The notes under the pieces: generated by a model | The model's input: only the letters and a program-made list of their open reading frames with translations | The model's database searches: none | Told to the model about the DNA's origin: nothing | Position numbers and translations under genes: made by a program | Part shown: positions 1-28,433 of the stretch, one piece after another | Position numbering within the stretch: position 1 is the first letter of the stretch | Layout: each line of letters opens with the position of its first letter | Assembly: GCA_965242865.1 (NCBI GenBank) | Contig: CBDETK010000004.1 | Location: 1-28,433, forward strand | Source of the DNA: Candidatus Latescibacterota bacterium | GTDB taxonomy: Bacteria > Latescibacterota > UBA2968 > UBA8231 | DNA: 28,433 bases | Direction of reading: 5' to 3'

Positions 1-2
1 GT

Positions 3-311
3 ATCGAGGAGTTGGGTTTTGTCGGTGCATCTCAGTTCGGCGCGTTGGACGTGATGCAGGAGGAGTTGGAGGGCGGGCGGGATGTGAACATTTTGGATAA
101 CGGCGGGCAGACGGCGTTACATGCGGCGGCGGAGTTCGGCCACCTGGAGGGGGTCAAACTGTTGGTGGCGTGGGATGCGGACCTAACCATCGTGGATCGC
201 TGGGGCGACACGGCGCGGGATTGTGCGGCGGCGCAGGGGCATGCGGAGATCGTAGCGTTTTTGGAAGCCGCGGCGGTGCGGCGCGAGAAACAAACCCATT
301 TAAACTTTTGA
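3..311 (+). CDS. Ankyrin-repeat protein (probably 5'-truncated by the window edge)
   Basis: GQTALHAAAEFGHLEGVKLLV...D..IVDRWGDTARDCAAAQGHAEIVAFL matches the ankyrin consensus (G.TPLH.AA..GH..IV..LL). The frame is open from position 3. Confidence 0.9.
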   Translation: MEELGFVGASQFGALDVMQEELEGGRDVNILDNGGQTALHAAAEFGHLEGVKLLVAWDADLTIVDRWGDTARDCAAAQGHAEIVAFLEAAAVRREKQTHLNF

Positions 312-323
312 GGGGAAGTAACC

Positions 324-515
324 ATGGAAAAGAAACATATCACGACGGCGTTGGGTCCGGCGCAATTGGAGAAGTTGATGGCGCGGTGCTCCGAACTGAA
401 TGTCAAAATGTCGCCGCTTATCGCGATGATGATTGACATGGGGGGGTTGGATTTGCCCGGCTTGGAGGAGGCCGCGGCGGCCCACAATCGGTATCGCTGT
501 ATCCGCAAACGCTAA
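324..515 (+). CDS. Small putative ribbon-helix-helix DNA-binding protein (63 aa)
   Basis: GAGGGG RBS. N-terminal strand-like KHITTAL followed by two predicted helices. Its stop overlaps the methyltransferase start (TAATG). The fold is an inference. Confidence 0.55.
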   Translation: MEKKHITTALGPAQLEKLMARCSELNVKMSPLIAMMIDMGGLDLPGLEEAAAAHNRYRCIRKR

Positions 516-1321
516 TGCATGCTCGGTCGCCCCTTCTCTATGCCGGGGGTAAGAGCCGCGCATTAGATGTGTTGTTGCCGTACATCCCGCTGGGTCGTCG
601 GGTGGTCAGTCCGTTTATCGGCGGGGCCTCGTTGGAGTTGGCGCTGGCGGCGCGGGGGCAGGACGTGATTGGTTACGACATTTTTGACCCGCTCGTGAAT
701 TTCTGGCAACAGGCGCTGTGCCGTGCATCCGAGATGGCGCAGGTTATTCGGGCGCAATGGGGGTACGTACTCAGCCGGCCCCATTTTAAGCTGTTGGAAC
801 GCATTACTCCCGCTTGGGAGGATATTGATCCGTTTTCGGCGGCGGTGATGTTTTGGGTGCTCAACCGGCATTCGTTTGGCGGCGTGATGTTCAATTACGG
901 CAGTCGGGCTACCAAAAGGGCTTCTTCGGTATGCGCGGCAACCAAGAAACTGGAGCAGTTTGCAGAAAAACGGTTGAGTGTGCGGTTGGGGTGTTTTTCG
1001 GAAAGCATCCCCAACCACCCCAACGATTTTCTATATCTTGACCCGCCCTATGCCGAGGTGGGCCGAGAAAATTATTACGGCATGAACGGCACACTCCACA
1101 AACAATTTGATCATCGCGGCTTGGCATCCCTGTTGCGCCACCGCGGCGATTGGGTGCTGTCTTATAATGACTGCCCGTTGGTACGCGAACTGTATGCCGA
1201 TTGCACTATAGACATCTTACATTGGATGTATAGTATGAATCATAATAGAAAATCAAACGAGGTGTTGATTCGCCCACCGGGCAGCCGGGATGTCGGATTA
1301 CAAGCCTCCTTTGATTTTTAA
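515..1321 (+). CDS. dam: DNA adenine methyltransferase, Dam/D12 class
   Basis: SPLLYAGGKS N-terminal motif, SPFIGGAS (SAM-binding motif I), FLYLDPPY (catalytic motif IV), WVLSYND, NEVLI. The recognition site cannot be determined from sequence. Confidence 0.93.
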   Translation: MHARSPLLYAGGKSRALDVLLPYIPLGRRVVSPFIGGASLELALAARGQDVIGYDIFDPLVNFWQQALCRASEMAQVIRAQWGYVLSRPHFKLLERITPAWEDIDPFSAAVMFWVLNRHSFGGVMFNYGSRATKRASSVCAATKKLEQFAEKRLSVRLGCFSESIPNHPNDFLYLDPPYAEVGRENYYGMNGTLHKQFDHRGLASLLRHRGDWVLSYNDCPLVRELYADCTIDILHWMYSMNHNRKSNEVLIRPPGSRDVGLQASFDF

Positions 1322-1360
1322 TTGCAAAACGTAAAAAAAAAGTGTTTTGGTTTCTTTTTT

Positions 1361-1373
1361 TTACGTATATTCT
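1361..1373 (+). promoter_or_regulatory. Putative promoter -10 region (TTACGTATATTCT) after a T-tract
   Basis: Variant of the CTTCGTATATTA motif found at three other intergenic sites; lies in an AT-rich gap. Confidence 0.55.
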
Positions 1374-1441
1374 GGTAGTCATAAAACGTACCTACTCAAA
1401 CGCTCGGATAGGCCGGGATGTTGGGTGTGGGACCAGCGCAA

Positions 1442-1476
1442 CGCAAAACGCAAAGCGCAAAGCGCAAAACGCAAAA
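1442..1476 (+). repeat. Five tandem CGCAAA[A/G] heptamers abutting the RBS
   Basis: cgcaaaa cgcaaag cgcaaag cgcaaaa cgcaaaa, then GGAG (1477-1480) and ATG at 1488. Confidence 0.9.
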
Positions 1477-1487
1477 GGAGAAGCATT

Positions 1488-2157
1488 ATGCAAGAGCAGG
1501 AGCAGTGGCAGACCGCCGAATACAAATGGGCCAAGCTGAAGGAGCCTGGCGATTTTATTGAGGGGCGGCTGGCTGATTTTGATTACGAGGCCGGCGAGAC
1601 GATGTATGACAAGGTAACCCCGTGTGGGTTCCTGGATCTGTTCAATAGCAGCACGGGCTTGGTGACGCGGTTGGATCTCTCGAAAAAGCAAATTTTGGAG
1701 CCGTTCAAGGCGTCGCAGCCCGTGCGTGGGCGCAAGTATCGGATCACGTTTGTCGAGAAGCGCGAGTCCCAGCGTACCACGGGGGCCAAATGGAATTACT
1801 ACACGGTTCAGTTTGTGCCCGGCTCGGAGCATGATGAGGAGGCGTTGGTGGATGCGGTGCCGGAGGCCGAGCCGCAGCCGGCGACGCCGCCGGCGACGCC
1901 GCCGGCACCCCAGCCGGCCTCTCAGCAGACTCAGTCGGCTGAGTACTTGACGTCGGAGGAGCAGCGCAATCTGGCGAATTGGTGCGAGAAGCAATGCGAG
2001 TTCGGGTGCTCTGACGGTCGATGAGTTGGAGTTCGCGCAGGTGACAAACCTTATCGACGTGTCAAAGGCGGACCCGATCTTGCGGGAGAGCGCGGACCAG
2101 TTCGTCGCGGCCTTGAAGAAGGAGATCGACAAGAAAAAGGACGATCTGCCGTACTAG
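1488..2157 (+). CDS. Putative phage ssDNA-binding protein, split by a +1 frameshift near 2004-2006
   Basis: AAGGAG RBS + ATG 1488. Aromatic-rich beta N-domain and Pro/Ala linker. The first frame stops at 2024; the +1 frame continues to ...KKKDDLPY* (2157), resembling the SSB acidic tail DDIPF. Confidence 0.6.
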
Positions 2158-2168
2158 TGTTGTACCCT

Positions 2169-2205
2169 GCATCTCTCACGGGGTGAGTTGGGAGTGGATT
2201 GAAAT
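2169..2205 (+). repeat. Solitary CRISPR-repeat-like unit 1
   Basis: GCATCTCTCACGGGGTGAGTTGGGAGTGGATTGAAAT: stem CTCTCA/TGGGAG plus 3' GTGGATTGAAAT; intergenic. Confidence 0.75.
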
Positions 2206-2219
2206 TGGCTTGTGTTCCC

Positions 2220-2247
2220 GTGTGGCCAGCCAAGCGGCTGGCCACAC
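2220..2247 (+). other. Perfect 12-bp hairpin downstream of repeat unit 1
   Basis: GTGTGGCCAGCC-AAGC-GGCTGGCCACAC; no U-tract follows. Confidence 0.8.
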
Positions 2248-2267
2248 CGCACTCAAGGGAGGCTATC

Positions 2268-3263
2268 ATGGCCCAAAAAAAACGAAAGCAACATCGGTAT
2301 GACATAGGCGCGGGGGGGGCGGCGGATGGGGCGACCTTGCGTGCTCGTTGGAAGCTCGGCAGCATCACGGCGGCTATTCGTCAGGCGTTGGCGCGGTCGG
2401 TGGCGGACGACCCTCCGGTGGCGGATGTAGCGGCGCTGGTGGCGGACGTAGAGTCGGCCAAAGAGGTTTTGTGGCGCGCGGTGCCCCCCGTGGGGCATGG
2501 GCGCGAGGCCCTCCTGCTGGCAGACCATTGTCGTATTGCCGTCGCGGATCTGGTCGATTACAAACGTCGGCTCCAGGCTATTTCGAATTCGTATGCGAAG
2601 TTGGAGGCGGATCGCGACGGGTACAAGCGGTCGCTTGCGGAGTGCGCTTCGGAGCGCGATGGGATGCAGGAGACCGTGCTCACCCTCCGGGCGGAGCGCG
2701 ATGCGTTGCAGGAGGATGTGGCAACCCTTAGGGATCGGATACGCGAGATGGAGGAGGTGCATCATAATACGGTGGAAGCGCAAACGGCGTTGCGGCGGGA
2801 GGCGCTGGCGACTCTCGTTGAGGCGGGGTTGTGCGACCGTGATACGATGCCGCTGCAGGCGGGTGTCAACCAAGCCAGAGACCGGTTCCACAGGGTGCGC
2901 GAGGATGTCAAAGCGCTGGAGGCCCATATAGACGCCTTGAAAGCGCGGGAGAAAGAGCGCAACGACCACTTCGAAAAGTCCCAGCGGGAGGCGGTGCAGG
3001 CTCTCGTAGAGGCGGGGTTGTGCGATGAGTGGAAGGCTGTCGATACGCTGAGCGCCAAAATAGCCCAAGCGGTGGAAAATTATCAGTGGTCTGTTACGAA
3101 TTGGGGGCGTCTCCAGGACGACCGCGACCGTATCAAGCGACAGGCCGAACGGGACGTAGAAAGCGCCCGGGTGCGTTGGATGATGTGGACGTGTCTGTCC
3201 TTTGCGGCGGGCGCGTCGTTGGCGGTGCTGGCTCTGGTGGCGTTCGGGGGCTTTTGGCAGTAA
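2268..3263 (+). CDS. Coiled-coil protein with a C-terminal transmembrane helix
   Basis: GGGAGG RBS + ATG 2268. Long heptad-like E/R/L/A-rich region, internal repeat REA...LVEAGLCD x2, hydrophobic C-terminus (WMMWTCLSFAAGASLAVLALVAFGGFW). Confidence 0.8.
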   Translation: MAQKKRKQHRYDIGAGGAADGATLRARWKLGSITAAIRQALARSVADDPPVADVAALVADVESAKEVLWRAVPPVGHGREALLLADHCRIAVADLVDYKRRLQAISNSYAKLEADRDGYKRSLAECASERDGMQETVLTLRAERDALQEDVATLRDRIREMEEVHHNTVEAQTALRREALATLVEAGLCDRDTMPLQAGVNQARDRFHRVREDVKALEAHIDALKAREKERNDHFEKSQREAVQALVEAGLCDEWKAVDTLSAKIAQAVENYQWSVTNWGRLQDDRDRIKRQAERDVESARVRWMMWTCLSFAAGASLAVLALVAFGGFWQ

Positions 3264-3394
3264 AAACAGGGCGCGGCTTGGTGTGGGAACCGTTCCCAAT
3301 CAGCGCGGCGTTTCGTCTCTCTAAAGGAGCCGGATTATCCGCGTCGCGGTCTAAAGGTCACCGGGCCGCGCCCACTAACCGAAGGAGAGGAATC

Positions 3395-3907
3395 ATGTTG
3401 TTGGATGAAAAGCAGTTGGAGGATTTGAAGCAGGAACAAGCGGAGCACGAGGCGGAGCTGGCTCCGGTACGGGAACGGTTGCTCGAAGCCCGTGCGCAGT
3501 TGGCGGAGGCGTCGGAGGGGATCCGCACCCGTCGGGACATGGAGCCGCGCCGTGCGGCGTTACCCTTTTTGTGTCGGCGCAACGAGTTGGAGTTGGAGTA
3601 TGACCGCGTGAAAGCCCAGTTGGATCGGGTGGCCGTGAAGATCGATCTGGGCAGTAACCCGCATTTGTTCCCTCTCAGGCCGGACGAACCGGAACATTAT
3701 ATGCTCGTTTGGGAGACGACCCTCCACGAGCAGGTGTGGGTGCGGCGCGATGCGCCTATCGACGATCTGCCGCCCACGGTCCGCGAGAGTTTCCGAAATC
3801 GGCTATTAGATGAGGAGCAGAAACGCGAGGCGGCGGAGGGCCGCCCCACCTACCAGGCTACGAACTACTGGGCCGGCGAGGAGGAGGATGACGAAGATGA
3901 AGACTAA
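3395..3907 (+). CDS. Hypothetical protein (N-terminal coiled coil, acidic tail)
   Basis: AAGGAGAGG RBS + ATG 3395; protein-like composition; operon context. Confidence 0.75.
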   Translation: MLLDEKQLEDLKQEQAEHEAELAPVRERLLEARAQLAEASEGIRTRRDMEPRRAALPFLCRRNELELEYDRVKAQLDRVAVKIDLGSNPHLFPLRPDEPEHYMLVWETTLHEQVWVRRDAPIDDLPPTVRESFRNRLLDEEQKREAAEGRPTYQATNYWAGEEEDDEDED

Positions 3908-4268
3908 GACCGAACAACCGTTCGCGCCTATGCGTAAGGGGCAGGTCATTGCGGTGGCTCGGGTCTGGTGGGACGAGGCGGAGGTGGTCTGGGGGTTTAC
4001 GCTCGCCCGGGTGGTGCGTACCAATCGCGAGGGGTTTGTGACGCACTTCGTCTTGAGCACGCGGGACGGGTTCCCCGATGCAACGCCGCGCAAGGCGACC
4101 CAAGGCAACACGCTGGGCATTACCGCGTGTTATGATATTGGGTGGGGCGCTCAGTCGGTGGGCGACCGCTTAGCGGGCGTCGTCTGGCCCAATCTCAAGG
4201 CGGCGCGGAAGGCGATCCGTGCGGCGTATGACGACCTGCCCCCACCGGAAAAAGGAGACCTAGCATGA
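3897..4268 (+). CDS. Hypothetical protein
   Basis: GGAGG upstream of ATG 3897 (3888 is an alternative start); overlaps the previous stop. Confidence 0.7.
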   Translation: MKTKTEQPFAPMRKGQVIAVARVWWDEAEVVWGFTLARVVRTNREGFVTHFVLSTRDGFPDATPRKATQGNTLGITACYDIGWGAQSVGDRLAGVVWPNLKAARKAIRAAYDDLPPPEKGDLA

Positions 4269-4292
4269 CCGAGCGCCGTAGCGTAGTAGCCT

Positions 4293-4329
4293 GTATCTCC
4301 CGCGGGCTGAGTCGGGAGTGGATTGAAAC
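4293..4329 (+). repeat. Solitary CRISPR-repeat-like unit 2
   Basis: GTATCTCCCGCGGGCTGAGTCGGGAGTGGATTGAAAC (37 nt); stem CTCCCG/CGGGAG. Confidence 0.8.
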
Positions 4330-4331
4330 CG

Positions 4332-4787
4332 ATGAGTAAGCCTACGCGCGGTCGGTCCCGCAGCCCCGTGTCCCGCGGCGAGCATGATGACCAGATACGG
4401 GCGTTGTATGAACGTGGCTACACCCACGCTGAGATCGCGGAGCGGGTTTGTTCAAACCGTACGACGGTCAGCTATCGGATCAAGGCGTTGGAGCTTACGC
4501 GGCCGGCGGGACCTCCCCGTCGGCCGCGCATCATCACGAGGCGCGGGAAGCTGAAGTCTGGGGCCTACGACAAGGCCGCCTATGACCCACACAAACGCCT
4601 CGCGGCGGATATATTGGCTCCCTTGTGTGAGGTTGCGAAATACGAACCAGACAGCAACGAGGGACGTCTGGCGCGCACCCAACTGCGTTGGGCGATGGGT
4701 ACTATCGAGTTGAACATCATTGGAGCGTGCATTACAATACTGGATGTGGAGCGGCAAGTCGCTGAAATTTTAACGAAGGAGGAGTAG
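4332..4787 (+). CDS. Helix-turn-helix DNA-binding protein
   Basis: IRALYERGYTHAEIAERVCSNRTTVSYRIKAL is a typical HTH pattern. Confidence 0.8.
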   Translation: MSKPTRGRSRSPVSRGEHDDQIRALYERGYTHAEIAERVCSNRTTVSYRIKALELTRPAGPPRRPRIITRRGKLKSGAYDKAAYDPHKRLAADILAPLCEVAKYEPDSNEGRLARTQLRWAMGTIELNIIGACITILDVERQVAEILTKEE

Positions 4788-5261
4788 ATGAACAAACCAC
4801 TCAAACGAATGCTCGATCAGCACACCGCACGGGTTGGTGAGGCTATTCAGTCCCTCGAGGATAAGCTCGCCCAAGCCAAGGGGGCGGCACATGCGGTTAG
4901 AGCTCGAAGGAGAACGAAACGCTACGCGAGGAACAACAAACGGCTGACACAGCAACTTGAGGCGGCCCGACGCTACGGGCTAATGGCAGCCAGTATGAAT
5001 AATCCGCACGTGTGGGTGCAACATTACGACGGCATGGCCGGTCGTTTTTTCAAGCAATACGCCAAACGGGCTCGTTGCGCCCTGGTGATCTCCCGAAAGA
5101 CCATGTTCACCGCGGGAAGAAAGGGCGGACGTGGTTTGCGCGTATCAGCCACGGGGCGGGGGGGGCGGTGCCCTATCGACGGGACCCCGATTCCAGTTGC
5201 GATGTCATATACCAATCGGGCTTTGACGACGCCCGAAGCGGCGATGTTGTGGAGCGGATAA
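4788..5261 (+). CDS. Hypothetical basic protein
   Basis: AGGAGG RBS; ATG directly after the previous stop. Confidence 0.7.
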   Translation: MNKPLKRMLDQHTARVGEAIQSLEDKLAQAKGAAHAVRARRRTKRYARNNKRLTQQLEAARRYGLMAASMNNPHVWVQHYDGMAGRFFKQYAKRARCALVISRKTMFTAGRKGGRGLRVSATGRGGRCPIDGTPIPVAMSYTNRALTTPEAAMLWSG

Positions 5262-5321
5262 TCAAGTAGCAGCGATCGACAACCTAATAACCAACCAACA
5301 AACCCAACGGAGGAAGTGAAG

Positions 5322-5492
5322 ATGAACGAGCAACATGAAGCGATGGAGCAAGCGCAGGACGATGCCAAGAGCGATGCGTCCCATGAGGGCGTCCGTATGC
5401 AGAACGCGCACGGCGGCGAGCTGGTGATCAACGAAGGGCTGGTGATGTACCGAAAAGTGCTTTGGGCGTTGCCCGAGCGCAAGACGCCGTAG
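5322..5492 (+). CDS. Small hypothetical protein (56 aa; not in the ORF track)
   Basis: A/C-rich leader and GGAGG RBS; MNEQHEAMEQ...LWALPERKTP*. GTG 5316 is an alternative start. Confidence 0.6.
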   Translation: MNEQHEAMEQAQDDAKSDASHEGVRMQNAHGGELVINEGLVMYRKVLWALPERKTP

Positions 5493-5511
5493 CGTAGTAG
5501 CGTAGGATCCT

Positions 5512-5584
5512 GTGTCTCCCGCGGGGTGAGTTGGGAGTGGATTGAGTAGTATTTCTCTCCAAATTTTGGAGAGTGGATTGAAAT
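5512..5584 (+). repeat. Two adjacent CRISPR-repeat-like units (3 and 4) of different types
   Basis: GTGTCTCCCGCGGGGTGAGTTGGGAGTGGATTGA (5512-5545) and ATTTCTCTCCAAATTTTGGAGAGTGGATTGAAAT (5551-5584; 8-bp stem CTCTCCAA/TTGGAGAG). Confidence 0.75.
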
Positions 5585-5641
5585 TGGAACAAGACGTGCT
5601 GGCGCGTGCCCTGCGGCGGCTATCGGATTGAACCCTCACCC

Positions 5642-5682
5642 CAACGCCCCTGTATCGCCTTCTGAGCGGCACAGGGGCGTTG
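5642..5682. terminator. Strong hairpin between the convergent early and late operons
   Basis: CAACGCCCCTGT...ACAGGGGCGTTG 12-bp inverted repeat. There is no clear U-tract, so terminator function is inferred from position. Confidence 0.55.
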
Positions 5683-5736
5683 CTATGCTATGACGCCAGT
5701 GGGCGTCCCCCAGCGCGACACGGGGCATCCGGGGCG

Positions 5737-8700
5737 CTAATCGACCACTTGGAACGTGAGCGGCATATAGATTGTTTCTGTGCCGTCCGACGCGATCAGC
5801 ACCGCCGGCCGGGGGTATAGGTCGGCGGTGCTTTGTGCGTTGGCCGACAACTGAAAGACGTTGCGCGCTAAGGTGACACTGCGGGCTATTTGCACCGGGC
5901 AGCCCGTCGTGTACGCAAAGCGTAGCGTGTAGGTGATCGTACGCCCCGCCACCGTGCTGGCATACGAGAAGTCCGCATTAGCGGTCTGTCGTTGCGTTCC
6001 GCGTGTCCCCTCATTGAACACCACAAAGTTGCGCGTCCCTTTCTTGATGGGATAGAAGGTCTGCGCGGGGATGCCCGAGGCGTTCGGTAGCTCATACGCC
6101 CACGTCAGGTTATTGGCGGCGGCCGTGGACGGCTGCACAAACGTCTTGAGGGTGCTTAGCTTGACGAAGCGGTTGGGGTCGCCGCTGGTGCTCTCATCGC
6201 TGACGACCATGCGGTCATCATCGTGCAGGGTCGTTAGCTCGGTGGTGACGTCATCGTGCAGGTCGAACGGGTCGGCGGTGGGTGTGCTACCCGTGCCAAT
6301 GAACGCCTTGAGCGTTGCCAGCGTAACATACCGGGTAGGGTCGCCGCTGGCCGACTCGTCGCTCACCACCATGCGGTCGTCGTTGTGTAAGGTGGTTAGT
6401 TGCGTCGTAACGTCGTCATGCAGGTCAAAGGCGTACCGATTATCAAGGGCCTGCAAGGTGATAAAGCGATTGGGCTGGTTGGCCGCCGACACGTCGGCCA
6501 CCACGAACTTGTCGAGCGGGTCTAAGCCCGAGCCGACCAACTGGGTGGGTACATCGATGTTGAGATGGAACCCCGGAACGTTCGCCCACTGACCTGTGTT
6601 GTTGACATACTGGAGCCTGCGGGACCTACTGCTATAGAAGGCATTGCCTTGTGTTCGAAAAAGCAAGTAACTCGCGAGAGAACCAACCGCCACATAGCGG
6701 TTGGGGTCACCTGATACGGACTCGTCACTAATAAGCATCCGATCCTCAGCATGTAAGGATGAGATAGCCGTGGTTACATCGTCATGCAAGTCAAACGAAC
6801 CGCCGCCACTGCTTAGGCCCGCTGTGAAGAACGTCTTGAGGGTGCTGAGGGTGACGTAGCGGTTCGGGTCGCCCGACGCCCCCTCGTCGCTAACCAACAT
6901 CCTATCGTCGTTATGCAGGGACGGAATGACCGTGGTAACGTCATCATGCAGGTCAAAATTCTTTAGCCCCGCCGTTATGAACGTCTTGAGGGTGCTGAGG
7001 GTGACGTAGCGGTTCGGGTCGCGGCTGGCCGACTCATCGCTTACAACCATGCGGTCGTCGTTGTGCAAGGTGGTTAGTTGCGTAGTAACGTCATCATGCA
7101 GGTCAAACGAGAAGAATAACTTGAGGGCGCCTAACGCGACATAGCGGTTCGGGTCGCCCACGAGCGACTCATCGCTAATCAACATCCTATCATCATTGTG
7201 CAGGGCCTGAATGACCGTGGTAACATCATCGTGCAAATCAAAATTGCCGCCGCCACTACTTAACCCCGCCGTGAAGAATGTCTTGAGGCTTGCCAACGTG
7301 ACATAGCGGTTCGGGTCGCCGCTTTCCGACTCATCGCTAATCAGCATCCGATCCTCATCGGCCAACGCCGCCGCCACCGTACTCACATCATCATGCAGGT
7401 CAAACGGGTCCGCCACAAACGTCTTGAGGGTTGCCAGCGTGACGTAGCGGTTCGGATCGCCACTAACTGATTCGTCGCTGATTAACATCCGGTCGCTGTT
7501 GTTCAGCGTTGTTAGTTGCGTAGTAACGTCATCATGCAGGTCAAACGCGAAGAACGGCTTGAGGCTTGCCAACGTGACATAGCGGTTCGGGTCGCCGCTT
7601 TCTGACTCATCGCTAATCAGCATCCGATCCTCATCGGCCAACGCCGCCGCGACCGTACTCACATCATCATGTAGGTCAAACGTCTCCACCGCCGGGACCG
7701 CCACATCCTCCCAACTATCTCCATCGTAGTATTCAAGATTGGACGGCGACGTGTTATCGTAGCGTACGTCATTCGCCGCCACGGGCAACTCAGTAACTGC
7801 CACATCCTCCCATTCGGCCATCGCCGTATAGCGTTCCAACTTGGACGGGCTAGTACGCGCATAGCGTATGTCGCCAGCCCGTGGGTCGCGCACGGGCACG
7901 TTCTGCCAAGCCGTGCCACTCCAATACTCAAGGGATGTTTCGCTGGAGGAGTCATAGCGCACATCGCCGCCCCCCGTGGTAACATCCACTTCAATAGGTA
8001 GGCTTATGCTCTCGTTGCCGCTGGTCGCTATCCACGTGAACGACACCACTTGCTCTGTCGAGGGAGCAGGGGCATTGATGGTAACAGCACCCGTCATTAA
8101 GTCCACGTCTAACCACGTAGGGAGCTCCATCGTGCTATATGCAATAGCGGCCATATCCACGGTGGAGACCGCCACGGGCAACACCGGCGAGAGCGGTGCT
8201 GTGACGGGCCGCCCCGCCTCAGCACGAAAACGCCGCGCGCCCGCCGTAGCCCATGTAAGCGTCGCGGCCGGGGCAACGGTCACATCGTCAATAGCAACAT
8301 AGATAGGCAAGCATATCGCCTCGTCGCCGCTCGTGGCGATCCATACAAACGACTCCGGCCCTTCGGGCGCATCCGCGATAGCCGTTACAATGCGAGTGGT
8401 AAGGTCCACACTGAGCCAGCTTGGAACATCGACCGCTGTATAGACGATAGACGCGCCGCTGGTCGTAGAGGATGCTTGAGGTAACGTGGGCGTTACCGGG
8501 TCTAACACACGGCTGCCCTCAACAATATCAATACGACGGGTGCCGCCCGCTTGGAAGGTGAGCTCGGCAGCAGGAACCGTGCCGGTTATAATTACGGGAG
8601 AAGTGGTAAGCCGTATTAGATTATCAGTAATAATATGGCCGCTAAGTAAAAAATTGAGGAGATTATATGAACTGTCTCTTCCATACCAACCGACTGAATC

Positions 8701-11700
8701 GGTTGCGGTCCCTATATTTGTTTCACTTGATTGTCTTACTGGTAATGCTCGAAGTTGTGAAACATCCAGCAGTTTACCTTCACCGGCACGATTTACTGCA
8801 ACAGGTGCGACCACCCATCCATCGGCTGGTATCGTTTTTGAACTTAGAGTTTCAAACGCATTTACCCCCGACGTTAGTTTCAAGTCAACTGAATACACTT
8901 CAACCGTAACTTGTCCATCCCCATAAAAACTACTTAGGCTTAATTTACCAGAACTACTATTACGATAAAAGGAAAAAGTCTGATCCCCGCCGTTCAAGTT
9001 AATGGTCGCATTATAACTAAACGCATATTCATTGTCTTGAGGATTAGTAGGACGACGAGCCTGTAATAATATGTTGGAATTTGCTGGTATGGTAATATCA
9101 GTATTTAGAATACCATCATAAGGAACCGAAAGAGAAACTCCTCCAATACGAGTGATTGCACTTCCCCCGCTTGTAGCGGGCAACGCCAATGTATGAATAC
9201 GACAAGCCGTTCCACTTATAATTTTCCCCTCATTATTAACTGAAAAACTACCTTCTATTCGTTGCCGGAAAGAACTAATAGCATCTGTTCTAAACCCATT
9301 CGCTCGCACTTCTGCGGCCCTTGCCCAACGTTGCGAACCTTTCTTACGTGCTGTTGGAGCAAACTGAATCCATAACCACCCGGTGGACGGGATGGTAAAC
9401 GACGACATGCCACTGCCCGAATACGTCCCTAACTCAGTAAGGGTAAAGTCTGGCGGCACACTGGTAGTTGCCGCAATAGACAGACTAATCGTTTGACAGA
9501 TCGCCTCTTCGCCGCTCTTAGCGATCCACACAAACGAAGCAAACGTGCTGACACTGGGCGCGTTGGCATTCGCCGTGACCTGCCGGGTAGTCGTATTGAC
9601 ACTCAGATACGAAGGAACGCCGCTGGTCTCGTAGGTGATCGTGCCGCCGCCGGTCTTGATGGCTTGCGGCAACGTGGGCGTCGTGGGGTTAAGCGTTTGG
9701 GTGCTGGGCGTAACCCCTATCATCGTGTCGCCGCCCGACGCCCACGTAAGCGTTGCTTGCGCTTCGGCGCCCAGCATAGCAATCTCAACGGCTATGACTT
9801 GGCTAATGGTCTCGTTGCCGCTGGTCGCCTGCCAGATGAACGACGCCGGCCCCGTCGGCGCTACATCCGTGGCGGTGACAGCCCGTGTGTTTACATCGAC
9901 GCTAAGCCATGTAGGGACGTTCAACGCCGCATACACAATCGCCGCGCTATCGGCTTGCATCGCTTCGGGGAGCACGGGAGCCACCGGGTCTAAGACATTG
10001 CTTTCCTCCGTGGCCCCAATACTAAACGGCTCGGTATTGCTCCACGTTAGCTTAGACACGACACCCGCGGTATCGGCGGGCGTCGTCACCTCCACCGTGC
10101 TCGCCGGCACGGAGCCGGTCACGAGCGTCCCCGTGGGCAGCCACCACGCGGCCCTGATGCGTATCTTCGTCTCAGCGGGTAGGCTGTCCAGAAGGATGTC
10201 GTCGCCCACGTCAACGCTCTCGCGCCGCCCTAAGCGCGTATAGGTCTCGACCGCGCCGGGCAACGGTGCCGCGGTAAGCGTCCCCCACTCCAACGAGACC
10301 TGCGGAAAGACGGCGTTGGTTATGTTAACCGTCACGCGGTCATGCAACAGGTCCTTCGTGGTGATCGTGGGGGGTGCGGTCGCCTGCTCGGGCAACGGCG
10401 TCGTATCGATCTCGCCTAACGCCGTCGAGGCACCAAACAACGTATCGGGATCCTCGCGCAGATAGGCTTGAAGCGTAAGCTCTTTCGTTACATTCGTCCT
10501 GACCACCCTAAACCGCTCGGCCGCGATCCCTTGCTGTGGGTCGGTCAAGGTGACATAATCCCCGGGGCGCACCGTGAGAAGCGCCAGGTTATCGCGGGGG
10601 CGTAAGACGTACGTGCTGCCCCTAAAGAGGCGCAGGTGGCGCAGGGCCAGCGCGGTAAGGCGTTGCGCGGTGTGTGCATTAGACACCAACGAGACATCGG
10701 GCAGCCGCTTTTTTAGGCGCACGTTGCCATCATCGGTCAGCGCATCGCTATTCGTCAATTGGATGTCGTAGGGCTGATAGTTCGCTTGGGCGGCCTGCTC
10801 GATCTTACAGGCAACCACGTTGATACGCTCCTCCACCGGGGGAGCGACATAGAACGGATTGCTCTGAACAATATCATCCGCGCTGAGCACCCGTGCGCCC
10901 GACGTGTAGGCGCGCCCCGGCTCGTAATAGACCTTGTCGCCATGCTCGACGACCGCGCCCTGCCACGCAAAGTCTAACTCCTCCTCCACCGCCCGCGGGT
11001 CATCACTATACTGCACAATCCCCGACACCGGGTACTGGATCGTGCGCGGCACCAACGCCACCGTGACCGTGCCACCAATCTGCTGAATAATCTTTTGGTG
11101 ATCCGCCGCCGAGATCGTCCACGAGGCATAGCCCGTGTGCCAGGTGGGGTCGGTCTGCCCCGACAGGTCCGCCCGCCGCAACGTACTCGTCGGACGGCCC
11201 TCGCCGTCTATGTCATCGGGATGGAGCCAGACCACCCCGCCATTCGCCAGCGTTATTTTTACTGAAACGCTATGCGTCCGCAGCCAATTCCCGATAGGTT
11301 GGGTCAGCGTGACGGTATTCGCGGTCTGCGTAGCCGCCTCCACGTTGACCCGGGCGGTATGCACCGCCCCCGTAGCACTTATCTCTATGTTCGTCAGCAG
11401 ATGGCCCGACGCATAAGTGCGTTGCGCGTCCGTGCCCGTGGGTGAAAAAGTGCGCTCACTCCCCAACTGCGACACGGCGCAAGAAACCGACAGCACGTCC
11501 GCAAACTCGACCGACCGCGCGCATTCGGCTACTGCCGACGTGAACGCGGTGCTATCCAACGACGCATCCTCATCGCCAAACACGCGCTTGCGGTAGTCGT
11601 AGCGGACCACCGCCGCATTTTCGGAAAACGTGGGCGTCGTCTGTCCGGGCCAAGTCGTCTTCAGACCGCGCACGAGAAAACGGATGTTCGGTACAGAATC

Positions 11701-12315
11701 CTCGTTCTGCCAATAACGAATAGTGCGGAACGATTGACCCTGTAGGATGCGCTCCGCCCGTGCGCTGGTCAGCTTGACATGCACCCAGCTCCAATCTTGC
11801 AAGCGATGGCTGCGTGACCAGCCGCCCTTAGCCCACAGGCTGGCCCCCTGATTGCCATCCGCCAGAAAATACTCGCGCAACTCAATCCCGCCATTGAAGT
11901 CCAGTATATCCGTTTCACAGGTCAGCCTATCGCCGGTCTCGCCCGTGGGCGGGTCATGGCGGGTGAGCACCGCCGGGCGGTCGTTGATGTAAAGCCCTTC
12001 AATCGCCTCCATCGCGCCGCGACCCAGCACGTAGGCCAAATGCAAGTCCACCGGGCTTTCTGGGTCTTGCCACGCAAAGACCAAGTGACCGGGAACGTTT
12101 GCCCGCCCATAGACCAAGCGCGGCGTCAATGGGCCACTACTAGGTAACTGTAATTCGCGCTGTACGCGCTCGTCGTGCGCGGGGTTGCGGTTCAGCAGAT
12201 AGCCTACCGCACCCAAGCCCAACGCCGCGGTGACGCCCCAGGGACCGGAAAGCTGCCACGCCGCCAGTTCACCTCCGACGCTCGTAGCCAGTTTGAGAAA
12301 ATTTCTATCGGCCAT
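5737..12315 (-). CDS. Tail tip / host-specificity (lambda J-like) protein with Ig-like and repeated fibre domains, 2192 aa
   Basis: N-terminal 'PRLVYGRANVPG...LGRGAMEAIEGLYIND', 'PNIRFLVRG', 'FSENAAVVRYDY' and 'VRPGDYVTLTD' motifs are typical of siphophage tail-tip proteins. Lies downstream of the tape measure and distal tail genes. Confidence 0.88.
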   Translation of the reverse strand: MADRNFLKLATSVGGELAAWQLSGPWGVTAALGLGAVGYLLNRNPAHDERVQRELQLPSSGPLTPRLVYGRANVPGHLVFAWQDPESPVDLHLAYVLGRGAMEAIEGLYINDRPAVLTRHDPPTGETGDRLTCETDILDFNGGIELREYFLADGNQGASLWAKGGWSRSHRLQDWSWVHVKLTSARAERILQGQSFRTIRYWQNEDSVPNIRFLVRGLKTTWPGQTTPTFSENAAVVRYDYRKRVFGDEDASLDSTAFTSAVAECARSVEFADVLSVSCAVSQLGSERTFSPTGTDAQRTYASGHLLTNIEISATGAVHTARVNVEAATQTANTVTLTQPIGNWLRTHSVSVKITLANGGVVWLHPDDIDGEGRPTSTLRRADLSGQTDPTWHTGYASWTISAADHQKIIQQIGGTVTVALVPRTIQYPVSGIVQYSDDPRAVEEELDFAWQGAVVEHGDKVYYEPGRAYTSGARVLSADDIVQSNPFYVAPPVEERINVVACKIEQAAQANYQPYDIQLTNSDALTDDGNVRLKKRLPDVSLVSNAHTAQRLTALALRHLRLFRGSTYVLRPRDNLALLTVRPGDYVTLTDPQQGIAAERFRVVRTNVTKELTLQAYLREDPDTLFGASTALGEIDTTPLPEQATAPPTITTKDLLHDRVTVNITNAVFPQVSLEWGTLTAAPLPGAVETYTRLGRRESVDVGDDILLDSLPAETKIRIRAAWWLPTGTLVTGSVPASTVEVTTPADTAGVVSKLTWSNTEPFSIGATEESNVLDPVAPVLPEAMQADSAAIVYAALNVPTWLSVDVNTRAVTATDVAPTGPASFIWQATSGNETISQVIAVEIAMLGAEAQATLTWASGGDTMIGVTPSTQTLNPTTPTLPQAIKTGGGTITYETSGVPSYLSVNTTTRQVTANANAPSVSTFASFVWIAKSGEEAICQTISLSIAATTSVPPDFTLTELGTYSGSGMSSFTIPSTGWLWIQFAPTARKKGSQRWARAAEVRANGFRTDAISSFRQRIEGSFSVNNEGKIISGTACRIHTLALPATSGGSAITRIGGVSLSVPYDGILNTDITIPANSNILLQARRPTNPQDNEYAFSYNATINLNGGDQTFSFYRNSSSGKLSLSSFYGDGQVTVEVYSVDLKLTSGVNAFETLSSKTIPADGWVVAPVAVNRAGEGKLLDVSQLRALPVRQSSETNIGTATDSVGWYGRDSSYNLLNFLLSGHIITDNLIRLTTSPVIITGTVPAAELTFQAGGTRRIDIVEGSRVLDPVTPTLPQASSTTSGASIVYTAVDVPSWLSVDLTTRIVTAIADAPEGPESFVWIATSGDEAICLPIYVAIDDVTVAPAATLTWATAGARRFRAEAGRPVTAPLSPVLPVAVSTVDMAAIAYSTMELPTWLDVDLMTGAVTINAPAPSTEQVVSFTWIATSGNESISLPIEVDVTTGGGDVRYDSSSETSLEYWSGTAWQNVPVRDPRAGDIRYARTSPSKLERYTAMAEWEDVAVTELPVAANDVRYDNTSPSNLEYYDGDSWEDVAVPAVETFDLHDDVSTVAAALADEDRMLISDESESGDPNRYVTLASLKPFFAFDLHDDVTTQLTTLNNSDRMLISDESVSGDPNRYVTLATLKTFVADPFDLHDDVSTVAAALADEDRMLISDESESGDPNRYVTLASLKTFFTAGLSSGGGNFDLHDDVTTVIQALHNDDRMLISDESLVGDPNRYVALGALKLFFSFDLHDDVTTQLTTLHNDDRMVVSDESASRDPNRYVTLSTLKTFITAGLKNFDLHDDVTTVIPSLHNDDRMLVSDEGASGDPNRYVTLSTLKTFFTAGLSSGGGSFDLHDDVTTAISSLHAEDRMLISDESVSGDPNRYVAVGSLASYLLFRTQGNAFYSSRSRRLQYVNNTGQWANVPGFHLNIDVPTQLVGSGLDPLDKFVVADVSAANQPNRFITLQALDNRYAFDLHDDVTTQLTTLHNDDRMVVSDESASGDPTRYVTLATLKAFIGTGSTPTADPFDLHDDVTTELTTLHDDDRMVVSDESTSGDPNRFVKLSTLKTFVQPSTAAANNLTWAYELPNASGIPAQTFYPIKKGTRNFVVFNEGTRGTQRQTANADFSYASTVAGRTITYTLRFAYTTGCPVQIARSVTLARNVFQLSANAQSTADLYPRPAVLIASDGTETIYMPLTFQVVD
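6135..7680 (-). repeat. Intragenic ~43-aa repeats FDLHDDV...DRM..SDES.SGDPNRYV.L..LK (9 copies + 1 degenerate)
   Basis: Counted directly in the translation; near-identical DNA blocks are visible. Confidence 0.92.
7980..10050 (-). repeat. Four ~100-aa Ig-like repeats in two pairs flanking an AT-rich insert
   Basis: LT[WF]...P.LP.A...I.Y....P.[WY]L.V...T..VT....AP....F.W.A.SG.E.I repeated at ~9480-10050 (x2) and ~7980-8565 (x2). Confidence 0.8.
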
Positions 12316-12336
12316 TTCTGTTTTTTTCTCTAAAAC

Positions 12337-12349
12337 CTTCGTATATTAG
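12337..12349 (+). promoter_or_regulatory. Putative promoter of the mini-array (CTTCGTATATTAG)
   Basis: TATATT -10-like hexamer in a motif shared with 18205-18217 and 18346-18358; about 17 nt upstream of the first repeat. Confidence 0.65.
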
Positions 12350-12364
12350 GGTAGAGCAAGCCCA

Positions 12365-12539
12365 GTTCTTCCGCGGGCTAAGGCGGAAGTGGATTGAAAC
12401 TGAGGTTACGGAGCCGTCGCTGGCGGTGGCTATCGGTCTCCCCTTGCTTTGGTGAGGGGAGTGGATTGAAACATCATACGATACAGCCCCTCGGGCGCTT
12501 GATCCGGTCTCCCCTTGCTTTGGTGAGGGGAGTGGATTG
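12365..12539 (+). CRISPR. Phage-borne CRISPR mini-array: 3 repeats, 2 spacers, no cas genes in window
   Basis: R1 12365-12400 (GTTCTTCCGCGGGCTAAGGCGGAAGTGGATTGAAAC); spacer 35 nt; R2 12436-12472 (GTCTCCCCTTGCTTTGGTGAGGGGAGTGGATTGAAAC); spacer 34 nt; R3 12507-12539 is identical to the first 33 nt of R2. Confidence 0.9.
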
Positions 12540-12540
12540 C

Positions 12541-12576
12541 CGCCCGTCAACGCTTTTGGTTGGCGGGCGTTTTTTT
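12541..12576 (+). terminator. Rho-independent terminator closing the mini-array
   Basis: CGCCCGTCAAC/GTTGGCGGGCG stem (one G-U pair) followed by a T7 tract. Confidence 0.85.
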
Positions 12577-13075
12577 ATGCCCGCGCCAGCGGCCAGTCAA
12601 ATCGTTTTTCGCTCACCTCGTACATAAAATCCAATCCAATATCGGGGTCGCCCCCGCGCTCCTGCTCGCGCTGCCGCTCCGGTGTCCACACCGCATCCGG
12701 TTCCAACAAATTAAACTTGCGCTTGGAGACTTCCAACAACCACTCGCCGGCCTTATCGACGGTGCTCTGTCCCGCCGTCCCCGTGAAGCGATAGCCGGTG
12801 TCAGCCCATGCGCCGCCATCCGTCCGCGAAAGCAGATAAACCGACACGGTAGCCGGCCCCAAGTCTTCCGGTAGGGTCTGCCGTTGGGCGTCCGAGAGGG
12901 CGATAGCCACCGCCAAGGACGGCTCCGTACCCGCCTCCAGCGTGTGCTGCGGGAAACGGACGTCGAGCAGCCGGCCCCCCCCGCGATACACCTCGCTCTC
13001 AAACGTAATGTTTTGGGGGAACGTCGCCAAGCGTAGGGATGTTCCGATCTTCAAGAGAATAGCCGCGAATTGCAT
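12575..13075 (-). CDS. Minor tail / baseplate hub-like protein (166 aa)
   Basis: Lies between the distal tail and tail-tip genes. 'ITFESEVYRGGG' and C-terminal 'WT.E.Q......D.GLDF......F.W' pattern resembles siphophage hub N-terminal proteins. Confidence 0.7.
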   Translation of the reverse strand: MQFAAILLKIGTSLRLATFPQNITFESEVYRGGGRLLDVRFPQHTLEAGTEPSLAVAIALSDAQRQTLPEDLGPATVSVYLLSRTDGGAWADTGYRFTGTAGQSTVDKAGEWLLEVSKRKFNLLEPDAVWTPERQREQERGGDPDIGLDFMYEVSEKRFDWPLARA

Positions 13076-13077
13076 GA

Positions 13078-13668
13078 TCAGACCGCCTCCTCAAAGGGGA
13101 TGACCCATGGCCCCCACCGGGTCGCGGTGCGCGGTAGGTCTAACGCCCTCGTATCCAAGCGCACGTCCATGGTCGTCGCCGGGGTGATCCCATCGCCCAC
13201 TTTTCCGACAAACACCGGCACCGGGTTCACTTGCGTCGCCGCGGGTTGCGCCCCAGATGCTTGTAACAAGCGGTCGCCCGCCGAGAAGAACTGGCCGTCT
13301 GCCAACGCAACAGCACGGGAGAGGGTTAGACGCCCGCTCTGAGCATCTATCGCACTAATGGTGACAGACGGCACAGGGTTTTCAATCGTCCACAGACCCG
13401 CCAACGGAAGCTCCACCGTCAGGTCACCGCCCCGCGTCTTACGCAGTAGCGCCGACAACTGGCTGGCCAACTGGTTCGCCTCCGATTCCTGCTGATGGGC
13501 AAAGCTCATCCATGTCACCTCGCCCCGCCACGCCCCCGGCGCATAGTAGGCAAAAGACTGTTGACCCGTGTATTCAGAGCGATGCGATTGCAGGCCGGGT
13601 TCCCACGGCAACAACGACACCGCCGTGATGCGGTTCGCCAACGCTTCGGGGATTTGTATATCGGCCAT
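13078..13668 (-). CDS. Distal tail protein-like (196 aa)
   Basis: Directly after the tape measure gene. 'SEYTGQQ......GAWRGEVT' and C-terminal 'IPFEEAV' pattern. Confidence 0.7.
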   Translation of the reverse strand: MADIQIPEALANRITAVSLLPWEPGLQSHRSEYTGQQSFAYYAPGAWRGEVTWMSFAHQQESEANQLASQLSALLRKTRGGDLTVELPLAGLWTIENPVPSVTISAIDAQSGRLTLSRAVALADGQFFSAGDRLLQASGAQPAATQVNPVPVFVGKVGDGITPATTMDVRLDTRALDLPRTATRWGPWVIPFEEAV

Positions 13669-16145
13669 TAGCGCCTCGTGTCGCGGGCTAACGAATCAGA
13701 AATATCGATCATGTTCGGCAATATCTTTTGGTTAAACTCACGTATCAACCCCTCCCCATCCCCGAAGCCTTCTATATGGAACGTGGGTTGGAAGTTTATT
13801 GTGGGCTTCCCTGCCGCCGCTTCCCGTATAAGCTCTTCGGCCAAGCCCGGCTGCACCGACCCGATCCCCGTTGTGGGCGCACCTAATGCCGGCAGACCGC
13901 GCAACTGATTAAGGAGATCGAGGGAACGATCCGCCGCCGACGTCTCAAAGAGGAACGGCGTCGTCCGCGGGTTGAAGATACGCGCCATCAGCGGCTCAAT
14001 AATCTTTAGGCGGATGACCAACAACGCCATCTGGCGAAGCATCTGGCGCATCGCCTCCACCACCGAACCCGGCCCTATGATAGCACTGGCTATCCCCTCA
14101 AACGCCCCCGTAAGGGTGCTACGCACCCGGGCACCCGCCTCGGTCATACGCGCTAACTGTTCATTCGTCGCTTGCAGTGGGCCAGTCAAAAGCCCTAAGC
14201 GCAAGAGCGGGGCAATGTCGGGTCCGGTGAACGCCTCCGCACTCACCCGCTGGCTCAGGCGCACCGCCCGCGCCATGAGGCGCGTACTCTTATCCACCTC
14301 CTCGCCCGTCTTACCAATCGTACCCGATAACAAGCCCCAGGCCCGACGCAGATCCTCCAGCGTCGCCTGCCACGTCAGACTCAACACATTATTGACGCGC
14401 TCGGACTCGGCTTCGGTCACCCCAAAATAGTCCAGCGTCAGGTCGCGGGTGCTTCGAAAAAATTGGGCGATCTGAGCCACATTCGCTTCCGCCTGTTTGC
14501 CGGTAACTCGTAATCCCGTTTCTAATTGCCCGGTAAACTCGTCAATCACCGTACTCAAACTCTCCCCGCGCAACCCCGCCGCAATCGCATCCACCAACGC
14601 GTTCCCCAACGAGTAGAACGAGCCGACAATAAGCGTCACCGCCGCATGGATGCTGTTGACTATGAAACTGGGTATCGTAGCAATAGCCGCCACCACATTA
14701 GCCACAAACCGAAGACCCAAGTTACGACCCAGTTCGCCCCACGTGACGTTTTGCTCCCGCAAGATACGCGACAGATTGAGGAACGCATCGATCAAAAGAA
14801 TGACACCCTCAATAATAGCACCCACGAGCAGAGCACGAAAAGCAGCTTTTGCGGCGATACGCACCAGACCTAACGCCCGCGTCAAGAGGGACAACTGACG
14901 ACGCATGGCGACCAAGCCGCGACGCACCCGCAACACCGCCGCCGCACCAAACGCCAACAGCAACGCACGGCCCGTCGCCGTGATCACACCCCGGAAGCGA
15001 TCCAGATTGTCCGTCAATTGGTTGAAGAAGCCCGCAATGGACGAAAGGAAGTTGGTGAGCTCGGTGGTGACGCCGAACATCCTATCGACCGCCTGTACAA
15101 AGCCAAAGGCGGCCGACGCGGCTAAGCGCAGTTGCCCTATAAGCGTAGCATTGAGTAGGTCCGCCATCCGTTGGGCGGCCCCCGTGCCACCACGAATAGC
15201 CGTCGTCAAATCCTCCACCGAACGGACGTTGCGAATGAGTATCTCGGCAACGGATGCGTTTTCTCTCCCAAAGATATTGAAGATTTCGGCGGAATCGATC
15301 CCCGACCGCCGCAGGTTCTCCAACACGGGTATCAAGCCCAACGACGCAACACTCACGTCATCCAACGAGAGGCCCACCGACGCGAGCGACTGCGCCGCCG
15401 CGCCCGACGGGGCCGCCAGCGACGCCAAGAACCCGCGGAACCCGCGACCGGCGCGGGTGGCGAAAATACCGGCGTTACCTAAAGCACCAATCGCCGCCTC
15501 CGTGGTTTCAACATCGATACCAAATTGCCGAGCGATTGGCCCCACGTAGCTAAGGGCTTGAGTAAGTTCCTCAAAGTTGGTGTTGGCGCTATTCGTGGTT
15601 GTTACGAGTGTGTCCGTTATGCGCTCGGCATCGGCCACCGACAGACCAAACTGATTGATTATGTTGGTGAGTTGATTGCCTACCTCGGCGGTGGTTGCGC
15701 CGCTGGCTGCCGCAAGGTTCAATGTAGCCGGGAGGAGTGAAAATTGCTCGTTGACCGTGTTGCCCGCCCGGGCCAACTCAACCATCGCTTGGGCGGCCTC
15801 TGCAGCCGAAAAACGGGTATTTCTTCCTAAATCACGGGCCAGTTGGTCCAAACGCTGAAAGTCATTGCCGGTGGCATTCGTAATGCCCCGGACTAACGCC
15901 ATACTCTGCTCGTACTCAGCCAGTTGGCGGATGACGCCGCCCAAGCTGGAGGCCGCGCCGAAGGCAGCTAACGCCGCCGCCGCCCGCCGCGCCACCGAGT
16001 TGAAGCCCGAGAGTTCATTCCGTAGGGAACGCACTCTGCGCTGGTGACGGCGTAAGGCCACTTCGGCCGCACGGGTGCTGCGTAACAACTCTCTGGTTCT
16101 ACCAGAGAAGTTGACGAACAAAGTACCGAGCCTCACGCTTGCCAT
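13668..16145 (-). CDS. Tail tape measure protein (TP901-family core)
   Basis: 'YEQSMALVRGITNAT...ARDLGRNTRFSAAEAAQAMVELARAG...LNLAAASG...ANTNFEELTQALSYVGP' is the characteristic core. Probable start is ATG 16145. Confidence 0.95.
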   Translation of the reverse strand: MASVRLGTLFVNFSGRTRELLRSTRAAEVALRRHQRRVRSLRNELSGFNSVARRAAAALAAFGAASSLGGVIRQLAEYEQSMALVRGITNATGNDFQRLDQLARDLGRNTRFSAAEAAQAMVELARAGNTVNEQFSLLPATLNLAAASGATTAEVGNQLTNIINQFGLSVADAERITDTLVTTTNSANTNFEELTQALSYVGPIARQFGIDVETTEAAIGALGNAGIFATRAGRGFRGFLASLAAPSGAAAQSLASVGLSLDDVSVASLGLIPVLENLRRSGIDSAEIFNIFGRENASVAEILIRNVRSVEDLTTAIRGGTGAAQRMADLLNATLIGQLRLAASAAFGFVQAVDRMFGVTTELTNFLSSIAGFFNQLTDNLDRFRGVITATGRALLLAFGAAAVLRVRRGLVAMRRQLSLLTRALGLVRIAAKAAFRALLVGAIIEGVILLIDAFLNLSRILREQNVTWGELGRNLGLRFVANVVAAIATIPSFIVNSIHAAVTLIVGSFYSLGNALVDAIAAGLRGESLSTVIDEFTGQLETGLRVTGKQAEANVAQIAQFFRSTRDLTLDYFGVTEAESERVNNVLSLTWQATLEDLRRAWGLLSGTIGKTGEEVDKSTRLMARAVRLSQRVSAEAFTGPDIAPLLRLGLLTGPLQATNEQLARMTEAGARVRSTLTGAFEGIASAIIGPGSVVEAMRQMLRQMALLVIRLKIIEPLMARIFNPRTTPFLFETSAADRSLDLLNQLRGLPALGAPTTGIGSVQPGLAEELIREAAAGKPTINFQPTFHIEGFGDGEGLIREFNQKILPNMIDISDSLARDTRR

Positions 16146-16173
16146 TTGACACTCCCCCAAAAAGGGCTATACT
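16146..16173 (+). promoter_or_regulatory. Sigma70-like promoter for HNH cassette 1
   Basis: TTGACA (16146-16151), 16-bp spacer, TATACT (16168-16173). Confidence 0.7.
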
Positions 16174-16179
16174 TTAGTT

Positions 16180-16283
16180 GCCGCTTCTTGCGGCTCCTTT
16201 TATTGCGTCGCGGGGTTGGGTTCGCTACCCGCCCCGCATCTACTTCGCAATAAAAGGCTCACACGCAATAAAAGGAAAATCCC
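16180..16283 (+). promoter_or_regulatory. Structured 5' leader of HNH gene 1
   Basis: 5' hairpin, anti-SD segment TCCTTTTATTGCGT, TCGCT-loop hairpin + ATCTA, two copies of CGCAATAAAAGG; same architecture as 18363-18467. Confidence 0.7.
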
Positions 16284-16877
16284 GTGATTAAGCAATGTAC
16301 CGAATGTCCAACCACGTTTGATACGAAAGAGCGTGGTCCAAGTGCAAAAACTTGCTCGCCAGAGTGTGCAAAAGCGGCTCAGCGAAAGGCGGATCGAAAG
16401 TATAAACAATCGCCCAAAGGGATCGCGACGCGGCGAAAGTATCAGCGAGAGTATTATCAATCGCCCCAAGGGATCGCGACGCGGCGAAAGCATAACCAAT
16501 CGGAAAAACGCAAAGCGTATATGCAAAAGTATCAACAATCGGAAAAATACAAAGCGTATGAACAATCGGAAAAACGCAAAGCGTCGAAACGAAAGGCTTT
16601 TGCTAAACACTACCACCTGCTCGGCGGGCATGGGTATCGCCGGGCTTTACCCGAACTCATTGTTGAGCAAAACGGCATCTGCAACATCTGCAAAGACCCG
16701 TTGCCCGAAGATCATTCAGAGATAGACGTTGACCACGTTCAGCCCGCATCCAAAGGCGGTTCTAACGACATCAACAACTTGGCAGCTACCTGTAAGACGT
16801 GTAACCGAAAAAAGAAAGACAAGTGGGACGGCACGAAGAAGGGCGAGAAGCCGGCACAAATGGGATTATTCGAGTAG
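16284..16877 (+). CDS. HNH endonuclease 1 (antisense insertion in the tail operon)
   Basis: CNIC...DVDHVQPASKGGSNDINNLAATCKTCNRKK HNH/zinc motif; N-terminal CxxC...CxxxC. Confidence 0.93.
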   Translation: MIKQCTECPTTFDTKERGPSAKTCSPECAKAAQRKADRKYKQSPKGIATRRKYQREYYQSPQGIATRRKHNQSEKRKAYMQKYQQSEKYKAYEQSEKRKASKRKAFAKHYHLLGGHGYRRALPELIVEQNGICNICKDPLPEDHSEIDVDHVQPASKGGSNDINNLAATCKTCNRKKKDKWDGTKKGEKPAQMGLFE

Positions 16878-17240
16878 CCCTTCCTCCCGCATTTTTTTTG
16901 TGCGGTCCCACGCCGCTTCGAGTGCCTCTTTTTTCATTTGGCGCTCAGCCTTTTCCCGCGCCGCCGCTTCCGCATCCCACTGGTCGAACCGCTTGAGCCG
17001 TTCTTCGCGCGAAAGGAATTGCGGAGCCAAGTCATATACATCCAACCGCCGGGCTTCTTTTCCTGTGTTCGCGGTATAGAAGAACTGTGTGAGTTGGGCC
17101 AGCAGGGACTGTACCGGATAATCGCCCCACGGATACCGATCAAAATGGAGCTCCCACGCTAACCGCTCGCGGCGCGACAGAGCCAACACGTCCCGCAGGG
17201 GTTGGCCCGTCGCCCGGGCGATTAGGAACGGGTAGGGTCG
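16866..17240 (-). CDS. Tail assembly chaperone downstream frame (lambda gpT-like), probably made by -1 frameshift
   Basis: Protein-like frame (PFLIARATGQPLRDVLALSRRERLAWELHF...PWG) with no obvious start of its own. It overlaps the end of 17222-17599 in the -1 frame and lies upstream of the tape measure gene. Confidence 0.7.
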   Translation of the reverse strand, partial: RPYPFLIARATGQPLRDVLALSRRERLAWELHFDRYPWGDYPVQSLLAQLTQFFYTANTGKEARRLDVYDLAPQFLSREERLKRFDQWDAEAAAREKAERQMKKEALEAAWDRTKKMREEGLLE

Positions 17241-17599
17241 GCCTCCACGGCGTCCTCCAGCGACGCCACGTTCAGCCCACACACCTCCATGCAACGAACC
17301 GCCAGCGGCGAGCCGACGCCCCCCGACCGAGTAAGCACCCGCCAAGCCATATCATCGGACGTCAACTCCGGCAAGCAGCAGCGCAACGCTTTCAGTTGCA
17401 AGGTCAAGCCCCGTTCCACTTCCTCCGCACGGCCGCTCGGCTTATTCTCTTCGGCCCATAATGCCAACTGGGTCACCTGTGCGCGGGATGGCTCCGTTAA
17501 GTGAAACGACCCCGCACCGCTCTCCACCACGAGAAACTCGTCGGAAAGCAGTTCGTCCAGAACCGCTTGGTTCTTGGATGGTGCTTTGGCTTTAGCCAT
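17222..17599 (-). CDS. Tail assembly chaperone (lambda gpG-like)
   Basis: Size, synteny, GGAGAGG RBS and overlapping downstream frame. Confidence 0.7.
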   Translation of the reverse strand: MAKAKAPSKNQAVLDELLSDEFLVVESGAGSFHLTEPSRAQVTQLALWAEENKPSGRAEEVERGLTLQLKALRCCLPELTSDDMAWRVLTRSGGVGSPLAVRCMEVCGLNVASLEDAVEADPTRS

Positions 17600-17867
17600 T
17601 TTCCTCTCCATTCTTCAAGTGAGACCCTTCAAACGTACCGCCTTCACCGCGTCCGACGACAATGCCTTTGGCTTCGGTGAGCACCCCGCCGGCGACCAAG
17701 AGAATAATATCGCGCACGATCTGCGGGGGGCTTTCAGACTTCCAGATCGCCATGCACACCCCGAACACGGCCACCGCCACAAAAAGGAACAACGCCCCCA
17801 TGACAACATGGGCGGCTACTTTTTCAACGCAATCGCGTTTGAAGCCATTGGAACTATGGTTGTCCAT
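17592..17867 (-). CDS. Small membrane protein, holin candidate (91 aa)
   Basis: Two hydrophobic segments (VVMGALFLFVAVAVFGVCMAIW; IILLVAGGVL) and a charged C-terminus. Confidence 0.55.
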   Translation of the reverse strand: MDNHSSNGFKRDCVEKVAAHVVMGALFLFVAVAVFGVCMAIWKSESPPQIVRDIILLVAGGVLTEAKGIVVGRGEGGTFEGSHLKNGEENG

Positions 17868-18074
17868 CTACCCCCCGGCCGGCGGCTCCTGCTCACTACG
17901 ATAGATGCACTCCCGCACCCACTGAACCTGCCCATTCGGGCTTCGCGGAGCCACCTGCACCCAAACAGTCAAGTGGTTATCATACGCCCCCGGCGACTCA
18001 TATTCATACCCCGCCCCCTTCTGACTCAACCGAACAATACGATCAAACTCGGCCGCATTCAAACTGATGGACAT
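17868..18074 (-). CDS. Hypothetical protein (68 aa)
   Basis: GAGGAGG RBS upstream; stop abuts the next ATG. Confidence 0.65.
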   Translation of the reverse strand: MSISLNAAEFDRIVRLSQKGAGYEYESPGAYDNHLTVWVQVAPRSPNGQVQWVRECIYRSEQEPPAGG

Positions 18075-18204
18075 ACTCGTTCCTCCTCAAGTGAAGTAAA
18101 GCAGTTCGTTGGCAAATAATAATGCGGCGACAGGGCCAACCAACCCGCCGCCGCGAACTAAACACATAGCAACTCTCTGTTGAGAGAAAGGATTGCTCTA
18201 CGCA

Positions 18205-18358
18205 CTAATATACGAAGAAACCACGCAAAACGCACAAAAAAAATCAAAGCATCTCGTTGGCCATGATAATCAGGGCCAGCATCACCGCACAAAATAGAAC
18301 GGTTCCCGTTTCCATACGTAGGCTCGCTTTTTTTATTCCTAATTCCTTCGTATATTAC
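18205..18358. promoter_or_regulatory. Divergent promoter pair with the CTTCGTATATTA motif
   Basis: - strand copy at 18205-18217 and + strand copy at 18346-18358, each preceded by a T-tract. Confidence 0.65.
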
Positions 18359-18362
18359 TAAT

Positions 18363-18467
18363 GTCGCATCATGCGACGCCTTTCGTCAAGGCTCGCGGGT
18401 TGGGGGTCGCTCCCCCGCCCGCATCTATGGCCCAACGAAAGGACACGCTTGACGAAAGGTCTAACCC
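18363..18467 (+). promoter_or_regulatory. Structured 5' leader of HNH gene 2
   Basis: 5' hairpin GTCGCA/TGCGAC, anti-SD CCTTTCGTCAAG, TCGCT-loop hairpin + ATCTA, two ACGAAAGG copies. Confidence 0.7.
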
Positions 18468-19046
18468 ATGATCAAACAATGCAGTGAATGCCCGAATACA
18501 GTCTCGCACTTTAACGCCAAGACGTGCTCTACGGGGTGTTCCAAGAAACGAAAAAAACGAATAGCCGCGGCGTACTACCAAAACAATAAAGCCGAAATAT
18601 CCCAAAAGAGTAAGCAGCATTATGCCGCTAACCGAAAAGCCATGATTGAGCGAGTTATGCGCCACTACTACGCCAATCCGCAGGCAGGGAAAGAGCGAGC
18701 TAAGAAGTGGAACAGAGCACATCCAGATGTCATAAATAGGCTTACCAGGGCACGATATAAACGGCTGGGAGGAAGGGGCTATCGTCGTCATCTTCCTGCA
18801 CTGCTCGTCAAGTATGGTTATATCTGCCAAATTAAAGGCTGCGAACTGCCGAGAGACCATTCCAAGATTGACGTGGACCACATCGTCCCTGTGGATGCCT
18901 GTATTGCTATGGGCTGGACTAAAAAGCAAATAAATGATCCGTACAATCTTCAACCGGCTTGTCCTTCTTGCAACTACGCCAAAGGGAACCAATGGGATGG
19001 CACCATGCCGGGCGAACCACCGGCTCAAATGGACTTGTTTGAGTAG
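18468..19046 (+). CDS. HNH endonuclease 2 (paralogue of 16284-16877)
   Basis: CQIKGC...IDVDHIVP...NDPYNLQPACPSCNYAK; shares MIKQC.ECP start and WDGT..GE.PAQM.LFE end with HNH 1. Confidence 0.92.
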   Translation: MIKQCSECPNTVSHFNAKTCSTGCSKKRKKRIAAAYYQNNKAEISQKSKQHYAANRKAMIERVMRHYYANPQAGKERAKKWNRAHPDVINRLTRARYKRLGGRGYRRHLPALLVKYGYICQIKGCELPRDHSKIDVDHIVPVDACIAMGWTKKQINDPYNLQPACPSCNYAKGNQWDGTMPGEPPAQMDLFE

Positions 19047-19051
19047 CGTTT

Positions 19052-21421
19052 TCAATTTACGGTCCAAACCTCAAGCGGCGAGATCGTCCGCACCAAATCG
19101 CAGGTAATGATCAACTCGCCAGTCGCCTGCCGCCCCACGCGCAGCGTATCCACGCGACCCGCGGCCGCATTTTGCACCTCGACCTCAATAGCCCCCGTGG
19201 TGGAAACCGCATTACTGCTATCGCCTATCCGCGAAGTCACCAGCCGCCCCAACTCCGAGCCGCTGATCAGCACATCGCCGCAGTGAAAACCGCCCAAGAC
19301 GAGCCGAAATAGCTTGTCGGTATAATCACTCGGCAGTGCGTAGCCCGTATCGGCCCATTGATTGAGGCTGGTGATAGCCACGTTCTGCGAGTGCTGCTTG
19401 ACCACCCCCGGCGGGATCGTCGGCGCGTTGTTGATGTCATCATAATCAACCGGACGCTTGGCGACCGGGATAGCATCCTCATTGCCTACCAGCGTCCACG
19501 GCTCGACGTTGGGCGTCAACCGCATCCACCCCGTGGGCGTCCGCATCGTCGCCGGCTGGTATTCCCAGATATTGCGAAAATCGGCGGTGCTACTATACTC
19601 CCTTTGAAACCCTCTATGATACTGAAGGATCGCGGCGATCTCGCGGCGCGTCGCCCGCGGCTGGTGCGAGTAGTCGAGCGACGCAATCGTGCCCGTCGCG
19701 CCCGACACCGACTGGGTATTCCGCGAGAAAGACAGTTGCCCCAAGTTCGTCCACGTCTGATCGCCCACCCGACGGACACGTACATAGAACGTAGGGTTAA
19801 CCGCCTGCGTGACGGCCATCGTGCGGATCGCAACGGTAAGGCGCTGATAGCGCGGGTCGCCGCCGTCCACGAAACCCAACGACCAAGCGATGTCAAAGGG
19901 GGCACCGTCCGCTGCGGTATTGCCGGCGATCGTACCATTGCCGCGCCAGTCCGCGTCTTTGGAAGCCCCGTCGAGGATGACCGTGCCGCGACCGCGGTTT
20001 TCAACCGCCATTTCTTCGGTGGTCAGACCAATGATATAAGGAGCACCCGTGCTCGGCTCAACCAGTTGTATCGTCCCCTCCGCAACGCCCGTGGTGGCTG
20101 TGGGCGCATCCACGCTGTGAGGCAATATGACAAGCCCCCCGGCATTGCCGTGCGTCACAGCGCGTATGGCGGCCTCTAAGCCGCTAATAAAGCGGGCGGC
20201 GATGTCGATATGCTCCAGTTGATCGGGGGCATCCCATTGCGCTTGCAATTTGGATGCCGCGGGGATGTCCGCGATCGGCAAGTTGTAGTACCAATAATGG
20301 TCGTCGTCACCCAAGTAGGTTGCGCCCGTAGTGGCAATAACGAGAGCCTCCGCCTCGTCGCCCGTGACCACCCGAAAGAGCGCCAAGTCGTCGGTCGAAG
20401 GCTGTATTTCGTAGAGCGTCTTGGGAACGCGGAAAGCAATGTTCTTGCCCGTCTCACGCGCCGCCACCGTCCGCGTGGCGGTGTACGTGGCCGCCTTCGC
20501 GGTCGCCTCCGTATAGGCATCGTCCGCTATGGGCGACAACCACAGGCCATCCTCGGCGCGCCACGAGCCATCGACCACATCGTCGTTGAGCCGCTCAACA
20601 TTAGGCAGGGCCGCCTTAATCGCCGCGACCGCATCGGCGGCCGTGAACGGCGGCGACGCCGCCGGAATATCCGGGCGGTTGTCTATATCCGTGTTCCAAT
20701 CCCAATTCTGACCGCCCAACTCAGCCTTGTCTTTGACGTGGCTTCGTATCAGCGCGACCACCGCGGCGGCGTCTAACGTGGCCCCATTACCGCCCCCGCC
20801 CTGCCCCGTGGGCAAGTGGGAGGCAAGGAAAACCGTATTGGGACCGGGCGACCGAGTGCCGAACAGGAACGCATACGCCGACTCCACATAATCACGAGCC
20901 TGATCGTTGGCCTCTTGGCGCACCGTCGCAAACGTTAAAATATCATCGGTGAACGCCACATCCGACGGCAAGTTCTCGCGCCGTATCGGCACGATATGGC
21001 CGTCGTCATACCGCTGCGCCCAGTCCTGCACATGCCGCAAAAACGCTTGAAACACCGGGCTGGTGGAGCTATGCGGGGGAGCCAATACGTTATCGGTGGT
21101 TTCGTGCAAATGGATGTCGTCCAGAAAACGAATGGTTCGGCTCCATACCGCCACCTCGCCCACGTTCGGCTCGGTGTTCATAATGGTCACCCGATAGTAA
21201 TGACCCGCGGGCGTGGTTTCCAGAAAGATGTCGAGCATCCCCTGCGCGTTGGTACGCCCCGAAAAGCTCGTGGGGACCACCACGCCCGTCGCGGCGTTCA
21301 CCCACCGCGCCGTCTCGCCGGTACGACCATACTGATCGACCGCCTCAACCCGCACCAACTGGTACGGCAACACGCCCAAGTCAAGGTTTAACGTGCTCAC
21401 ATGTAACGTATGGAGTGCCAT
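19052..21421 (-). CDS. Putative tail fibre / minor virion protein (789 aa)
   Basis: Long A/T/G/D-rich ORF in the structural operon with Gly linkers; no recognised family. Confidence 0.6.
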   Translation of the reverse strand: MALHTLHVSTLNLDLGVLPYQLVRVEAVDQYGRTGETARWVNAATGVVVPTSFSGRTNAQGMLDIFLETTPAGHYYRVTIMNTEPNVGEVAVWSRTIRFLDDIHLHETTDNVLAPPHSSTSPVFQAFLRHVQDWAQRYDDGHIVPIRRENLPSDVAFTDDILTFATVRQEANDQARDYVESAYAFLFGTRSPGPNTVFLASHLPTGQGGGGNGATLDAAAVVALIRSHVKDKAELGGQNWDWNTDIDNRPDIPAASPPFTAADAVAAIKAALPNVERLNDDVVDGSWRAEDGLWLSPIADDAYTEATAKAATYTATRTVAARETGKNIAFRVPKTLYEIQPSTDDLALFRVVTGDEAEALVIATTGATYLGDDDHYWYYNLPIADIPAASKLQAQWDAPDQLEHIDIAARFISGLEAAIRAVTHGNAGGLVILPHSVDAPTATTGVAEGTIQLVEPSTGAPYIIGLTTEEMAVENRGRGTVILDGASKDADWRGNGTIAGNTAADGAPFDIAWSLGFVDGGDPRYQRLTVAIRTMAVTQAVNPTFYVRVRRVGDQTWTNLGQLSFSRNTQSVSGATGTIASLDYSHQPRATRREIAAILQYHRGFQREYSSTADFRNIWEYQPATMRTPTGWMRLTPNVEPWTLVGNEDAIPVAKRPVDYDDINNAPTIPPGVVKQHSQNVAITSLNQWADTGYALPSDYTDKLFRLVLGGFHCGDVLISGSELGRLVTSRIGDSSNAVSTTGAIEVEVQNAAAGRVDTLRVGRQATGELIITCDLVRTISPLEVWTVN

Positions 21422-21429
21422 TTTTTGGG

Positions 21430-21903
21430 TTATCCGCTCTGGCTTATCAGCCGTTGTTGTAGCCTGTTCAACTGTCCTTGTTCAATCTTGCGGAACGACT
21501 GGGACATACGCGCCGAGATGATGTTGAACAACTGCCCTTGGGTCTCAATGATAGCCCTTCGTAGATACGAACGCGCATCGCGCCGTTGCCGCGGGCGGAT
21601 GCCATACTCAACAAAGACGGCATGACGCGCCCCCGGGCCGCCACTGGTCACCCGCGCCCCCGCGCCCGGCACCCGCCGGACCCCGCGGTCGGTCAGCACC
21701 CGCTCCGAGAGGCGACGCGCCTTGATGCTGCGCCGCAACGCACCGCTCTTGACCGGCACGACCGTCTTAGCGCGGGTCGCCACCGCCCCCGCCGCCGCCC
21801 GCAGCCCATCGCCCTGCACACGCTCCGCCAGCAGCACCGGCAGCGCAGTAAGGTTCTGCCGGAGCTCGGCCAGACCTCGGCTATCCACTTCCAGATTAAT
21901 CAT
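21430..21903 (-). CDS. HK97 gp10-like neck / tail-completion protein
   Basis: 'AK..VPVKSGALRRSI' and 'AVFVEYG......RSYLRRA' motifs. Confidence 0.85.
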   Translation of the reverse strand: MINLEVDSRGLAELRQNLTALPVLLAERVQGDGLRAAAGAVATRAKTVVPVKSGALRRSIKARRLSERVLTDRGVRRVPGAGARVTSGGPGARHAVFVEYGIRPRQRRDARSYLRRAIIETQGQLFNIISARMSQSFRKIEQGQLNRLQQRLISQSG

Positions 21904-22534
21904 TAAGCGTTAAGAGTACTTCGGCTTTTCGCCGCGCACGGATTGAACGCAACGTCCAACCACGCAGATATTTCAGGTTTTTGCCGTCGGCCGCATCCAC
22001 ATTCTCAGCCACCAGATGCTCAAAATAGTGAAACTGATCCAGTTCCTCCAAACCGCGTTCCCCGCGTTCCTCAAAAATATCACTCAACGCGGCTAAAGTC
22101 CCCGGCCCGTAGAAGCCATCGGCAAAGCCGGGCGCAAGCGACTCATCGAAATCCATGCACACCTGCTGCAACGCCCGCATAGCCCGACGCGGCGACCGGG
22201 CACACATCTGCGAATACTGAAACTGCAGATGCGCCGGCACCTGATCGAGATGAAACTGAGTGTAATACGTCGCGTAGAACGCATCCAAATATTCACGCAG
22301 CGCCGCCGCCACCTCGTCCGAGTCCAAGTCCGTACCATCCAACTTATAGCCGTCGATCAAGACCCAGCCCGACCAGTCGGCGTTATGCACACGACTCACA
22401 CCGGAGTAGGTGCAGCCCGGTGTCCCATCGGGCAACGGCGCATTGCCCGCATCGTCCGGGTCGTCGGTGTAACGCCCTTCCTCCTCAATGGTCTGGTCCA
22501 CGATTGCCTTGAGAACTTTTTCGTCAATACCCAT
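21896..22534 (-). CDS. Endolysin, glycoside hydrolase family 108-like
   Basis: EEGRYTDDPDDAG...TYSGV resembles the GH108 EGGY..DP.D.GG.T..GI motif. LQ......DG.YGPGTLAAL and KYLRGW..R resemble the associated peptidoglycan-binding C-terminus. Confidence 0.85.
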   Translation of the reverse strand: MGIDEKVLKAIVDQTIEEEGRYTDDPDDAGNAPLPDGTPGCTYSGVSRVHNADWSGWVLIDGYKLDGTDLDSDEVAAALREYLDAFYATYYTQFHLDQVPAHLQFQYSQMCARSPRRAMRALQQVCMDFDESLAPGFADGFYGPGTLAALSDIFEERGERGLEELDQFHYFEHLVAENVDAADGKNLKYLRGWTLRSIRARRKAEVLLTLND

Positions 22535-22544
22535 GTCCCTCTCC

Positions 22545-24416
22545 TTATAGGGTTACTTGGTACGTGCGGCTCCGCGCATAGATGCGCCGATCGCGCACGA
22601 TACCCACTTCGTCAAAAAGGCCATCGGACAGTTGCAAGCGTTTCGTCTCGTTGAGCGACGCCAGCAACAGTTTATCCAAGTCCGTCACCTCCTGCATCGT
22701 CCCGGCCCGCGCAATGACGCGCACCTGGTGCGCCGTGTCCTTACCCTGCTTCAGCCCCGGCTCATACAGGTTGCCCGTCACCTGGTAGTAAATGGCCGGC
22801 ACCGGGCTGTCACTGCGTTCCCGTTGGGCGCTTATACGCTGCGTCCCTTCCTCATCATCCTGATAGACCACCGAGTCTAAGTCCAGCAGCACCGGCTCGA
22901 CGCGCACGGGCGGCTCCAACGTTTCGCCTTCCGTCTCGGTGCGGTACGCCGTGAGGACGCGCCGCGCTATCTCCACAATGATCTCAATCGGGTCCATACG
23001 CCGTCCGCGCAAGGTAGAGGGTATCTGTATGACCGCCCCGCCCGGCGGCTGGGGCGGCTGAGTAGGACTACGAACAATGAACACGCGAACACCTCCAATA
23101 TAAACAGGCTCAACCGATAATACAACCTCACCCCCCGCAAACGGCACACGAACCACCCGAACACCACCCACCGTGACCCGCGGCAAGAGCAAGTCAAACC
23201 GTCCCCCACCCCACGAAGCAGCACCCGCCCTGATCCCCCCCACACGCACGGTAGGCAACGTAAGGCCAAAATTTTGCATGAACCGCGCCGCCCCCACAGA
23301 CAGCCCCCCCACACGCACCGGAGCAAGGGACAACCCAACAACAGGCACTACACGCTCCAGCGTGTGCGCTACCGACAGGCCGCCCATATCCAAGCGGCGC
23401 AAGTATAACGGTATCGACCGCCATGCGGTCGTTGCCGCCCGCAGTCCCCCCAGCGTTACACGGGGAGGCGTCATCTCAAGGGCCGTTACATCGCCAAACG
23501 AGGCATACACATCACCCGAATACCCTGCGGGTAACGTCCCTATCCGCGCCGAAAGGTTGGGCCTTGTTACATTGACGCGGTAGAGCGTCTGCTCGTCGCC
23601 CACCAACGCCAGCGCATAAACATTCTGATAATCGTCAAACAGGGTATGAGGCGTTACCGGCAGACTACCCAGAGAAACAGGCTCGCCTAATGCCAGTGGA
23701 ACCGAATAAAGGCGGTTGCCGCGATTAAAGTAGATCGTCCTATCATCCTGCGTCATGCTGGTAGGACGATCATACAACGGCGTGCCCGAAACATTCACTG
23801 TGTCGCCATCCGACGCAAAACTAACAACGCCGGTATCACTAAAACTTACAGCGGCAACGCGATAGGTCAGACTGTAAACAGAACGATTGCTATAATACCT
23901 TTCTCTTGTGTGAGGCAATAAGCCCCTATATACTAACGTCCATACCCGTTGCTCGTGCCGTATGATAACATAAAAACGCCTGTTATAGACAAAACCGCCA
24001 GACAATACATGACGCGAATACGTACCTACCGTCCCTGAAGAAGTAACATAACCATACACCGTTCGCCCAGGGATGTTGCTACGAGGACGCTCGCCGCTGA
24101 CATATCTTACATTCTGTCTTGGGTCGCTGTTGGGCGGTAAGACCGCCCGTACCGACTGCTTGCCGGCTTGGGCCTGGGTCCACCATGTAGGGGTAAACGG
24201 GTACGCGCCGCTCAACAGATCATCGCCATCCCGTATCAGGAAACGTCTATGCTCATCCGTCCTTTCGACGAGAAAAAAATCCCCGTCACCCAACGACAAG
24301 TCAGCGGCTTGCGGACGGGTGTCCCATGTGGCGGACGCCAGCTTGTCAGTAGTAATCGGGGCTTCAAGCTCCAGTGTCCTACCATCCTCAGCATAGAACA
24401 CAAACGCATTAGCCAT
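22545..24416 (-). CDS. Virion protein (623 aa) with a C-terminal tail-terminator-like domain
   Basis: The last ~150 aa (from MDPIEII, 22997) contain 'PAIYYQV...QVRVIAR...V..LD..LLASL', resembling tail terminators. The upstream part is beta-rich with GG repeats. Confidence 0.6.
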   Translation of the reverse strand: MANAFVFYAEDGRTLELEAPITTDKLASATWDTRPQAADLSLGDGDFFLVERTDEHRRFLIRDGDDLLSGAYPFTPTWWTQAQAGKQSVRAVLPPNSDPRQNVRYVSGERPRSNIPGRTVYGYVTSSGTVGTYSRHVLSGGFVYNRRFYVIIRHEQRVWTLVYRGLLPHTRERYYSNRSVYSLTYRVAAVSFSDTGVVSFASDGDTVNVSGTPLYDRPTSMTQDDRTIYFNRGNRLYSVPLALGEPVSLGSLPVTPHTLFDDYQNVYALALVGDEQTLYRVNVTRPNLSARIGTLPAGYSGDVYASFGDVTALEMTPPRVTLGGLRAATTAWRSIPLYLRRLDMGGLSVAHTLERVVPVVGLSLAPVRVGGLSVGAARFMQNFGLTLPTVRVGGIRAGAASWGGGRFDLLLPRVTVGGVRVVRVPFAGGEVVLSVEPVYIGGVRVFIVRSPTQPPQPPGGAVIQIPSTLRGRRMDPIEIIVEIARRVLTAYRTETEGETLEPPVRVEPVLLDLDSVVYQDDEEGTQRISAQRERSDSPVPAIYYQVTGNLYEPGLKQGKDTAHQVRVIARAGTMQEVTDLDKLLLASLNETKRLQLSDGLFDEVGIVRDRRIYARSRTYQVTL

Positions 24417-24427
24417 GCTATACCGCC

Positions 24428-24796
24428 TTACGCATCGGTCTCGGTACTATACGTCAAGTCGTTCCCATCAATAGTTACATCTTGATAGCCCGCCGCAGTG
24501 ATCTCTGTGTTAGCATCGCTCATCGCCTTGACCACCAAGCGGGAAGACGTATTATCAAACTGTGCCTTCCAAGCCTGCTTGACCGCCTCATCCTCCCCAT
24601 CGCCCTTGTTAAAGCGTAAGTCTATTCCATTAGCAGGAATGCTCAGTTCATTGTTAGCGGGAACCGTCAAAGAAGTTGTCAGTTGGTCAGTAGCCACCAC
24701 CACCGTCCCCATTTGATACCGTACATGCGTCACCACAGCCCGCTCAGTGAAAAGACCCAGCGAGAGCGTGTTGGAATTTGAGACCTTGATCGCCAC
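24428..24796 (-). CDS. Small virion/tail-associated protein (122 aa)
   Basis: AGGAGG RBS + GTG 24796. The longer track ORF start overlaps the tail tube gene and is unlikely. Confidence 0.7.
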   Translation of the reverse strand: MAIKVSNSNTLSLGLFTERAVVTHVRYQMGTVVVATDQLTTSLTVPANNELSIPANGIDLRFNKGDGEDEAVKQAWKAQFDNTSSRLVVKAMSDANTEITAAGYQDVTIDGNDLTYSTETDA

Positions 24797-24810
24797 TTTT
24801 TTCCTCCTAT

Positions 24811-24841
24811 AAAAAAAGGGGCGCACCGGATGGTACGCCCC
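24811..24841 (-). terminator. Rho-independent terminator after the major tail gene
   Basis: GGGGCGTACC-ATCC-GGTGCGCCCC followed by T7 on the - strand. Confidence 0.85.
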
Positions 24842-24857
24842 CGCTCTGTTCGTCCGG

Positions 24858-25586
24858 TTAACTCGAAATCTCGACGACCCAATCGTTGATATGACTGGTC
24901 GGCTGCACAGTGAACGACGTTTGCAGGTTGCCCCCGTCCGGCGCATCCGCGCCGGGCTTGCCAAACCGCGCCGCATACCGGACCCGCAGCTTGGGCGTGA
25001 CCACCTTGAAATCGGCATCCGCCGCCACCGACGTGGGCGGAGCCAGCGTGCTGCGGCTGCCATCCGCGCTATACTGAATAATGCCCGTCCCGCCGCTACC
25101 CTTCTCAACAACCCACGGGGTAGCCCCCTTGCCGTCGTCCTGCAGCTCGTCAATGACATACGCTTTCCCGTCAATGATAAGCACCGCACCGCGCCCCACA
25201 TCGTCAAACGGGATGTCAGGCGAACCCACAAGCGTTACAATGCCCGTGCCGGCAATCGCCGCCGTTACGCCGCTCGCACTGTTGTTATCAAAGAACTCAG
25301 CCTGTGCGGTCGTGAACTGAACATTGACCAGGGTCCCCTTGATCGCCGCATCCCGCACAAAACGCCACGCCGGATGAACGGGGTTATAGAGCGACGTAAT
25401 CGTGACGGGCGCGACCTCCGGCAAGTCCGTCGAAGCCAAGCTGTCCTTGAACGTTTGGATGGTCTCACTGTTCAGGTCGCCGCCCCCCTCGCTGTGCGAC
25501 TGCACCCCCGGTAACGACTCATACGTACCACGAATCTGAACGGAAACCTCCGCCCCTTGTACGGGTATGTTGATGCTATCTGCCAT
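24858..25586 (-). CDS. Major tail (tube) protein
   Basis: AGAGGAG RBS, size, synteny after the head-closure gene, downstream terminator and beta-rich tube-like pattern. Confidence 0.75.
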   Translation of the reverse strand: MADSINIPVQGAEVSVQIRGTYESLPGVQSHSEGGGDLNSETIQTFKDSLASTDLPEVAPVTITSLYNPVHPAWRFVRDAAIKGTLVNVQFTTAQAEFFDNNSASGVTAAIAGTGIVTLVGSPDIPFDDVGRGAVLIIDGKAYVIDELQDDGKGATPWVVEKGSGGTGIIQYSADGSRSTLAPPTSVAADADFKVVTPKLRVRYAARFGKPGADAPDGGNLQTSFTVQPTSHINDWVVEISS

Positions 25587-25607
25587 GGTAGAACTCCTCT
25601 TTTGGTT

Positions 25608-25931
25608 TTAAGTGGCGGCTACACAAAACAACGTCAGCCACCGTCGATCAAACTCTTTGACCCAGCGTATCGACCACGTGCGCCCCACATCATCCACGAC
25701 ATACCAGCGGGGCGTCATAGCCCGCAACGTCGGGCTCCAACGAAAACGAAACGTGGTCTGCCATTGCTCGACGTCCACCCCCACCTCCTCCGTGTCGCGC
25801 CCCCCGCGGTCTATCCGCGTAGCAAAGACAATATGCTCCACCGGGGTATTGCGCTGCGGGTCACCGTGCGATGTAGTGCCCGTAACTGCACCGGGTTCGT
25901 AGAGTCGGATACGACGCGTACCCTCAGCCAT
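25608..25931 (-). CDS. Head-closure / head-tail adaptor (SPP1 gp16-like)
   Basis: 'RRIRLYEP...G......VFA.........F..RW...........W.I..V..FDRRWLTL.C' pattern. Confidence 0.85.
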   Translation of the reverse strand: MAEGTRRIRLYEPGAVTGTTSHGDPQRNTPVEHIVFATRIDRGGRDTEEVGVDVEQWQTTFRFRWSPTLRAMTPRWYVVDDVGRTWSIRWVKEFDRRWLTLFCVAAT

Positions 25932-26014
25932 GGGTTAGTCCCTTCTATGAGGCCGGGGTGTTTCCACCCCGGAAATTATACGAACCCGGTGCAGTTTCGG
26001 ACACTATTCATCCA

Positions 26015-26581
26015 CTACAACGCGGCGTGAAGGGGACGCAAGGGCCCCAACAGCCGATCTAACGCACGAAAATCATTCGGCAGGCCCCCGCCGTTGTATA
26101 GCTGCCGCACCAGCAAGACCAACGCCTGCGCCAGCACCGTATCTTTGGGACGACGACCCAGCGTCAACCCGAGGGTCACATTCAGACGCCAGCGCAGATC
26201 CCGAGCATGGGCCGGCCACCCGGCCGGCGGCGCGTTCACGACAACAACATCCGTCGTCGGCGTCACCGTCGTCTCCACATCACCCCAATCATCCGTTTCA
26301 ATCCACTCTCCCTCCGAAGAAGGAGAGAAATACGCGATGCTCTGAAGACTCTTGAACCCTCGCGCCTCAAACACGAGCGCATTCATAGCGCCCATGGGCG
26401 GGTTCGTCGTAAGAACACTCGCCCTATCCACCAGCGGGTAGTCTATGCTTGCCTCGACCCACCCCACCGCCGACGCCAACTGATCCAACAGAAGCGTATC
26501 GTGGTAGGTCTCGTCCACCGCTAAACGCAATTCTAAGCGCAAGCGATCTAACGAGCATATATCGGTAGGCTGAGCGACCAT
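26015..26581 (-). CDS. Head-tail connector (HK97 gp6 / SPP1 gp15-like)
   Basis: 'SLDRLRLELRL......DTLL....SA..WVE' and 'QALVLLVRQLY' motifs. Confidence 0.88.
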   Translation of the reverse strand: MVAQPTDICSLDRLRLELRLAVDETYHDTLLLDQLASAVGWVEASIDYPLVDRASVLTTNPPMGAMNALVFEARGFKSLQSIAYFSPSSEGEWIETDDWGDVETTVTPTTDVVVVNAPPAGWPAHARDLRWRLNVTLGLTLGRRPKDTVLAQALVLLVRQLYNGGGLPNDFRALDRLLGPLRPLHAAL

Positions 26582-26587
26582 AGAGCG

Positions 26588-27001
26588 TTAGGAGCGCGTA
26601 GGCTTAGGCTTGGGACGCTTAGCGTCGCGGGTCTCCACCTCGACGCCCTGCCGACGCGCAAGCTCGACCAATTTTCGTGACGTATCTCGATGCGCCAACA
26701 GACCCACGTCATGGATTCGCAACAAATTAACCAGCATCTCTTCCTCCGTTTCTTGGCGCACCGCCAGACCGCGCGACACCATATCGTCCACCTCAGAGGC
26801 CGGGACCAGCACTAACTGACCGCGCTTATACGGACAGCCCCCCGGGGCCACCCAATGGGTACGAAGGCGCACCCGCTCCAGCGGAATATCCGCCTTGCGC
26901 TTCTCACCCTCCAAGCGGTGCTCCTCCAACTGGGCGATCTCGGCTTGGCGGCGACGCGCTTGCTCGCGAGCCGCCGCCTCCTTCATCGTCATCGTAGGCA
27001 T
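26588..27001 (-). CDS. Hypothetical capsid-adjacent protein (137 aa)
   Basis: GAGGAGAGGGG RBS; 'YKRGQLV.VP......MVSRGLA' motif is seen in small post-capsid phage proteins. Confidence 0.7.
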   Translation of the reverse strand: MPTMTMKEAAAREQARRRQAEIAQLEEHRLEGEKRKADIPLERVRLRTHWVAPGGCPYKRGQLVLVPASEVDDMVSRGLAVRQETEEEMLVNLLRIHDVGLLAHRDTSRKLVELARRQGVEVETRDAKRPKPKPTRS

Positions 27002-27016
27002 ACCCCTCTCCTCTCT

Positions 27017-27137
27017 GTTTCAATCGTTTCAATCCACTCCCGACTTAGCCCTCGGGAGAACGGGGCTTACGCTAAGGCTACTGCGCCTTGATCTTCAACT
27101 TGTTTCAATCCACTCCCGACTTAGCCCTCGGGAGAAC
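27017..27137 (-). CRISPR. Repeat-spacer-repeat unit after the capsid gene, plus a 9-nt repeat remnant
   Basis: Two identical 36-mers GTTCTCCCGAGGGCTAAGTCGGGAGTGGATTGAAAC (- strand; 27102-27137 and 27026-27061) separated by 40 nt; extra GATTGAAAC at 27017-27025. Confidence 0.8.
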
Positions 27138-27153
27138 TGGGCTTACGCCCGCC

Positions 27154-28433
27154 CTACTGCGCCTTGATCTTCAGTTTGACGATCGCCTCACAAACCGCGC
27201 CGTCTTTGACGCCGATATACCGCCCGTCCAAGCGAGCAAACGCAACGACTTTCTCCGAAAAGTTGGACGCCGTGCCGCTATCCCAGAAGCGGAAAAACAG
27301 CATGCCGTTGACCATACGCTCCATGTAATAGCTGCCATTGCCGAAGACCAGCGGGTACGTGTTATCCCCCACGTCATCCATGTTCGGATTCAACTGGTAC
27401 GGATAGCCCAAGATCGTGCCCGGCGTACCATCCCGAAGGCTCGGCAACCAGATCGGATTATCCTGCGTGTCCTTGATCTTCGTCACGGTCTTGAGCGCAT
27501 CGTAACTCATGCCCCAACCAATACGACCCCCTTCCTCGGTCGTAAAGCCGTACATGGGGTCCTCGCGCCCTTCCTTGTACGCCGGATCAATCGCGTAGAC
27601 CATATCAACGATGTCGTCAAAGCCAATCGTGCGCGACGCCGCACTCGTCAGCCCCTCTTTCGCGCCCGTGACCAACCCCTCCGGCTTCGTATCCGCCGCA
27701 CCCGACGCCGTGGTGACCGTCAACTCCTTGTTCTTCAAGCGAGCGATACGCGCCAAGCAGATGTCCTGCATCTCGGGGATACCGCCATTCTCCAAGATGG
27801 TATCCGTCTCAAACTCCATCGTGATCGGGATGAAATCGGACGTATAGGTGTGCGCCTTCAGGACCAGCGTAGTGATGTTCGGCGCATCCACATCGTTGAT
27901 AGCCGAACCCTCCGCCGACAAGCGACGACCCATCTGAGCGGTCGGATCCATCTGCATAATGCGGATGTCTTGCCCGGTCTCTGTAATGCGCGTCCGAACA
28001 AAGCTGCCCCACCCGCCAAAAGCCTTCAGACGGTGTACCAGCCAGTTGGGATACTGAACGGCTATCGACTCTTGCCCCGTAGCCGCATCGCCCGCCACCA
28101 ACCCCACCAGCGGAACGCGCGTTGCCGCCACCACAGGCGCCTTCACAAACAAGGGCGTCGGCGACTTCCACTGCGTGCTCTGCCACCCCTCAAGGTCGCT
28201 CCCATGCAGCTTGTGAAACTCGGCCATGCTCTCTTCAGACGACTGCAACCCCTCGTCCCGAAGACCACCCCCCTGCGACATCTTGCCCGCAAAATAGTTC
28301 TTCCAACGCATACTATCATGCGTTCGCAACGCCATCGGATCGGGCAACCGATTCTCAGGACGCAACCGCTCCAACGCATCCAAGTCGCCGCGCAAGCTGT
28401 CCAACCGACGACCGAGGAACCCGTGCTCGTAGT
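27154..28433 (-). CDS. Major capsid protein, HK97 family (5' end probably beyond the window)
   Basis: 'KPEGL', 'KIKDTQDNPIWLPSLRDGTPGTILGYPY..NPNM', 'LVFGNGS.Y' and 'FARLDG' motifs. Confidence 0.95.
   Translation of the reverse strand, partial: YEHGFLGRRLDSLRGDLDALERLRPENRLPDPMALRTHDSMRWKNYFAGKMSQGGGLRDEGLQSSEESMAEFHKLHGSDLEGWQSTQWKSPTPLFVKAPVVAATRVPLVGLVAGDAATGQESIAVQYPNWLVHRLKAFGGWGSFVRTRITETGQDIRIMQMDPTAQMGRRLSAEGSAINDVDAPNITTLVLKAHTYTSDFIPITMEFETDTILENGGIPEMQDICLARIARLKNKELTVTTASGAADTKPEGLVTGAKEGLTSAASRTIGFDDIVDMVYAIDPAYKEGREDPMYGFTTEEGGRIGWGMSYDALKTVTKIKDTQDNPIWLPSLRDGTPGTILGYPYQLNPNMDDVGDNTYPLVFGNGSYYMERMVNGMLFFRFWDSGTASNFSEKVVAFARLDGRYIGVKDGAVCEAIVKLKIKAQ

Follow-up and report, generated by a model that had tools for sequence, protein, structure and literature searches.

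RNA anti-CRISPRs (Racrs), one of them of type I-C, have been validated (Camara-Wilpert et al., 2023, PMC10651486), and the validated type I-C Racr lies on one RNA that it shares with an acr gene (PMC10651486). Viral type I-C arrays with two spacers have also been reported (PMC11656645; preprint 10.1101/2024.10.29.618823). Cas5d is described as reading the stem-loop at its base together with the 3' overhang of the repeat and as leaving an 11-nt tag (PMC5965381). In type VI host arrays, pairing of the leader with the repeat has been reported to block binding and processing by Cas13b (Migur et al., 2026, PMC13187072), and in the Cas12a crRNA the pseudoknotted 5' handle, to which Cas12a binds, is part of the canonical type V-A repeat (PMC10200996).

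The window analysed here (28,433 nt) is the entire contig of a tailed phage and contains ten repeat-like units of three hairpin classes (Table 1). All ten are terminated by the type I-C 5'-handle (U)GGAUUGAAAC and have GTGGATTG(A/C) behind the hairpin in common, with the 11-nt 3' tag (U/C)GGAUUGAAAC following the hairpin directly. The exact ending TGGATTGAAAC was found in five of the ten, ..GAAAT in two and ..GAGTA in U3; within the mini-array the first repeat has the exact ending, and the last repeat (12507-12543) has a degenerate handle ending in ..GCCGC. Six of the ten units belong to class A, which is 42 nt long and consists of a 5-nt extension and a 37-nt repeat equivalent, nt 1-5 of the extension being complementary to nt 17-21 of the unit's own loop. 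A preliminary description had given the positions of these six units and the 5-mers of extension and loop, all of them correctly. The units at 5549-5584 and 26295-26333 had been overlooked there, and it was silent on the unit at 12359 heading a mini-array. Class A units are solitary and show no regular repeat-spacer-repeat spacing, with the exception of U5, which is the first repeat of the mini-array 12359-12543 (class A, not host-like), and of the tandem U8/U9. Six further class A copies were found on two other contigs of the same assembly (C2 and C11). The resulting 12 copies, eight of them distinct, align without gaps, and all 12 belong to one phage that is present in two variants in a single assembly.

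Table 1. Coordinates of class A and class B units and of mini-array features in the window.
Feature	Class	Positions	Strand	Extension	Loop partner	Remarks
U1	A	2164..2205	+	2164-2168 ACCCT	2180-2184 GGGGT	handle TGGATTGAAAT
U2	A	4288..4329	+	4288-4292 AGCCT	4304-4308 GGGCT	
U3	A	5507..5548	+	5507-5511 ATCCT	5523-5527 GGGGT	degenerate handle TGGATTGAGTA
U4	B	5549..5584	+			GTATTTCTCTCC..GGAGAG + TGGATTGAAAT; without extension/loop pairing
Promoter-like motif TTCGTATATTAG		12338..12349	+			9 nt upstream of U5
U5	A	12359..12400	+	12359-12363 AGCCC	12375-12379 GGGCT	
Mini-array remainder		12401..12543	+			spacer 12401-12435; repeat 12436-12472; spacer 12473-12506; last repeat 12507-12543
Intrinsic-terminator-like hairpin and T run		12541..12577	+			predicted to close mini-array transcript
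U10	B	26295..26333	-			in frame within head-tail adaptor-like ORF 26015-26581
U9	A	27026..27067	-	27067-27063 AGCCC	27051-27047 GGGCT	
U8	A	27102..27143	-	27143-27139 AGCCC	27127-27123 GGGCT	

The type I-C system of the host is complete: cas3, cas5c, cas8c, cas7, cas4 and cas1 adjoin an array of 41 identical repeats. A single base separates these from the repeat 12436-12472 of the phage mini-array, in which C27 of the host repeat is T. It had been proposed that the class A element might tune binding by Cas6; this detail is wrong, the host system being of type I-C, where Cas5c processes the repeat, and no Cas6 was found. The features that Cas5c reportedly reads, the stem base CUC/GAG and the 11-nt 3' tag UGGAUUGAAAC, are kept in all phage units. 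The class A hairpin has a stem of 6-7 bp and a loop of 8-10 nt, whereas the host repeat has a 10-bp stem closed by a tetraloop. The mini-array repeats 12436 and 12507 likewise fold into a 10-bp stem with a tetraloop and have no free loop; two G-U-rich chance 5-mers are present in the flank of 12436 and none in that of 12507, and neither repeat has the conserved extension, in agreement with the earlier statement that both lack the extension pairing.

Like Racrs, class A units are solitary viral units that resemble the host repeat in sequence and fold. Our tentative reading, to which we give a probability of roughly 0.4, is that they are Racr-like mimics of the I-C repeat with a pseudoknot-forming extension that would clamp the hairpin, and that they serve as decoys for Cas proteins. 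As solitary repeats of the Racr kind they would be transcribed in sense within phage operons; U5 would be the exception, having its own promoter and being transcribed as the first repeat of the mini-array. The upper stem would have been shortened and the loop widened, with the stem base and the 11-nt tag retained for Cas5c, and the 5-nt extension would pair with the 5' half of the widened loop. The loop-side strand comes immediately after the 5' arm of the stem, so that the two helices could stack into a compact H-type pseudoknot. The extension may thereby act as a clamp that keeps a weak hairpin in a fold readable by Cas5c within long phage mRNAs, and it could also give the upstream cleavage product, or the U5 transcript at its 5' end, a terminus that resists nucleases. 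The phage would presumably then make decoys in abundance and with a long lifetime, which would occupy Cas5c, Cas7 and Cas8c and so counteract CRISPR. The position of U10 inside a structural gene counts against this reading, since cleavage of every unit would cut essential mRNAs.

The genomic context was considered for all ten units. Nine lie between genes and share the coding strand of the adjoining genes. Both U8 and U9 lie 3' of the stop codon of the major capsid gene in a 76-bp tandem duplication (27026-27177), with U8 starting 10 nt after the stop codon; the handle of U2 ends 2 nt before the ATG at 4332, and on C11 a ribosome-binding site and an ATG come after one handle. The host cas operon itself has repeat-like units directly before cas4 and cas1. 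All of this would suit a role in phage gene expression rather than anti-CRISPR, in which borrowed host Cas5c would cut polycistronic mRNAs between genes, the pseudoknotted hairpin stabilising the upstream message (e.g., the capsid mRNA) and the tag-bearing 5' end the downstream one. We consider such a role decidedly unlikely, given that U10 lies in a coding frame, that U3 directly abuts U4 and the two close an operon with no gene downstream, and that some units are dispensed with in the variant contigs, where the U5 mini-array cassette is absent from the same site and C11 has a single unit at the site of U8 plus U9. Racrs are often neighbours of acr genes. A 56-aa acidic ORF (5322-5492) ends 14 nt upstream of U3; neither this ORF nor the other neighbouring ORFs had a Pfam or PHROG match naming an Acr.

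An exhaustive helix scan of the eight distinct class A copies returned only two helices that are kept in all of them (at least 95% pairing), the extension/loop helix and the repeat stem. The helix 1-5/17-21 was 100% paired (40 of 40 cells, eight copies by five pairs) and the helix 10-16/25-31 was 91% paired, or 100% over its first six pairs. Registers slid by 1-3 columns were 25-60% paired, and the observed helix values were matched in 10 of 500 shuffles. Three of the five extension/loop pairs are invariant, pair 5-17 (UG in five copies, CG in three) changes on one side only, and pair 2-20 is GC in four copies, CG in three and UG in one. Between U2 and the C2 copy at 3678, three of the first 39 positions are different (2, 20 and 26), of which 2 and 20 are pairing partners and 26 turns a G-U of the stem into G-C. 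The compensatory G-C to C-G swap pointed out in the preliminary description is therefore genuine; the covariation it had claimed for the helix concerns one pair and by parsimony one event, within one assembly, and is thinly supported.

Of all 12-nt windows of the phage, 16-46% contain a 5-mer that could pair with a loop of this kind when G-U is allowed, and 2.4-5.1% when only Watson-Crick pairs count; one extension/loop match alone is within chance. The signal consists of the register being kept in 8/8 distinct copies together with one compensatory change. Since chance 5-bp matches are common, the ancestral pairing could be an accident passed on by duplication: a flank that happened to be complementary to the loop would have been inherited by all copies without any function, and the double change would be fortuitous or the product of templated (quasi-palindrome) correction of the DNA. 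The units have demonstrably been duplicated and moved (the tandem at U8/U9 and an additional A+B pair of units in the C2 variant), and the upstream flank is common to copies for up to ~17 nt (U2/U3; U8/U9), so the copied segment was longer than the repeat; that only a single pair covaries is also as expected from such an origin. Variable columns make up 2/5 of the extension and 18/42 of the whole unit, the extension being no more conserved than the rest. Four substitutions were inferred in the ten helix columns, however, and all four preserve pairing (p ~0.012 under neutrality), while three of the four linker columns between extension and stem vary freely. When four random substitutions were placed on the observed branches of a tree drawn by eye from the other columns, all pairs were kept in 1.2% of the neutral simulations and kept with a two-sided change in 0.6%. 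The partner changes at 2 and 20 are, moreover, among only three differences between close paralogues, and arms of 5 nt would probably be short for template switching. We therefore regard a lack of function as somewhat unlikely.

Six of the 40 extension/loop cells are U-G wobbles, which would be A-C mismatches on the opposite strand; this identifies the sense RNA as the strand that folds. As G-T in DNA they also break the symmetry expected of a DNA palindrome, be it a cruciform or the binding site of a dimeric protein, with the half-sites AGCCC and GGGCT 11 nt apart, in which symmetric half-site changes would mimic covariation. The two differing half-site sequences would require two proteins, and the sites always lie within the repeat-like RNA element on the transcribed strand, making a DNA-level role very improbable.

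The repeat stem has three pairs with two-sided changes, and the four positions at which U5 and U8 differ are exactly two compensatory stem pairs. Because the extension/loop helix crosses this stem, the RNA would be an H-type pseudoknot or else a switch with two states. The pseudoknot would have helices of 5 bp and 6-7 bp joined by loops of 4, 0-1 and 3-4 nt; it counts against this fold that a loop of 3 nt across a 5-bp helix is near the steric minimum. A rough estimate for the pseudoknot, into which a pseudoknot penalty of 9.6 kcal/mol was entered, was -10.4 to -16.9 kcal/mol, compared with -9.5 to -15.1 kcal/mol for the nested minimum-free-energy fold; by these predictions the nested alternatives are about equal in stability to the pseudoknot. 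The earlier suggestion of a pseudoknot or switch is partly supported, in that the only two conserved helices cross; either a pseudoknot or an alternative hairpin would fit these data.

Five copies (U1, U2, U3 and the C2 copies at 2837 and 3678), here termed group I, behave differently from the others when folded without pseudoknots. In the ensemble computed with 35 nt of upstream context their extension/loop hairpin (P 0.14-1.0) is preferred to the repeat stem (P 0-0.40) and grows inward to 6-8 bp, and the minimum-free-energy folds of U1, U2, U3 and the C2 copy at 3678 likewise favour it. The extended hairpin has -7.2 to -9.3 kcal/mol and the stem -4.6 to -8.2 kcal/mol; U1 has a third competing hairpin, CUCAC/GUGAG. 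These predictions would fit a masking switch in which the extension/loop hairpin rivals the repeat stem and hides the Cas5c site, with the consequence that phage mRNAs would be cut partly or under some conditions only. There is a precedent in the type VI leader-repeat hairpin that blocks processing (PMC13187072), and unrestrained cleavage would be costly with U10 within a coding gene. The inward growth is not conserved, though: pairs 6-16 and 7-15 form in group I only, and 7-15 not in U1. U5, U8 and U9 favour the stem (P 0.59-1.0, extension/loop helix ~0) yet retain the 5-bp core. Within group I, pair 15-26 (GC, GU, AU) compensates, so the repeat stem is also under selection, and the 5-bp and 6-bp cores share no bases, so the two helices need not be mutually exclusive. 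Masking is for these reasons considered unlikely.

The promoter-like motif upstream of the mini-array occurs elsewhere in the window at 18216-18205(-) as an exact copy and at 18347-18358(+) with one mismatch. No target of either spacer was found when the assembly, IMG/VR and the surroundings of the host cas promoters were searched, and the first 16 nt of either spacer had no match in the whole assembly with two mismatches allowed. Seed matches of 10 of 10 nt were no commoner than chance (5 found, ~10.7 expected), and the best of them lies inside cas4 with no TTC, which we take to be the PAM of this type I-C system, alongside. Two uses of the mini-array were not supported, a regulatory one of the Cracr type, as no spacer-promoter complementarity beside a PAM was found, and one against competing viruses, as the spacers had no match in other contigs or IMG/VR.

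Relatives of class A were searched for in several collections. The loop-plus-handle patterns gave chance matches only in IMG/VR, JGI metagenomes and GTDB species genomes, one such pattern had no match beyond this assembly in 75 family genomes, and no array repeat matching the patterns was present in the collections scanned. A covariance model scored 58-69 bits on the 12 class A copies and at most 26 bits on host repeats, consistent with the earlier view that the element is more than a simple copy of a host repeat. Among ten other solitary I-C-like units from IMG/VR none had a Watson-Crick extension/loop match, so repeat mimics do not generally need this pairing.

The class A units resemble Racrs and viral solitary repeat units (PMC10651486, PMC11656645) in being solitary, intergenic copies of a host repeat with hairpin and handle kept. 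The phage differs from them in having ten units of three hairpin classes, one in a coding gene and some abutting, and in the 5-nt upstream extension pairing with an enlarged loop; the word 'pseudoknot' does not occur in the main texts of the two reports. Like the two-spacer viral mini-arrays and Cracr arrays, the array 12359-12543 has two spacers, host-like repeats, a promoter-like motif and a terminator, but it starts with a class A unit and its spacers are without a target found. As in the type VI leader-repeat hairpin, a sequence just 5' of the repeat pairs with the repeat and could alter what the Cas nuclease sees; unlike it, the class A extension has its partners in the loop alone, so that the stem arms stay available, and the element is phage-borne and of type I-C. 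With the Cas12a handle class A shares a candidate pseudoknot in a CRISPR repeat-derived RNA as the putative Cas-bound part, although in class A the additional strand is external to the repeat and a Class 1 system, type I-C, is involved. Finally, a hairpin followed by an 11-nt tag is also the layout of the type I-C pre-crRNA repeat, the substrate of Cas5c/Cas5d (PMC5965381), from which class A departs by its shorter stem, wider loop and added extension.

The window contains ten units in which a hairpin is followed by a terminal GTGGATTG(A/C); they were grouped into three classes (see table). Re-reading of the window bore out the six class A units of 42 nt, together with the positions and 5-mers that had been reported for them; in these units nucleotides 1-5 (the extension) can pair with nucleotides 17-21 in the loop of the unit's own hairpin. 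The stem base CUC/GAG and the 11-nt 3' tag, or handle, are common to all three classes and to the host repeat, while the upper stem and the loop vary by class. Cas5d (also Cas5c), the type I-C repeat nuclease, is described as reading elements of the stem base and the tag, and its cutting leaves an 11-nt tag (PMC5965381).

Features of the phage contig and related loci (window positions unless another contig is named; C2, contig of a second phage variant; C13, host chromosome)
Feature	Position	Strand	Remark
Class A unit U1	2164
Class A unit U2	4288
Class A unit U3	5507	+
Class A unit U5	12359
Class A unit U9	27067	-
Class A unit U8	27143	-
Class B unit U4	5549-5584	+	GTATTTCTCTCC...GGAGAG plus handle
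Class B unit U10	26295-26333	-	GTATTTCTCTCC...GGAGAG plus handle
Class C, mini-array repeats	12436 and 12507		as host repeat but for one base (C27 to T); 34-nt spacer between
Abutting A+B pair	5507-5584	+
Abutting A+B pairs, C2	2837-2914 and 3678-3755
TAGCGTA(G) motifs	4270-4290 and 5478-5506
TAGCGTA(G) motif	27068-27085	-
24-codon ORF	4265-4339	+
56-aa ORF	5322-5492	+
2192-aa ORF	5737-12315	-
Mini-array cassette	12317-12578
Tape measure	13668-16160	-
Head-tail adaptor-like gene	26015-26581	-
Neck protein		-
Endolysin-like gene		-
Dam-type methyltransferase		+
Tandem duplication	27026-27177	-
Major head (capsid) protein	27154-28404	-
Host I-C array spacer 5, C13	~3525527-3525493
Repeat-like units, host cas operon, C13	3528170-3528138 / 3527423-3527369	-
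Second host array, C13	4796369-4800839

Class A comprises 12 instances, six in the window and six on the contigs C2 and C11 of a second phage variant, which represent eight distinct 42-nt sequences and align without gaps. The structure tested was [[[[[....(((((((]]]]]...)))))))..........., in which the extension/loop helix was paired in 40 of 40 cells. Its pair 2-20 occurs as GC (four sequences), CG (three) and UG (one), its pair 5-17 as UG (five) and CG (three), and the three other pairs are invariant; the repeat stem carries two-sided changes at three pairs. Sliding the register by 1-3 columns lowered the pairing to 25-60%, and 10 of 500 shuffles matched the values observed for the extension/loop helix alone. 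An exhaustive scan for helices of 4-7 pairs with at least 95% pairing returned the extension/loop helix, the repeat stem and one register-shifted variant of that stem and no others, so the extension/loop helix is not one of many possible picks. One isolated match between an extension and a loop means little: a 5-mer able to pair with such a loop is present by chance in 16-46% of the 12-nt windows of the phage when G-U pairs are allowed and in 2.4-5.1% when only Watson-Crick pairs are counted.

More weight attaches to the substitutions that separate related copies. The C2 copy at 3678 has about 12 nt of upstream flank in common with U2. Over the first 39 positions three changes distinguish the two, of which those at 2 and 20 affect partners and that at 26 improves a stem pair. 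Between U3 and its C2 orthologue position 2 changes from C to U, by which pairing with G is kept, and one linker base differs as well. Position 5 is U or C opposite G and is split between group I (U1, U2, U3 and the C2 copies at 2837 and 3678) and group II. When the four substitutions were randomised over columns with the branches fixed, on a tree drawn by eye from the remaining columns, all pairs were kept in 1.2% of the simulations and were kept with a two-sided change in 0.6%; with one compensatory event, one assembly and a helix noticed post hoc, this support is suggestive, not conclusive. Six cells of the helix are U-G and would read A-C on the other strand, which argues for a sense RNA rather than a DNA palindrome. 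What had been observed in the preliminary description is confirmed, and its proposal of a covarying pseudoknot or switch, which might have several functions, has partial support, namely a conserved helix with one compensatory event.

The two core helices are built from different bases, so that they could coexist, and the connecting loops would then measure 4 nt, 0-1 nt and 3-4 nt. An additive estimate, rough and based on an assumed pseudoknot penalty, gave -10.4 to -16.9 kcal/mol for the pseudoknot versus -9.5 to -15.1 kcal/mol for the nested optima. In pseudoknot-free ensembles U5, U8, U9 and the C11 copies form the repeat stem (P 0.59-1.0), and for U1, U2, U3 and the C2 copies, folded in their context, the extension/loop helix reached P 0.14-1.0 versus 0-0.40 for the stem. 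Since pair-preserving change is found in both core helices, both appear to matter; the pseudoknot is the simpler reading, and the helices may instead alternate in a two-state switch. The extension/loop helix can grow inward to 6-8 bp in U1, U2, U3 and the C2 copies, but the groups do not share this added part. A linker/handle helix (columns 5-9 with 34-38) that U5 and U8 form at minimum free energy was rejected because group I is without it.

A covariance model scored the 12 class A copies at 58-69 bits and the rest of the assembly at no more than 26 bits. The loop-plus-handle pattern of class A matched one stretch in IMG/VR, which lies in AT-rich coding DNA and fits by chance, 24 stretches in JGI metagenomes, none of which ended in GAAAC or was a class A unit, six stretches in GTDB species genomes, all by chance, and none of 75 genomes of the host's family. 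The covariance model found two weak matches in these 75 genomes, both ordinary I-C arrays with spacer ends fitting by chance. As these searches returned only chance matches or ordinary arrays, the class A units copy no array repeat found in the collections searched, in agreement with the earlier view that the element is not a simple copy of a host repeat. Judged from these sequences, class A appears to be limited to this phage lineage. A broader IMG/VR search for solitary I-C-like units yielded at least 120 stretches; among the matches listed, 34 had a hairpin before the handle (24 in two arrays and 10 solitary), and a Watson-Crick extension/loop 5-mer was present in none of these 10 solitary units, or in one with G-U pairs allowed.

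The window spans all 28,433 bases of C4, one of the 13 contigs of the assembly, of which the chromosome (C13) measures 5.6 Mb, and is a tailed phage. Its capsid protein is less than 31% identical to that of every GenBank phage and has no close relative among IMG/VR or GTDB contigs, and no GenBank phage matched the DNA surrounding U8 and U9. Neither Rfam families nor tRNAs were found in the window. C2 and C11 represent a second, mosaic variant with 92-99% identity over the aligned parts. Contigs from four DNA runs of one study were compared with window positions 1-20000, and among the differences listed none fell within a unit. The 2192-aa ORF has no clear family and holds internal DNA repeats at about 6140-7680, in a region rearranged among the phage variants.

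Nine of the ten units are intergenic and on the coding strand. The capsid stop codon precedes U8 and U9, a start codon lies 2 nt past the end of the handle of U2, and the 56-aa ORF, which is acidic, has a good ribosome-binding site and no family match, ends 14 nt 5' of U3; by position only, it is a candidate anti-CRISPR protein. U10 lies in frame within the adaptor-like gene, where it encodes ..AYFSPSSEGEWIETDDW..; its stem is 9 bp long, its loop reads UUCG and its handle is complete. A repeat mimic within a structural gene is unusual. U2 is wholly inside the 24-codon ORF, which has a strong ribosome-binding site and overlaps the next gene's ATG with its end; the handle would be translated there as EWIET, the same reading as in the adaptor gene at U10. 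TAGCGTA(G) motifs 5' of several class A units, doubled before U3, supply stops in at least two reading frames.

Placed 9 nt downstream of a promoter-like motif, of which the phage has two further occurrences, U5 heads a two-spacer mini-array closed by a terminator. Together, U5, mini-array, promoter-like motif and terminator make up a 262-bp segment with the behaviour of a cassette: C2 lacks it, and in variant contigs of two of the runs (X2 and X4) 14 other letters take its place. No target of either mini-array spacer was found in the assembly or IMG/VR. The 76-bp tandem duplication at the capsid gene takes in the gene's last 24 nt and its stop codon together with a class A unit; U9 is followed by an extra 9-nt GATTGAAAC, and in C11 the segment is single. 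Class A and class B units abut without a spacer once in the window and twice in C2, the additional pair of C2 lying between two genes. The phage units are in the course of copying and moving. If cut at both expected sites, an abutting pair would release a 36-nt spacerless handle-plus-hairpin RNA, plausibly a dead-end decoy.

The host chromosome carries an I-C array of 41 identical repeats of 37 nt, adjoined by the complete type I-C set cas1, cas4, cas7/csd2, cas8c/csd1, cas5c and cas3. A second array, with 57 copies counted of one 37-nt repeat whose final 10 nt GGATTGAAAC are common to the phage units, adjoins genes of types III-A and III-D. Chromosomal matches of 92.5-100% identity exist for many spacers of this array, and one spacer fits 18 places at 87.5-100%. 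No TIGR01877 match for Cas6 was found in the host genome, which is 93.6% complete, and no Cas6 among 17 ORFs scanned beside the second array. Given the complete I-C set, the nuclease relevant to the phage units is thus Cas5c, which takes the place of the Cas6 assumed initially. No host spacer matched the window in full. The end of spacer 5 of the I-C array is the reverse complement of AGAGTGGATTGAAAC; the spacer was hence acquired from a related phage, over a stretch that crosses a unit of class B type. Spacers 36-38 match contigs C9, C12 and C6 over 26-31 nt with 90-100% identity, so the targeted element is another mobile element of the same assembly. In the host cas operon, the ATG of cas4 is directly preceded by a degenerate hairpin and CGGATTGAAAC, and 5' of cas1 are a leader-like stretch, a degenerate repeat and an extra handle; these repeat-like units may be regulatory or processing sites, as may the intergenic units of the phage.

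Solitary repeat units (SRU) are a recently recognised RNA route by which phages disarm CRISPR-Cas; the design of decoys that outcompete real crRNAs and the tolerance of phages to nuclease sites in their own messages are little explored. The class A units are taken to be repeat mimics of this kind (Racr, RNA anti-CRISPR), and class A would be a known kind of element in a new structural form, for which the evolutionary support is thin though not trivial. The extension/loop helix may act as a clamp that stabilises the shortened hairpin inside long mRNAs, and the same clamp might toughen the RNA end remaining after cutting. On a less likely reading, with a probability of roughly 0.15, class A would form a new structural class of RNA anti-CRISPR, in which the upstream strand would lock the mimic loop as a pseudoknot. 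A substrate of Cas5c would thereby become a trap with a long lifetime, or else a site that is masked under some conditions; many copies could then be tolerated in essential mRNAs (one class B copy in coding frame) without destroying them, and Cas5c would also be borrowed to shape transcripts. If the helix is real, repeat mimics can bear tertiary structure absent from host repeats, and the tolerance of Cas5c above the stem base could be tested with it; if it is inherited chance only, the finding shrinks to another phage with repeat mimics. The locus offers a compact test bed: its hairpins fall into three classes, its abutting pairs would yield a crRNA-like RNA lacking a spacer, its mini-array cassette is removable, and both I-C and type III systems are present in the host.

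Among known systems, the word 'pseudoknot' does not occur in the main texts of the Racr paper (PMC10651486), the preprint on Cracr, crRNA-like regulatory arrays (10.1101/2024.10.29.618823), and a 2024 review (PMC11656645); the supplementary SRU lists of the Racr and Cracr papers might hold similar units. As for repeats that carry a pseudoknot, the Cas12a handle (PMC10200996) was the one published example found. Pairing of upstream sequence with a repeat has its closest precedent in type VI arrays, where a leader-repeat hairpin is inhibitory (PMC13187072). The terminator-closed two-spacer array agrees with viral mini-arrays as they have been described (PMC11656645; preprint 10.1101/2024.10.29.618823). 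The validated type I-C Racr is transcribed together with an acr gene, and solitary repeat units published as RNA anti-CRISPRs fit the placement of the phage units (PMC10651486).

Follow-up and report, generated by a model that had tools for sequence, protein, structure and literature searches.

Why a phage should carry a scattered set of hairpins that resemble CRISPR repeats, in a stretch of DNA devoid of cas genes, is the question raised by this locus. The window (the whole 28,433-nucleotide stretch of contig CBDETK010000004.1 that was analyzed) holds ten such units, and they are best explained as copies of a type I-C repeat, or sequences diverged from such copies, in the genome of a tailed phage that infects a bacterium with a I-C system. 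Ten copies or derivatives of the host repeat in one phage point to borrowing or jamming of the host immune RNA machinery.

Detection and location of the repeat-like units

The heptamer TGGATTG occurs 11 times in the window for 3.37 expected, a count reached by none of 100 shuffles. Nine of these sites correspond to the units of the original prediction, whose positions are correct within 2 nt (5551 being better taken as 5549), and one further site belongs to a tenth unit; the predicted nine units at five loci are in fact ten at six. Another occurrence, at 12632-12638 (- strand), has no hairpin and looks like a chance match. The announced architecture of a hairpin followed by TGGATTG, usually continuing AAAY, was confirmed, with AAAY in eight of the ten units (exceptions u3, TGGATTGAGTA, and u7, TGGATTGCCGC), and every stem pair quoted at the time is present. 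Seven units are solitary, at five loci within 28 kb, and their stems are of at least four types. They are given below with two neighboring elements and their covariance model scores.

2169..2205, + strand: u1, stem CTCTCA/TGGGAG, tail TGGATTGAAAT, 53.2 bits
4293..4329, + strand: u2, stem CTCCCG/CGGGAG, tail TGGATTGAAAC, 57.5 bits
5512..5548, + strand: u3, tail shortened to TGGATTGA where u4 begins, 53.2 bits
5549..5584, + strand: u4, 8-bp stem CTCTCCAA/TTGGAGAG, 25.8 bits, outside the training set
5624..5633, + strand: tail-only relic CGGATTGAAC, 39 nt past u4, without hairpin, host-type C at tail position 1
5644..5681, + strand: stem-loop AACGCCCCTGT...ACAGGGGCGTT closing the + strand operon, without a T run, recognized by eye
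26295..26333, - strand: u10, 9-bp stem CTCTCCTTC/GAGGGAGAG, loop TTCG, tail TGGATTGAAAC, 26.5 bits
27026..27061, - strand: u9, stem CTCCCGA/TCGGGAG, 54.3 bits
27102..27137, - strand: u8, same stem CTCCCGA/TCGGGAG as u9, 54.3 bits

The covariance model was trained on six units of one sub-family only. Applied to the window, it returned exactly the ten units, all at E <= 0.0045, with no further hit below E = 1 (the tail relic, at 7.2 bits and E 4.4, is not significant alone). It also recovered 41 of 41 repeats of the host array, none of them used in training, and its hits in the whole 6-Mb genome at E <= 0.1 were 19 on phage contigs, 41 in the array and 1 elsewhere. Nine of the ten units fall in the non-coding 7% of the window, as defined by a hand-made gene list (binomial P 4e-10 by unit, 9e-6 by locus); the claimed location between main genes holds for these nine and fails for u10, which lies inside a coding gene. 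Seven units are co-oriented with the flanking genes, and the remaining three form a mini-array with its own terminator. The predicted orientation, with local transcription or behind a dedicated promoter motif, stands for the seven; the promoter motif is shared by two sites, but its copy at 12338..12351 was not called in a sigma-70 consensus scan.

All seven solitary units lie on the sense strand of phage genes; they occupy leaders, intercistronic gaps, the end of an operon and, in one case, the interior of a gene. The first, u1, is located 63 nt upstream of the ATG at 2269 and is identical from stem through tail to a copy in contig C2. The tail of u2 is followed by CG (2 nt) and then by the ATG of an HTH protein gene (4333-4787); this unit scores 28.8 bits against Rfam CRISPR-DR9, under the gathering score of 45. 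The final unit of the + strand operon is u4, and the stem-loop that closes this operon is not among the sites listed by a terminator scan of the window. On the other strand, u8 stands 18 nt past the stop codon of the major head protein gene, and u9 is followed on its 3' side by a duplicated GATTGAAAC, a Shine-Dalgarno sequence and the ATG at 27001. Both belong to a 76-nt tandem duplication that includes the last 20 nt of the head gene and is present as a single copy in contig C11. Finally, u10 is in frame within ORF 26015-26581 (188 aa, head-tail adaptor-like). This ORF can be aligned over its full length with 127 homologues of about 185 aa, and u10 overlies a variable loop of these homologues with no extra length. 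Three of the ten units, u8-u10, are found among the structural genes, which apparently form a late operon.

Structural constancy

The compensatory stem changes that had been proposed are real in the alignment fitted with the model: every one of 69 cells pairs and three of the six pairs are changed on both sides, while none of six slid controls shows any such change; this result leans towards structure because the alignment was itself fitted to structure. Pairs 6 and 7, counted from the stem base, display five pair types each. Constancy across units is limited to the stem base (CTC/GAG) and the 11-nt tail, and the full tail is kept in 8/10 units while loops diverge; stems measure 6-10 bp, loops 3-10 nt and units 36-39 nt. 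Fold z-scores are -2.58 for u4, -2.36 for u5, -3.86 for u6 and -2.40 for u10, and weak for u1-u3 (-0.1 to -0.6). Between two phage variants the units are no better conserved than their flanks (7/264 versus 72/2255 differences).

The type I-C system of the host

The predicted likeness to class 1 repeats could be narrowed to type I-C through chromosome contig C13 of the same assembly, which carries a complete type I-C operon (cas3-cas5c-cas8c-cas7-cas4-cas1-cas2). Cas1c, Cas7/Csd2, Cas8c and Cas5c each exceed NCBIfam I-C-specific cut-offs, and the statement that cas genes are absent is true of the window and untrue of the assembly. The array adjoining this operon contains 41 identical 37-nt repeats and 40 spacers of 34-37 nt; a search for similar repeats in a cas-linked array thus succeeded here, with u6 matching at 36/37 and u7 at 33/37 positions. 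The operon also has a repeat-like element of its own between cas4 and cas1.

The first tail position is T in 20/20 units of three phage contigs and C in 41/41 host repeats, as it is in all arrays with this class of repeat that were seen in the family. The host Cas5c is divergent, displaying FWEP and K-Y versus HWKP and K-H in the canonical Cas5c of the genus. In the D. vulgaris Cas5c structure, the tryptophan of that motif is described as lying between tail bases 1 and 2 (PMC8524198), and the host enzyme, divergent at this motif, might be a poor reader of the phage units. Matches of at least 24 nt to this phage were found for 0/40 spacers of array 1 and 0/56 of array 2, a result that lends no support to pressure from the I-C system on this phage.

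The mini-array

By its sequence, the region 12365-12576 is a true mini-CRISPR with three repeats, two spacers and an intrinsic terminator, which upholds for this region the earlier suggestion of guides. Its elements and related sites are as follows.

12338..12351, + strand: promoter-like motif TTCGTATATTAGGG, exact copy, 13 nt upstream of u5
12365..12400, + strand: u5, first repeat, stem CTTCCGC/GCGGAAG, tail TGGATTGAAAC, 53.3 bits
12401..12435, + strand: spacer 1, 35 nt
12436..12472, + strand: u6, second repeat, 36/37 to the host repeat, 29.9 bits
12473..12506, + strand: spacer 2, 34 nt
12507..12543, + strand: u7, terminal repeat, 33/37 to the host repeat, 16.7 bits
12541..12576, + strand: intrinsic terminator, 11-bp stem then T7, top-ranked in the terminator scan
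12901..12935, - strand: protospacer-like site of spacer 1 (30/35), in the adjacent phage gene 12575-13075 (- strand)
18173-18187, - strand: hairpin CTCTC/GAGAG without tail, after the second promoter-like motif copy
18203-18216, - strand: second copy of the 14-nt promoter-like motif, 1 mismatch

The repeat period is 71 nt. The stem of u5 is entirely unlike those of u6 and u7; u6 has an uninterrupted 26-base identity to the host repeat and differs from it by a single C to T change at position 27, which is tail position 1, and the degenerate tail of u7 (TGGATTGCCGC) merges into the terminator stem. At the site of 18173..18216, contig C11 has an intact u5-type unit in the leader of the operon starting at 18074, and the promoter-like segment is also found upstream of the u5 equivalent in that contig. 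Elsewhere, spacer 1 matches the same phage gene at 31/35 positions in C11 and 30/35 in C2; its mismatches to 12901..12935 are at positions 1, 3, 6, 19 and 20, and the 5' flank of the match is GGA, versus the I-C PAM TTC. Host array spacers also show PAM-proximal mismatches to the co-assembled contigs C9 and C12. Target searches with spacer 2 found none, and no perfect target was found for either spacer.

Proposed action on the host machinery

With moderate confidence, the units are regarded as mimics that the host Cas5c would recognize, acting as guides, decoys and RNA cut sites. This reading starts from observations: the units match the host repeat in sequence and structure, the host has a cas operon, the mini-array is built like a CRISPR array, and the units are placed and oriented as described above. 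Recognition by Cas5c is described as depending on the base of the stem, on the cut site and on the 3' overhang (U22-G23-G24), the loop and 5' overhang being dispensable, and its cleavage as falling 11 nt before the repeat end, the distance expected for type I-C in place of the 8 nt originally predicted (PMC8524198). From this basis we infer transcription of the units, Cas5c binding and cleavage, Cascade loading and effects on immunity or expression. The unit RNA would fold into a hairpin whose base (CUC/GAG), together with the 11-nt 3' tail, would be recognized by the pre-crRNA endonuclease Cas5c, which would bind the unit and cut after the last stem G. The mini-array would yield crRNAs loaded into the host Cascade. 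Spacer 1 may originate from a relative's copy of the neighboring phage gene and would then exclude competing related phages, the carrier's own copy being presumably spared through PAM and seed mismatches; viral mini-arrays with host repeats are reported to target mostly related viruses (PMC11656645, PMC8616872). As Racr-like decoys, the solitary units would each occupy Cas5c and might start Cas7 assembly on phage RNA. Solitary repeat units (SRUs) are reported to act as Racrs, with RacrIC1 expressed on one transcript with a gene, and the decoys once proposed find precedent there, including a validated I-C Racr (PMC10651486).

Cas5c cuts at solitary units would also split phage polycistronic RNAs at gene borders. 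Engineered sites of the Cas6 family (Csy4) serve in the laboratory, with Cas6f, to insulate cistrons from each other; they are alike in placing a hairpin cut site between cistrons or before a coding sequence and in giving defined mRNA ends, but a natural Cas5c counterpart would be the bold reading of the present sequences. Against the mimic reading, u8-u10 in their apparent late operon seem late for blocking an already existing Cascade, and cleavage at u10 within an essential-looking gene would be costly to the phage. The T versus C tail difference, the divergent host Cas5c, the GGA flank and lack of a perfect spacer target, the failure of host spacers to match this phage, the weak fold scores of u1-u3 and the conservation of units no better than flanks also speak against it, and no RNA run was found to contain the stretch.

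The same module in related host genomes

In five genomes of the genus, 11 solitary C-type units were listed irrespective of downstream sequence. In 5/11, an ATG 0-1 nt past the tail opens an ORF of at least 50 aa, for a chance level of an ATG within 0-2 nt at about 5% of positions. The sites are orthologous and the genes cellular.

Before a proteasome subunit, after Pup ligase: G026, G035, G043, G051
Before a PpiC rotamase: G026, G039
Before an 81-aa ORF: G026, G044
17 nt before PDH E1: G026
21 nt before recJ: the window's own chromosome

The occurrence of the same module before cellular genes weakens a purely anti-CRISPR reading and strengthens the option of an mRNA cut site or leader. The units may accordingly be portable leader or intercistronic RNA modules for gene expression, placed just upstream of start codons, with or without Cas5c as reader; the phage would use a device of its host, and counter-defense would not be involved. 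They would act as processing sites giving a defined 5' end, or as hairpins hiding a GGAG ribosome-binding sequence. The phage unit u2 shares the geometry (tail, CG, ATG), the u5-type unit of C11 has the promoter-like motif on one side and the first gene of its operon on the other, and u8/u9 stand between the head gene and the next cistron. Two of the genomes with such units lack a Cas5d-family hit, and Cas dependence is therefore not a given: G051 (a single contig) and G034 retain units without any PF09704 hit. We consider this account, the main rival to the mimic reading, rather unlikely. It leaves unexplained the mini-array with its host-length spacers and own terminator, u3-u4 at an operon end with no gene behind, and the unit within an ORF; the GGAG of the 3' arm lies 11-13 nt from the ATG, versus 6-8 nt for the evident Shine-Dalgarno sites of the phage. 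Leader use would itself be unusual, since a published survey describes repeat-like sequences as depleted in intergenic regions outside cas loci (10.1101/2023.03.03.530964).

Rearrangements at the units

The units move with their flanks, as in the 76-nt tandem duplication of u8/u9, the 21-nt flank common to u2 and u3 (55-nt match) and the promoter-plus-u5 cassette found at different sites in C4 and C11. Contigs from public runs have joints at units (2205 to 5522, 4328 to 4296, 4765 to 5509), and one public-run variant lacks 12317-12578 entirely. Such events, the 26 contiguous bases that u6 shares with the host repeat and a published proposal of SRU-mediated integration (PMC8616872) would suit DNA substrates for recombination with the host array, or neutral scars spread by duplication. 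Neutral scars, however, would not preserve pairing through changes on both sides, would not all be sense-strand and would not hold the full tail in 8/10 units amid loop divergence. No phage-array junction was seen in the public-run contigs, and short-read joints at repeats also arise from assembly ambiguity; this origin is held to be improbable. Loose ends at 12436 and 12473 were considered as phage-array junctions and rejected, as they are the host array's own flanks.

Sequences downstream of the units

In u4, the repeat is followed by about 39 nt, a tail relic and a stem-loop; this layout and that of the mini-array resemble published viral crRNA-like regulators (Cracr), whose described arrays include nine two-spacer I-C arrays (10.1101/2024.10.29.618823). 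On this reading the sequence after each unit would pair with a PAM-adjacent cas promoter, and Cascade would be reprogrammed to silence host cas genes or a guarding toxin; the repeat-like element in the cas4/cas1 gap of the host operon is in keeping with this. Yet none of 16 distinct downstream sequences (C4, C2, C11) has at least 9 PAM-proximal matches in promoters of the 18-kb cas locus, a single 10-nt hit with a TTT flank being the only one in that locus, and the host's own cas4/cas1 element gave no detectable target in the same test. Targets may lie in other strains. We judge this explanation highly improbable.

Comparison with known systems

The mini-array resembles the viral mini-CRISPR arrays described by Faure et al. 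2019 and Medvedeva et al. 2019 (PMC11656645, PMC8616872) in its 1-2 spacers without cas genes, its repeats identical or nearly so to those of the host, its degenerate last repeat and a spacer related to a similar virus and imperfectly to the carrier. It differs in the wholly different stem of u5, in the one-base change shared by both host-like repeats at the cut-adjacent position, and in having only a partial target with a non-PAM flank. Published Cracr elements likewise combine a repeat-like element, a spacer-like sequence and a terminator, with multiplexed arrays and I-C examples, but the partial match to a cas or toxin promoter by which they are defined was looked for in the 18-kb host cas locus and not found (10.1101/2024.10.29.618823).

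The solitary units share with Racrs and SRUs, as presented in PMC10651486, their nature of intergenic solitary repeat mimics in a phage whose host has the cognate subtype, one being placed behind a promoter-like motif; the I-C example is co-transcribed with a protein gene. Here, in contrast, seven solitary units occupy five loci in 28 kb and are operon-embedded, one of them within an ORF. Several dispersed SRUs in one genome are not mentioned in the accessible part of that paper, and 80 of at least 120 IMG/VR loci, when scanned, included no locus with more than two non-array hits. Canonical I-C repeats, as described in PMC8524198, share the hairpin with its 11-nt 3' overhang (...GGAUUGAAAC), are recognized through the stem base and the first bases of the tail, and have a U at tail position 1 as in the phage units. 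They have a 7-bp stem, a pentaloop and a length of 32 nt, versus stems of 6-10 bp, loops of 3-10 nt and 36-39 nt here, where most copies lie outside arrays.

The phage contig and its relatives

The window spans the whole of contig C4 (28.4 kb), one of 13 contigs in an assembly of 6.0 Mb, and carries the following genes.

28431 down to 5737, minus strand: tailed-phage structural block (major head protein, head-tail adaptor-like protein, head completion, tail completion, endolysin-like domain, tape measure and a 2192-aa ORF)
1-5261, plus strand: ankyrin-repeat protein, Dam-type methylase, HTH protein and proteins of unassigned function

An ankyrin-repeat protein (3-311, plus strand) and a D12-class adenine methyltransferase (515-1321, plus strand) lie upstream of the unit-bearing operon. 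The 2192-aa ORF (5737-12315, minus strand) has no family match, and its 6140-7680 part is made of diverged tandem repeats that align many times with the sister phage contig C2.

Two more contigs from this assembly, C2 and C11, hold a second phage variant, 92-98% identical and displaying its own set of units. Searches with the major head protein gave no match in IMG/VR or the metagenome collection; in 76 genomes of the family they recovered nothing beyond the two copies of the protein itself and a single weak match (E 5.5e-6). Megablast of 25 kb returned no match among GenBank phages. A DNA pattern of the main unit sub-family retrieved five metagenome stretches without a convincing unit (the best scoring 23.6 bits, with a broken stem). 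As no phage relatives were found, the comparative analysis was confined to C2 and C11.

Sequence and structure of the repeat-like units

Nine CRISPR-repeat-like hairpin units had been announced in the original prediction and were recovered by direct reading of the sequence, nine of the eleven TGGATTG occurrences being these units. The heptamer is enriched in the window (11 copies for 3.4 expected; at least 11 in 0 of 100 shuffles). A tenth unit, absent from the earlier list, is located at 26295-26333 (minus strand), and the eleventh occurrence (12632-12638, minus strand) lacks a hairpin. The ten units, referred to as u1 to u10, share the layout T-CTC...stem/loop...GAG-TGGATTG, continued by AAAY in 8/10. 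Their tail places them in the type I-C repeat class: the hairpin is followed directly by an 11-nt tail ending GGATTGAAAC, complete in eight of the ten units and reduced to TGGATTG in u3 and u7.

The stem is present in the minimum-energy fold of 11 of the 12 sequences folded, with single-sequence z-scores ranging from -3.9 (u6) to just -0.1 (u1). CRISPR-DR9 (RF01322) is the best match in the Rfam library, with 28.8 bits at 4293-4329 and 20-21 bits for three more units; these scores fall below the gathering score of 45. A covariance model trained on six units of one sub-family only recovers all ten units, with no other match in the window below E = 1. The host repeats, which were left out of the training, are matched at 24.9 bits, the 41 repeats of the host array being recovered; over the whole genome the scan yields 19 phage matches, 41 array matches and one other.

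The claim that the stems vary and yet stay paired was borne out in an alignment that is model-fitted, that is, fitted to structure: 69 of 69 cells pair, and three of the six pairs have changed on both sides for none in slid controls. With the pairs numbered from the base of the stem, 1-3 and 5 are nearly fixed (CTC/GAG), five types are found at each of 6 and 7, and the loop ranges from 3 to 10 nt. According to PMC8524198, Cas5c needs the base of the stem and the tail's first bases (U22-G23-G24), and neither the loop nor the 5' overhang matters to it; the conserved parts of the units are thus those that Cas5c reads in that account. Conservation of the units between C4 and C2/C11, two variants from one assembly, is not measurably better than that of their flanks.

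The host type I-C system

The host chromosome contig C13 carries a cas operon in the order cas3-cas5c-cas8c-cas7-cas4-cas1-cas2 (cas5c at C13:3531026-3531826), with I-C-specific NCBIfam models above their cut-offs, and an adjoining array of 41 identical 37-nt repeats and 40 spacers of 34-37 nt. The original prediction was to be abandoned if no cas-linked array held similar repeats and no processing took place at the hairpin base; as to the repeats, the reverse was found: u6 (12436-12472) matches the repeat of this I-C array, in the same genome, at 36/37 positions with one change, and u7 at 33/37, being degenerate only in its last bases. The match of u6, which belongs to a mini-array, ties a phage without relatives in IMG/VR, the metagenome collection or the genomes of the host family to an uncultured host.

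We moderately favor the reading in which the host Cas5c recognizes the units as mimics of the I-C repeat, which would act as guides in the mini-array and as decoys and operon cuts where solitary. The units' sequence and structure, their arrangement and position, and the presence of the I-C system in the host are directly established; all RNA or protein steps of the mechanism are those that we infer. The phage units are unaccompanied by cas genes, as originally predicted, no Cas5d or Cas1 match being found on the phage contigs. A phage-encoded Cas5 or Cas6 was rejected, as PF09704 matches occur only on C13 and PF01881 has no match in the genome.

None of 96 host spacers matches the phage, and a DNA search of the genus genomes with window positions 1-20000 for phage-targeting spacers gave four short matches, none flanked by repeats. 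The older host I-C spacers 36-38 match the co-assembled contigs C9, C12 and C6 with 2-6 mismatches, mostly PAM-proximal, and non-TTC flanks. Judged from sequence, this layout is the pattern of escape variants, and the matches indicate that the host I-C system has met elements of the same community. On both C9 and C12 the spacer target is present twice, ~10.4-10.5 kb apart.

A degenerate repeat preceded by leader-like sequence lies inside the I-C operon between cas4 and cas1 (G000:C13:3527387-3527423, or 4888-4924 of the stretch L012, minus strand). It is followed by AGGGAGA and by a second tail copy, CGGATTGAAAC; a search for PAM-proximal targets of the sequence downstream of it was negative. 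The units could also be regulators of the Cracr type, a published class of viral crRNA-like regulators whose spacer-like part shares at least nine PAM-proximal bases with the promoter of a cas or toxin gene. None of 16 downstream sequences matches in a promoter region of the host cas locus, and this reading, which we hold to be very improbable, was rejected for this host on these sequences together with the cas4-cas1 repeat.

A second CRISPR system, of the type III-D kind (Csx10, Csx7-like RAMPs, Cas10), is present at G000:C13:4796507-4800832 with cas genes upstream (stretch L298). Its array consists of 57 repeats ending GGGGATTGAAAC and 56 spacers, 18 of which have near full-length matches on their own chromosome (12 perfect), one of them at ~20 places.

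The mini-array

Within 12365-12576 (plus strand), units u5, u6 and u7 recur with a period of 71 nt and are separated by spacers of 35 and 34 nt, for 34-37 nt in the host array; the end of u7 merges into a terminator with an 11-bp stem and T7. By its sequence, the region is a viral mini-CRISPR in anatomy, with at least two near-host repeats, spacers of host length and no cas genes. Spacer 1 matches the neighboring phage gene at 12901-12935 (minus strand) at 30/35 positions, with mismatches at positions 1, 3, 6, 19 and 20 and the flank GGA instead of TTC, and matches the sister contigs at 30-31/35. No perfect target of spacer 1 was found in the genome, the GenBank phages or IMG/VR, where only the partial self match was obtained, and spacer 2 gave no match in these three collections. 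Under the favored mechanism, guides chosen by the phage would pass from the mini-array to the host Cascade, with related phages as their most likely targets.

The mini-array is preceded by the 14-nt motif TTCGTATATTAGGG, a copy of which, with one mismatch, precedes the operon starting at 18074 (site 18173-18216). At the latter site C11 has an intact unit of the u5 type and C4 a tail-less hairpin only. No promoter was called before the mini-array by a sigma-70 scan. Among public-run contigs, a phage variant was found in which 12317-12578, the whole mini-array cassette, is replaced by 14 other bases. The four public runs aligned to the window consist of contigs, no RNA run being listed for the sequence, and their depth peak at 12079-12832 derives from contigs of the host array.

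Placement of the units

According to a hand-made gene list, nine of the ten units fall in the non-coding 7% of the window. Six of the seven solitary units are intergenic in a phage whose host has a complete I-C operon, the placement described for SRUs. Most units sit within operons and agree with them in strand, u1-u4 with the plus-strand operon and u8-u10 with the structural operon. The HTH gene has its ATG 2 nt beyond the tail of u2. Units u8 and u9 are located past the head gene's stop codon and before the next cistron, in a 76-nt tandem duplication missing from C11. At the end of the plus-strand operon stand u3-u4; ~39 nt later comes a relic that retains the tail alone, and after it a stem-loop. 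In u9 (27026-27036) and in a host solitary unit (G049:C1:107463-107517, stretch L191), the last nine bases of the tail, GATTGAAAC, are repeated immediately after it. If the solitary units are read by Cas5c as proposed, they would titrate the enzyme and nucleate unproductive complexes in a Racr-like manner, and cuts made at them would also divide the phage operons.

Unit u10 lies in frame within the adaptor-like gene. Its origin as a 13-codon insertion was rejected, since the alignment with 127 homologues of equal length runs through the unit, which therefore overlies a variable loop. In public-run contigs, joints are found at units, namely a tandem duplicate of u2 (4296-4328) and a joint from u1 to u3 (2205-5522). 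In another of these contigs, a host-type unit is joined to a different Shine-Dalgarno-ATG context. The variant without mini-array and the joints suggest that the units are a fluid part of the genome, although such joints can also be created by short-read assembly. They would suit the idea that the units are recombination substrates or scars, which we consider improbable for this family of paired stems.

The first tail base and two forms of Cas5c

The first tail base, adjacent to the expected cut, is T in all 20 units of C2, C4 and C11 and C in all 41 host repeats. Elsewhere in the family, arrays of the 37-nt class have C at this position, with the single exception of the terminal repeat of the G049 array. 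Canonical 32-nt I-C repeats with T also exist in the genus, in arrays of the genomes G026, G042, G046 and G052. The phage units consequently combine the stem base of the host class with the first tail base of the canonical class.

In the genus the two repeat classes go with two forms of Cas5c: form 1 is 88-100% identical to that of the host and has FWEP and K-Y, and form 2 is 43-48% identical and has HWKP and K-H at the corresponding positions. As described in PMC8524198, a tryptophan of Desulfovibrio vulgaris Cas5c lies between tail bases 1 and 2, the adjacent lysine is needed for activity, and natural variation affects two members of the catalytic triad, Tyr and His. The covariation of tail position 1 with the two forms offers a handle on substrate choice by Cas5c and raises the question of a mimic bound without cutting. 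From the sequence, the T of the phage units may denote uncut decoys, broad-range substrates or something neutral.

Two I-C variants, distinct in both repeat class and Cas5c form, coexist in the genus. On contig C52 of G026 (stretch L197, 7380-7800), a single terminal repeat of 37 nt, from the other class, closes an array otherwise made of canonical 32-nt repeats. Arrays of the 37-nt class are also present in G044 and G049 without a close Cas5c, G044 giving just a partial PF09704 match.

Solitary units at start codons in the host lineage

Solitary units with C as first tail base (hairpin followed by CGGATTGAAAY) occur in the chromosomes of related species.

Solitary C-type units in related genomes
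G026: contigs C232, C157, C227 and C184
G035: contig C334
G039: C1:3414946
G043: C1:1503272 and 1506758
G051: C1:2278252 and 2281741
G032: contig C19
G034: contig C27
G042: C1:548816
G044: C1:103276 and 226219

Among 11 solitary units found regardless of context, the tail of five ends 0-1 nt before the ATG of an ORF of at least 50 aa. The cellular genes found behind units at orthologous sites encode a proteasome subunit after the Pup ligase (four genomes), a PpiC rotamase (two) and an 81-aa ORF (two); another unit precedes an ORF starting MNRRESHEYDK. The gap is wider for PDH E1 (17 nt) and for recJ in the window's own chromosome (21 nt; G000:C13:1560223).

These units bring forward the main rival explanation, possible but unlikely in our estimation, in which the solitary units of the phage would be host-like modules of a leader or processing kind, possibly independent of Cas proteins. 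A Cas5d-family match is absent from two unit-bearing genomes, G051 and G034, and PF01881 Cas6 was not found in the five genomes tested. Repeat-like sequences are reported as depleted outside cas loci in a published survey (10.1101/2023.03.03.530964). A broader and rather doubtful proposal is that in this lineage the I-C hairpin and tail form a general cis-acting mRNA module, placed by the host 0-1 nt ahead of the AUG of its proteasome, PpiC and further cellular genes and read by Cas5c, which the phage would have copied in order to divide its operons, alongside a real mini-array. If true, a CRISPR RNase would have a housekeeping role in RNA processing or translation control that is exploited by a virus. 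Should the host units before cellular start codons be functional, CRISPR repeats would take part in ordinary gene expression, a larger finding than that made on the phage.

Relation to known viral repeat-derived elements

The phage mini-array shares the structural characters of viral mini-arrays; its spacer 1 matches the carrier and the two sister contigs at 30-31/35, with a non-PAM flank. The solitary units resemble SRUs and Racrs in sequence and, six of the seven, in intergenic position. A Racr is expected to have a promoter within ~250 bp and to be expressed as a small RNA; the 14-nt motif stands before both u5 and the 18173-18216 site, no promoter being called there by the sigma-70 scan, and the majority of the units sit within operons. 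The units differ from Cracrs in that none of their downstream sequences matched a promoter of the host cas locus. The known forms of viral borrowing from CRISPR RNA, the guide array and the solitary mimic, are brought together in a single small genome.

Within the accessible parts of the literature, several features appear to be undescribed: how many units a single small phage region contains and how widely they are scattered there, the diversification of stems around a fixed core read by Cas5c, a repeat unit inside a gene, the uniform change of the first tail base tracking two Cas5c forms, and host-side units at start codons. As to the first, phages with several SRUs, or I-C arrays similar to the present one, may already be listed in the supplement of PMC10651486 (SRU lists) or in Table S2 of the Cracr preprint. 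In IMG/VR, 80 of at least 120 loci were scanned with the model for phages with multiple units and displayed single units or arrays only, the best scoring 33.9 bits. For three small phage proteins, considered as possible anti-CRISPR neighbors, sequence comparison with the PDB was without meaningful result.

In related genomes, canonical I-C repeat ends were also noticed in pairs just 42-45 nt apart, with spacers of ~10-13 nt (G031:C84:156141/156183, G032:C421:8165/8210, G033:C171:44259/44303 and G034:C18:51427/51472). Lying outside large arrays, these pairs may represent regulatory mini-arrays.

What the first reader, a model, noticed from the sequence alone, without database searches (positions are those of the whole stretch)
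12337..12576. Self-contained antisense CRISPR mini-array cassette inside the tail operon
Seen: promoter motif, repeat, 35-nt spacer, repeat, 34-nt spacer, truncated repeat and terminator, all within the 259-bp gap between two tail genes on the opposite strand. The first repeat differs in sequence from the other two but has the same fold and 3' end. Known: virus-borne mini-arrays use host Cas proteins in inter-virus conflict. Inference: an expressed guide cassette; spacer 2 has no evident match in this window.
Basis: partly seen in the sequence, partly recalled or inferred. Interest (0 to 1): 0.85.

Follow-up and report, generated by a model that had tools for sequence, protein, structure and literature searches.

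The report
Phage mini-CRISPR array using host Cas
A phage carries a tiny two-spacer CRISPR array that copies the repeat of its host's own type I-C CRISPR system, probably to turn that system against rival phages, and the same phage holds seven more lone copies of the repeat.

Summary
On the + strand, 12365-12539 reads repeat, 35-nt spacer, repeat, 34-nt spacer, truncated repeat. A strong intrinsic terminator follows (12541-12576). All of it lies in the 259-bp gap between two minus-strand tail genes.

The window is one whole contig of a 6-Mb assembly. That assembly's chromosome has a complete type I-C cas operon next to a 41-repeat array.

Spacer 1 matches the neighbouring tail gene. It matches 30/35 in this phage and 31/35 and 30/35 in two sister phage contigs, with synonymous differences. 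All three copies lack a usable PAM side. No target was found for spacer 2.

The sister contigs have this slot empty, or filled by a lipoprotein-like gene with the same terminator.

My best reading is a known kind of element: a virus-borne mini-array for conflict between viruses. Expression is untested.

Repeat 1 is a phage-specific hairpin. It belongs to a family of ten hairpin-plus-handle units in this 28-kb window, nine of them intergenic and one inside a gene. This suggests an added decoy role like that of RNA anti-CRISPRs, or an RNA-processing role.

The parts
12316..12349 (+). T-rich tract and -10-like TATATT (12342-12347, inside the TATATTAG motif): the putative promoter of the cassette
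   Evidence: Read. TATATTAG occurs twice in this contig and twice in sister contig C11, against 26 times in the 5.6-Mb chromosome. Each phage copy lies in a gap between ORFs; three read toward a mini-array, a small gene or a lipoprotein-like gene, and what follows the fourth (18212, minus strand) was not examined beyond a 5' UTR. The consensus scan did not call it a promoter.
12365..12400 (+). Repeat 1: phage-type hairpin (7-bp stem) plus the handle TGGATTGAAAC
   Evidence: Bases 12325-12400 are 93% identical to C11 5401-5326, where the same module is the 5' UTR of a small gene.
12401..12435 (+). Spacer 1 (35 nt)
   Evidence: Matches the minus strand of ORF 12575..13075: 30/35 in this contig, 31/35 in C11 and 30/35 in C2.
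12436..12472 (+). Repeat 2: host-type type I-C repeat, 36 of 37 identical to the chromosomal repeat
   Evidence: It folds into a 10-bp hairpin.
12473..12506 (+). Spacer 2 (34 nt)
   Evidence: No match longer than 14 nt in the 6-Mb assembly. A 20-nt core has 0 hits in viral contigs. Its 8 hits in metagenome and genome contigs do not extend beyond 21-25 of 34.
12507..12539 (+). Repeat 3: host-type repeat cut off after GGATTG. The hairpin and the presumed cut site remain, but the last 4 nt of the handle are missing.
12541..12576 (+). Intrinsic terminator (stem 12541-12569, then T7)
   Evidence: The same terminator closes the lipoprotein-like gene at the same slot in C11.
12901..12935 (-). The phage's own copy of the spacer-1 target, inside ORF 12575..13075. 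It has mismatches at spacer positions 1, 3, 6, 19 and 20, and GGA on the PAM side.
   Evidence: The changes at positions 19 and 20 are synonymous in the ORF's frame (my reading of the frame).
12575..13075 (-). 166-aa tail-region gene downstream of the tape measure gene, with no family hit. It is the gene that spacer 1 derives from.
   Evidence: Homologues occur only in C4, C11 and C2.
5737..12315 (-). 2192-aa ORF that follows the gap, presumably a tail fibre or host-recognition protein (inferred from position only)
   Evidence: No significant family hit.
2169..2205 (+). Solitary repeat unit a, in the gap before gene 2268..3263
4293..4329 (+). Solitary repeat unit b. It ends 2 nt before the ATG of gene 4332..4787.
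5512..5584 (+). Tandem units c1 and c2. A hairpin with a degenerate handle is followed directly by a second hairpin with a handle, and no spacer lies between them.
26295..26333 (-). Solitary repeat unit g (9-bp stem, UUCG loop), inside ORF 26015..26581
27026..27137 (-). Units h (27026-27061) and i (27102-27137), between the major head gene and gene 26588..27001. Unit i is a tandem duplication that includes 20 nt of the head gene's end.

Best explanation
This is a phage-borne type I-C mini-CRISPR array with no cas genes found on it, carried as a strand-inverted accessory cassette (a 'moron') between two tail genes.

**Construction.** It is made of three pieces:
1. a phage promoter-plus-solitary-repeat module (R1);
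2. two repeat-spacer units of the host's type (spacer 1, R2, spacer 2, R3);
3. the terminator that belongs to this slot.

**Proposed working (inferred).**
- The + strand is transcribed from the TATATT motif to the terminator.
- The host's Cas5c cuts at the 3' base of each hairpin.
- This gives two crRNAs, each with an 11-nt 5' handle, a 35- or 34-nt spacer and a 3' hairpin.
- R3 supplies the 3' hairpin of the second crRNA. Because it lacks the end of the handle, no third guide is made from the terminator.
- The host's Cascade (Cas8c, Cas7, Cas5c) and Cas3 then destroy incoming DNA that carries a matching target. For spacer 1 this would be a related phage's copy of the adjacent tail gene.
- The carrier phage itself is spared by mismatches at the PAM-near end and by the lack of a PAM.

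**Shown:** the anatomy, the cognate host system, the origin of spacer 1 and the accessory nature of the cassette.

**Inferred:** transcription, processing, loading and exclusion of rival phages.
For: **Cognate host system.**
- Contig C13 carries cas3, cas5c, cas8c, cas7/csd2, cas4, cas1c and cas2. All were found with NCBIfam models above the cut-offs of the matching type I-C or general Cas models.
- Next to them lie 41 repeats and 40 spacers of 34-37 nt.
- The host repeat differs from R2 at 1 of 37 positions.
- The mini-array spacers, 35 and 34 nt, fall within the host's range.

**Origin of spacer 1.** It matches the coding strand of the neighbouring gene at 30/35 (self), 31/35 (C11) and 30/35 (C2). 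Positions 19 and 20 differ only synonymously. The spacer therefore came from a diverged homologue of that gene.

**Fit to the known kind.**
- They report that the carrier's own copy is mutated.
- They report that phage mini-arrays lack leaders (PMC6858448, passages).
- A 2024 review defines mini-arrays by one or two spacers, host-type repeats and spacers against related viruses (PMC11656645, passages).

**Accessory cassette.**
- In C2 the two tail genes are 14 nt apart.
- In C11 the slot holds a 116-aa lipoprotein-like ORF behind a TATATTAG motif and in front of the same terminator.
- All three forms occur in contigs of public runs X1-X3. These runs may be the source samples.

**Own transcription signals.**
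- The terminator works on the + strand only.
- The TATATTAG motif recurs in the phage contigs.

**Shared history of host and phage group.** Host I-C spacer 5 ends in 15-16 nt that are the reverse complement of the phage-type unit end, including its T variant.
Against: - There is no expression or processing data.
- No target with a full match was found for either spacer. All three spacer-1 matches have mismatches at positions 1 and 3 and GGA where a type I-C PAM would sit (TTC, recalled). None of the three phages in hand would be cut, and the spacer does not tell self from the two sisters.
- The putative promoter has no -35 element and was not called by the scan.
- R2 and R3 carry T at the first handle base, where the host has C. 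Arrays with the C variant occur in at least 7 of the 75 other family genomes, each with 17 or more hits. The T variant is found in only 6 of those 75 genomes, once in each.
- The same phage carries seven other repeat mimics. If these inhibit Cascade, they would work against a guide function, unless the two are expressed at different times.
- No integrase was found on the small contigs, so a lysogenic stage is not shown. Only the tyrosine integrase family was searched.
Confidence: 0.5

Rival explanations
1. The cassette is a decoy, like an RNA anti-CRISPR (Racr). It would be one member of a battery of repeat mimics spread through the genome. Their transcripts would bind host Cas5c and Cascade subunits and so dilute or block the host's own crRNAs. 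On this reading the two spacers are leftovers of how the cassette arose and guide nothing.
For: **Ten units in the window.**
- Ten hairpin-plus-TGGATTG units lie in this 28-kb window; seven of them are outside the cassette.
- 11 of 20 GGATTG sites have a stem of 6 bp or more closing 1 nt upstream, against 5.2% of random positions (binomial P about 8e-10).
- The eleventh site, at 11021 on the minus strand, looks like chance.

**Conserved stem.** Stems co-vary while the stem base and the handle stay fixed. On 9 units, 54 of 54 cells pair, 3 of 6 pairs show compensatory changes, and 0 of 500 shuffles reach the score.

**Spacer-less tandem units.** Tandem units without a spacer mimic an empty crRNA. 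They occur at 5512-5584 in the window and at two or three sites in C2.

**Fast turnover.** Unit content differs between genomes that are 92-98% identical. Examples are the C2 insertion with a 28-nt duplication and the duplication of unit i. Such turnover fits an arms-race function.

**Precedent.** A type I-C Racr that sits on the same mRNA as a protein gene has been validated experimentally (PMC10651486, passages).
Against: - The cassette has true spacers of the host's length and a host-type repeat. The other units do not need these.
- R3 is trimmed exactly so that two guides and no third can form.
- No known anti-CRISPR protein was recognised nearby. Two neighbouring ORFs had no significant match to solved structures, and there were no Pfam or PHROG hits. 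This is only a weak test.
- The class-A hairpins match no cellular array in the 168 genomes of the phylum.
Confidence: 0.25
2. The cassette is a passive by-product. A piece of a host array was captured by recombination between a phage solitary repeat and a host repeat at the shared handle. It is carried without selected function.
For: - The array is a hybrid. Its first repeat is phage-type and the next two are host-type, joined at the shared GGATTGAAAC.
- No host-like leader is present. The host leader was read and bears no resemblance to the sequence before R1.
- R3 is joined abruptly to the slot's terminator.
- A host spacer against this phage family is what a host array would be expected to hold.
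- The cassette is present in only one of three sister genomes.
- Medvedeva et al. suggest recombination with host arrays as the source of leaderless phage mini-arrays (PMC6858448, passages).
Against: - The cassette sits in an expression slot with its own promoter-like motif and terminator. In a sister phage that slot holds a protein gene.
- Both host-type repeats carry the phage-wide T variant. This needs a donor array that has not been seen, or later conversion.
- Origin by capture does not exclude function.
Confidence: 0.15
3. The cassette is a regulatory anti-CRISPR array ('Cracr'). Its guides would pair partly with a promoter of the host's cas genes or of another defence locus, and would make Cascade repress that promoter.
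For: - Two-spacer type I-C arrays of this kind are reported in phages (bioRxiv 10.1101/2024.10.29.618823; abstract, section 7 and passages read).
- No target was found for spacer 2.
- The distal repeat is degenerate, as in many regulatory mini-arrays (bioRxiv 10.1101/2023.03.03.530964, passage).
Against: - I searched the whole assembly for TTC followed by 8 or more matching PAM-near bases. I used both spacers and 12 sequences that follow repeat units. Spacer 1 had four 8-base hits, none near the cas loci, and spacer 2 had none. About 3 such hits per guide are expected by chance.
- The host's only repeat-like element inside the cas operon, between cas4 and cas1, has no spacer to copy.
- Spacer 1 is plainly derived from a phage gene.
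Confidence: 0.05

Closest known systems
Virus-borne mini-CRISPR arrays (Saccharolobus viruses SPV1 and SPV2; phage mini-arrays surveyed by Faure et al. 2019, a paper cited within the papers I read but not read itself)
   Same: - One or two spacers.
- No cas genes found on the virus.
- Repeats of the host's type.
- A spacer derived from a gene next to the array in related viruses.
- The carrier's own copy is mutated.
- Variable content between close relatives at one genomic position.
- No host-like leader, as reported for phage mini-arrays (PMC6858448, passages; PMC11656645, passages).
   Different: - The first repeat is not a host repeat but a phage-specific hairpin that shares only the stem base and the handle.
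- Both host-type repeats differ from the host at the first handle base.
- No perfectly matching rival virus is in hand.
- The host here is a bacterium with a type I-C system, whereas the experimental proof comes from an archaeal system.
RNA anti-CRISPRs (Racr), including RacrIC1 (Camara-Wilpert et al. 2023, PMC10651486)
   Same: - Repeat mimics in viral intergenic regions that keep the repeat's fold.
- A type I-C example sits on an mRNA together with a protein gene.
- Cas5 is the processing enzyme in type I-C, as stated in that paper's legend.
   Different: - The cassette itself has spacers, so it is not a solitary unit.
- The window holds ten units in 28 kb, some in tandem and one inside a coding sequence.
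- I found no statement about several units per genome in that paper's main text (term search). Its supplements were not open to me.
Viral Cracr arrays and the host's CreR/CreA regulatory mini-arrays (bioRxiv 10.1101/2024.10.29.618823; bioRxiv 10.1101/2023.03.03.530964)
   Same: A short array of repeat-like units with one or two spacers and a degenerate distal repeat, carried by a phage and matched to a type I system.
   Different: - The spacers are full length (34-35 nt).
- Neither spacer has a PAM-plus-seed match to the host's cas locus.
- Spacer 1 matches a phage gene.
Phage-encoded complete CRISPR-Cas systems (as summarised in PMC11656645)
   Same: A phage uses CRISPR guides for its own ends.
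   Different: No Cas protein family was found in any window ORF scanned. The array depends on the host's Cas proteins.

Membership tests
Virus-borne mini-CRISPR array | One or two spacers flanked by direct repeats on a viral genome | tested here: met
   There are two spacers and three repeats. Phage structural genes surround them.
Virus-borne mini-CRISPR array | Repeats identical or nearly identical to those of the host's CRISPR array | tested here: met
   R2 matches the 41-repeat array on the co-assembled chromosome at 36/37 and R3 at 32/33. R1 shares only the stem base and the handle.
Virus-borne mini-CRISPR array | No cas genes on the virus, and a complete cognate cas operon in the host | tested here: met
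   The host operon is complete, from cas3 to cas2. No Cas family was found in the window ORFs scanned. The phage genome is probably incomplete, because the contig ends inside ORFs.
Virus-borne mini-CRISPR array | A spacer matches a related virus but not the carrier | tested here: inconclusive
   Spacer 1 matches C11 at 31/35, C2 at 30/35 and the carrier at 30/35. All three have GGA on the PAM side and mismatches at positions 1 and 3. No target was found for spacer 2.
Virus-borne mini-CRISPR array | Transcribed and processed into crRNAs that load into host effector complexes | not testable with these tools
   No RNA run holds the locus. Contigs cannot show RNA ends.
Type I-C CRISPR repeat | A hairpin followed by a single-stranded handle ending in ATTGAAAC, linked to cas5c, cas8c and cas7 (the handle length and the cut site are recalled) | tested here: met
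   The hairpins of R1, R2 and the host repeat end 11 nt before the 3' end. The host array adjoins type I-C cas genes. Rfam CRISPR-DR9 scored only 16.8 and 15.9 bits against a threshold of 45.
RNA anti-CRISPR (Racr) | A solitary repeat unit without an adjacent partial repeat or spacer | tested here: not met
   The cassette has two spacers and three repeats. Units a, b and g elsewhere in the window are solitary, and unit g lies inside an ORF; c1/c2 and h/i stand in pairs.
RNA anti-CRISPR (Racr) | Binds Cas proteins and lowers interference | not testable with these tools
   This needs bench work.
Cracr or CreR-like regulatory array | A spacer with a PAM and about 9 or more PAM-near matches to a cas or toxin promoter | tested here: not met
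   The search of the whole assembly gave only chance-level 8-9-base hits, none near the cas loci.

The most novel reading that the evidence does not exclude
The mini-array is the visible tip of a distributed system. This phage group has seeded its early and late operons, and even one coding sequence, with at least ten mimics of the type I-C repeat.

**What the mimics keep and what varies.**
- They keep only what Cas5c should need: the CU...AG stem base and the handle UGGAUUGAAAC.
- The rest of the stem co-varies freely.
- All carry a phage-specific base at the cut site.

**What the phage would gain.** It would recruit the host's CRISPR RNase onto its own messengers. This could flood Cas5c and Cascade with spacer-less or guide-less RNAs during lytic growth. 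It could also cut and stabilise its polycistronic mRNAs.

**Role of the cassette.** The separately promoted cassette would use the same machinery as a weapon against rival phages.
Probability: 0.3. Interest if true: 0.75.

Novelty: new member of a known kind. Interest (0 to 1): 0.6.

Why it matters
Conflict between viruses through mini-arrays has been tested only with two archaeal viruses. Here a bacterial case comes with all the pieces in one assembly:
- the cognate type I-C operon and array;
- three sister phages whose only difference at this slot is empty, lipoprotein-like gene or mini-array;
- a host spacer taken from one of the phage's repeat mimics.

This makes the guide, decoy and by-product readings directly testable.

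The ten-unit family of repeat mimics has co-varying stems and a fixed handle. If it is functional, it would show how far a phage can go in copying one host RNA signal. It would also show which nucleotides the host's Cas5c really reads.

Tried and rejected
**RNA family searches.**
- Rfam at gathering thresholds gave 0 hits in the window.
- At E<=10 on 12300-12600 it gave only sub-threshold hits. CRISPR-DR9 scored 16.8 and 15.9 bits against 45, and the rest were generic hairpin-plus-terminator look-alikes.

**Search for relatives.**
- Four pattern scans of viral contigs all gave 0: the R2 core, class-A unit, spacer-2 core and spacer-1 core.
- blastn against deposited phages found no match for 12575-16160.
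- For the cassette it gave only E>=0.7.
- The 166-aa target protein found no relative in viral contigs.
- It found none in metagenome contigs.
- It found none in the other 75 of 76 genomes of the order.
- In the 5.8-billion-protein collection it found only its own cluster.

**Spacer 2.** The 20-nt core hit 6 metagenome and 2 genome contigs. Identity over the full 34 nt was only 21-25, so I read these hits as chance.

**RNA evidence.** No RNA holder is listed. Only contigs of unknown library kind could be laid.

**Regulatory-array idea.** The seed-plus-PAM search gave chance-level hits only.

**Anti-CRISPR proteins.** Two ORFs beside units b and c gave no significant hit to solved structures. 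The other ORFs were not tested in this way.

**Lysogeny.** The tyrosine integrase family is found only on the chromosome (3 hits) and on none of contigs C1-C12. Serine recombinases were not searched.

**Folding.** The global fold of the 222-nt transcript pairs R2 with R3 and is not informative.

**Alignment problems.**
- MAFFT put the stems of R2, the host repeat, C2_317 and the G031 unit out of register. The covariation count therefore used 9 of 13 units, and the structure tested was derived from those same sequences.
- One search used a wrong host coordinate and was redone.
- In one search the C2 row was printed one base out of register. Its 30/35 comes from the coordinates and from reading the printed row by eye.

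**Terminators.** The simple scan found no terminator after unit c2.

**Tool problems.**
- One paper search failed on a badly formed term and was not repeated.
- Supplements of the Racr and Cracr papers were not open. Their tables may list genomes with several units.
Full report
**What is there.** On the + strand the gap 12316-12574 lies between two minus-strand ORFs: 5737..12315 (2192 aa) and 12575..13075 (166 aa). The gap holds, in order:
- a T-rich tract with TATATT at 12342-12347;
- R1, 12365-12400;
- a 35-nt spacer;
- R2, 12436-12472;
- a 34-nt spacer;
- R3, 12507-12539, cut off after GGATTG;
- a hairpin of 11 pairs followed by seven T, 12541-12576.

R2 and R3 are identical. R1 has another stem and loop but the same last 12 nt. 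Folded alone, each unit forms a hairpin that ends 11 nt before its 3' end. The surrounding genes are those of a tailed phage:
- tape measure, 13668..16160;
- tail completion;
- endolysin-like;
- major head;
- a DNA methyltransferase on the other arm.

The promoter is not a consensus one, and spacer 1 has a match inside the window.

**The host system.** The window is the whole of contig C4 in a 6.0-Mb assembly of 13 contigs.
- The 5.6-Mb contig C13 carries cas3, cas5c, cas8c, cas7/csd2, cas4, cas1c and cas2.
- These genes lie directly upstream of an array of 41 repeats and 40 spacers of 34-37 nt.
- The host repeat equals R2 at 36 of 37 positions. The one difference is the first base of the handle, C in the host and T in the phage.
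- Arrays ending in the C variant occur in several other genomes of the host's family.
- The T variant occurs 17 times in this assembly: 16 times on the three phage contigs and once inside a host spacer. It occurs once each in 6 of 75 other family genomes. Of those six, one is a terminal array repeat and one is a hairpin-plus-handle unit between two genes.

**The spacers.** Spacer 1 matches the coding strand of the adjacent 166-aa gene.

| Copy | Position | Match | Mismatched spacer positions |
|---|---|---|---|
| own (C4) | 12901-12935 | 30/35 | 1, 3, 6, 19, 20 |
| C11 | 846-880 (minus strand) | 31/35 | 1, 3, 6, 20 |
| C2 | 10207-10241 (minus strand) | 30/35 | 1, 3, 6, 7, 20 |

- The C2 row was read by eye.
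- In the gene's frame, positions 19 and 20 are synonymous changes. The spacer therefore comes from a diverged homologue of this gene.
- All three copies have GGA where a PAM would sit. The type I-C PAM is TTC (recalled). None of the three would be a good target, and the spacer cannot tell the carrier from its two sisters.
- Host spacers that match other small contigs of the assembly show the same picture. Their mismatches crowd at the PAM-near end and their flanks are not TTC. That is expected of elements that survive beside the host.
- No target was found for spacer 2 in the assembly, in viral contigs, in metagenome contigs or in one genome per species.
- None of the 96 host spacers from the two arrays matches C4, C2 or C11 over more than 16 nt.

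**An accessory slot.** Contigs C2 and C11 are 92-98% identical to the window over long stretches.
- In C2 the two tail genes are separated by 14 nt.
- In C11 the same slot holds a TATATTAG motif, a 116-aa ORF with a signal- or lipoprotein-like start, and the same terminator.
- The window's promoter-plus-R1 module (12325-12400) is 93% identical to C11 5401-5326. There it forms the 5' UTR of a 68-aa gene whose window copy lacks the unit.

The cassette is thus a mosaic: a phage promoter and solitary repeat, two host-type repeat-spacer units joined at the shared handle, and the slot's own terminator. Contigs of three public runs hold all three slot forms. Those runs may be the source samples, and their library kind is not on record.

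**A family of repeat mimics.** The handle motif led to more units:
- a, 2169-2205;
- b, 4293-4329;
- c1 and c2, 5512-5584;
- g, 26295-26333;
- h and i, 27026-27137.

With R1-R3 this makes ten units.
- Eleven of 20 GGATTG sites have a stem of at least 6 bp closing one base upstream, against 5.2% of random positions. One of the eleven looks like chance.
- On nine units in the same register, all 54 stem cells pair and three of six pairs show changes on both sides. No shuffle of 500 reaches the covariation score, and sliding the partner drops pairing to 50-60%. The structure tested was derived from these same sequences.
- The two pairs at the stem base, the fifth pair and the handle do not vary.
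- Nine units lie in the 7.6% of the window that is intergenic. All units outside the cassette lie on the same strand as the genes around them.
- Unit g lies in frame inside a 188-aa ORF with a weak head-tail adaptor hit.
- Units c1 and c2 stand head to tail without a spacer.
- Content differs between the sister genomes. C2 has a double unit inserted between two coupled genes, with a 28-nt duplication that keeps the ribosome-binding site. Unit i is a 76-nt tandem duplication.
- The class-A unit end is found in no other of the 168 genomes of the phylum.
- Host I-C spacer 5 ends in the reverse complement of a phage-type unit end, T variant included. The host lineage has therefore met such phages.

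**How it most likely works.** I put the guide reading first, at 0.5. The parts in its favour are:
- true spacers of the host's length;
- host-type hairpins;
- a distal repeat trimmed so that exactly two guides can form;
- a terminator of its own;
- a phage-gene spacer next to its source gene.

These are what a mini-array needs, and they match what is described for such arrays (PMC6858448 and PMC11656645, passages).

The decoy reading (0.25) rests on the ten-unit family and on the validated type I-C Racr (PMC10651486, passages). The two readings need not exclude each other if the cassette and the operon-embedded units are expressed at different times, but no lysogeny gene was found. Passive capture (0.15) explains the mosaic but not the expression slot. 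The regulatory-array reading (0.05) failed its test in this host.

**Comparison and novelty.** As a mini-array this is a new member of a known kind. Three things lie beyond what I found in the papers read:
- the phage-type first repeat;
- the phage-wide T at the cut site;
- the density, tandem forms and coding-sequence copy of the repeat mimics.

I could not see the supplements of the Racr and Cracr papers, which may list similar genomes. My only check was a term search of the Racr main text.

**Verdict.** Interest 0.6.

Noticed in passing
window 2169-2205, 4293-4329, 5512-5584 (+); 26295-26333, 27026-27061, 27102-27137 (-): Seven further hairpin-plus-TGGATTGAAAY units lie outside the cassette. 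All are on the same strand as the genes around them. Their stems co-vary, and their stem base and handle are fixed.
   Followed up: yes
window 26295-26333 (-), inside ORF 26015..26581: The unit with the best hairpin (9 bp, UUCG loop) lies in frame inside a 188-aa ORF with a weak head-tail adaptor hit. It encodes ..YFSPSSEGEWIET... The same unit is present in sister contig C11.
   Followed up: partly
window 5585-5633 (+): After unit c2 come 40 nt and then GGATTGAAC, with no hairpin before it. This could be a remnant of a second mini-array. The 40 nt match nothing else in the assembly except the C2 copy.
   Followed up: partly
L042 (G000:C11) 1-520: At the same slot between the tail genes, the sister phage carries a TATATTAG motif, a 116-aa ORF with a signal- or lipoprotein-like N-terminus (no family hit) and the same terminator. 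This may be another superinfection-exclusion cargo.
   Followed up: partly
L041 (G000:C2) 2801-2952 and 180-320: A double repeat unit is inserted between two translationally coupled genes, with a 28-nt duplication that preserves the downstream ribosome-binding site. At 180-320 there is a cluster of two full units and one partial unit.
   Followed up: partly
window 12342-12349 (+) and 18205-18212 (-); C11 51 (+) and 5384 (-): TATATTAG behind a T-rich tract recurs four times in the phage contigs, each time in a gap between ORFs. It is about 15 times denser there than on the chromosome. It may be a phage promoter element.
   Followed up: partly
L020 about 6871-6926 (G000:C13 3527370-3527425, - strand): Inside the host's type I-C operon, between cas4 and cas1, lie a copy of the leader's end, a degenerate repeat and a half repeat. 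Cas1 appears to start at the TTG inside the second GGATTGAAAC.
   Followed up: partly
G000:C13 about 3525492-3526526 region; spacer 5 of the type I-C array at about 3525492-3525526: The last 15-16 nt of host spacer 5 are the reverse complement of a phage-type unit end, T variant included. The other 19 nt match nothing in the assembly.
   Followed up: partly
G000:C13 4796534-4800877 (array 2) and 4777194-4781740 (cas10/csm1, csm3, csm4): A type III-A system has a 57-repeat array in which 12 of 56 spacers match the organism's own chromosome perfectly and 6 more nearly. The targets are scattered. Of 12 perfect matches checked, 5 are antisense to the longest ORF at the target, so those guides could pair with its mRNA.
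   Followed up: partly
L044 (G031:C54) 7169-7193 (-): In another genome of the host's genus, a 6-bp hairpin plus TGGATTGAAAC sits between the stop codon of a small ORF ending ..RYRQRTGQ and the ATG of the next gene. This locus is chromosomal, not phage.
   Followed up: no
G000 contigs C9 and C12: Each of these two 22-kb contigs holds its matches to host spacers twice, about 10.4-10.5 kb apart, so each looks like a dimer of a small element. Host I-C spacers 36-38 match them with mismatches at the PAM-near end.
   Followed up: no

What the first reader, a model, noticed from the sequence alone, without database searches (positions are those of the whole stretch)
12401..12935. Spacer 1 is a recoded version of the phage's own neighbouring tail gene (30/35 match)
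Seen: spacer TGAGGTTACGGAGCCGTCGCTGGCGGTGGCTATCG vs coding strand of 12901-12935 GGCGGGTACGGAGCCGTCCTTGGCGGTGGCTATCG. Mismatches are at positions 1, 3, 6, 19 and 20. Positions 19-20 are synonymous (TCC TTG vs TCG CTG, Ser-Leu), so the spacer reads EVTEPSLAVAI vs own AGTEPSLAVAI. The guide has the same sense as the mRNA, implying DNA targeting. Known: in type I systems the 5' end of the spacer is the seed. Inference: the spacer came from the orthologous gene of a close relative, and this phage escapes through seed/PAM differences. Partial-match self-regulation is an alternative.
Basis: partly seen in the sequence, partly recalled or inferred. Interest (0 to 1): 0.92.

Follow-up and report, generated by a model that had tools for sequence, protein, structure and literature searches.

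The report
Phage mini-CRISPR array against related phages
A tailed phage carries a tiny two-spacer CRISPR array that matches its host's type I-C system, and one spacer is a near-copy of the phage family's own tail-tip gene, which fits the known way viruses borrow host CRISPR to attack close relatives while sparing themselves.

Summary
Spacer 1 (12401-12435, +) matches the coding strand of 12901-12935 at 30 of 35 bases, with mismatches at 1, 3, 6, 19 and 20; the best match in 200 shuffled windows was 23.

The window is a whole 28.4-kb phage contig (C4). The assembly's chromosome carries a complete type I-C cas operon and a 41-repeat array whose repeat differs from the phage's at 1 of 37 bases.

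The phage array sits in a 263-bp cassette between a promoter-like element and a terminator. Its parts are a diverged phage-type first repeat, spacer 1, a repeat, spacer 2 and a truncated repeat. A co-assembled relative (C2) lacks the cassette. Another (C11) carries a small lipoprotein-like gene in the same slot.

The matched gene is a tail-tip protein by synteny, remote homology and fold. The self site has GGA where type I-C needs TTC, plus 5' mismatches. C11 matches slightly better than self (31/35). No perfect target turned up in any collection searched.

Best reading (about 0.55): a virus-borne mini-array used against related phages, as described by Medvedeva 2019 and Faure 2019. It is a new member of a known kind. 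Self-regulation is unlikely. Expression and activity are untested.

The parts
12318..12349 (+). T-rich stretch followed by the promoter-like motif CGTATATTAG (12340-12349), which would drive the array away from the divergent 2192-aa gene
   Evidence: The motif (1 mismatch allowed) occurs 3 times in the window (12340+, 18349+, 18214-) against 0.011 per kb in the chromosome. The same motif precedes an identical R1-type unit in relative C11. The sigma-70 consensus scan found no promoter here, so promoter function is inferred.
12365..12400 (+). R1: a diverged, phage-type repeat. It has a 7-bp hairpin (CTTCCGC/GCGGAAG) followed directly by the 11-nt handle TGGATTGAAAC, and it supplies the 5' handle of crRNA 1.
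   Evidence: The same unit is solitary in relative C11, where it sits in front of a gene.
12401..12435 (+). Spacer 1 (35 nt)
   Evidence: It matches 12901-12935(-) at 30/35, C11:846-880(-) at 31/35 and C2:10207-10241(-) at 30/35.
12436..12472 (+). R2: a 37-nt repeat, 36/37 identical to the host type I-C repeat. The single difference is T for C at the first base of the 11-nt handle.
   Evidence: It folds into a 10-bp hairpin followed by a free handle.
12473..12506 (+). Spacer 2 (34 nt), with no known target
   Evidence: Nothing within 8 mismatches in the assembly, only a chance-level hit in the phage records (E = 4), and 0 exact hits for its 29-nt core in the viral contigs.
12507..12539 (+). 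R3: the terminal repeat. The hairpin is intact and the handle is cut short after TGGATTG.
12541..12577 (+). Intrinsic-terminator-like hairpin (11 pairs) followed by a T run, closing the cassette
   Evidence: The fold has z = -5.0. The same terminator, with one difference, closes the lipoprotein cassette of C11.
12901..12935 (-). Protospacer-like self site in the tail-tip gene. It runs from codon 47 (third position) to codon 59.
   Evidence: Its 5' end lies in a loop of lower model confidence (residues 41-52), and its 3' part lies in strand 53-59.
12936..12938 (-). The PAM position of the self site. It reads GGA on the protospacer strand, not TTC.
   Evidence: the flank is ACACGCTGGA in C4, C11 and C2. 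The type I-C PAMs TTC, CTC, TCC and TTT are taken from Rao 2017 passages.
12575..13075 (-). Gene of 166 aa (P0001), a tail-tip or baseplate-hub-like protein. This is the gene the spacer was taken from, in a relative.
   Evidence: It lies two genes after the tape measure gene. 10 of 16 aligned homologues hit phrog_2048 'tail protein'. The fold matches the T5, DT57C, JBD30, T1 and lambda tail-tip structures. P0001 itself has no Pfam or PHROG hit.
13668..16160 (-). Tail length tape measure gene, which sets the context
   Evidence: phrog_1533, E = 2.8e-69.
5737..12315 (-). ORF of 2192 aa just beyond the cassette; family unknown
   Evidence: No PHROG hit and only sub-threshold Pfam hits.
27026..27137 (-). 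Two phage-type repeat units 76 nt apart, separated by a 34-nt insert that matches the 3' end of the capsid gene at 27/34. This is a tandem duplication relative to C11.
26295..26330 (-). A repeat-like unit (9-bp hairpin plus handle) lying inside ORF 26015-26581. In frame it reads ...SSEGEWIETDD...
   Evidence: An identical unit is present in C11.
4294..4329 (+). A repeat-like unit (6-bp hairpin plus handle) ending 2 nt before the ATG at 4332

Best explanation
The window is a tailed-phage contig. Between its tail-tip gene and a 2192-aa gene it carries a self-contained cassette: a phage promoter-like element, a two-spacer type I-C mini-CRISPR array, and a terminator. The phage has no cas genes.

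Inferred mechanism. The transcript is cut by the host's Cas5c at the base of each repeat hairpin. The two crRNAs are loaded into the host's type I-C Cascade. Any incoming or co-infecting relative whose tail-tip gene carries the spacer-1 sequence next to a TTC PAM is then destroyed by Cas3, which amounts to CRISPR-mediated superinfection exclusion.

The carrier is spared because its own copy has GGA at the PAM position and mismatches at spacer positions 1, 3 and 6.

The array probably arose by recombination between a phage repeat-like unit (R1) and a host-type array, not by leader-dependent spacer acquisition.

Shown: the anatomy, the host system, the presence/absence polymorphism of the cassette, the origin of the spacer in this gene family, and the self mismatches. 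Inferred: transcription, processing, loading, existence of the perfect target, and the origin.
For: 1. The array is real and fits the host.
- Two 37-nt repeats in the window differ at 1 base from the 41 identical repeats of the chromosomal array; the reversed-pattern controls gave 0.
- Next to that array lie cas3, cas5c, cas8c, cas7, cas4, cas1 and cas2. All 7 proteins scored above the curated cut-off of a Cas family model.
- cas5c and cas7c each occur once in the assembly, on the chromosome.

2. It looks like a unit that can be processed.
- R1, R2 and R3 each have a hairpin ending exactly at the 11-nt handle.
- Spacer lengths of 35 and 34 nt fall within the host's 34-37 nt range.
- A terminator follows, and a phage promoter-like motif precedes.

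3. It is accessory cargo in a variable slot.
- Relative C2 (92-98% identical flanks) has 14 nt in place of the 263-bp cassette.
- Contigs of runs X3 and X4 bridge the empty form. Contigs of run X1 join phage flank to R1 (12244-12385) and R3 to phage flank (12510-12892) with 0 differences.
- Relative C11 has a 116-aa signal-peptide-plus-Cys ORF between a similar promoter-like start and the same terminator.

4. Spacer 1 comes from this gene family.
- The match is 30-31 of 35 to three alleles, against a chance ceiling of 23.
- Positions 19 and 20 differ synonymously, and position 19 agrees with C11 and C2.

5. Self is spared.
- The flank is GGA in all three alleles.
- The mismatches crowd into positions 1-6 (P = 0.026 for self and 0.011 for C11).
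- The host's own spacers show the same pattern against co-resident small contigs: mismatches at 4,9 / 4,6,9 / 5,6,9 / 1,2,4,30, with flanks ATC, ATT, GCC and GTC.

6. The pattern is in print.
- Virus mini-arrays of 1-2 spacers target close relatives, the carrier's own orthologous locus has point mutations or deletions, and the targets lie near the array. Phage mini-arrays target adjacent genes of relatives and lack leaders (Medvedeva 2019 passages; Koonin and Makarova 2024 passages).
- The upstream region here shows no likeness to the host leader: local score 7 against a shuffle mean of 8.6.
Against: - No target with a perfect or near-perfect match and a TTC PAM was found anywhere. The three sampled alleles all carry the same non-matching 5' end.
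- Spacer 2 has no match at all.
- The three 5' differences would be three amino-acid changes in consecutive codons, in a gene whose alleles otherwise differ mostly synonymously: 35 synonymous against 6 non-synonymous codons between C4 and C11. The 5' end of the spacer may therefore have changed inside the array and not reflect a real allele.
- R1 has a different stem from the host repeat, and R2 and R3 differ from the host at the first handle base. Whether the host Cas5c and Cascade accept them is untested.
- No consensus sigma-70 promoter was found.
- An imperfect self-match could prime spacer acquisition against the carrier, which is a cost (Iranzo 2020 passages).
Confidence: 0.55

Rival explanations
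1. Passive capture. A piece of a host-type array (spacer 1, repeat, spacer 2, repeat) was picked up by recombination at a phage repeat-like unit and is carried without any selected function. The self-similarity of spacer 1 only records that some host had once been immunised against this phage family.
For: - R1 is a phage-type unit that is solitary in C11, while R2 and R3 are host-type.
- There is no host-like leader.
- No live target was found for either spacer.
- The cassette is absent from C2.
- Recombination with host arrays has been proposed in print for phage mini-arrays (Medvedeva 2019 discussion).
Against: - R2 and R3 are identical over 33 nt, with intact hairpins.
- The cassette is neatly framed by a promoter-like motif and a terminator shared with another cargo gene.
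- The handle base of R2 and R3 is the phage type (T), not the host type (C). That variant was absent from 30 of 30 other genomes of the genus.
- Capture and function do not exclude each other.
Confidence: 0.2
2. Decoy or anti-CRISPR RNA. The array and the other repeat-like units of this phage flood the host's Cas5c, Cas7 and Cas8c with harmless guides or repeat mimics. This lowers host immunity in the manner of RNA anti-CRISPRs, and the spacer content only needs to be harmless to the carrier.
For: - The window holds four further hairpin-plus-handle units, and relatives C2 and C11 hold three each. 11 of 12 have a stem of 6 bp or more ending at the handle, against 4.6% of random places.
- Solitary repeat units act as RNA anti-CRISPRs, one of them validated for type I-C, and they often sit right after a promoter (Camara-Wilpert 2023 passages).
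- One host spacer ends with the reverse complement of such a unit.
Against: - A decoy does not need two full spacers of canonical length, nor a spacer taken from the phage family's own gene.
- The published mini-array pattern explains that detail directly.
- The two roles could coexist.
Confidence: 0.15
3. Self-regulation. The crRNA guides Cascade to bind the phage's own tail-tip gene without cutting it, and so tunes late gene expression.
For: - There is a partial match to a neighbouring own gene.
- Regulatory mini-arrays with partial complementarity exist in cas loci and in some phages (Shmakov 2023 passages).
Against: - The site has no PAM and its 5' end is mismatched. A single mismatch at spacer position 1 already weakens type I-C interference (Rao 2017 passages).
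- The match lies mid-gene, not at a promoter.
- Relatives C2 and C11 do without the cassette.
- No site combining a PAM with a 5'-end match beyond chance was found in the assembly for spacer 1 or 2: 2 places reached 12/14 in the whole genome, one of them for spacer 1 and none for spacer 2.
Confidence: 0.03
4. Assembly artefact. Host array reads were wrongly joined into a phage contig.
For: Repeats break short-read assemblies, and summed depth over 12404-12556 is very high because host repeats pile up there.
Against: - Run contigs join phage flank to R1 and R3 to phage flank with no differences.
- R1 is a phage-type unit.
- R2 and R3 differ from all 41 host repeats at one base.
- The spacers are absent from the host array.
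Confidence: 0.02

Closest known systems
Virus-borne mini-CRISPR arrays of Saccharolobus portogloboviruses SPV1 and SPV2 (Medvedeva et al. 2019, PMC6858448; passages read)
   Same: - 1-2 spacers in an intergenic site, and no cas genes on the virus.
- Repeats like the host's.
- The spacer matches a gene of close relatives near the array.
- The carrier's own locus differs by point changes.
- Related variants co-occur in one population.
   Different: - This is a bacterial tailed phage with a type I-C host, not an archaeal virus.
- There is no host-like leader here, whereas the SPV arrays have one.
- The first repeat is a diverged phage-type unit.
- No reciprocal targeting and no perfect target were observed.
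Phage and prophage mini-arrays and solitary repeat units surveyed by Faure et al. 2019 (not read; known to me only as cited)
   Same: Leaderless mini-arrays in phages whose spacers hit adjacent genes of related phages but not the carrier, with repeats that fit the host's CRISPR subtype.
   Different: I could not check whether this phage family, or a type I-C case with a hybrid first repeat, is already in their lists. The paper and all supplements were out of reach.
RNA anti-CRISPRs (Racr), including RacrIC1 (Camara-Wilpert et al. 2023, PMC10651486; passages read)
   Same: - Phage-borne repeat mimics of the host subtype.
- Often right after a promoter or inside an operon.
- R1 and the four other units in the window look like such mimics.
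   Different: - The feature under study has two full spacers and three repeats, so it is an array, not a solitary unit.
- Unit density is high: 7 in 28 kb counting the array.
- One unit lies inside a coding frame.
Regulatory cr-like mini-arrays (CreTA; crlRNAs; Shmakov et al. 2023 preprint 10.1101/2023.03.03.530964; passages read)
   Same: A two-repeat unit with one diverged repeat and a spacer that only partly matches its target.
   Different: Those spacers match promoter regions and repress them. That their pairing is PAM-adjacent is recalled, not read. Here the match is PAM-distal, mid-gene and without a PAM.
Phage morons: independent promoter-gene-terminator cassettes between structural genes (recalled, not from a call)
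   Same: Its own promoter-like start and terminator, opposite in orientation to the flanking tail genes, present or absent among close relatives, and with alternative cargo in the same slot.
   Different: The cargo is an RNA array, not a protein gene.

Membership tests
Virus-borne mini-CRISPR array | One or two spacers between CRISPR repeats, on a viral genome | tested here: met
   There are three repeat units and two spacers. The contig encodes major head, neck, tape measure and tail-tip proteins.
Virus-borne mini-CRISPR array | No cas genes on the element; repeats match the host's system | tested here: met
   cas5c and cas7c occur only on the chromosome, and none of the 30 window ORFs scanned against PHROGs hit a Cas family. 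The repeat is 36/37 identical to the host's 41-copy repeat, which lies beside a complete type I-C operon. The contig is cut at both ends, so the rest of the phage genome was not seen.
Virus-borne mini-CRISPR array | The spacer targets a related virus | tested here: inconclusive
   The best relative is C11 at 31/35, with the same non-PAM flank. No perfect protospacer was found in any collection searched.
Virus-borne mini-CRISPR array | The carrier's own orthologous site is mutated so that it is not targeted | tested here: met
   5 mismatches, 3 of them in positions 1-6, and GGA in place of TTC. That this blocks interference follows from published type I-C data and was not assayed.
Type I-C CRISPR repeat | A hairpin directly followed by an 11-nt 3' handle ending in ATTGAAAC, cut by Cas5c | tested here: met
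   A 10-bp hairpin followed by TGGATTGAAAC in R2 (R3 keeps the hairpin but its handle stops after TGGATTG), and a 7-bp hairpin plus the same handle in R1. That Cas5 does the processing in type I-C comes from a figure legend of Camara-Wilpert 2023. The 11-nt handle length is recalled. Cleavage was not assayed. Rfam gave no hit at gathering threshold.
Canonical CRISPR array able to acquire spacers | A leader like the host's next to the first repeat | tested here: not met
   The local alignment score between the host leader and the phage upstream region is 7; 290 of 300 shuffles scored at least as high.
RNA anti-CRISPR (solitary repeat unit) | A single repeat mimic with no second repeat within about 100 bp | tested here: not met
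   The unit under study has three repeats at 71-72-nt spacing. The units at 4294-4329 and 26295-26330 are solitary, but they are not the finding.
Regulatory cr-like RNA | Complementarity at the PAM-adjacent end, next to a PAM, in a promoter (feature recalled; the passages read state only partial complementarity to promoter regions) | tested here: not met
   The match is PAM-distal, lies at codons 47-59, and has a GGA flank. No other site combining a PAM with a 5'-end match stood out above chance.

The most novel reading that the evidence does not exclude
This phage family has turned the host's type I-C repeat into a general-purpose RNA module. Promoter-proximal hairpin-plus-handle units sit in 5' untranslated regions and even inside a structural gene, where they serve as Cas5c/Cascade sinks or processing sites. 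One such unit (R1) acted as the docking point at which host-array spacers were recombined in. That event converted a defensive repeat mimic into an offensive mini-array, and the handle base of the captured repeats was then converted to the phage type. The 5' end of the spacer would have been reshaped inside the phage to make the guide safe for its carrier.
Probability: 0.25. Interest if true: 0.65.

Novelty: new member of a known kind. Interest (0 to 1): 0.4.

Why it matters
It is a clean bacterial example of a virus using its host's CRISPR system against its own relatives.

- All the pieces sit in one assembly: the host type I-C system, the array-bearing phage, a sibling without the cassette, and a sibling with a different cargo gene in the same slot.
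- That makes the exclusion hypothesis, and the cost of an imperfect self-match, directly testable.
- The hybrid first repeat links mini-arrays to solitary repeat mimics and hints at how such arrays are built.

It does not change what is known about the kind.

Tried and rejected
Search for the true target. All of these were blank.
- Relatives of the 166-aa protein in viral contigs: 4 pattern hits, none confirmed.
- Genome contigs: 132 pattern hits, none confirmed.
- Metagenome contigs: 199 pattern hits, none confirmed.
- The word-indexed protein collection returned only the query itself among 87 candidates.
- Phage records by tblastn: no match.
- 75 other genomes of the family: 0 with the protein, and 0 with spacer 1 at up to 3 mismatches.
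- A 29-letter pattern covering spacer positions 7-35, with positions 19-20 left free: 0 hits in viral, metagenome and genome contigs.
- Spacer 1 and spacer 2 against phage records gave only chance-level partial hits, best E 0.03 and 4.
- The core of spacer 2 in viral contigs: 0.
- The host or phage repeat in viral contigs: 0.
- The 50%-identical homologue P0002 in viral contigs: 7 pattern hits, none confirmed.
- All of these tools may leave out records of the window's own genome or near kin.

Sequencing runs.
- 5 runs from 2 studies hold part of the stretch. No RNA holder is listed, so nothing can be said about expression.
- Laying 4 of the 5 runs showed the empty and lipoprotein forms of the slot. 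The table of differing letters was cut (65 rows not shown), and no row for 12901-12935 was printed, so I could not read allele variation at the protospacer.
- A 151-nt contig of run X5, from a second study, covers 12834-12979 with 2 differences whose positions were not shown.

Other hypotheses examined.
- Spacer acquisition at the second pair of units (27026-27137) was rejected. The alignment with C11 shows a 76-nt tandem duplication that includes the 3' end of the capsid gene.
- Partial PAM-plus-5'-end targets in the host for spacers 1 and 2, which would suggest regulation of host genes, gave nothing beyond chance.
- Host spacers against this phage family: none within 9 mismatches on C4, C2 or C11.
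- A gapped reading of the spacer's 5' end (a one-codon indel in the source allele) is possible, because the homologue alignment has an indel exactly there. It cannot be decided without the source allele.

Tools and papers out of reach.
- Supplements of the papers were not opened. Supplementary Data 2 of Medvedeva 2019 and the lists of Faure 2019 and Camara-Wilpert 2023 may already hold similar type I-C phage arrays.
- Faure 2019 itself was not read.
Full report
**What is there**

The window is the whole of contig C4 (28,433 bp) of a 6.0-Mb, 13-contig assembly. Its long ORFs are those of a tailed phage:
- major head protein, head-tail adaptor, neck and endolysin-like proteins;
- a tape measure protein at 13668-16160, phrog_1533, E = 2.8e-69;
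- a DNA methyltransferase at 515-1321.

None of the 30 window ORFs scanned against PHROGs hit a Cas family.

A short unit on the + strand lies between the start of a 2192-aa ORF (5737-12315, -) and the stop of a 166-aa ORF (12575-13075, -). Its parts, are:
- a T-rich stretch and the motif CGTATATTAG (12340-12349);
- R1 (12365-12400);
- spacer 1 (12401-12435);
- R2 (12436-12472);
- spacer 2 (12473-12506);
- R3 (12507-12539, handle cut short);
- an 11-pair hairpin with a T run (12541-12577).

**The observation**

- Spacer 1 matches the reverse complement of 12901-12935 at 30 of 35 positions, with mismatches at 1, 3, 6, 19 and 20.
- The next best places in the window score 23. The best score in 200 shuffled windows averaged 21.1 and never exceeded 23. 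A binomial estimate for the whole window is 3.5e-8.
- The site begins at the third position of codon 47 of the 166-aa gene, whose product reads ...HTLEAGTEPSLAVAIAL....
- Positions 19 and 20 are synonymous. Positions 1, 3 and 6 would change codons 47-49. The spacer has the sense of the mRNA.

**The host system**

- The repeat pattern finds 2 copies in the window and 41 on chromosome contig C13, with 0 for the reversed control.
- The 41 chromosomal repeats are identical to each other and differ from R2 and R3 at one base: C against T at the first base of the 11-nt 3' handle. Their 40 spacers are 34-37 nt long.
- Upstream of the array's leader lie cas3, cas5c, cas8c, cas7, cas4, cas1 and cas2. 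All seven score above the curated cut-off of a Cas family model; for Cas1, Cas7, Cas8c and Cas5c that model is the type I-C one.
- cas5c and cas7c each occur once in the assembly, on the chromosome.
- The system that fits the phage array is therefore a DNA-targeting type I-C system. Its canonical PAM is 5'-TTC, with CTC, TCC and TTT as weaker functional PAMs. Its commonest spacer length is 35 nt. A single mismatch at spacer position 1 already weakens interference (Rao 2017, passages; abstracts).

**The array as a unit**

- R2 and R3 fold into a 10-bp hairpin that ends exactly at the handle.
- R1 has a different 7-bp stem (CTTCCGC/GCGGAAG) in the same place, followed by the same handle. Both spacers are thus flanked as a Cas5c substrate should be. 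That Cas5 does the processing in type I-C comes from a figure legend.
- The region upstream of R1 has no likeness to the host leader. This matches what is reported for phage mini-arrays.
- The consensus scan found no sigma-70 promoter.
- The motif CGTATATTAG occurs three times in the window, at the array and at a divergent intergenic pair near 18.2-18.35 kb, against 0.011 per kb in the chromosome. It also precedes an identical R1-type unit in relative C11.
- I take it as a phage promoter. That is an inference.

**A variable slot**

- Two other small contigs of the assembly are close relatives: C2 and C11, 92-99% identical over long stretches.
- In C2, 14 nt stand in place of the 263-bp cassette.
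- In C11, the slot holds a 116-aa ORF that begins with a signal-peptide-like stretch ending in Cys. It sits between a similar AT-rich start and the same terminator. It has no Pfam or PHROG hit.
- Contigs of public runs confirm the forms. An empty-slot bridge appears in X3 and X4. In X1, loose ends show both the empty and the lipoprotein forms, and pieces join phage flank to R1 and R3 to phage flank without differences. X1 may be the sample of origin, so this is not independent support.
- The cassette behaves like a moron with exchangeable cargo. 'Moron' is a recalled term.

**The gene the spacer came from**

- The 166-aa protein has no Pfam or PHROG hit of its own.
- In the word-indexed collection it has no close relatives outside the assembly.
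- The exhaustive search found 18 proteins at E <= 0.001, counting the query itself.
- 10 of the 16 aligned proteins hit phrog_2048 'tail protein'.
- A model built on that alignment has mean pLDDT 79.3. It matches solved siphophage tail-tip and baseplate proteins: T5 7zhj_b (E = 1.2e-5), DT57C, JBD30, T1, and lambda 8iyk_L (E = 2.2e-3), with TM about 0.5.
- With its position two genes after the tape measure gene, 'tail gene' is supported.
- The 5' end of the protospacer (codons 47-49) lies in a loop of lower confidence, residues 41-52. In the alignment this protein has one residue more there than the other 15. The rest of the protospacer lies in a strand.

**Self and relatives**

- Within the assembly, spacer 1 matches C11 at 31/35 (mismatches 1, 3, 6, 20), C2 at 30/35 (1, 3, 6, 7, 20), and self at 30/35.
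- All three alleles have the flank ...CTGGA, so GGA stands at the PAM position.
- The mismatches crowd into positions 1-6 more than chance would give (P = 0.026 for self, 0.011 for C11). They also exceed what the 5-11% divergence among alleles predicts (P = 0.002-0.02).
- The alleles otherwise differ mainly at synonymous sites: 35 against 6 codons for C4 versus C11.
- So the 5' differences are not ordinary drift. Either the source allele differed in a hypervariable loop, possibly under CRISPR pressure, or the spacer changed after capture.
- The host's own spacers show the same signature against other co-resident small contigs: mismatches at 4,9 / 4,6,9 / 5,6,9 / 1,2,4,30, with flanks ATC, ATT, GCC and GTC. 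This fits an active system that tolerates only PAM and 5'-end variants.

**Search for the target**

No perfect or better target was found in the viral, genome or metagenome contigs, the phage records, the protein collections, or 75 genomes of the family. Spacer 2 matches nothing. These searches may omit near kin of the window's genome, and the read table at the protospacer was cut. The absence is therefore weak evidence.

**Interpretation**

The anatomy and the self/relative pattern are those described for virus-borne mini-arrays:
- 1-2 spacers and no cas genes;
- host-like repeats;
- spacers against close relatives, often in genes near the array;
- the carrier's own site mutated;
- phage examples without a leader, thought to gain spacers by recombination with host arrays (Medvedeva 2019 passages; review passages).

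I therefore read the cassette as a type I-C mini-array that uses the host's Cascade-Cas3 against related phages (confidence 0.55).

Rivals:
- Passive capture without function (0.2).
- A decoy or anti-CRISPR role, suggested by the many repeat mimics in this phage (0.15; Camara-Wilpert 2023).
- Self-regulation (0.03). It is disfavoured because the match is PAM-distal and mid-gene and the site has no PAM.
- An assembly artefact (0.02; speaks against it).

**Origin**

- R1 is identical to a solitary unit of C11 that follows the same promoter-like motif in front of a gene. The equivalent place in C4 has the motif but not the unit.
- R2 and R3 have the host's stem-loop but the phage's handle base. 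That variant is absent from 30 of 30 other genomes of the genus.
- This fits recombination between a phage repeat mimic and a host-type array, followed by homogenisation of the handle. It is an inference.

**Verdict**

This is a new member of a known kind, made somewhat more interesting by three things: the slot polymorphism, the hybrid first repeat, and the unusual load of repeat mimics.

Noticed in passing
window 4294-4329 (+), 26295-26330 (-), 27026-27061 (-), 27102-27137 (-); also C2 (L012) near 308, 2383, 2905 and C11 (L011) near 5326, 15467, 16189: This phage family carries many hairpin-plus-TGGATTGAAAC units that mimic the host's type I-C repeat. 11 of 12 have a stem of 6 bp or more ending at the handle, against 4.6% of random places, with five different stem sequences. 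Several end just before a ribosome-binding site and ATG. They are candidate RNA anti-CRISPRs or Cas5c processing sites.
   Followed up: partly
window 26295-26330 (-), inside ORF 26015-26581; and window 4266-4340 (+): Two of the units lie in open reading frames, and the handle reads EWIETD in both. One is inside a 188-aa ORF with a weak head-tail adaptor hit. The other is in a 25-codon ORF whose stop overlaps the next ATG. A repeat mimic embedded in a coding sequence is unusual.
   Followed up: partly
window 27026-27143 (-): A 76-nt tandem duplication relative to C11 gives two units separated by 34 nt. Those 34 nt match the 3' end of the capsid gene at 27/34, with mismatches at 3, 4 and 25-29 and the flank GTC. 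This is a second mini-array-like unit with a partial self-match, here created by duplication.
   Followed up: partly
C11 (L011) 104-454 (+): In the slot where the window has the array, relative C11 has a 116-aa ORF with a signal-peptide-like start ending in Cys. It has no Pfam or PHROG hit. It could be a surface or exclusion protein, which is a guess.
   Followed up: partly
C13:3522939-3525849 (host array), spacer 5: One host spacer ends with the reverse complement of AGAGTGGATTGAAAC, that is, of a phage-type repeat mimic. The host may have taken a spacer from such a unit in an unsampled relative. The best full-length match in the assembly is poor, with 12 mismatches.
   Followed up: partly
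C13:3527369-3527423 and C13:3528138 (L009 about 1570-1625 and 2339): Repeat-like units lie inside the host cas operon. A degenerate repeat with a doubled handle sits between cas4 and cas1, and GGATTGAAAC stands directly before the cas4 ATG. They resemble the cr-like regulatory elements described for cas loci.
   Followed up: no
C13:4796500-4800850: A second, larger CRISPR array in the host has a different 37-nt repeat ending in GGGGATTGAAAC. It has about 57 copies at 73-86-nt spacing. Its cas genes were not looked for.
   Followed up: no
contigs C9, C12, C6 of the assembly: Host spacers 26 and 36-38 match these small contigs at 27-33 of 35-36 bases. For spacers 37 and 38 against C9 and C12 the mismatches lie at the 5' end (positions 4-9) and the flanks are not TTC. 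C9 and C12 each hold the matched site twice, about 10.4 kb apart, which suggests a roughly 10.4-kb element assembled as a dimer.
   Followed up: partly
window 18214 (-) and 18349 (+): A divergent pair of the promoter-like motif CGTATATTAG, each behind a T-rich stretch, is probably the phage's own promoter type. At the equivalent place C11 has the motif plus an R1-type unit; C4 has the motif without the unit.
   Followed up: partly

What the first reader, a model, noticed from the sequence alone, without database searches (positions are those of the whole stretch)
12365..27177. Candidate system: Cas-less, locus-linked guide cassettes acting as kin-exclusion or homing elements
Seen: at both loci where a spacer can be placed, it resembles a gene next to the cassette (about 0.5 kb away at 12.4 kb; directly adjacent at 27.1 kb). 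Both differ from self by synonymous and 5'-clustered changes. The 12.4 kb cassette sits antisense in the virion operon with its own promoter motif, like the two HNH cassettes. Inference: in co-infection, host Cas loaded with these guides cuts the rival allele near the cassette site. Recombinational repair would then spread the cassette and the resistant allele, an RNA-guided analogue of free-standing homing endonucleases. This is a hypothesis from two cases. A role for the phage HNH proteins is possible but unsupported.
Basis: inference. Interest (0 to 1): 0.88.

Follow-up and report, generated by a model that had tools for sequence, protein, structure and literature searches.

The report
Phage mini-CRISPR arrays aimed at kin
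A phage carries cas-less copies of its host's CRISPR repeats, including two tiny arrays whose guides resemble the phage's own neighbouring genes, most likely to turn the host's immune system on rival relatives; such elements are already known, but why guide and target sit side by side is still an open question.

Summary
The core observation holds. [quoted passage not shown] The phage carries 10 hairpin-plus-handle units that mimic the I-C repeat. Five are solitary and five form two cas-less mini-arrays.

Mini-array 1 (12365-12543) runs antisense to the virion genes. It has a phage promoter motif, a terminator, host-like spacing, and two repeats one base off the host repeat. Mini-array 2 (27026-27137) is a 76-nt duplication.

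One spacer in each array is a diverged copy of a virion gene 0.5 kb or less away (29/34 and 32/40). Background best matches are 19-24/34. The phage's own copies have seed mismatches and non-TTC flanks, so they should be immune.

[quoted passage not shown] The literature already records spacer-target proximity as unexplained.

The homing idea is not supported. Both cassette-free alleles in the same assembly are uncuttable, no perfect target was found in any database searched, and no relatives exist for a test. Racr-type decoy function and recombination scars remain live rivals.

Verdict: a new member of a known kind, and a good system for testing the proximity puzzle.

The parts
12316..12364 (+). 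Promoter-like leader of mini-array 1: a T-rich tract plus the CGTATATTAGGG motif at 12340-12351
   Evidence: The motif recurs before HNH2, at 18203-18214(-), at 1364(+), and before a solitary repeat on C11. There is no sigma-70 consensus. It is unlike the host array leader.
12365..12400 (+). First repeat of mini-array 1, 'b-type': a 7-bp hairpin plus the 11-nt handle TGGATTGAAAC
   Evidence: Covariance-model hit at 51 bits. Folds at -12.1 kcal/mol with the stem ending 11 nt from the end. The same unit, with the same promoter, is solitary on C11 at 5326-5361.
12401..12434 (+). Spacer sp12a (34 nt)
   Evidence: 29/34 to the - strand at 12902-12935, 30/34 to the C11 allele, 29/34 to the C2 allele. 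Positions 1, 3 and 6 are always mismatched.
12435..12472 (+). Second repeat, 'e-type', 36/37 identical to the host type I-C repeat
   Evidence: Folds at -17.0 kcal/mol, z = -4.05.
12473..12505 (+). Spacer sp12b (33 nt), target unknown
   Evidence: No convincing match in the 6.0-Mb assembly with 9 or fewer mismatches. 0 of 75 other family genomes match with 3 or fewer mismatches.
12506..12543 (+). Terminal degenerate e-type repeat: hairpin intact, last bases GCCGC instead of GAAAC
   Evidence: 18.8 bits.
12541..12577 (+). Intrinsic terminator of the cassette. C11 has the same terminator after a different cargo.
12575..13075 (-). 166-aa virion-module gene with no family match. It holds the near-copy of sp12a at 12902-12935.
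27102..27137 (-). First repeat of mini-array 2, 'c-type'
   Evidence: 52 bits. C11 has this repeat alone.
27062..27101 (-). Spacer sp27 (40 nt)
   Evidence: 32/40 to 27138-27177. It is longer than all 40 host spacers, which are 34-37 nt.
27017..27061 (-). Second c-type repeat (27026-27061) plus an extra 9-nt copy of GATTGAAAC (27017-27025), just before the RBS of gene 26588-27001
   Evidence: Relative to C11 the insertion is 85 nt.
27138..27177 (-). The phage's own near-copy of sp27: the last 7 codons and stop of the major head gene, plus 16 nt
2170..2205 (+). Solitary repeat unit (a-type), sense, at a gene junction
   Evidence: 49.5 bits.
4294..4329 (+). Solitary repeat unit (a-type), 2 nt before the ATG at 4332
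   Evidence: (56.2 bits).
5513..5584 (+). Abutting pair of repeat units (a-type then d-type) with no spacer between them
26295..26330 (-). Solitary repeat unit (d-type), 2 nt before an ATG
   Evidence: (40.9 bits).
16284..16877 (+). HNH endonuclease ORF, antisense cassette 1
   Evidence: Pfam HNH_5 8e-13 and HNH 3e-12.
18468..19046 (+). HNH endonuclease ORF, antisense cassette 2. It is preceded by the same promoter motif as mini-array 1.
   Evidence: Pfam HNH 9.7e-07. Motif at 18349-18360. No aligned counterpart of this segment in C11.

Best explanation
The window is the virion-gene part of a siphovirus-like phage that has copied the repeat of its host's type I-C CRISPR system. Ten units (a hairpin whose base is fixed, followed by the 11-nt handle TGGATTGAAAC) are spread over the contig.

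Two groups of them form cas-less mini-CRISPR arrays. Mini-array 1 is an independently transcribed 'moron' with a phage promoter motif and its own terminator. It is antisense to the virion genes and sits in a slot that is empty in one co-occurring variant and holds a small ORF in another.

Inferred mechanism:
1. Host Cas5c cuts the transcript at the base of each hairpin.
2. Cascade is loaded with phage-encoded guides.
3. Cascade-Cas3 then destroys co-infecting close relatives whose allele of the neighbouring virion gene matches the guide.

This is heterotypic superinfection exclusion. The carrier is spared because its own allele is mismatched in the seed and lacks the PAM.

I infer that guide and immune allele stay adjacent because recombination between co-infecting relatives would otherwise create suicidal genomes that carry the guide with a sensitive allele. 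This is toxin-antidote linkage. Whether cutting also copies the cassette into the rival (homing) is not shown.

Shown: the anatomy, the host system, the near-self matches, the slot polymorphism.
Inferred: processing, loading, targeting, the linkage argument.
For: PHAGE AND HOST.
- Tape measure, neck, endolysin-like and major head matches identify a tailed phage.
- The window is contig C4 of a 13-contig assembly.
- Its 5.6-Mb chromosome carries cas3, cas5c, cas8c, cas7c, cas4, cas1c and cas2. For cas1c, cas7c, cas8c and cas5c the type I-C NCBIfam model scores above its curated cut-off; cas3 passes only the generic Cas3 helicase-core and HD models.
- These genes lie beside 41 repeats spaced 71-74 nt apart.

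REPEAT MIMICRY.
- The phage repeat at 12436-12472 is 36/37 identical to the host repeat, and phage repeat starts are 71-72 nt apart.
- A covariance model finds 20 units on C2, C4 and C11 (10, 7 and 3). It finds none on the pieces of C1, C3, C5, C6, C7, C9 and C12 searched, and one weak hit on C10.
- 111 of 111 cells pair. 3 of 6 pairs carry two-sided changes. 0 of 500 shuffles reach the covariation score (the alignment was fitted to the model).
- In 11 of 14 units folded, the stem ends exactly 11 nt from the 3' end, as in the host repeat.

CASSETTE ANATOMY.
- Promoter motif and + strand terminator.
- The slot is empty in C2, with 14 nt between the genes. In C11 it holds a 116-aa ORF with the same terminator.
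- The empty form also occurs in a contig of run X3.

GUIDES.
- sp12a is 29/34 to a gene 0.5 kb away, sp27 is 32/40 to adjacent sequence, against a background of 19-24/34.
- Seed positions 1 and 3 are mismatched in all three alleles of the sp12a target. The flanks are GGA and GTC.
- Host I-C spacers A37 and A38 match other co-assembled elements with the same signature: 2-3 mismatches, all within positions 4-9, and non-TTC flanks. A26 and A36 match with 6-8 mismatches spread along the spacer, also with non-TTC flanks.
- No cas gene is on the phage contigs.

PRECEDENT (passages read).
- Phage mini-array leaders differ from host leaders (PMC7099407). The same holds here.
Against: - No perfectly matching target was found. 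Nothing in the 6.0-Mb assembly beyond the near-self copies. 0 of 75 other family genomes match with 3 or fewer mismatches, for either spacer of array 1.
- The two co-occurring variants are not targetable.
- The phage has no relatives in INPHARED, IMG/VR, JGI metagenomes, 75 family genomes or 5.8 billion proteins. The existence of a sensitive allele is therefore unproven.
- sp27 is 40 nt, while 0 of 40 host spacers exceed 37 nt. It can be explained as a duplicated flank.
- The b- and c-type repeats occur in no array in IMG/VR, genome contigs or JGI metagenomes (0 hits). Their processing by host Cas5c is assumed, not shown.
- The same genome carries five solitary units. If these act as RNA anti-CRISPRs, they would blunt the Cascade that the guides need.
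- Partial self-matches could prime host adaptation against the carrier. PMC7099407 raises this as a cost.
- There are no expression data.
Confidence: 0.5

Rival explanations
1. RNA anti-CRISPR decoys (Racr). All ten units, including those in the two arrays, are repeat mimics. Their transcripts sequester Cas5c and Cas7 into dead-end complexes. The spacers are passengers with no targeting role.
For: - 5 of 10 units in the window, and 10 of 20 across C2, C4 and C11, are solitary or abutting with no spacer.
- The first repeat of mini-array 1, with its promoter, is a solitary promoter-plus-repeat module on C11. [quoted passage not shown]
- The same paper shows a type I-C Racr (RacrIC1) that works from within a bicistronic RNA.
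- No live target was found for any spacer.
Against: - A decoy needs no spacer, yet array 1 keeps two host-length spacers at host spacing.
- Two of three spacers are near-copies of sequence 0.5 kb or less away. A pure decoy model does not predict this.
- The self copies carry seed and PAM-side changes, which suggests that targeting mattered.
Confidence: 0.25
2. RNA-guided homing or drive. Host Cas, loaded with the phage guide, cuts the rival allele beside the empty site. Recombinational repair from the carrier then copies the cassette plus the resistant allele.
For: - The guide's near-target lies 0.5 kb or less from the cassette at both loci.
- The 12.4-kb slot is polymorphic for presence and absence within one assembly, and the empty form also turns up in a contig of run X3.
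- Identity to C11 falls to 81-91% in the 300 nt next to array 1. A patch of roughly 55-65 nt just downstream of array 2 is markedly diverged (about 70% by my count). Identity is 97-100% further away.
- The cassette shares its orientation with both HNH cassettes, and its promoter motif with HNH2.
Against: - Both cassette-free alleles at hand are uncuttable: 5 and 8 mismatches including the seed, and non-TTC flanks.
- Similar divergence also borders other indels, at 15888-16067 and 25856-26019, so it is not specific to these cassettes.
- There is only one cassette-bearing genome per locus, so no co-conversion gradient can be measured.
- C11 fills the same slot with an ORF, which fits ordinary moron exchange.
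- I found no paper linking mini-arrays with homing or co-conversion: two listed by one search, neither on the topic by title or abstract start; none by the other.
Confidence: 0.1
3. Recombination scars with no function. Array 1 is a fragment of a host array captured through homology in the repeat. Array 2 and the C2 case are junction duplications made when repeat units were inserted or duplicated.
For: - Array 1 is a hybrid: a phage b-type repeat followed by two host-like repeats.
- Array 2 is a 76-nt tandem unit plus a stray 9-nt copy.
- In C2 a repeat pair is flanked by a 28-nt duplication. This duplication keeps both the upstream ORF's 3' coding sequence and the downstream RBS, which is a structural reason for an X-repeat-X' layout.
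- PMC7099407 favours a recombinational route for phage mini-arrays.
Against: - In array 2 the repeats are 36/36 identical while the 40-nt 'spacer' differs at 8 positions. This is not what neutral decay of a duplication gives.
- Array 1 has its own promoter and terminator.
- sp12a is inverted and 0.5 kb from its near-copy, which a local duplication does not explain.
Confidence: 0.1
4. Regulatory or processing elements for the phage's own genes. Either the sense-oriented units at gene junctions are Cas5c cleavage sites that cut polycistronic mRNAs, or the guides are crlRNA/CreA-like repressors of the neighbouring gene.
For: - 3 of the 5 solitary units in the window sit in sense orientation a few to about 60 nt upstream of a start codon. 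The second repeat of mini-array 2 sits 24 nt before one.
- Solitary I-C-like repeats also sit just upstream of chromosomal genes in other genomes of the genus.
Against: - As I recall, known repressor guides match their target next to a PAM at the seed end. Here the seed and PAM side are exactly what is mismatched.
- The guides have the same sense as the target mRNAs.
- Dependence of a phage's gene expression on a host defence system would be fragile.
Confidence: 0.05

Closest known systems
Virus-borne mini-CRISPR arrays of Saccharolobus portogloboviruses SPV1 and SPV2 (Medvedeva et al. 2019, PMC6858448; passages read)
   Same: No cas genes. 1-2 spacers. Repeats like the host's. Own promoter. 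Intergenic position. Spacers related to close relatives' genes. The carrier's own locus is mutated. Targets lie close to the array. Content varies between co-occurring strains.
   Different: The carrier here is a bacterial tailed phage and the system is type I-C. The leader is unlike the host's. Array 1 mixes a phage-specific repeat with host-like ones. Array 2 uses a repeat found in no host array searched. No perfect or reciprocal target was seen. No competition experiment exists.
Solitary repeat units / RNA anti-CRISPRs, including RacrIC1 (Camara-Wilpert et al. 2023, PMC10651486; passages read)
   Same: Solitary mimics of the CRISPR repeat in intergenic parts of a phage. One is directly behind a promoter. 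Others lie inside operon transcripts. Type I-C, with Cas5 as the processing enzyme.
   Different: There are many diverged copies per genome (10 in 28 kb) with compensatory stem changes. Some are paired with spacers. No acr gene was recognised nearby. Inhibition is untested.
Free-standing HNH homing endonuclease cassettes, such as the window's own two HNH ORFs
   Same: Small cassettes inserted antisense in the virion operon, with a shared promoter motif (with HNH2). The slot is polymorphic among close variants. Divergence is raised in the flanks.
   Different: The mini-arrays encode no nuclease, so any cut would rely on host Cas. The empty alleles seen are not cuttable. Biased inheritance is untested.
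Chiyouvirus mini-array with self-targeting spacers (PMC10541130; passages read)
   Same: A viral mini-array with host-identical repeats whose spacers match the virus's own genome. The authors call the role unclear.
   Different: There the matches are 100%. Here they are 80-88%, with seed and PAM-side mismatches.
CreTA / crlRNA-type regulatory CRISPR-like RNAs (only the abstract start of 10.1101/2024.12.27.630466 was seen, in a listing; CreTA details are recalled)
   Same: A repeat-like unit followed by a partly matching guide, encoded near its target.
   Different: Those guides pair at the PAM-proximal end beside a PAM and repress transcription. Here the PAM-proximal end is the mismatched part, and the guide has the sense of the mRNA.

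Membership tests
Virus-borne mini-CRISPR array | Two or more CRISPR repeats flanking 1-2 spacers in a viral genome | tested here: met
   Three repeats and two spacers at 12365-12543. Two repeats and one spacer at 27026-27137.
Virus-borne mini-CRISPR array | No cas genes on the element | tested here: met
   tblastn of 12 host Cas proteins against C2, C4 and C11 gave a best E of 0.59. No Cas family appeared among the ORFs scanned. The phage genome may be incomplete.
Virus-borne mini-CRISPR array | Repeats match those of the host's CRISPR-Cas system | tested here: met
   The repeat at 12436-12472 is 36/37 identical to the host type I-C repeat. The b- and c-type repeats share only the handle and stem base, and no host array with them was found.
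Virus-borne mini-CRISPR array | Spacers match related viruses | tested here: inconclusive
   Only imperfect matches were found: 4-5 of 34 and 8 of 40 mismatches to the carrier and to co-occurring variants. No other relatives are available.
Virus-borne mini-CRISPR array | The carrier's own locus is mutated so that it is not targeted | tested here: met
   Seed positions 1 and 3 are mismatched, and the flanks are GGA and GTC. That TTC is the type I-C PAM is recalled, not tested.
Virus-borne mini-CRISPR array | Transcribed and processed into crRNAs that restrict a rival | not testable with these tools
   No RNA run is listed.
Solitary repeat unit / Racr | A solitary, intergenic mimic of the host repeat in sequence and fold | tested here: met
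   Units at 2170, 4294, 5513, 5549 and 26295.
Solitary repeat unit / Racr | Inhibits the cognate CRISPR-Cas system | not testable with these tools
   Needs interference and priming assays.
Homing element | The same site is occupied in some genomes and empty in close relatives | tested here: met
   C2 has 14 nt where C4 has 262 nt. Run X3 holds the empty form. C11 has one repeat where C4 has an 85-nt larger structure.
Homing element | The empty allele carries the cleavable recognition sequence | tested here: not met
   The C2 allele has 5 of 34 mismatches, including positions 1, 3, 6 and 7, with flank GGA. The C11 allele has 8 of 40 mismatches with flank GTC.
Homing element | Co-conversion of flanking markers | tested here: inconclusive
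   Divergent flanks lie next to both cassettes, but also next to other indels. There is only one carrier per locus.
Homing element | Super-Mendelian inheritance in mixed infection | not testable with these tools
   This is an experiment.

The most novel reading that the evidence does not exclude
The cassettes are RNA-guided selfish modules. Each is a guide tightly linked to the allele that resists it. In co-infection, host type I-C Cas3 degrades the sensitive allele next to the empty site. Repair from the carrier copies cassette and resistant allele together. This would be a nuclease-free analogue of homing endonuclease genes, or a toxin-antidote drive.

It would also explain the unexplained proximity of mini-array spacers to their targets reported for SPV1 and SPV2. 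The X-repeat-X' layout seen three times here would then be the footprint of how such modules arise.
Probability: 0.12. Interest if true: 0.85.

Novelty: new member of a known kind. Interest (0 to 1): 0.55.

Why it matters
Virus-borne mini-arrays and solitary repeats are known, but few cases have both partners in hand. Here one assembly holds all of the following:
- the host with an intact type I-C system;
- a phage with ten repeat mimics;
- two further phage variants that differ at exactly the cassette sites.

This gives a second, bacterial instance of a puzzle that the archaeal work left open, namely why mini-array spacers aim at sequence right next to the array. It also makes that puzzle testable: linkage to an immune allele, homing, or simply an origin by local recombination.

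The case raises a further question. How can a phage use host Cascade as a weapon while carrying many decoy-like repeats that should disable it?

Tried and rejected
SEARCHES FOR RELATIVES, ALL EMPTY.
- INPHARED phages by blastn with 12300-16200.
- IMG/VR with the head protein and the 166-aa protein.
- JGI metagenomes with the 166-aa protein.
- 75 other family genomes with the head protein: only one distant hit at E = 5.5e-6.
- 5.8 billion proteins with the 166-aa protein: only its own cluster.
- Exact IUPAC patterns for the a/b/c-type repeats in IMG/VR, genome contigs and JGI metagenomes, 0 hits each.
- A pattern for the T-variant of the host-like repeat in genome contigs, 0 hits.
- sp12a and sp12b with 3 or fewer mismatches in 75 other family genomes, 0 hits.
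- Rfam on the window, 0 families.

HOST SPACERS.
- None of 96 host spacers matches C2, C4 or C11 with 9 or fewer mismatches. A shuffled control also gave 0.
- This host therefore holds no record of this phage, apart from the 15-nt end of spacer A05.

SEQUENCING RUNS.
- 5 runs from 2 studies hold part of the stretch. No RNA holder is listed.
- The laid Logan contigs are short and tangle at the 36-nt repeats.
- I therefore do not interpret the very high depth in bin 12200-12706, the indels inside sp12b, or the joints at 27067-27103 and 26296-26330.
- The output lists only 40 of 649 variant letters, so alleles at the two protospacers could not be read.

OTHER CHECKS.
- A covariance-model scan of 76 family genomes found host arrays, and solitary repeats upstream of chromosomal genes. 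Several are array remnants before a conserved oxidoreductase-like gene. No further phage mini-array turned up.
- I considered a CreA/crlRNA-like repressor role and a type III route. I rejected both because the guides are mismatched at the PAM-proximal end and have the sense of the target mRNAs.
- I considered capture by spacer-protospacer recombination (Varble et al. 2019, seen only as a reference). Integration followed by excision through the repeats would give X-repeat-X'. It does not explain the inverted copy of sp12a 0.5 kb away.

Supplements were not requested.
- The supplementary data of PMC6858448 (spacer-protospacer tables) may bear on how general the proximity is.

Full report
WHAT THE WINDOW IS.
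- The 28,433 bases are the whole of contig C4 in a 13-contig, 6.0-Mb assembly.
- Most large ORFs lie on the - strand and form a tailed-phage virion module. It includes a tape measure protein (13668-16160), a neck protein, an endolysin-like protein and a major head protein (27154-28431).
- The + strand start of the contig holds a D12 adenine methyltransferase and small genes.
- Two HNH endonuclease ORFs (16284-16877 and 18468-19046) lie antisense inside the virion module.

THE REPEATS ARE CRISPR REPEAT MIMICS, AND THE MATCHING HOST SYSTEM IS IN THE SAME ASSEMBLY.
- The units end in ...GGATTGAAAC, and this handle sets their sense.
- The 5.6-Mb chromosome (C13) has 41 repeats of a 37-nt unit spaced 71-74 nt apart.
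- Next to them lie cas3, cas5c, cas8c, cas7c, cas4, cas1c and cas2. For cas1c, cas7c, cas8c and cas5c the type I-C NCBIfam model scores above its curated cut-off; cas3 passes only the generic Cas3 helicase-core and HD models.
- The phage repeat at 12436-12472 differs from the host repeat at one base. The terminal one at 12507-12543 keeps the hairpin but loses the last bases.
- Phage repeat starts are 71-72 nt apart, like the host's.
- A second host array belongs to a type III-D-like locus.

A COVARIANCE MODEL DEFINES THE UNIT FAMILY.
- I built the model from seven in-register units.
- It finds 10 units in the window, 7 on C2 and 3 on C11, plus the host array.
- It finds none on the pieces of C1, C3, C5, C6, C7, C9 and C12 that I searched, and one weak hit on C10.
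- On the resulting alignment all 111 cells pair. 3 of 6 stem pairs show two-sided changes, and 0 of 500 shuffles reach the covariation score. The alignment was fitted to the model, which favours the structure.
- In 11 of 14 units folded alone, the stem ends exactly 11 nt before the 3' end, as in the host repeat.
- That type I-C Cas5 cuts there and leaves an 11-nt handle is partly recalled. PMC10651486 states only that Cas5 does the processing.
- The phage contigs encode no Cas protein.

THE OBSERVATION.
- Mini-array 1 (12365-12543, + strand) has three repeats and two spacers of 34 and 33 nt.
- Mini-array 2 (27026-27137, - strand) has two identical repeats and a 40-nt spacer.
- sp12a matches the - strand at 12902-12935, inside the 166-aa gene 12575-13075, at 29/34.
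- sp27 matches the last 24 nt of the head gene plus 16 nt at 32/40.
- I applied the same test to the 34 nt behind each of 20 handle ends. Fifteen gave best matches of 19-24/34 and two were repeat against repeat.
- Three stood out: the two above and a new case on C2, where a repeat pair is flanked by a 28-nt duplication of the gene junction (30/34).
- By my arithmetic, a target placed at random on this contig would fall within 600 nt of its array about 4% of the time. Two of two placed spacers doing so is unlikely by chance.
- For sp12a the three changes nearest the handle alter residues (EAG becomes DEV). Only the other two are synonymous.
- For sp27 the two coding changes are synonymous and the rest follow the stop codon.

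NATURAL VARIANTS IN THE SAME ASSEMBLY.
- C2 and C11 are 92-99% identical to parts of C4.
- At the 12.4-kb slot, C2 has 14 nt between the two genes. C11 has a promoter-like stretch, a 116-aa ORF with no family match, and the same terminator as C4.
- By eye, the N-terminus of that ORF is basic, then hydrophobic, then has a Cys, like a signal peptide. I did not test this with a tool.
- The empty form is also present in a contig of run X3.
- The slot is therefore a moron site with exchangeable cargo.
- The promoter motif and first repeat of mini-array 1 recur as a solitary promoter-plus-repeat module on C11.
- At 27 kb, C11 has one repeat where C4 has 85 nt more.
- Neither variant is a target. The sp12a site has 4 (C11) or 5 (C2) mismatches, always including positions 1, 3 and 6, with flank GGA. 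The sp27 site on C11 has 8 mismatches with flank GTC.

IS THE MISMATCH PATTERN MEANINGFUL?
- Host I-C spacers A37 and A38 match other small contigs of the assembly with 2-3 mismatches, all within positions 4-9, and with flanks ATC, ATT and GCC.
- A26 and A36 match them with 6-8 mismatches spread along the spacer, with flanks TTT, ACT and GAT.
- For A37 and A38 this is the usual look of escape from a type I system. Several flanks are one step from TTC, the PAM I recall for type I-C.
- The phage's own copies of its spacers look the same, which fits immunity to its own guides.
- It would also arise if the spacers were simply captured from a host array, with only escape mutants surviving.

COMPARISON WITH WHAT IS KNOWN.
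- Passages of Medvedeva et al. 2019 (PMC6858448) describe cas-less mini-arrays in SPV1 and SPV2. They have host-like repeats and promoters, their spacers are directed against the sister virus, and their self loci are mutated.
- A later review says the exclusion was validated in competition experiments (PMC11656645).
- Iranzo et al. 2020 (PMC7099407) note that phage mini-array leaders differ from host leaders, which points to recombinational capture. They also note that near-self protospacers may cost the carrier through priming.
- Solitary repeats are RNA anti-CRISPRs, including a type I-C one (PMC10651486).
- A Bathyarchaeia virus has perfect self-targeting spacers of unknown role (PMC10541130).
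- The cassettes here therefore belong to a known kind.

THE HOMING EXTENSION.
- I found no paper linking mini-arrays with homing or co-conversion. One search listed two papers, neither on the topic by title or abstract start. The other listed none.
- In the review, 'homing' refers only to CRISPR-associated transposons.
- In its favour: proximity, slot polymorphism, and raised divergence next to both cassettes.
  - Identity to C11 is 81-91% over 12541-12840.
  - A patch of roughly 55-65 nt just downstream of array 2 is about 70% identical by my count.
  - Identity is 97-100% further out.
- Against it:
  - The same divergence borders other indels.
  - The empty alleles are uncuttable.
  - The slot also takes an ordinary ORF.
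  - There is only one carrier per locus.
- A simpler reason for proximity is linkage. Where relatives recombine, a guide separated from its resistant allele kills its own genome, so only tightly linked pairs persist. This is my inference.
- For array 2 and the C2 case, duplication of the junction during insertion is a further, purely structural reason.

WEIGHING.

| Reading | Confidence |
|---|---|
| Mini-arrays as guides for interviral exclusion | 0.5 |
| Decoy (Racr) role for all units | 0.25 |
| Homing or drive | 0.1 |
| Functionless recombination scars | 0.1 |
| Own-gene processing or regulation | 0.05 |

- The main tension inside the favoured reading is that the same genome carries five solitary decoy-like units.
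- The main gap is that no sensitive allele has been seen, and the phage lineage is absent from every collection searched.

VERDICT. The core observation is real and non-random. The system is a new bacterial type I-C member of the virus-borne mini-array and solitary-repeat class. The homing part is unsupported but not excluded, and this host-phage-variant set would be a good place to test it.

Noticed in passing
G000:C13:4796534-4800876 (host chromosome, outside the window): The host's second array has 57 repeats and lies beside type III-D-like genes (csm5, cas10, csx10, csx7, cas1). 12 of its 56 spacers match the host's own chromosome full-length at 100%. One of them (B04) hits at least 18 sites of a repeated element.
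   Followed up: partly
G000:C13:3525492-3525526, host type I-C spacer A05: The last 15 nt of this host spacer equal the antisense of the phage d-type repeat unit. The host may once have taken a spacer across a repeat unit of a related phage. The rest of the spacer matches nothing here.
   Followed up: partly
Contigs C6, C9 and C12 of the assembly: Host I-C spacers A26, A36, A37 and A38 match these small contigs, with non-TTC flanks. For A37 and A38 the mismatches are seed-side. C9 and C12 repeat internally with a period of about 10.4 kb, as a concatemer of a small element would.
   Followed up: no
Contig C2 2829-2924 (corresponds to window 4738-4787): A pair of repeat units is inserted with a 28-nt duplication of the gene junction. 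The upstream ORF then reads into the first unit and stops at a TGA in its loop, and the second copy keeps the RBS of the next gene. C4 has the uninterrupted junction.
   Followed up: partly
window 16208-16257 and 18393-18442: The two antisense HNH cassettes share a 50-nt G+C-rich leader, 76% identical, just upstream of each HNH start. They are therefore paralogous insertions.
   Followed up: no
window 16374-16600: Tandem and interleaved 27-51-nt repeats lie inside the first HNH ORF and opposite ORF 16200-16631.
   Followed up: no
window 6133-7690: Nine copies of a unit of about 145 nt, spaced 135-162 nt apart, lie inside the 2192-aa ORF 5737-12315. This looks like a repeated domain in a tail-fibre-like giant protein with no family match.
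   Followed up: no
All 20 phage units compared with host arrays of the family: Every phage unit has T at the first handle base (TGGATTGAAAC). The host array, and the matches listed from arrays of the family, have C.
   Followed up: no
Loci L053, L055, L056, L061, L062, L069, L071-L073, L075 (other genomes of the genus): Solitary or doubled type I-C-like repeats sit a few to about 16 nt upstream of chromosomal start codons. Several precede a conserved oxidoreductase-like gene that follows the array end in other strains, so they may be array remnants. Others precede unrelated genes.
   Followed up: partly
window 26905-26965: A patch of roughly 55-65 nt at the start of gene 26588-27001 is only about 70% identical between C4 and C11, between flanks that are 99-100% identical. 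It lies just downstream of mini-array 2.
   Followed up: partly

What the first reader, a model, noticed from the sequence alone, without database searches (positions are those of the whole stretch)
16180..18467. Shared covarying RNA leader upstream of both HNH genes (anti-SD switch with two alternative partners)
Seen in both 16180-16283 and 18363-18467 despite divergent sequence: (1) a small 5' hairpin; (2) an anti-SD segment (TCCTTTTATTGCGT / CCTTTCGTCAAG); (3) a bulged hairpin GCGGG(G)-TT-GGG(T/GG)-TCGCT-(A/CC)CCC-G-(C)CCCGC followed by invariant ATCTA; (4) two tandem complements of segment 2 (16246-16257 and 16263-16276; 18435-18442 and 18448-18459), the second holding the RBS. Inference: a two-state translational switch restraining a toxic nuclease, or a structured RNA/DNA element tied to the mobility of this HNH family. 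I do not recognise it as a known motif.
Basis: partly seen in the sequence, partly recalled or inferred. Interest (0 to 1): 0.75.

Follow-up and report, generated by a model that had tools for sequence, protein, structure and literature searches.

The report
Structured leader throttling phage HNH genes
Two diverged copies of a phage HNH homing-endonuclease gene each carry the same folded 105-base RNA leader that hides the ribosome-binding site, most likely to keep synthesis of the nuclease low; the principle is known, but this layout has no match in the RNA family library.

Summary
The window is one whole 28.4-kb contig carrying a phage structural module on the - strand. Two HNH genes (36% identical proteins) sit on the + strand, each behind a -10 box and a ~105-nt leader.

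Both leaders fold alike:
- P1, a hairpin at the predicted +1.
- P2, an anti-SD strand paired with the ribosome-binding (SD) segment.
- P3, an enclosed 11-bp hairpin with one bulged U, loop UCGCU, followed by AUCUA.
- A second, upstream copy of the SD segment.

All 29 pairs form in both leaders, and 10 changed on both sides. The leaders are 68% identical, against 30% at third codon positions, so selection keeps them. Rfam has no match.

Best reading: a cis-acting translational throttle. The SD is locked in P2. The upstream copy is an alternative partner for the anti-SD. It forms first during transcription and cuts the predicted cost of freeing the SD from about 13-14 to 4-6 kcal/mol.

The closest analogues are the RBS hairpins of T-even homing endonucleases and the MS2 maturation-gene leader. 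No further DNA copy was found. DNA of the nearest protein relatives could not be reached, so the evidence rests on two copies in one phage.

The parts
16146..16173 (+). Promoter-like site of HNH1 (TTGACA, 16-nt spacer, TATACT). The -10 ends 6 nt before the first G of P1.
   Evidence: 11 of 12 matches; spacing read.
16180..16194 (+). Leader 1 P1: 5'-terminal hairpin, 5 bp, at the predicted +1.
   Evidence: helix 1, one compensated pair.
16195..16208 (+). Leader 1 anti-SD strand (5' strand of P2).
   Evidence: I1 14 nt, I2 12 nt, both 100% complementary.
16210..16237 (+). Leader 1 P3: 11-bp hairpin, one bulged U, loop UCGCU.
   Evidence: (helix 3).
16238..16242 (+). Invariant AUCUA directly 3' of P3.
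16246..16257 (+). Leader 1 proximal (decoy) copy of the SD segment; can form 12 bp with the anti-SD.
16263..16276 (+). Leader 1 distal copy holding the SD (GG at 16274-16275, 8 nt before GTG); 3' strand of P2.
   Evidence: GG unpaired probability 0.00.
16284..16877 (+). HNH1 gene, GTG start, 197 aa.
   Evidence: N-terminus MIKQC is shared with HNH2 and with P0006 and P0010.
18351..18356 (+). -10-like TATATT of HNH2. It ends 6 nt before P1, as in leader 1. No good -35.
   Evidence: Read. Not reported by the scan.
18363..18377 (+). Leader 2 P1: 5'-terminal hairpin, 6 bp.
18378..18390 (+). Leader 2 anti-SD strand.
   Evidence: (I2 12 nt, 100%).
18395..18422 (+). Leader 2 P3 hairpin, same geometry and same loop UCGCU.
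18423..18427 (+). Invariant AUCUA.
18429..18442 (+). Leader 2 proximal (decoy) partner: 18435-18442 pairs with 18379-18386, and 18429-18432 pairs with 18390-18393 (8+4 bp).
   Evidence: D2.
18448..18460 (+). Leader 2 distal copy holding the SD (GG at 18458-18459, 8 nt before ATG).
18468..19046 (+). HNH2 gene, ATG start, 192 aa.

Best explanation
Each HNH gene is a self-contained cassette of promoter, ~105-nt 5' leader and ORF, inserted antisense into the phage's late structural operon. The leader is a cis-acting RNA that throttles translation of the nuclease.

Proposed sequence of events:
1. Transcription starts at the first G of P1, so the mRNA begins with a hairpin and has no free 5' tail.
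2. The strand right after P1 (the anti-SD) pairs over 13-14 bp with the SD-containing segment 8 nt before the start codon (helix P2). P2 encloses the GC-rich hairpin P3.
3. This is the ground state, and in it the SD is buried.
4. An upstream tandem copy of the SD segment (the decoy) is transcribed first and pairs with the anti-SD for about 12 bp.
5. A newly made transcript therefore has a free SD for a short time, until the distal copy displaces the decoy. The decoy also lowers the price a ribosome pays to keep the SD open.
6. The net effect is low, time-limited synthesis of the endonuclease.

Shown here: conservation of the structure, compensatory changes, location, and predicted energetics.

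Inferred: that it is RNA on the + strand, the transcription start, the kinetic window, and any effect on translation.

The loop UCGCU, the U bulge and AUCUA stay invariant although neutral sites are saturated. That suggests an extra sequence-specific contact, with a protein or a nuclease. Its nature is unknown.
For: Structure and compensation:
- 29 pairs, 58 of 58 cells paired, 10 pairs changed on both sides (P1 1, P2 6, P3 3). Slid controls give 0-1.

Selection:
- The leaders are 68% identical over aligned columns.
- The codon-aligned CDS is 49% identical and third codon positions 30%.
- The flanking 123-128 nt align at 40-47%, which is noise level.

Folding:
- z = -6.1 and -4.1.
- The SD GG has unpaired probability 0.00-0.01 in both leaders.

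Geometry shared by both leaders:
- The SD lies 8 nt before the start codon.
- The -10 box ends 6 nt before P1.

Strand:
- Three G-U cells on the + strand would be A-C on the - strand.
- The + strand z-scores are better than those of the - strand, -5.1 and -3.4.

Decoy:
- Columns 24-77 and 25-76 are compensated.
- Both leaders keep about 12 bp of anti-SD:proximal pairing.
- In prefix folding of leader 1 the proximal helix is the MFE at 76-94 nt and the distal helix from 100 nt.
- Energies for leader 1 / leader 2: OFF -50.1 / -51.0 kcal/mol; distal copy forced free -46.0 / -45.1; anti-SD forced free -36.2 / -38.2.
- findpath barriers: ON to OFF 10.1 / 11.0 kcal/mol; OFF to ON 15.3 / 16.9.

Precedent:
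- RBS-sequestering hairpins control I-TevI, I-TevII, I-TevIII, segB and Aeh1 mobE (PMC2988022, passages of section 12).
- The MS2 maturation-gene leader has a 5' hairpin, then an upstream complementary sequence that pairs with the SD, plus a metastable trap (PMC4615214, passages).

Hint from other genomes:
- In P0008 and P0009, whose called ORFs run upstream through their leaders, the 12 codons before the start allow an 18-nt tandem repeat. The maximum possible identity is 14 of 18 in each. Random 12-mers reach that with P = 0.004 and 0.006, and an offset of 6 codons is the best of offsets 4-8.
Against: - There are only two sequences, both from one contig, so R-scape-type statistics are not possible.
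- No further copy was found with model R1 or R2: not in the own genome, 150 related genomes (R1 only), 83 viral and GTDB loci or 80 metagenome loci. Those loci encode only distant HNH relatives.
- Ten distant family members show no comparably structured leader (z -0.2 to -2.85).
- At equilibrium the decoy pairing is negligible: 0.3 expected pairs against 13.2-13.4.
- Three decoy pairs are broken in leader 2.
- Covariation of the decoy with the anti-SD could come from homogenisation of the two tandem copies rather than from selection for pairing.
- Leader 2 has no recognisable -35, and no transcription start is mapped.
- The peptide-level repeat in P0008/P0009 is an upper bound, not observed DNA. 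One other position in the P0008 extension scores 15.
- No experiment shows any effect on translation.
Confidence: 0.6

Rival explanations
1. A protein-operated translational operator. A protein, either the HNH enzyme itself or another phage or host factor, binds the invariant P3 loop, bulge and AUCUA and/or the two tandem SD-like sites. This sets whether the SD is open. The RNA-only timer is secondary. This can coexist with the best explanation.
For: The loop UCGCU, the single bulged U and AUCUA are invariant, while third codon positions are only 30% identical. The two SD-like sites lie 17-18 nt apart in both leaders. The T4 review mentions an I-TevI operator site (PMC2988022, passage of section 14).
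Against: No P3-like hairpin occurs elsewhere in the window or the genome. The next best R2 scores are 12 bits in the window and 16.8 bits in the genome, against 57 for the two leaders. No CsrA family match was found in the assembly, which is 93.6% complete and whose link to the phage may be by binning only. No binding was tested.
Confidence: 0.2
2. A DNA-level operator. The one inverted and two direct 12-14-bp copies are binding sites on double-stranded DNA for the cassette's own HNH protein (Zn-ribbon plus basic repeats). That would give transcriptional autorepression or a roadblock. The sites differ between the cassettes because the proteins differ.
For: Three copies of a cassette-specific 12-mer occur in each leader. 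The N-terminal halves of the two proteins are the most diverged part; codons 25-44 are 35% identical at the nucleotide level.
Against: This does not explain P1 or P3 with their four compensated pairs. It does not explain the G-U polarity or the SD lying inside the distal copy at a fixed 8-nt distance. The 12-mers match nothing else in the window at 2 mismatches or fewer, apart from three scattered 2-mismatch hits for leader 2.
Confidence: 0.07
3. The functional RNA is the - strand. The reverse complement lies in the late polycistronic mRNA, just upstream of the tape-measure RBS for leader 1. It could serve as a processing or stabilising element there.
For: The - strand also folds well (z = -5.1 and -3.4). 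Leader 1 ends about 20 nt from the tape-measure start region.
Against: Three pairs become A-C mismatches on the - strand, and its z-scores are weaker. The element is inherited with the HNH gene, not with a particular late gene. The - strand neighbours of the two copies are unrelated. SD position and spacing are conserved only in the + strand reading.
Confidence: 0.06
4. The leader is an RNA cofactor or guide of the HNH nuclease. The analogy is with structured RNAs encoded just upstream of some RNA-guided HNH-containing nucleases (recalled, not tested by any search).
For: Only the position directly upstream of an HNH ORF and the strong conservation.
Against: No Rfam match of any kind. The variable 12-mers pair with each other, not with any other site in the window. 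The proteins are about 195 aa and have only an HNH domain by Pfam.
Confidence: 0.02

Closest known systems
RBS-sequestering hairpins of T-even phage homing endonuclease genes (I-TevI, I-TevII, I-TevIII, segB, Aeh1 mobE); PMC2988022, passages of section 12
   Same: A phage homing-endonuclease gene whose SD is buried in a stable RNA helix. The presumed purpose is to limit or time synthesis of the nuclease.
   Different: In those cases the inhibitory strand is present only on long early or middle read-through transcripts. A late promoter inside the structure makes open transcripts. Here the genes are antisense to their neighbours. The only promoter-like site lies upstream of the whole structure, so every own transcript should carry the anti-SD. 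Relief would have to come from the decoy copy or from a factor. There is no sequence relationship.
5' UTR of the Levivirus (MS2) maturation gene, control by delayed RNA folding; PMC4615214, passages
   Same: A 5' hairpin is followed immediately by an upstream complementary sequence that pairs at long range with the SD. This helix encloses further hairpins. A structure that forms earlier delays closure, so only young RNA is translated.
   Different: The MS2 trap is a small metastable hairpin, not a tandem copy of the SD segment. MS2 RNA is a replicating genome, not a mRNA made from DNA. There is no Rfam or sequence match. The kinetics here are only computed.
Metastable SD-sequestering structures in type I toxin mRNAs (aapA3 of Helicobacter pylori); PMC6733600, abstract only
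   Same: Successive RNA folds around the SD restrain a potentially harmful gene.
   Different: In those mRNAs the transient hairpins block translation during transcription. Here the transient fold would permit it. No antisense antitoxin RNA is evident here.

Membership tests
Any Rfam 15 family | Match to a covariance model at the gathering score. | tested here: not met
   0 matches in the whole window. With E up to 10 over 15900-18700 there were only two weak hits: PrrB_RsmZ on the - strand (18 bits against a gathering score of 44) and Erse.
T-even homing-endonuclease RBS hairpin (I-TevI / mobE type) | The SD of the endonuclease gene is paired in a stable helix. | tested here: met
   P2 has 13-14 bp. 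The SD GG has unpaired probability 0.00-0.01. This is a prediction only.
T-even homing-endonuclease RBS hairpin (I-TevI / mobE type) | A promoter inside or after the inhibitory strand, giving transcripts that cannot form the helix. | tested here: inconclusive
   The sigma-70-type scan finds only the site upstream of P1. Phage-specific promoter types are not covered by that scan.
T-even homing-endonuclease RBS hairpin (I-TevI / mobE type) | The gene lies on long co-directional polycistronic transcripts that supply the inhibitory strand. | tested here: not met
   Both HNH genes are on the + strand, between - strand structural genes.
Levivirus maturation-gene leader (delayed folding) | A 5' hairpin directly followed by an upstream complementary sequence that pairs with the SD at long range. 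| tested here: met
   P1 ends at 16194 / 18377 and the anti-SD starts at the next base. P2 spans 54-57 nt.
Levivirus maturation-gene leader (delayed folding) | An earlier-forming structure that delays closure, with translation only from young RNA. | tested here: inconclusive
   In silico only: prefix folding and ON-to-OFF barriers of 10-11 kcal/mol. No kinetic experiment was possible.
Levivirus maturation-gene leader (delayed folding) | Common descent or sequence family. | tested here: not met
   No Rfam hit. The element lies on a DNA phage contig with tail genes.
tRNA or tRNA-like element | Cloverleaf or T-arm recognised by a tRNA finder. | tested here: not met
   ARAGORN finds 0 genes in the window.
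CsrA/RsmA-controlled leader | The host encodes CsrA, and there are at least two GGA-type sites, one at the SD (motif recalled). | tested here: not met
   PF02599 was not found in the 93.6%-complete assembly, while the control genomes were detected. Each leader has one GGA and one GGC or GGU site.
HNH endonuclease (protein) | Pfam HNH domain above the curated cut-off. | tested here: met
   PF01844 scores 46.9 and 29.3 bits against a cut-off of 21.4.

The most novel reading that the evidence does not exclude
The leader is a portable, self-timing expression limiter that travels with a homing-endonuclease gene. A tandem decoy copy of the SD segment gives each transcript a translation window of seconds to tens of seconds. 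The invariant P3 loop, bulge and AUCUA form a specific docking site through which the nuclease, or an RNase, feeds back on its own synthesis. That would make it a new class of cis-regulatory RNA dedicated to mobile nuclease genes.
Probability: 0.2. Interest if true: 0.6.

Novelty: new variant of a known kind. Interest (0 to 1): 0.45.

Why it matters
Free-standing homing endonucleases have to be expressed without harming their phage. How they are restrained is known mainly for T4-like phages. In those, control depends on where the gene sits within long host-phage transcripts.

Here the control element appears to be built into the mobile cassette itself: promoter, 5' hairpin, anti-SD, decoy and SD. 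The gene could then bring its own throttle to any insertion site, even in antisense orientation.

If the decoy acts as a kinetic timer, it would be a compact natural example of strand-displacement control of translation. It would also be a useful part for synthetic biology.

The finding also gives a well-defined candidate RNA motif with two covariance models. These can be tested as soon as DNA of the related HNH genes is available.

Tried and rejected
Searches for more copies or for close homologues with DNA:
- Single-protein scans of viral contigs found none and one distant locus.
- Alignment A4 was too diverse for the tool.
- A5 found nothing in metagenome or viral contigs. In GTDB contigs it found only two distant Streptomyces loci.
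- A6 returned 79 viral and 80 metagenome loci, all distant HNH genes. None of their ORFs of 80 aa or more carries the family's C-terminal WDGT signature.
- The C-terminal alignment A8 found nothing in viral contigs. In the 168 genomes of the phylum it matched only the own genome, so 0 of the other 167.
- DNA pattern scans of viral contigs gave 0 hits and one chance hit inside a coding-like stretch, not matched by R1.
- The phage record collection has no DNA match. By protein it has only Vibrio phage proteins at 25-29% identity.
- The closest proteins, P0006-P0018, come from ENA/Logan assemblies only. The look-up tool for encoding contigs is closed, so their upstream DNA could not be read.

Sequencing runs:
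- No RNA holder is listed.
- Contigs of 4 runs laid on 14500-20500 show no listed variant inside either leader. 167 further differences were not shown. This gave no natural variation with which to test the pairs.

Peptide-level test for an anti-SD in the ORF extensions of P0008 and P0009: not informative (59 of 300 and 110 of 300 shuffles as good).

Architecture test on distant homologues: of 11 hand-picked family members with a complete N-terminus, 1 (L063) was dropped for having less than 80 nt upstream. The other 10 have no strong leader fold.

Ideas considered and rejected:
- Intrinsic terminator. P1 of leader 1 matches the scan, but leader 2 does not, and P3 has no T run.
- tRNA-like element.
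- A conserved leader peptide. Leader 2 has a 36-codon frame ending in ATGA at the HNH2 start. Leader 1 has no matching start and has a stop in the decoy (read).

Earlier findings of this scan: nothing on this element.
Full report
CONTEXT

The window is the whole contig C4 (28,433 bp) of a 6.0-Mb assembly of 13 contigs.

The - strand carries a phage structural module:
- major head protein, 27154-28404
- head-tail adaptor and neck proteins
- a 789-aa protein, 19052-21421
- two overlapping small ORFs, 17222-17611 and 16866-17345; the latter has a weak 'tail protein' match
- a tape-measure protein, 13668-16160 (best match 2.8e-69)
- a 2192-aa ORF

Two genes lie on the opposite strand: 16284-16877 (GTG start, 197 aa) and 18468-19046 (ATG start, 192 aa). 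Both have a Pfam HNH domain above the cut-off. They are 36% identical over their length (E = 6e-36). GC content falls to 0.49-0.52 around them, against about 0.60 elsewhere. They look like free-standing homing-endonuclease genes inserted antisense into a late operon.

THE OBSERVATION

In register, both leaders have:
- P1, a hairpin of 5-6 bp (16180-16194; 18363-18377).
- Directly after it, an anti-SD strand (16195-16208; 18378-18390).
- P3 (16210-16237; 18395-18422). Without gaps it aligns as an 11-bp stem with one bulged U and the loop UCGCU.
- The invariant AUCUA.
- A proximal copy of the complement of the anti-SD (16246-16257; 18435-18442).
- 17-18 nt further on, a distal copy (16263-16276; 18448-18460). 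Its GG lies 8 nt before the start codon in both.

The - 10-like hexamers (TATACT at 16168-16173, TATATT at 18351-18356) both end 6 nt before the first G of P1. For leader 1 the scan reports TTGACA, a 16-nt spacer and TATACT, 11 of 12 matches. Leader 2 has no good -35. The transcript therefore probably starts with P1. This is inferred, not mapped.

IS IT MORE THAN CHANCE, AND IS IT SELECTED?

- The + strand RNAs fold to -50.1 and -50.8 kcal/mol (z = -6.1 and -4.1; 0 of 200 shuffles as good in each case).
- On the alignment, all 29 pairs of P1, P2 and P3 are standard pairs in both sequences (58 of 58 cells).
- Ten pairs differ on both sides: 1 in P1, 6 in P2, 3 in P3. No pair is changed on one side only. 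Sliding the 3' partners by 1-3 columns gives 0-1 such pairs and 45-53% pairing.
- The two cassettes are old paralogues. Third codon positions are 30% identical, the codon-aligned CDS is 49% identical, and the flanks align at noise level (40-47%). The leader is 68% identical.
- The leader is thus better conserved than the protein-coding sequence, and every stem substitution is compensated. This shows purifying selection on a structure.
- Against that saturated background, the invariant loop UCGCU, the bulged U and AUCUA also look selected as sequence.

WHICH STRAND, AND RNA OR DNA?

- Three pair cells are G-U on the + strand and would be A-C on the - strand.
- The - strand folds less well (z = -5.1 and -3.4).
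- The element keeps a fixed distance to the promoter and to the start codon of the HNH gene, and it is inherited with that gene. The - strand neighbours of the two copies are unrelated.
- A DNA operator reading would explain the three 12-mers. It would not explain P1 and P3, or the SD lying inside the distal copy.

I therefore read it as a + strand mRNA leader.

HOW IT PROBABLY WORKS

In the predicted ground state the anti-SD pairs with the distal copy (P2). The SD GG has an unpaired probability of 0.00-0.01.

Constrained folding gives these energies for leader 1 / leader 2:
- ground state: -50.1 / -51.0 kcal/mol
- distal copy held single-stranded, as a bound ribosome would hold it: -46.0 / -45.1, because the anti-SD then takes the proximal copy (12 bp in leader 1, 8+4 bp in leader 2)
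- anti-SD with no partner at all: -36.2 / -38.2

The decoy therefore lowers the cost of exposing the SD from about 13-14 to about 4-6 kcal/mol, by similar amounts in both leaders.

Folding of growing prefixes shows the proximal helix as the MFE from 76 to 94 nt in leader 1, replaced by P2 once 100 nt are made. Direct-path estimates give ON-to-OFF barriers of 10.1 / 11.0 kcal/mol and OFF-to-ON barriers of 15.3 / 16.9. With a commonly assumed attempt rate of about 10^6 per second (my assumption, an order of magnitude only), the open state would last seconds to tens of seconds, and closure would be practically irreversible.

At equilibrium the decoy pairing is negligible (0.3 expected pairs against 13.2-13.4). 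The 'switch' is therefore kinetic or factor-driven, not a balanced two-state one.

My best explanation is a cis-acting throttle in which:
- P1 caps the 5' end.
- P2 locks the SD.
- P3 nucleates the fold and holds the strands together.
- The decoy gives young transcripts a short translation window and tunes the lock.

What recognises the invariant loop, bulge and AUCUA is open. No second P3-like hairpin exists in the window or the genome. No CsrA was found in the assembly. That assembly may be a bin, since the runs holding it show strain variants, so the link between host and phage is uncertain.

DISTRIBUTION

- Rfam has nothing at gathering scores. At E up to 10 it has only two weak, unrelated hits.
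- Model R1 (whole leader) and model R2 (P3 plus AUCUA) find only the two leaders. The searches covered the own genome, 150 related genomes (R1 only), 83 viral and GTDB loci and 80 metagenome loci. All of those loci encode only distant HNH relatives.
- Ten such relatives with complete N-termini have ordinary upstream regions (z from -0.2 to -2.85). Eleven were chosen by hand and one was dropped for a short flank.
- The profile search found 2326 proteins at E up to 0.001, but only 7 at E up to 1e-30.
- The close ones share the N-terminal MIKQC..EC motif and the C-terminal WDGT...LF signature. They come from ENA/Logan assemblies that none of the DNA collections hold.

One indirect hint exists. 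P0008 and P0009 were called with ORFs that run 53 and 51 codons upstream of the conserved start. In both, the last 12 codons allow an 18-nt tandem repeat, with 14 of 18 positions possibly identical. Random 12-mers reach this with P = 0.004 and 0.006, and an offset of 6 codons is the best of offsets 4-8. This is an upper bound from peptides, not DNA. A matching test for an anti-SD was uninformative.

COMPARISON WITH WHAT IS KNOWN

- It works like the RBS-sequestering hairpins of T-even homing endonucleases (PMC2988022, passages of section 12). It fails two of their defining features. The gene is not on co-directional read-through transcripts, and no internal promoter is seen.
- Its architecture is closest to the MS2 maturation-gene leader (PMC4615214, passages). 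That leader has a 5' hairpin, then a complementary sequence that closes on the SD at long range, and an earlier-forming trap. Here the trap would be a tandem SD copy, and there is no homology.
- Metastable SD hairpins in type I toxin mRNAs (PMC6733600, abstract) are a looser parallel.

I file it as a new variant of a known kind of control, and as a new RNA motif not present in Rfam 15. I ran two literature searches, neither aimed at this motif. They do not establish that it is absent from print.

VERDICT

This is a real, selected, structured leader. SD sequestration is well supported by comparative and thermodynamic evidence. The decoy/timer mechanism is plausible but only computed. Protein recognition of P3 is a guess. 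The evidence base is two copies in one phage.

Interest 0.45. Confidence in the stated explanation 0.6.

Noticed in passing
window 18318-19396: Contigs in runs X1 and X2 join 18318 to 19396. This skips 1077 bases that hold the HNH2 promoter region, leader, gene and the last ~344 nt of the convergent 789-aa gene. Only 30 letters lie on the shorter side, and the letters between are unknown. It may be an HNH2-less or replaced allele in the same samples. The left border would lie 33 nt before the -10 box.
   Followed up: partly
window 17636-17864: A second joint in X1 and X2 skips 227 bases inside the 91-aa - strand ORF (17592-17867). Again only 30 letters lie on the shorter side.
   Followed up: no
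window 16284-16520: The public protein for HNH1 (P0001, 118 aa) starts at the internal Met80. The GTG start and the N-terminal Zn-ribbon part, which is conserved with HNH2 and with P0006 and P0010, seem to have been missed by the gene caller.
   Followed up: partly
window 16866-17611 (- strand): Two ORFs (17222-17611 and 16866-17345) overlap by 124 nt just upstream of the tape-measure gene. This is the usual place of tail-assembly-chaperone genes with a programmed frameshift. Only a weak 'tail protein' match was seen (E = 6.8e-4).
   Followed up: no
window 16866-16877 and 19046-19052: Both HNH genes end tail-to-tail against - strand genes with no room for a terminator: a 12-nt overlap for HNH1 and a 5-nt gap for HNH2. 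HNH and late transcripts must therefore be mutually antisense.
   Followed up: no
window 18361-18471: In leader 2 an ATG two bases before P1 opens a 36-codon frame that ends in TGA, overlapping the HNH2 ATG (ATGA). Leader 1 has no equivalent start and has a stop in the decoy copy, so the frame is not conserved.
   Followed up: partly
proteins P0006 and P0010: Two close relatives of HNH2 (54% and 46% identity) are each reported on a longest contig of the same length, 11931 bp. There may be another phage that also carries two paralogous cassettes.
   Followed up: no
window 5737-12315 (- strand): A 2192-aa ORF downstream of the tape-measure gene has no PHROG match at E up to 0.001.
   Followed up: no

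What the first reader, a model, noticed from the sequence alone, without database searches (positions are those of the whole stretch)
27017..27177. Post-capsid 'spacer' is a synonymously recoded copy of the capsid gene's 3' end
Seen (- strand): the 40 nt between the identical repeats, AAGTTGAAGATCAAGGCGCAGTAGCCTTAGCGTAAGCCCC, align to the 40 nt before the first repeat, AAACTGAAGATCAAGGCGCAGTAGGGCGGGCGTAAGCCCA (32/40). Both encode KLKIKAQ*; the coding differences (AAG TTG vs AAA CTG) are synonymous and at guide positions 3-4. The repeats are 36/36 identical. Inference: synonymous divergence points to a relative's capsid allele, acquired as a spacer or by recombination, giving a guide that discriminates kin in the seed. 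An old 76-bp tandem duplication is the alternative.
Basis: partly seen in the sequence, partly recalled or inferred. Interest (0 to 1): 0.85.

Follow-up and report, generated by a model that had tools for sequence, protein, structure and literature searches.

The report
Phage CRISPR-repeat pair after capsid gene
A phage carries two copies of a CRISPR-type repeat right after its capsid gene, separated by a diverged copy of the capsid gene's end, and this is one of ten such repeat mimics on the phage that most likely interfere with or exploit the host's CRISPR proteins.

Summary
On the minus strand, 16 nt after the capsid stop, lie a 36-nt repeat, a 40-nt "spacer", an identical repeat and an extra 9-nt GATTGAAAC. 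The spacer matches the 40 nt before the first repeat at 32/40, and both coding differences are synonymous.

The repeat is a type I-C CRISPR repeat look-alike: a 7-bp stem plus UGGAUUGAAAC. It is one of 10 such elements on this 28-kb phage contig and 20 on three related contigs. These include a terminator-bounded three-repeat mini-array whose repeats match the host's I-C repeat at 36/37. A sister contig has one solitary repeat at the capsid site.

The spacer is probably a foreign capsid allele placed by duplication or recombination of "flank + repeat", not by Cas1-Cas2. It is in exact register with the flank, 40 nt long against 34-37 in the host array, and has a GTC flank. The same geometry recurs at a second locus.

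Most likely function: an RNA decoy for host Cas5c/Cascade (Racr-like). Kin-targeting remains possible but untested, because no relative carrying the spacer allele could be found. I class it as a new variant of a known kind (viral solitary repeats and mini-arrays).

The parts
27154..28431 (-). Major capsid gene (HK97-type). Its 5' end runs off the contig. Stop codon TAG at 27154-27156.
   Evidence: PF05065 E=1e-18. 99% identical copy on sister contig C11.
27138..27177 (-). Flank copy X_A: the last 24 nt of the capsid gene (KLKIKAQ*) plus 16 intergenic nt ending in AAGCCCA.
   Evidence: Identical in C11. The AAGCCCA end is shared with the leader end of the 12364 mini-array.
27102..27137 (-). Repeat R1: GTT, 7-bp stem (CTCCCGA/TCGGGAG), 8-nt loop, then the 11-nt tail TGGATTGAAAC.
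   Evidence: Model R1 scores 49 bits. 33/39 identical to the array repeat of a Clostridiales MAG and 31/37 to a Thiothrix MAG array that lies next to I-C cas genes.
27062..27101 (-). 40-nt spacer-like segment S, a diverged copy (32/40) of X_A.
   Evidence: No other match in the 6-Mb assembly.
27026..27061 (-). Repeat R2, 36/36 identical to R1.
27017..27025 (-). Extra copy of the last 9 nt of the repeat (GATTGAAAC). Absent from C11 and from one contig of run X3.
   Evidence: table 4: 9 letters left out at 27017.
26588..27016 (-). RBS (AGAGAGGAGAGGGGT) and the next late gene (137 aa, no family hit). Codons about 6-30 are a divergent patch relative to C11.
   Evidence: 16 substitutions in 26900-26999, against 2 in the next 100 nt.
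26295..26330 (-). A further I-C-like repeat element lying in frame inside the head-tail adaptor-like gene 26015..26581. It has a different stem (CTCTCC.../...GGAGAG) and the same tail.
   Evidence: 41.2 bits.
12364..12579 (+). Separate phage mini-CRISPR array: leader end AAGCCCA, repeat, S1 (12401-12435, 35 nt), host-like repeat, S2 (12473-12506, 34 nt), truncated repeat, intrinsic terminator (12541-12579).
   Evidence: The repeat at 12436-12472 is 36/37 identical to the host I-C repeat.
12901..12935 (-). Own-genome homologue of spacer S1 inside gene 12575..13075. It matches 30/35, with mismatches at positions 1, 3, 6, 19, 20 and a GGA flank.
2169..2205 (+). Solitary I-C-like repeat element in an early-region intergenic gap.
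   Evidence: 44.8 bits.
4293..4329 (+). Solitary I-C-like repeat element 2 nt upstream of an ATG.
   Evidence: 52.3 bits. Sub-threshold Rfam CRISPR-DR9 match, 28.8 bits against a cut-off of 45.
5512..5584 (+). Two different I-C-like repeat elements head to tail with no spacer between them.

Best explanation
The region is a phage-borne pair of type I-C CRISPR-repeat mimics. The basic unit at this site is a solitary repeat placed 16 nt after the capsid stop codon, which is the state seen on the sister contig.

On this contig the unit 'last 40 nt of flank + repeat' is present twice. The downstream flank copy is a different lineage's allele of the capsid end. I infer that it was left there by a duplication or an overlapping recombination joint between related phages, not by Cas1-Cas2. 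The two repeats now frame it like a spacer.

Inferred working:
1. The element is transcribed as part of the late capsid message.
2. Host Cas5c recognises each hairpin plus the U-G-G that follows it.
3. [quoted passage not shown]
4. This releases a 76-nt crRNA-like RNA (11 + 40 + 25 nt).
5. Together with the other eight repeat elements on the contig, this ties up Cas5c, Cas7 and Cas8c in complexes carrying useless guides, a Racr-like decoy or competition effect that weakens host I-C immunity.
6. Any guide activity of the 40-nt segment against relatives would be a by-product.

Shown: the anatomy, the membership of the I-C repeat class by sequence and structure, the multiplicity of elements, the host I-C system, and the structural variant in the sister contig.

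Inferred: transcription, Cas5c cleavage, and the decoy effect.
For: Repeat class:
- The element has a 7-bp stem, 8-nt loop and 11-nt tail UGGAUUGAAAC. This is the architecture described for Cas5c substrates: a 7-nt stem, an 11-nt 3' overhang, cleavage at the 3' stem base, and U22-G23-G24 as the key recognition site for one Cas5c (PMC8524198, passages).
- The same stem and tail occur in real arrays, one of them directly downstream of cas8c-cas7-cas4-cas1-cas2.

Multiplicity:
- The 10-mer AGTGGATTGA occurs 9 times on C4 (expected 0.054), 7 times on C2, 3 times on C11, 0 times on the 9 other small contigs, and at chance level on the chromosome (12 against 10.7 expected).
- 18 of 19 copies have a stem of at least 6 bp ending just before TGG, against 5.1% of random positions.
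- The covariance model finds 20 elements and nothing else at E<=1.
- Stems differ while keeping their pairing.

Host link:
- The chromosome has a complete I-C locus (cas3, 5c, 8c, 7, 4, 1, 2) with a 41-repeat array.
- The only Cas5c gene in the assembly is chromosomal.
- The phage repeat at 12436-12472 is 36/37 identical to the host repeat.

Origin:
- The sister contig has one repeat and no spacer. The difference is a single 85-nt indel.
- S is in exact register with the flank.
- S is 40 nt long, against 34-37 nt for the host spacers.
- S differs from the flank by 20%, against 1.3% for C4 versus C11 across the capsid. A 16% divergent patch lies just downstream.
- The same 'flank, repeats, diverged flank copy' structure occurs on C2: 34/38 identical, with 3 of 4 differences synonymous.
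- Pooled, 5 of 6 coding differences are synonymous (P = 0.003 to 0.03 under two neutral models).

Precedent:
- Viral solitary repeats act as RNA anti-CRISPRs.
- RacrIC1 lies 11 nt downstream of a gene and is co-transcribed with it (PMC10651486, passages).
Against: - No expression or processing data exist. No RNA run is listed for this sequence.
- The repeat at this site is only 27/40 aligned columns identical to this host's own repeat. The host has C where every phage element has U at the first tail position.
- Late expression with the capsid is odd timing for an anti-CRISPR.
- Described Racrs are usually single elements with their own promoter. No sigma-70-like promoter was found next to this element.
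- The pipeline of the Racr paper would class two full repeats within 100 bp as an array, not as a solitary repeat.
- The neighbouring mini-array shows that this phage lineage does carry kin-type spacers, so dismissing guide activity may be wrong.
- The contig is binned with the host genome rather than shown to be integrated in it, so the host assignment rests on the 36/37 repeat match.
Confidence: 0.45

Rival explanations
1. Working kin-targeting mini-array. The 76-nt crRNA loads into host I-C Cascade and directs Cas3 against co-infecting relatives whose capsid gene ends with the S allele. The carrier is spared by mismatches at positions 3-4 (seed) and 25-29. Whatever its origin, the spacer is kept by selection for superinfection exclusion.
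For: - The terminator-bounded mini-array at 12364-12579 on the same contig has a 35-nt spacer that matches the phage's own and the sister phages' gene at 30-31/35, with mismatches clustered at positions 1-6.
- Virus-borne mini-arrays are reported to target nearby genes of close relatives while the carrier's own locus is mutated (PMC6858448, passages; PMC11656645).
- S and the C2 flank copy differ from the self copies mostly by synonymous changes, as alleles of working genes would.
- S sits between two intact repeats, and the S-bearing form appears in contigs listed for runs X1, X3 and X4.
- In run X3 a contig with a similar repeat continues into sequence that, by my manual comparison, agrees at 26 of 30 letters with the start of gene 24858..25586.
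Against: - No target allele was found anywhere.
- The flank is GTC in the only visible context. A spacer made by flank duplication was never selected for a PAM.
- The 40-nt length is outside the host range of 34-37 nt.
- The C2 case has no closing repeat.
- The sister phage manages with a bare repeat at this site.
Confidence: 0.2
2. Phage mRNA-processing signals. The ten elements are intergenic cleavage sites at which host Cas5c cuts polycistronic phage transcripts. This leaves a protective 3' hairpin on the upstream message (here the capsid mRNA), much as RNase III sites do in T7 (recalled, not from any call). The doubled unit is a neutral variant.
For: - 6 of the 10 window elements lie between co-directional genes in the sense orientation, often just upstream of an RBS or ATG. 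The other four are the three repeats of the 12364 array and the in-gene element.
- The structure is conserved while the stems vary.
- There is no terminator T-run after the hairpins.
- The position right after the most highly expressed late gene fits this role.
Against: - A phage would depend on a non-essential host enzyme that only some relatives have. Array-like matches to the model occur in 14 of 75 other genomes of the family.
- One element lies inside a coding sequence.
- One set forms a proper array with spacers and a terminator.
Confidence: 0.12
3. Canonical spacer acquisition. Host Cas1-Cas2-Cas4 inserted a prespacer from a co-infecting relative at the solitary repeat, duplicating the repeat.
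For: - Both spacer boundaries coincide exactly with the repeat ends.
- The repeat is preceded by AAGCCCA, the same 7 nt that precede the first repeat of the phage's 12364-12579 mini-array.
- The host has cas1, cas2 and cas4.
Against: - The protospacer would have to be, by coincidence, exactly the 40 nt abutting the relative's own repeat.
- The length is 40 nt against 34-37 nt.
- The flank is GTC.
- An extra 9-nt partial repeat follows R2.
- The same flank-copy geometry on C2 has no repeat duplication.
Confidence: 0.05
4. Assembly artefact: two strain variants collapsed or chained into a false tandem.
For: The assembly holds two related phages (C4 and C2+C11, 92-99% identical). Short-read contigs break inside the 36-nt repeats.
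Against: - Separately built contigs from three samples contain S flanked by repeat sequence on both sides. In X4 one such contig is continuous with the whole capsid gene.
- S matches nothing else in the assembly, so there is no second locus from which it could have been chained in.
Confidence: 0.02

Closest known systems
RNA anti-CRISPRs (Racr): viral solitary repeat units, e.g. RacrIC1 (Camara-Wilpert et al. 2023, PMC10651486; passages read)
   Same: - A CRISPR repeat mimic on a phage with no cas genes.
- Intergenic, immediately downstream of a gene and co-oriented with it.
- The host carries the cognate subtype (I-C).
- The sister contig has the truly solitary form.
   Different: - Here there are 10 elements per 28 kb with at least 6 different stems, including spacer-less tandem pairs and one in-frame copy inside a gene.
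- This locus has two repeats framing a 40-nt segment.
- No own promoter was detected.
- No acr gene was identified nearby (not tested).
- Activity is untested.
Virus-borne mini-CRISPR arrays in interviral conflict (Medvedeva et al. 2019, PMC6858448, passages read; phage mini-arrays of Faure et al. 2019, known to me only through citations)
   Same: - One spacer between two repeats on a virus without cas genes.
- The spacer resembles a gene next to the array.
- The carrier's own copy is mismatched.
- A close relative co-occurs in the same assembly.
   Different: - The spacer homologue abuts the repeat in exact register.
- The spacer is 40 nt long rather than the host's 34-37 nt.
- No PAM-like flank is present.
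- No perfectly matching relative was found.
- The repeats at this site are not the host's repeat, whereas those of the 12364-12579 array nearly are.
Viral crRNA-like regulators (Cracr / crlRNA arrays; Liu et al., bioRxiv 10.1101/2024.10.29.618823; abstract and section 7 read)
   Same: Phage-encoded repeat-spacer units that load host Cas proteins. They include I-C examples and multi-unit arrays.
   Different: Those spacers pair with host cas or toxin promoters over at least 9 PAM-proximal bp. Here nothing in either host cas locus matches S better than 22/40.
Chromosomal type I-C CRISPR arrays (Cas5c substrates; PMC8524198, passages read)
   Same: The hairpin and the 11-nt UGGAUUGAAAC tail. The repeat orientation relative to transcription.
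   Different: - Only two repeats.
- No leader with a promoter.
- Embedded in a phage late operon.
- The spacer is not of canonical length.

Membership tests
Type I-C CRISPR repeat (Cas5c substrate class) | Hairpin of about 7 bp with a short 5' overhang and an 11-nt 3' overhang | tested here: met
   GTT, 7-bp stem, 8-nt loop, 11-nt tail. The feature definition comes from PMC8524198.
Type I-C CRISPR repeat (Cas5c substrate class) | U-G-G directly after the stem and a tail ending in AUUGAAAC | tested here: met
   AGTGGATTGA is invariant in all 15 aligned sequences. The host's own repeat has C-G-G instead.
Type I-C CRISPR repeat (Cas5c substrate class) | Sequence relatives form arrays next to I-C cas genes | tested here: met
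   31/37 identical to the repeat of a Thiothrix MAG array lying next to cas8c, cas7, cas4, cas1c and cas2. 33/39 identical to a Clostridiales MAG array repeat.
Type I-C CRISPR repeat (Cas5c substrate class) | Match to a curated Rfam CRISPR-DR family at its gathering score | tested here: not met
   0 matches at gathering score. The only sub-threshold match is CRISPR-DR9 to the element at 4293-4329, 28.8 bits against 45.
Type I-C CRISPR repeat (Cas5c substrate class) | Cleaved or bound by Cas5c | not testable with these tools
   Needs biochemistry or small-RNA data. No RNA run is listed.
Virus-borne mini-CRISPR array | 1-2 spacers between repeats on a viral genome that lacks cas genes | tested here: met
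   R-S-R structure. The contig has phage structural genes. No Cas5c or Cas2 lies outside the chromosome. Other cas families were not searched on the phage contigs.
Virus-borne mini-CRISPR array | Repeats identical or near-identical to the host's | tested here: inconclusive
   This site's repeat is 27/40 aligned columns identical to the host repeat. The 12436-12472 repeat on the same contig is 36/37 identical.
Virus-borne mini-CRISPR array | The spacer matches related viruses perfectly and the carrier imperfectly | tested here: inconclusive
   The carrier and the sister contig match at 32/40. No perfect target was found in the assembly, in viral contigs, or by a 19-mer scan of metagenome contigs. 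The lineage is almost unsampled: the nearest capsid protein is 55% identical.
Virus-borne mini-CRISPR array | Spacer of canonical length from a PAM-flanked site | tested here: not met
   40 nt, against 34-37 nt for 40 of 40 host I-C spacers. The flank is GTC. The usual I-C PAM, TTC, is taken from a search-listing abstract (PMC8406640) and from recall.
Racr / solitary repeat unit | A single repeat with no other repeat within about 100 bp, in an intergenic region of a virus | tested here: not met
   There are two full repeats 76 nt apart in the window. The feature is met at the same site on sister contig C11. The criterion is from PMC10651486.
Racr / solitary repeat unit | The host encodes the matching CRISPR-Cas subtype | tested here: met
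   There is an I-C operon and array on the chromosome. The host assignment rests on binning and the 36/37 repeat match.
Racr / solitary repeat unit | Expressed as RNA that binds Cas proteins and lowers interference | not testable with these tools
   No RNA data are available.
Cracr / crRNA-like regulator | At least 9 PAM-proximal bp matching a host cas or toxin promoter | tested here: not met
   The best match in the I-C and III-D loci is 22/40, scattered. Of the five exact matches of the spacer's first 11 nt, one is the spacer itself and the four others lie on the chromosome, outside both cas loci, none with a TTC flank (CAG, CCC, TCA, TCC).

The most novel reading that the evidence does not exclude
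Solitary CRISPR repeats on phages may act as landing pads that create kin-discriminating guides without Cas1-Cas2. When related phages recombine at such a repeat, an overlapping joint leaves the other lineage's copy of the adjacent gene end directly behind the repeat handle. That copy becomes a guide against the other lineage and is tightly linked to the carrier's own immune allele. This would explain the published but unexplained observation that spacers of viral mini-arrays target genes right next to the array. Two independent joints of this geometry (40-nt and 38-nt overlaps, about one repeat length) occur in this phage family.
Probability: 0.13. Interest if true: 0.75.

Novelty: new variant of a known kind. 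Interest (0 to 1): 0.6.

Why it matters
Phage-borne solitary repeats and mini-arrays are known, and two functions have been shown for them: RNA anti-CRISPR and exclusion of related viruses.

This locus adds three things.
1. It lets a solitary repeat and a one-spacer array at the same site be compared in two co-assembled sister phages, so the birth of a "spacer" can be read directly. It looks like a recombination or duplication product, not an integrase product.
2. It sits in a phage with an unusually dense and varied set of I-C repeat mimics: ten in 28 kb, with several stem variants, spacer-less pairs, one inside a gene, and a three-repeat mini-array with near-host repeats. This suggests broad titration or use of host Cas5c.
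3. It makes an open question testable: why mini-array spacers target genes beside the array.

If the elements turn out to be inert hairpins, the finding is a curiosity.

Tried and rejected
Searches for relatives, all without a usable result:
- The repeat with up to 3 mismatches, and the capsid protein, in 75 other genomes of the family: 0 of 75 for each.
- The in-gene repeat in the same 75 genomes: 0 of 75.
- Viral contigs: the exact repeat 0, a gapped stem+tail pattern 0, the capsid protein 0, the capsid alignment 0.
- Genome contigs with the capsid protein: 0.
- Metagenome contigs with a 19-mer shared by both flank copies: 23 stretches. All are unrelated genes that happen to end alike. None is a capsid relative.
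- The INPHARED phage collection: no DNA match. The best capsid match is 31% identical.
- The 5.8-billion-protein search: only two capsid relatives, 55% and 50% identical, with no genomic context available. The adaptor-like protein has none.

Other ideas tested and dropped:
- The regulatory-RNA (Cracr) idea: there is no target of S in the host cas loci.
- Host immunity against this phage: none of 40 I-C or 56 III-D host spacers matches C4 or C11.
- An intrinsic terminator or sigma-70 promoter next to the element: none found.
- The fold of the whole 206-nt region is not unusually stable (z = -0.95). Only the repeat hairpins stand out.

A reading I withdrew: I first took the loose ends at 27102, 27135 and 27144 as evidence for host arrays with this repeat. 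They turned out to be cross-mapping of other repeat elements and mini-array leaders of the same phage family, so I do not use them that way.

No RNA holder is listed for this stretch.

Tools and files that were closed:
- Supplementary tables of PMC10651486 and of the Cracr preprint, which list known viral repeat units, could not be seen. They may already contain similar multi-repeat phages.
- My only literature searches on this point were made, so I make no claim that such a phage is absent from print.
Full report
**What is there**

The window is a whole 28,433-nt contig (C4) of a 6-Mb, 13-contig assembly. It carries phage genes: an HK97-type capsid, a head-tail adaptor-like gene, a head completion protein (sub-threshold Pfam match), a neck protein, a tape measure protein, an endolysin and a DNA methyltransferase.

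On the minus strand the capsid gene ends with TAG at 27154-27156. After it come:
- 16 nt;
- a 36-nt repeat (27102-27137);
- 40 nt (27062-27101);
- the identical repeat (27026-27061);
- an extra GATTGAAAC (27017-27025);
- an RBS and the next gene's ATG at 27001.

The 40 nt between the repeats match the 40 nt before the first repeat at 32/40. The differences are at positions 3, 4, 25-29 and 40. Both copies read KLKIKAQ*, and the two coding differences are synonymous.

**What the repeat is**

It folds as GTT, a 7-bp stem, an 8-nt loop and an 11-nt tail UGGAUUGAAAC. That is the published architecture of type I-C repeats. [quoted passage not shown] For one Cas5c, the U-G-G just after the cut is the main recognition element (PMC8524198, passages).

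A scan of one genome per species found the same stem and tail in two real arrays. One of these lies directly after cas8c, cas7, cas4, cas1c and cas2. The phage repeat is 33/39 and 31/37 identical to those two array repeats. Rfam's curated CRISPR-DR models do not reach threshold.

**Host**

The chromosome (C13) has two CRISPR systems:
- A complete type I-C operon with a 41-repeat array. Its 40 spacers are 34-37 nt long.
- A type III-D locus with a 57-repeat array.

The only Cas5c gene in the assembly is chromosomal. No host spacer matches C4 or C11.

**The locus is not alone**

Searching for the tail motif showed that the capsid-side pair is one of many elements.
- The 10-mer AGTGGATTGA occurs 9 times on C4 (expected 0.054), 7 times on C2 and 3 times on C11.
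- It is absent from the nine other small contigs and occurs at chance level on the chromosome (12 against 10.7 expected).
- 18 of the 19 copies have a stem of 6-11 bp ending right before TGG, against 5.1% of random positions.
- A covariance model built from 15 variants finds 20 elements on C4, C2 and C11 and nothing else at E<=1. The 15 training sequences match it by construction.
- The stems differ (CTCCCGA/TCGGGAG, CTTCCGC/GCGGAAG, CTCTCC/GGAGAG, CTCCCCT/AGGGGAG and others) while the tail stays invariant.

The ten elements on C4 are:
- solitary copies at 2169 and 4293;
- a head-to-tail pair without a spacer at 5512-5584;
- an in-frame copy inside the adaptor-like gene at 26295-26330;
- a three-repeat array at 12364-12543;
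- the capsid-side pair.

The array at 12364-12543 ends in an intrinsic terminator at 12541-12579 and has spacers of 35 and 34 nt. Its second and third repeats are the host's I-C repeat with one change (36/37), which ties the phage to this host lineage.

Relatives of the host carry arrays with the same repeat family. None has dispersed phage-type elements.

**Origin of the 40-nt segment**

C4 is a mosaic relative of C2+C11 (92-99% identical). At the capsid site C11 has a single repeat and no spacer. The two contigs differ there by one 85-nt indel (76 + 9 nt).

Divergence between C4 and C11 varies sharply across the site:
- 16 substitutions in 1,256 nt of capsid (1.3%);
- none in the flank copy or in the repeat;
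- 16 per 100 nt in a patch about 35 nt downstream of the second repeat.

The spacer differs from the flank by 20%. An in-lineage duplication that then drifted cannot give 20% while the capsid stays at 1.3%. The spacer must therefore come from a more distant allele.

Four facts argue against Cas1-Cas2 acquisition:
- The spacer corresponds exactly to the 40 nt that abut the repeat.
- It is 40 nt long, whereas all 40 host spacers are 34-37 nt.
- Its only visible flank is GTC.
- A partial repeat follows R2.

A second case supports a structural origin. On C2 a gene end is followed by 13 nt, two repeats, and then a 34/38 copy of that gene end. This copy simply continues into the original downstream sequence. 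C4 lacks the cassette at that place. Three of the four differences there are synonymous third-position changes and one is Ile>Leu.

Pooling both loci, 5 of 6 coding differences are synonymous. This gives P = 0.003 if all changes were neutral hits in a relic copy, and P = 0.03 under a mixed model. Both loci also mark a step in identity between the sister phages:
- 98.8% versus 95.4% at the capsid site;
- 98.5% versus 96.3% at the C2 site.

I read both as overlapping recombination or duplication joints between lineages at a repeat cassette. The exact mechanism is unresolved. I found no useful microhomology at the joint.

**Function**

Nothing here was measured. The element is in sense orientation within the late operon, with no promoter or terminator of its own detected, so co-transcription with the capsid gene is the simplest assumption. 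Cas5c cleavage at both stem bases would give a 76-nt crRNA-like RNA.

I rank the decoy or competition reading first (0.45), for these reasons:
- The ground state at this site is a bare repeat.
- The phage carries many repeat mimics, including spacer-less pairs.
- Solitary viral repeats have been shown to inhibit CRISPR-Cas, including a I-C example that lies 11 nt after a gene and is co-transcribed with it (PMC10651486, passages).

Kin targeting comes second (0.2).
- For it: the neighbouring array's spacer S1 matches the phage's own gene 12575..13075 at 30/35, and the sister contigs at 30-31/35, with mismatches at positions 1, 3, 6, 19 and 20. This is the pattern reported for virus-borne mini-arrays, which target genes close to the array in relatives while the carrier's locus is mutated. 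The reason for that proximity was left open (PMC6858448, passages).
- Against it: a spacer born by flank duplication was never selected for a PAM.

A third reading, Cas5c-dependent processing of phage messages, fits the intergenic sense placement of six of the ten elements but makes the phage depend on a dispensable host enzyme (0.12).

The regulatory-RNA reading (Cracr; preprint abstract and section 7) was tested and finds no target.

**Reads**

One search found four runs from one study holding 55-74% of the sampled words. Only contigs were available. They contain S between repeat sequence in X1, X3 and X4. In X4 the contig continues through the whole capsid gene.

One X3 contig lacks the 9-nt extra piece and carries many other differences, like the C11 form.

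Go-back joints at 26330>26295/26296, with four different inserts of 24-36 nt across the four runs, suggest that arrays with a repeat like the in-gene element exist in those samples. They were laid at 90% likeness, so other organisms may be the source.

These runs may include the source sample and are not independent proof.

**Novelty**

Viral solitary repeats and mini-arrays are established kinds. This locus is a variant. It is a one-spacer array whose spacer is the abutting flank of another lineage. It is seen beside its solitary-repeat sister form, and it sits in a phage with an unusually dense and diverse set of I-C repeat mimics.

I could not see the supplementary catalogues of viral repeat units, so comparable phages may already be listed there.

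Noticed in passing
window 12364-12579 (+) and 12901-12935 (-): A separate phage mini-CRISPR array: leader end AAGCCCA, three repeats (the last truncated), spacers of 35 and 34 nt, and an intrinsic terminator. Two repeats are 36/37 identical to the host I-C repeat. Spacer 1 matches the adjacent phage gene at 30/35, with mismatches mostly at the handle-proximal end. Spacer 2 has no match in the assembly.
   Followed up: partly
window 26295-26330 (-): A I-C-like repeat element (different stem, same tail) lies in frame inside the head-tail adaptor-like gene and is identical on sister contig C11. Contigs of four runs show array-like go-back joints with this repeat and four different inserts of 24-36 nt.
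   Followed up: partly
window 2169-2205, 4293-4329, 5512-5584 (+); L038 (contig C2) 211-317, 2356-2392, 2842-2914, 3683-3755: Further I-C-like repeat elements in early-region intergenic gaps, including head-to-tail pairs of two different repeats with no spacer between them. Their presence differs between the sister phages.
   Followed up: partly
L038 (C2) 2791-2952: A second case of the finding's geometry: a gene end, 13 nt, two repeats, then a 34/38 copy of the gene end with three synonymous changes and one Ile>Leu change. C4 lacks the cassette at the matching place (4728-4765).
   Followed up: yes
G000:C13:4796507-4800850: The host type III-D array has 56 spacers. 12 of them match the host's own chromosome perfectly over their full length (one hits a multi-copy element), and 5 more match nearly perfectly. 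This is extensive self-targeting by a type III system.
   Followed up: no
G000:C13:3527360-3527396 and about 3528147: A degenerate I-C repeat followed by a second partial tail copy sits between cas4 and cas1 of the host operon. Another tail motif lies upstream of cas4. These may be host crRNA-like regulatory elements.
   Followed up: no
G000 contigs C9, C12, C6: Host I-C spacers 3, 4, 5 and 15 match these small contigs at 28-33 of 35-36 nt. For spacers 3 and 4 the mismatches are concentrated at the handle-proximal end; for spacers 5 and 15 they lie mid-spacer or at the far end. The flanks are non-TTC (ATC, ATT, GCC, GCA, ACT, TTT). Each hit on C9 and C12 appears twice about 10.4-10.5 kb apart, as if a small circular element had been assembled as a dimer.
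   Followed up: no
Read-laying table 7, run X3, place 27101; window 25546-25575 (-): A contig carrying a repeat like the capsid-side one continues into sequence that, by my manual comparison, agrees at 26 of 30 letters with the start of gene 24858..25586. This may be a spacer against this phage family, in a host or in a related phage.
   Followed up: partly
L039 (C11) 5326-5410 (-) versus window 12320-12400 (+) and 18076-18110 (-): The 'leader + first repeat' module of the mini-array sits at a different place and in the opposite orientation in the sister phage. There it is solitary and lies directly upstream of a gene whose C4 orthologue has no repeat.
   Followed up: no
G000:C13:4770824 and 4772270 (+): Two isolated III-D-type repeats lie about 25 kb upstream of the III-D array.
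   Followed up: no
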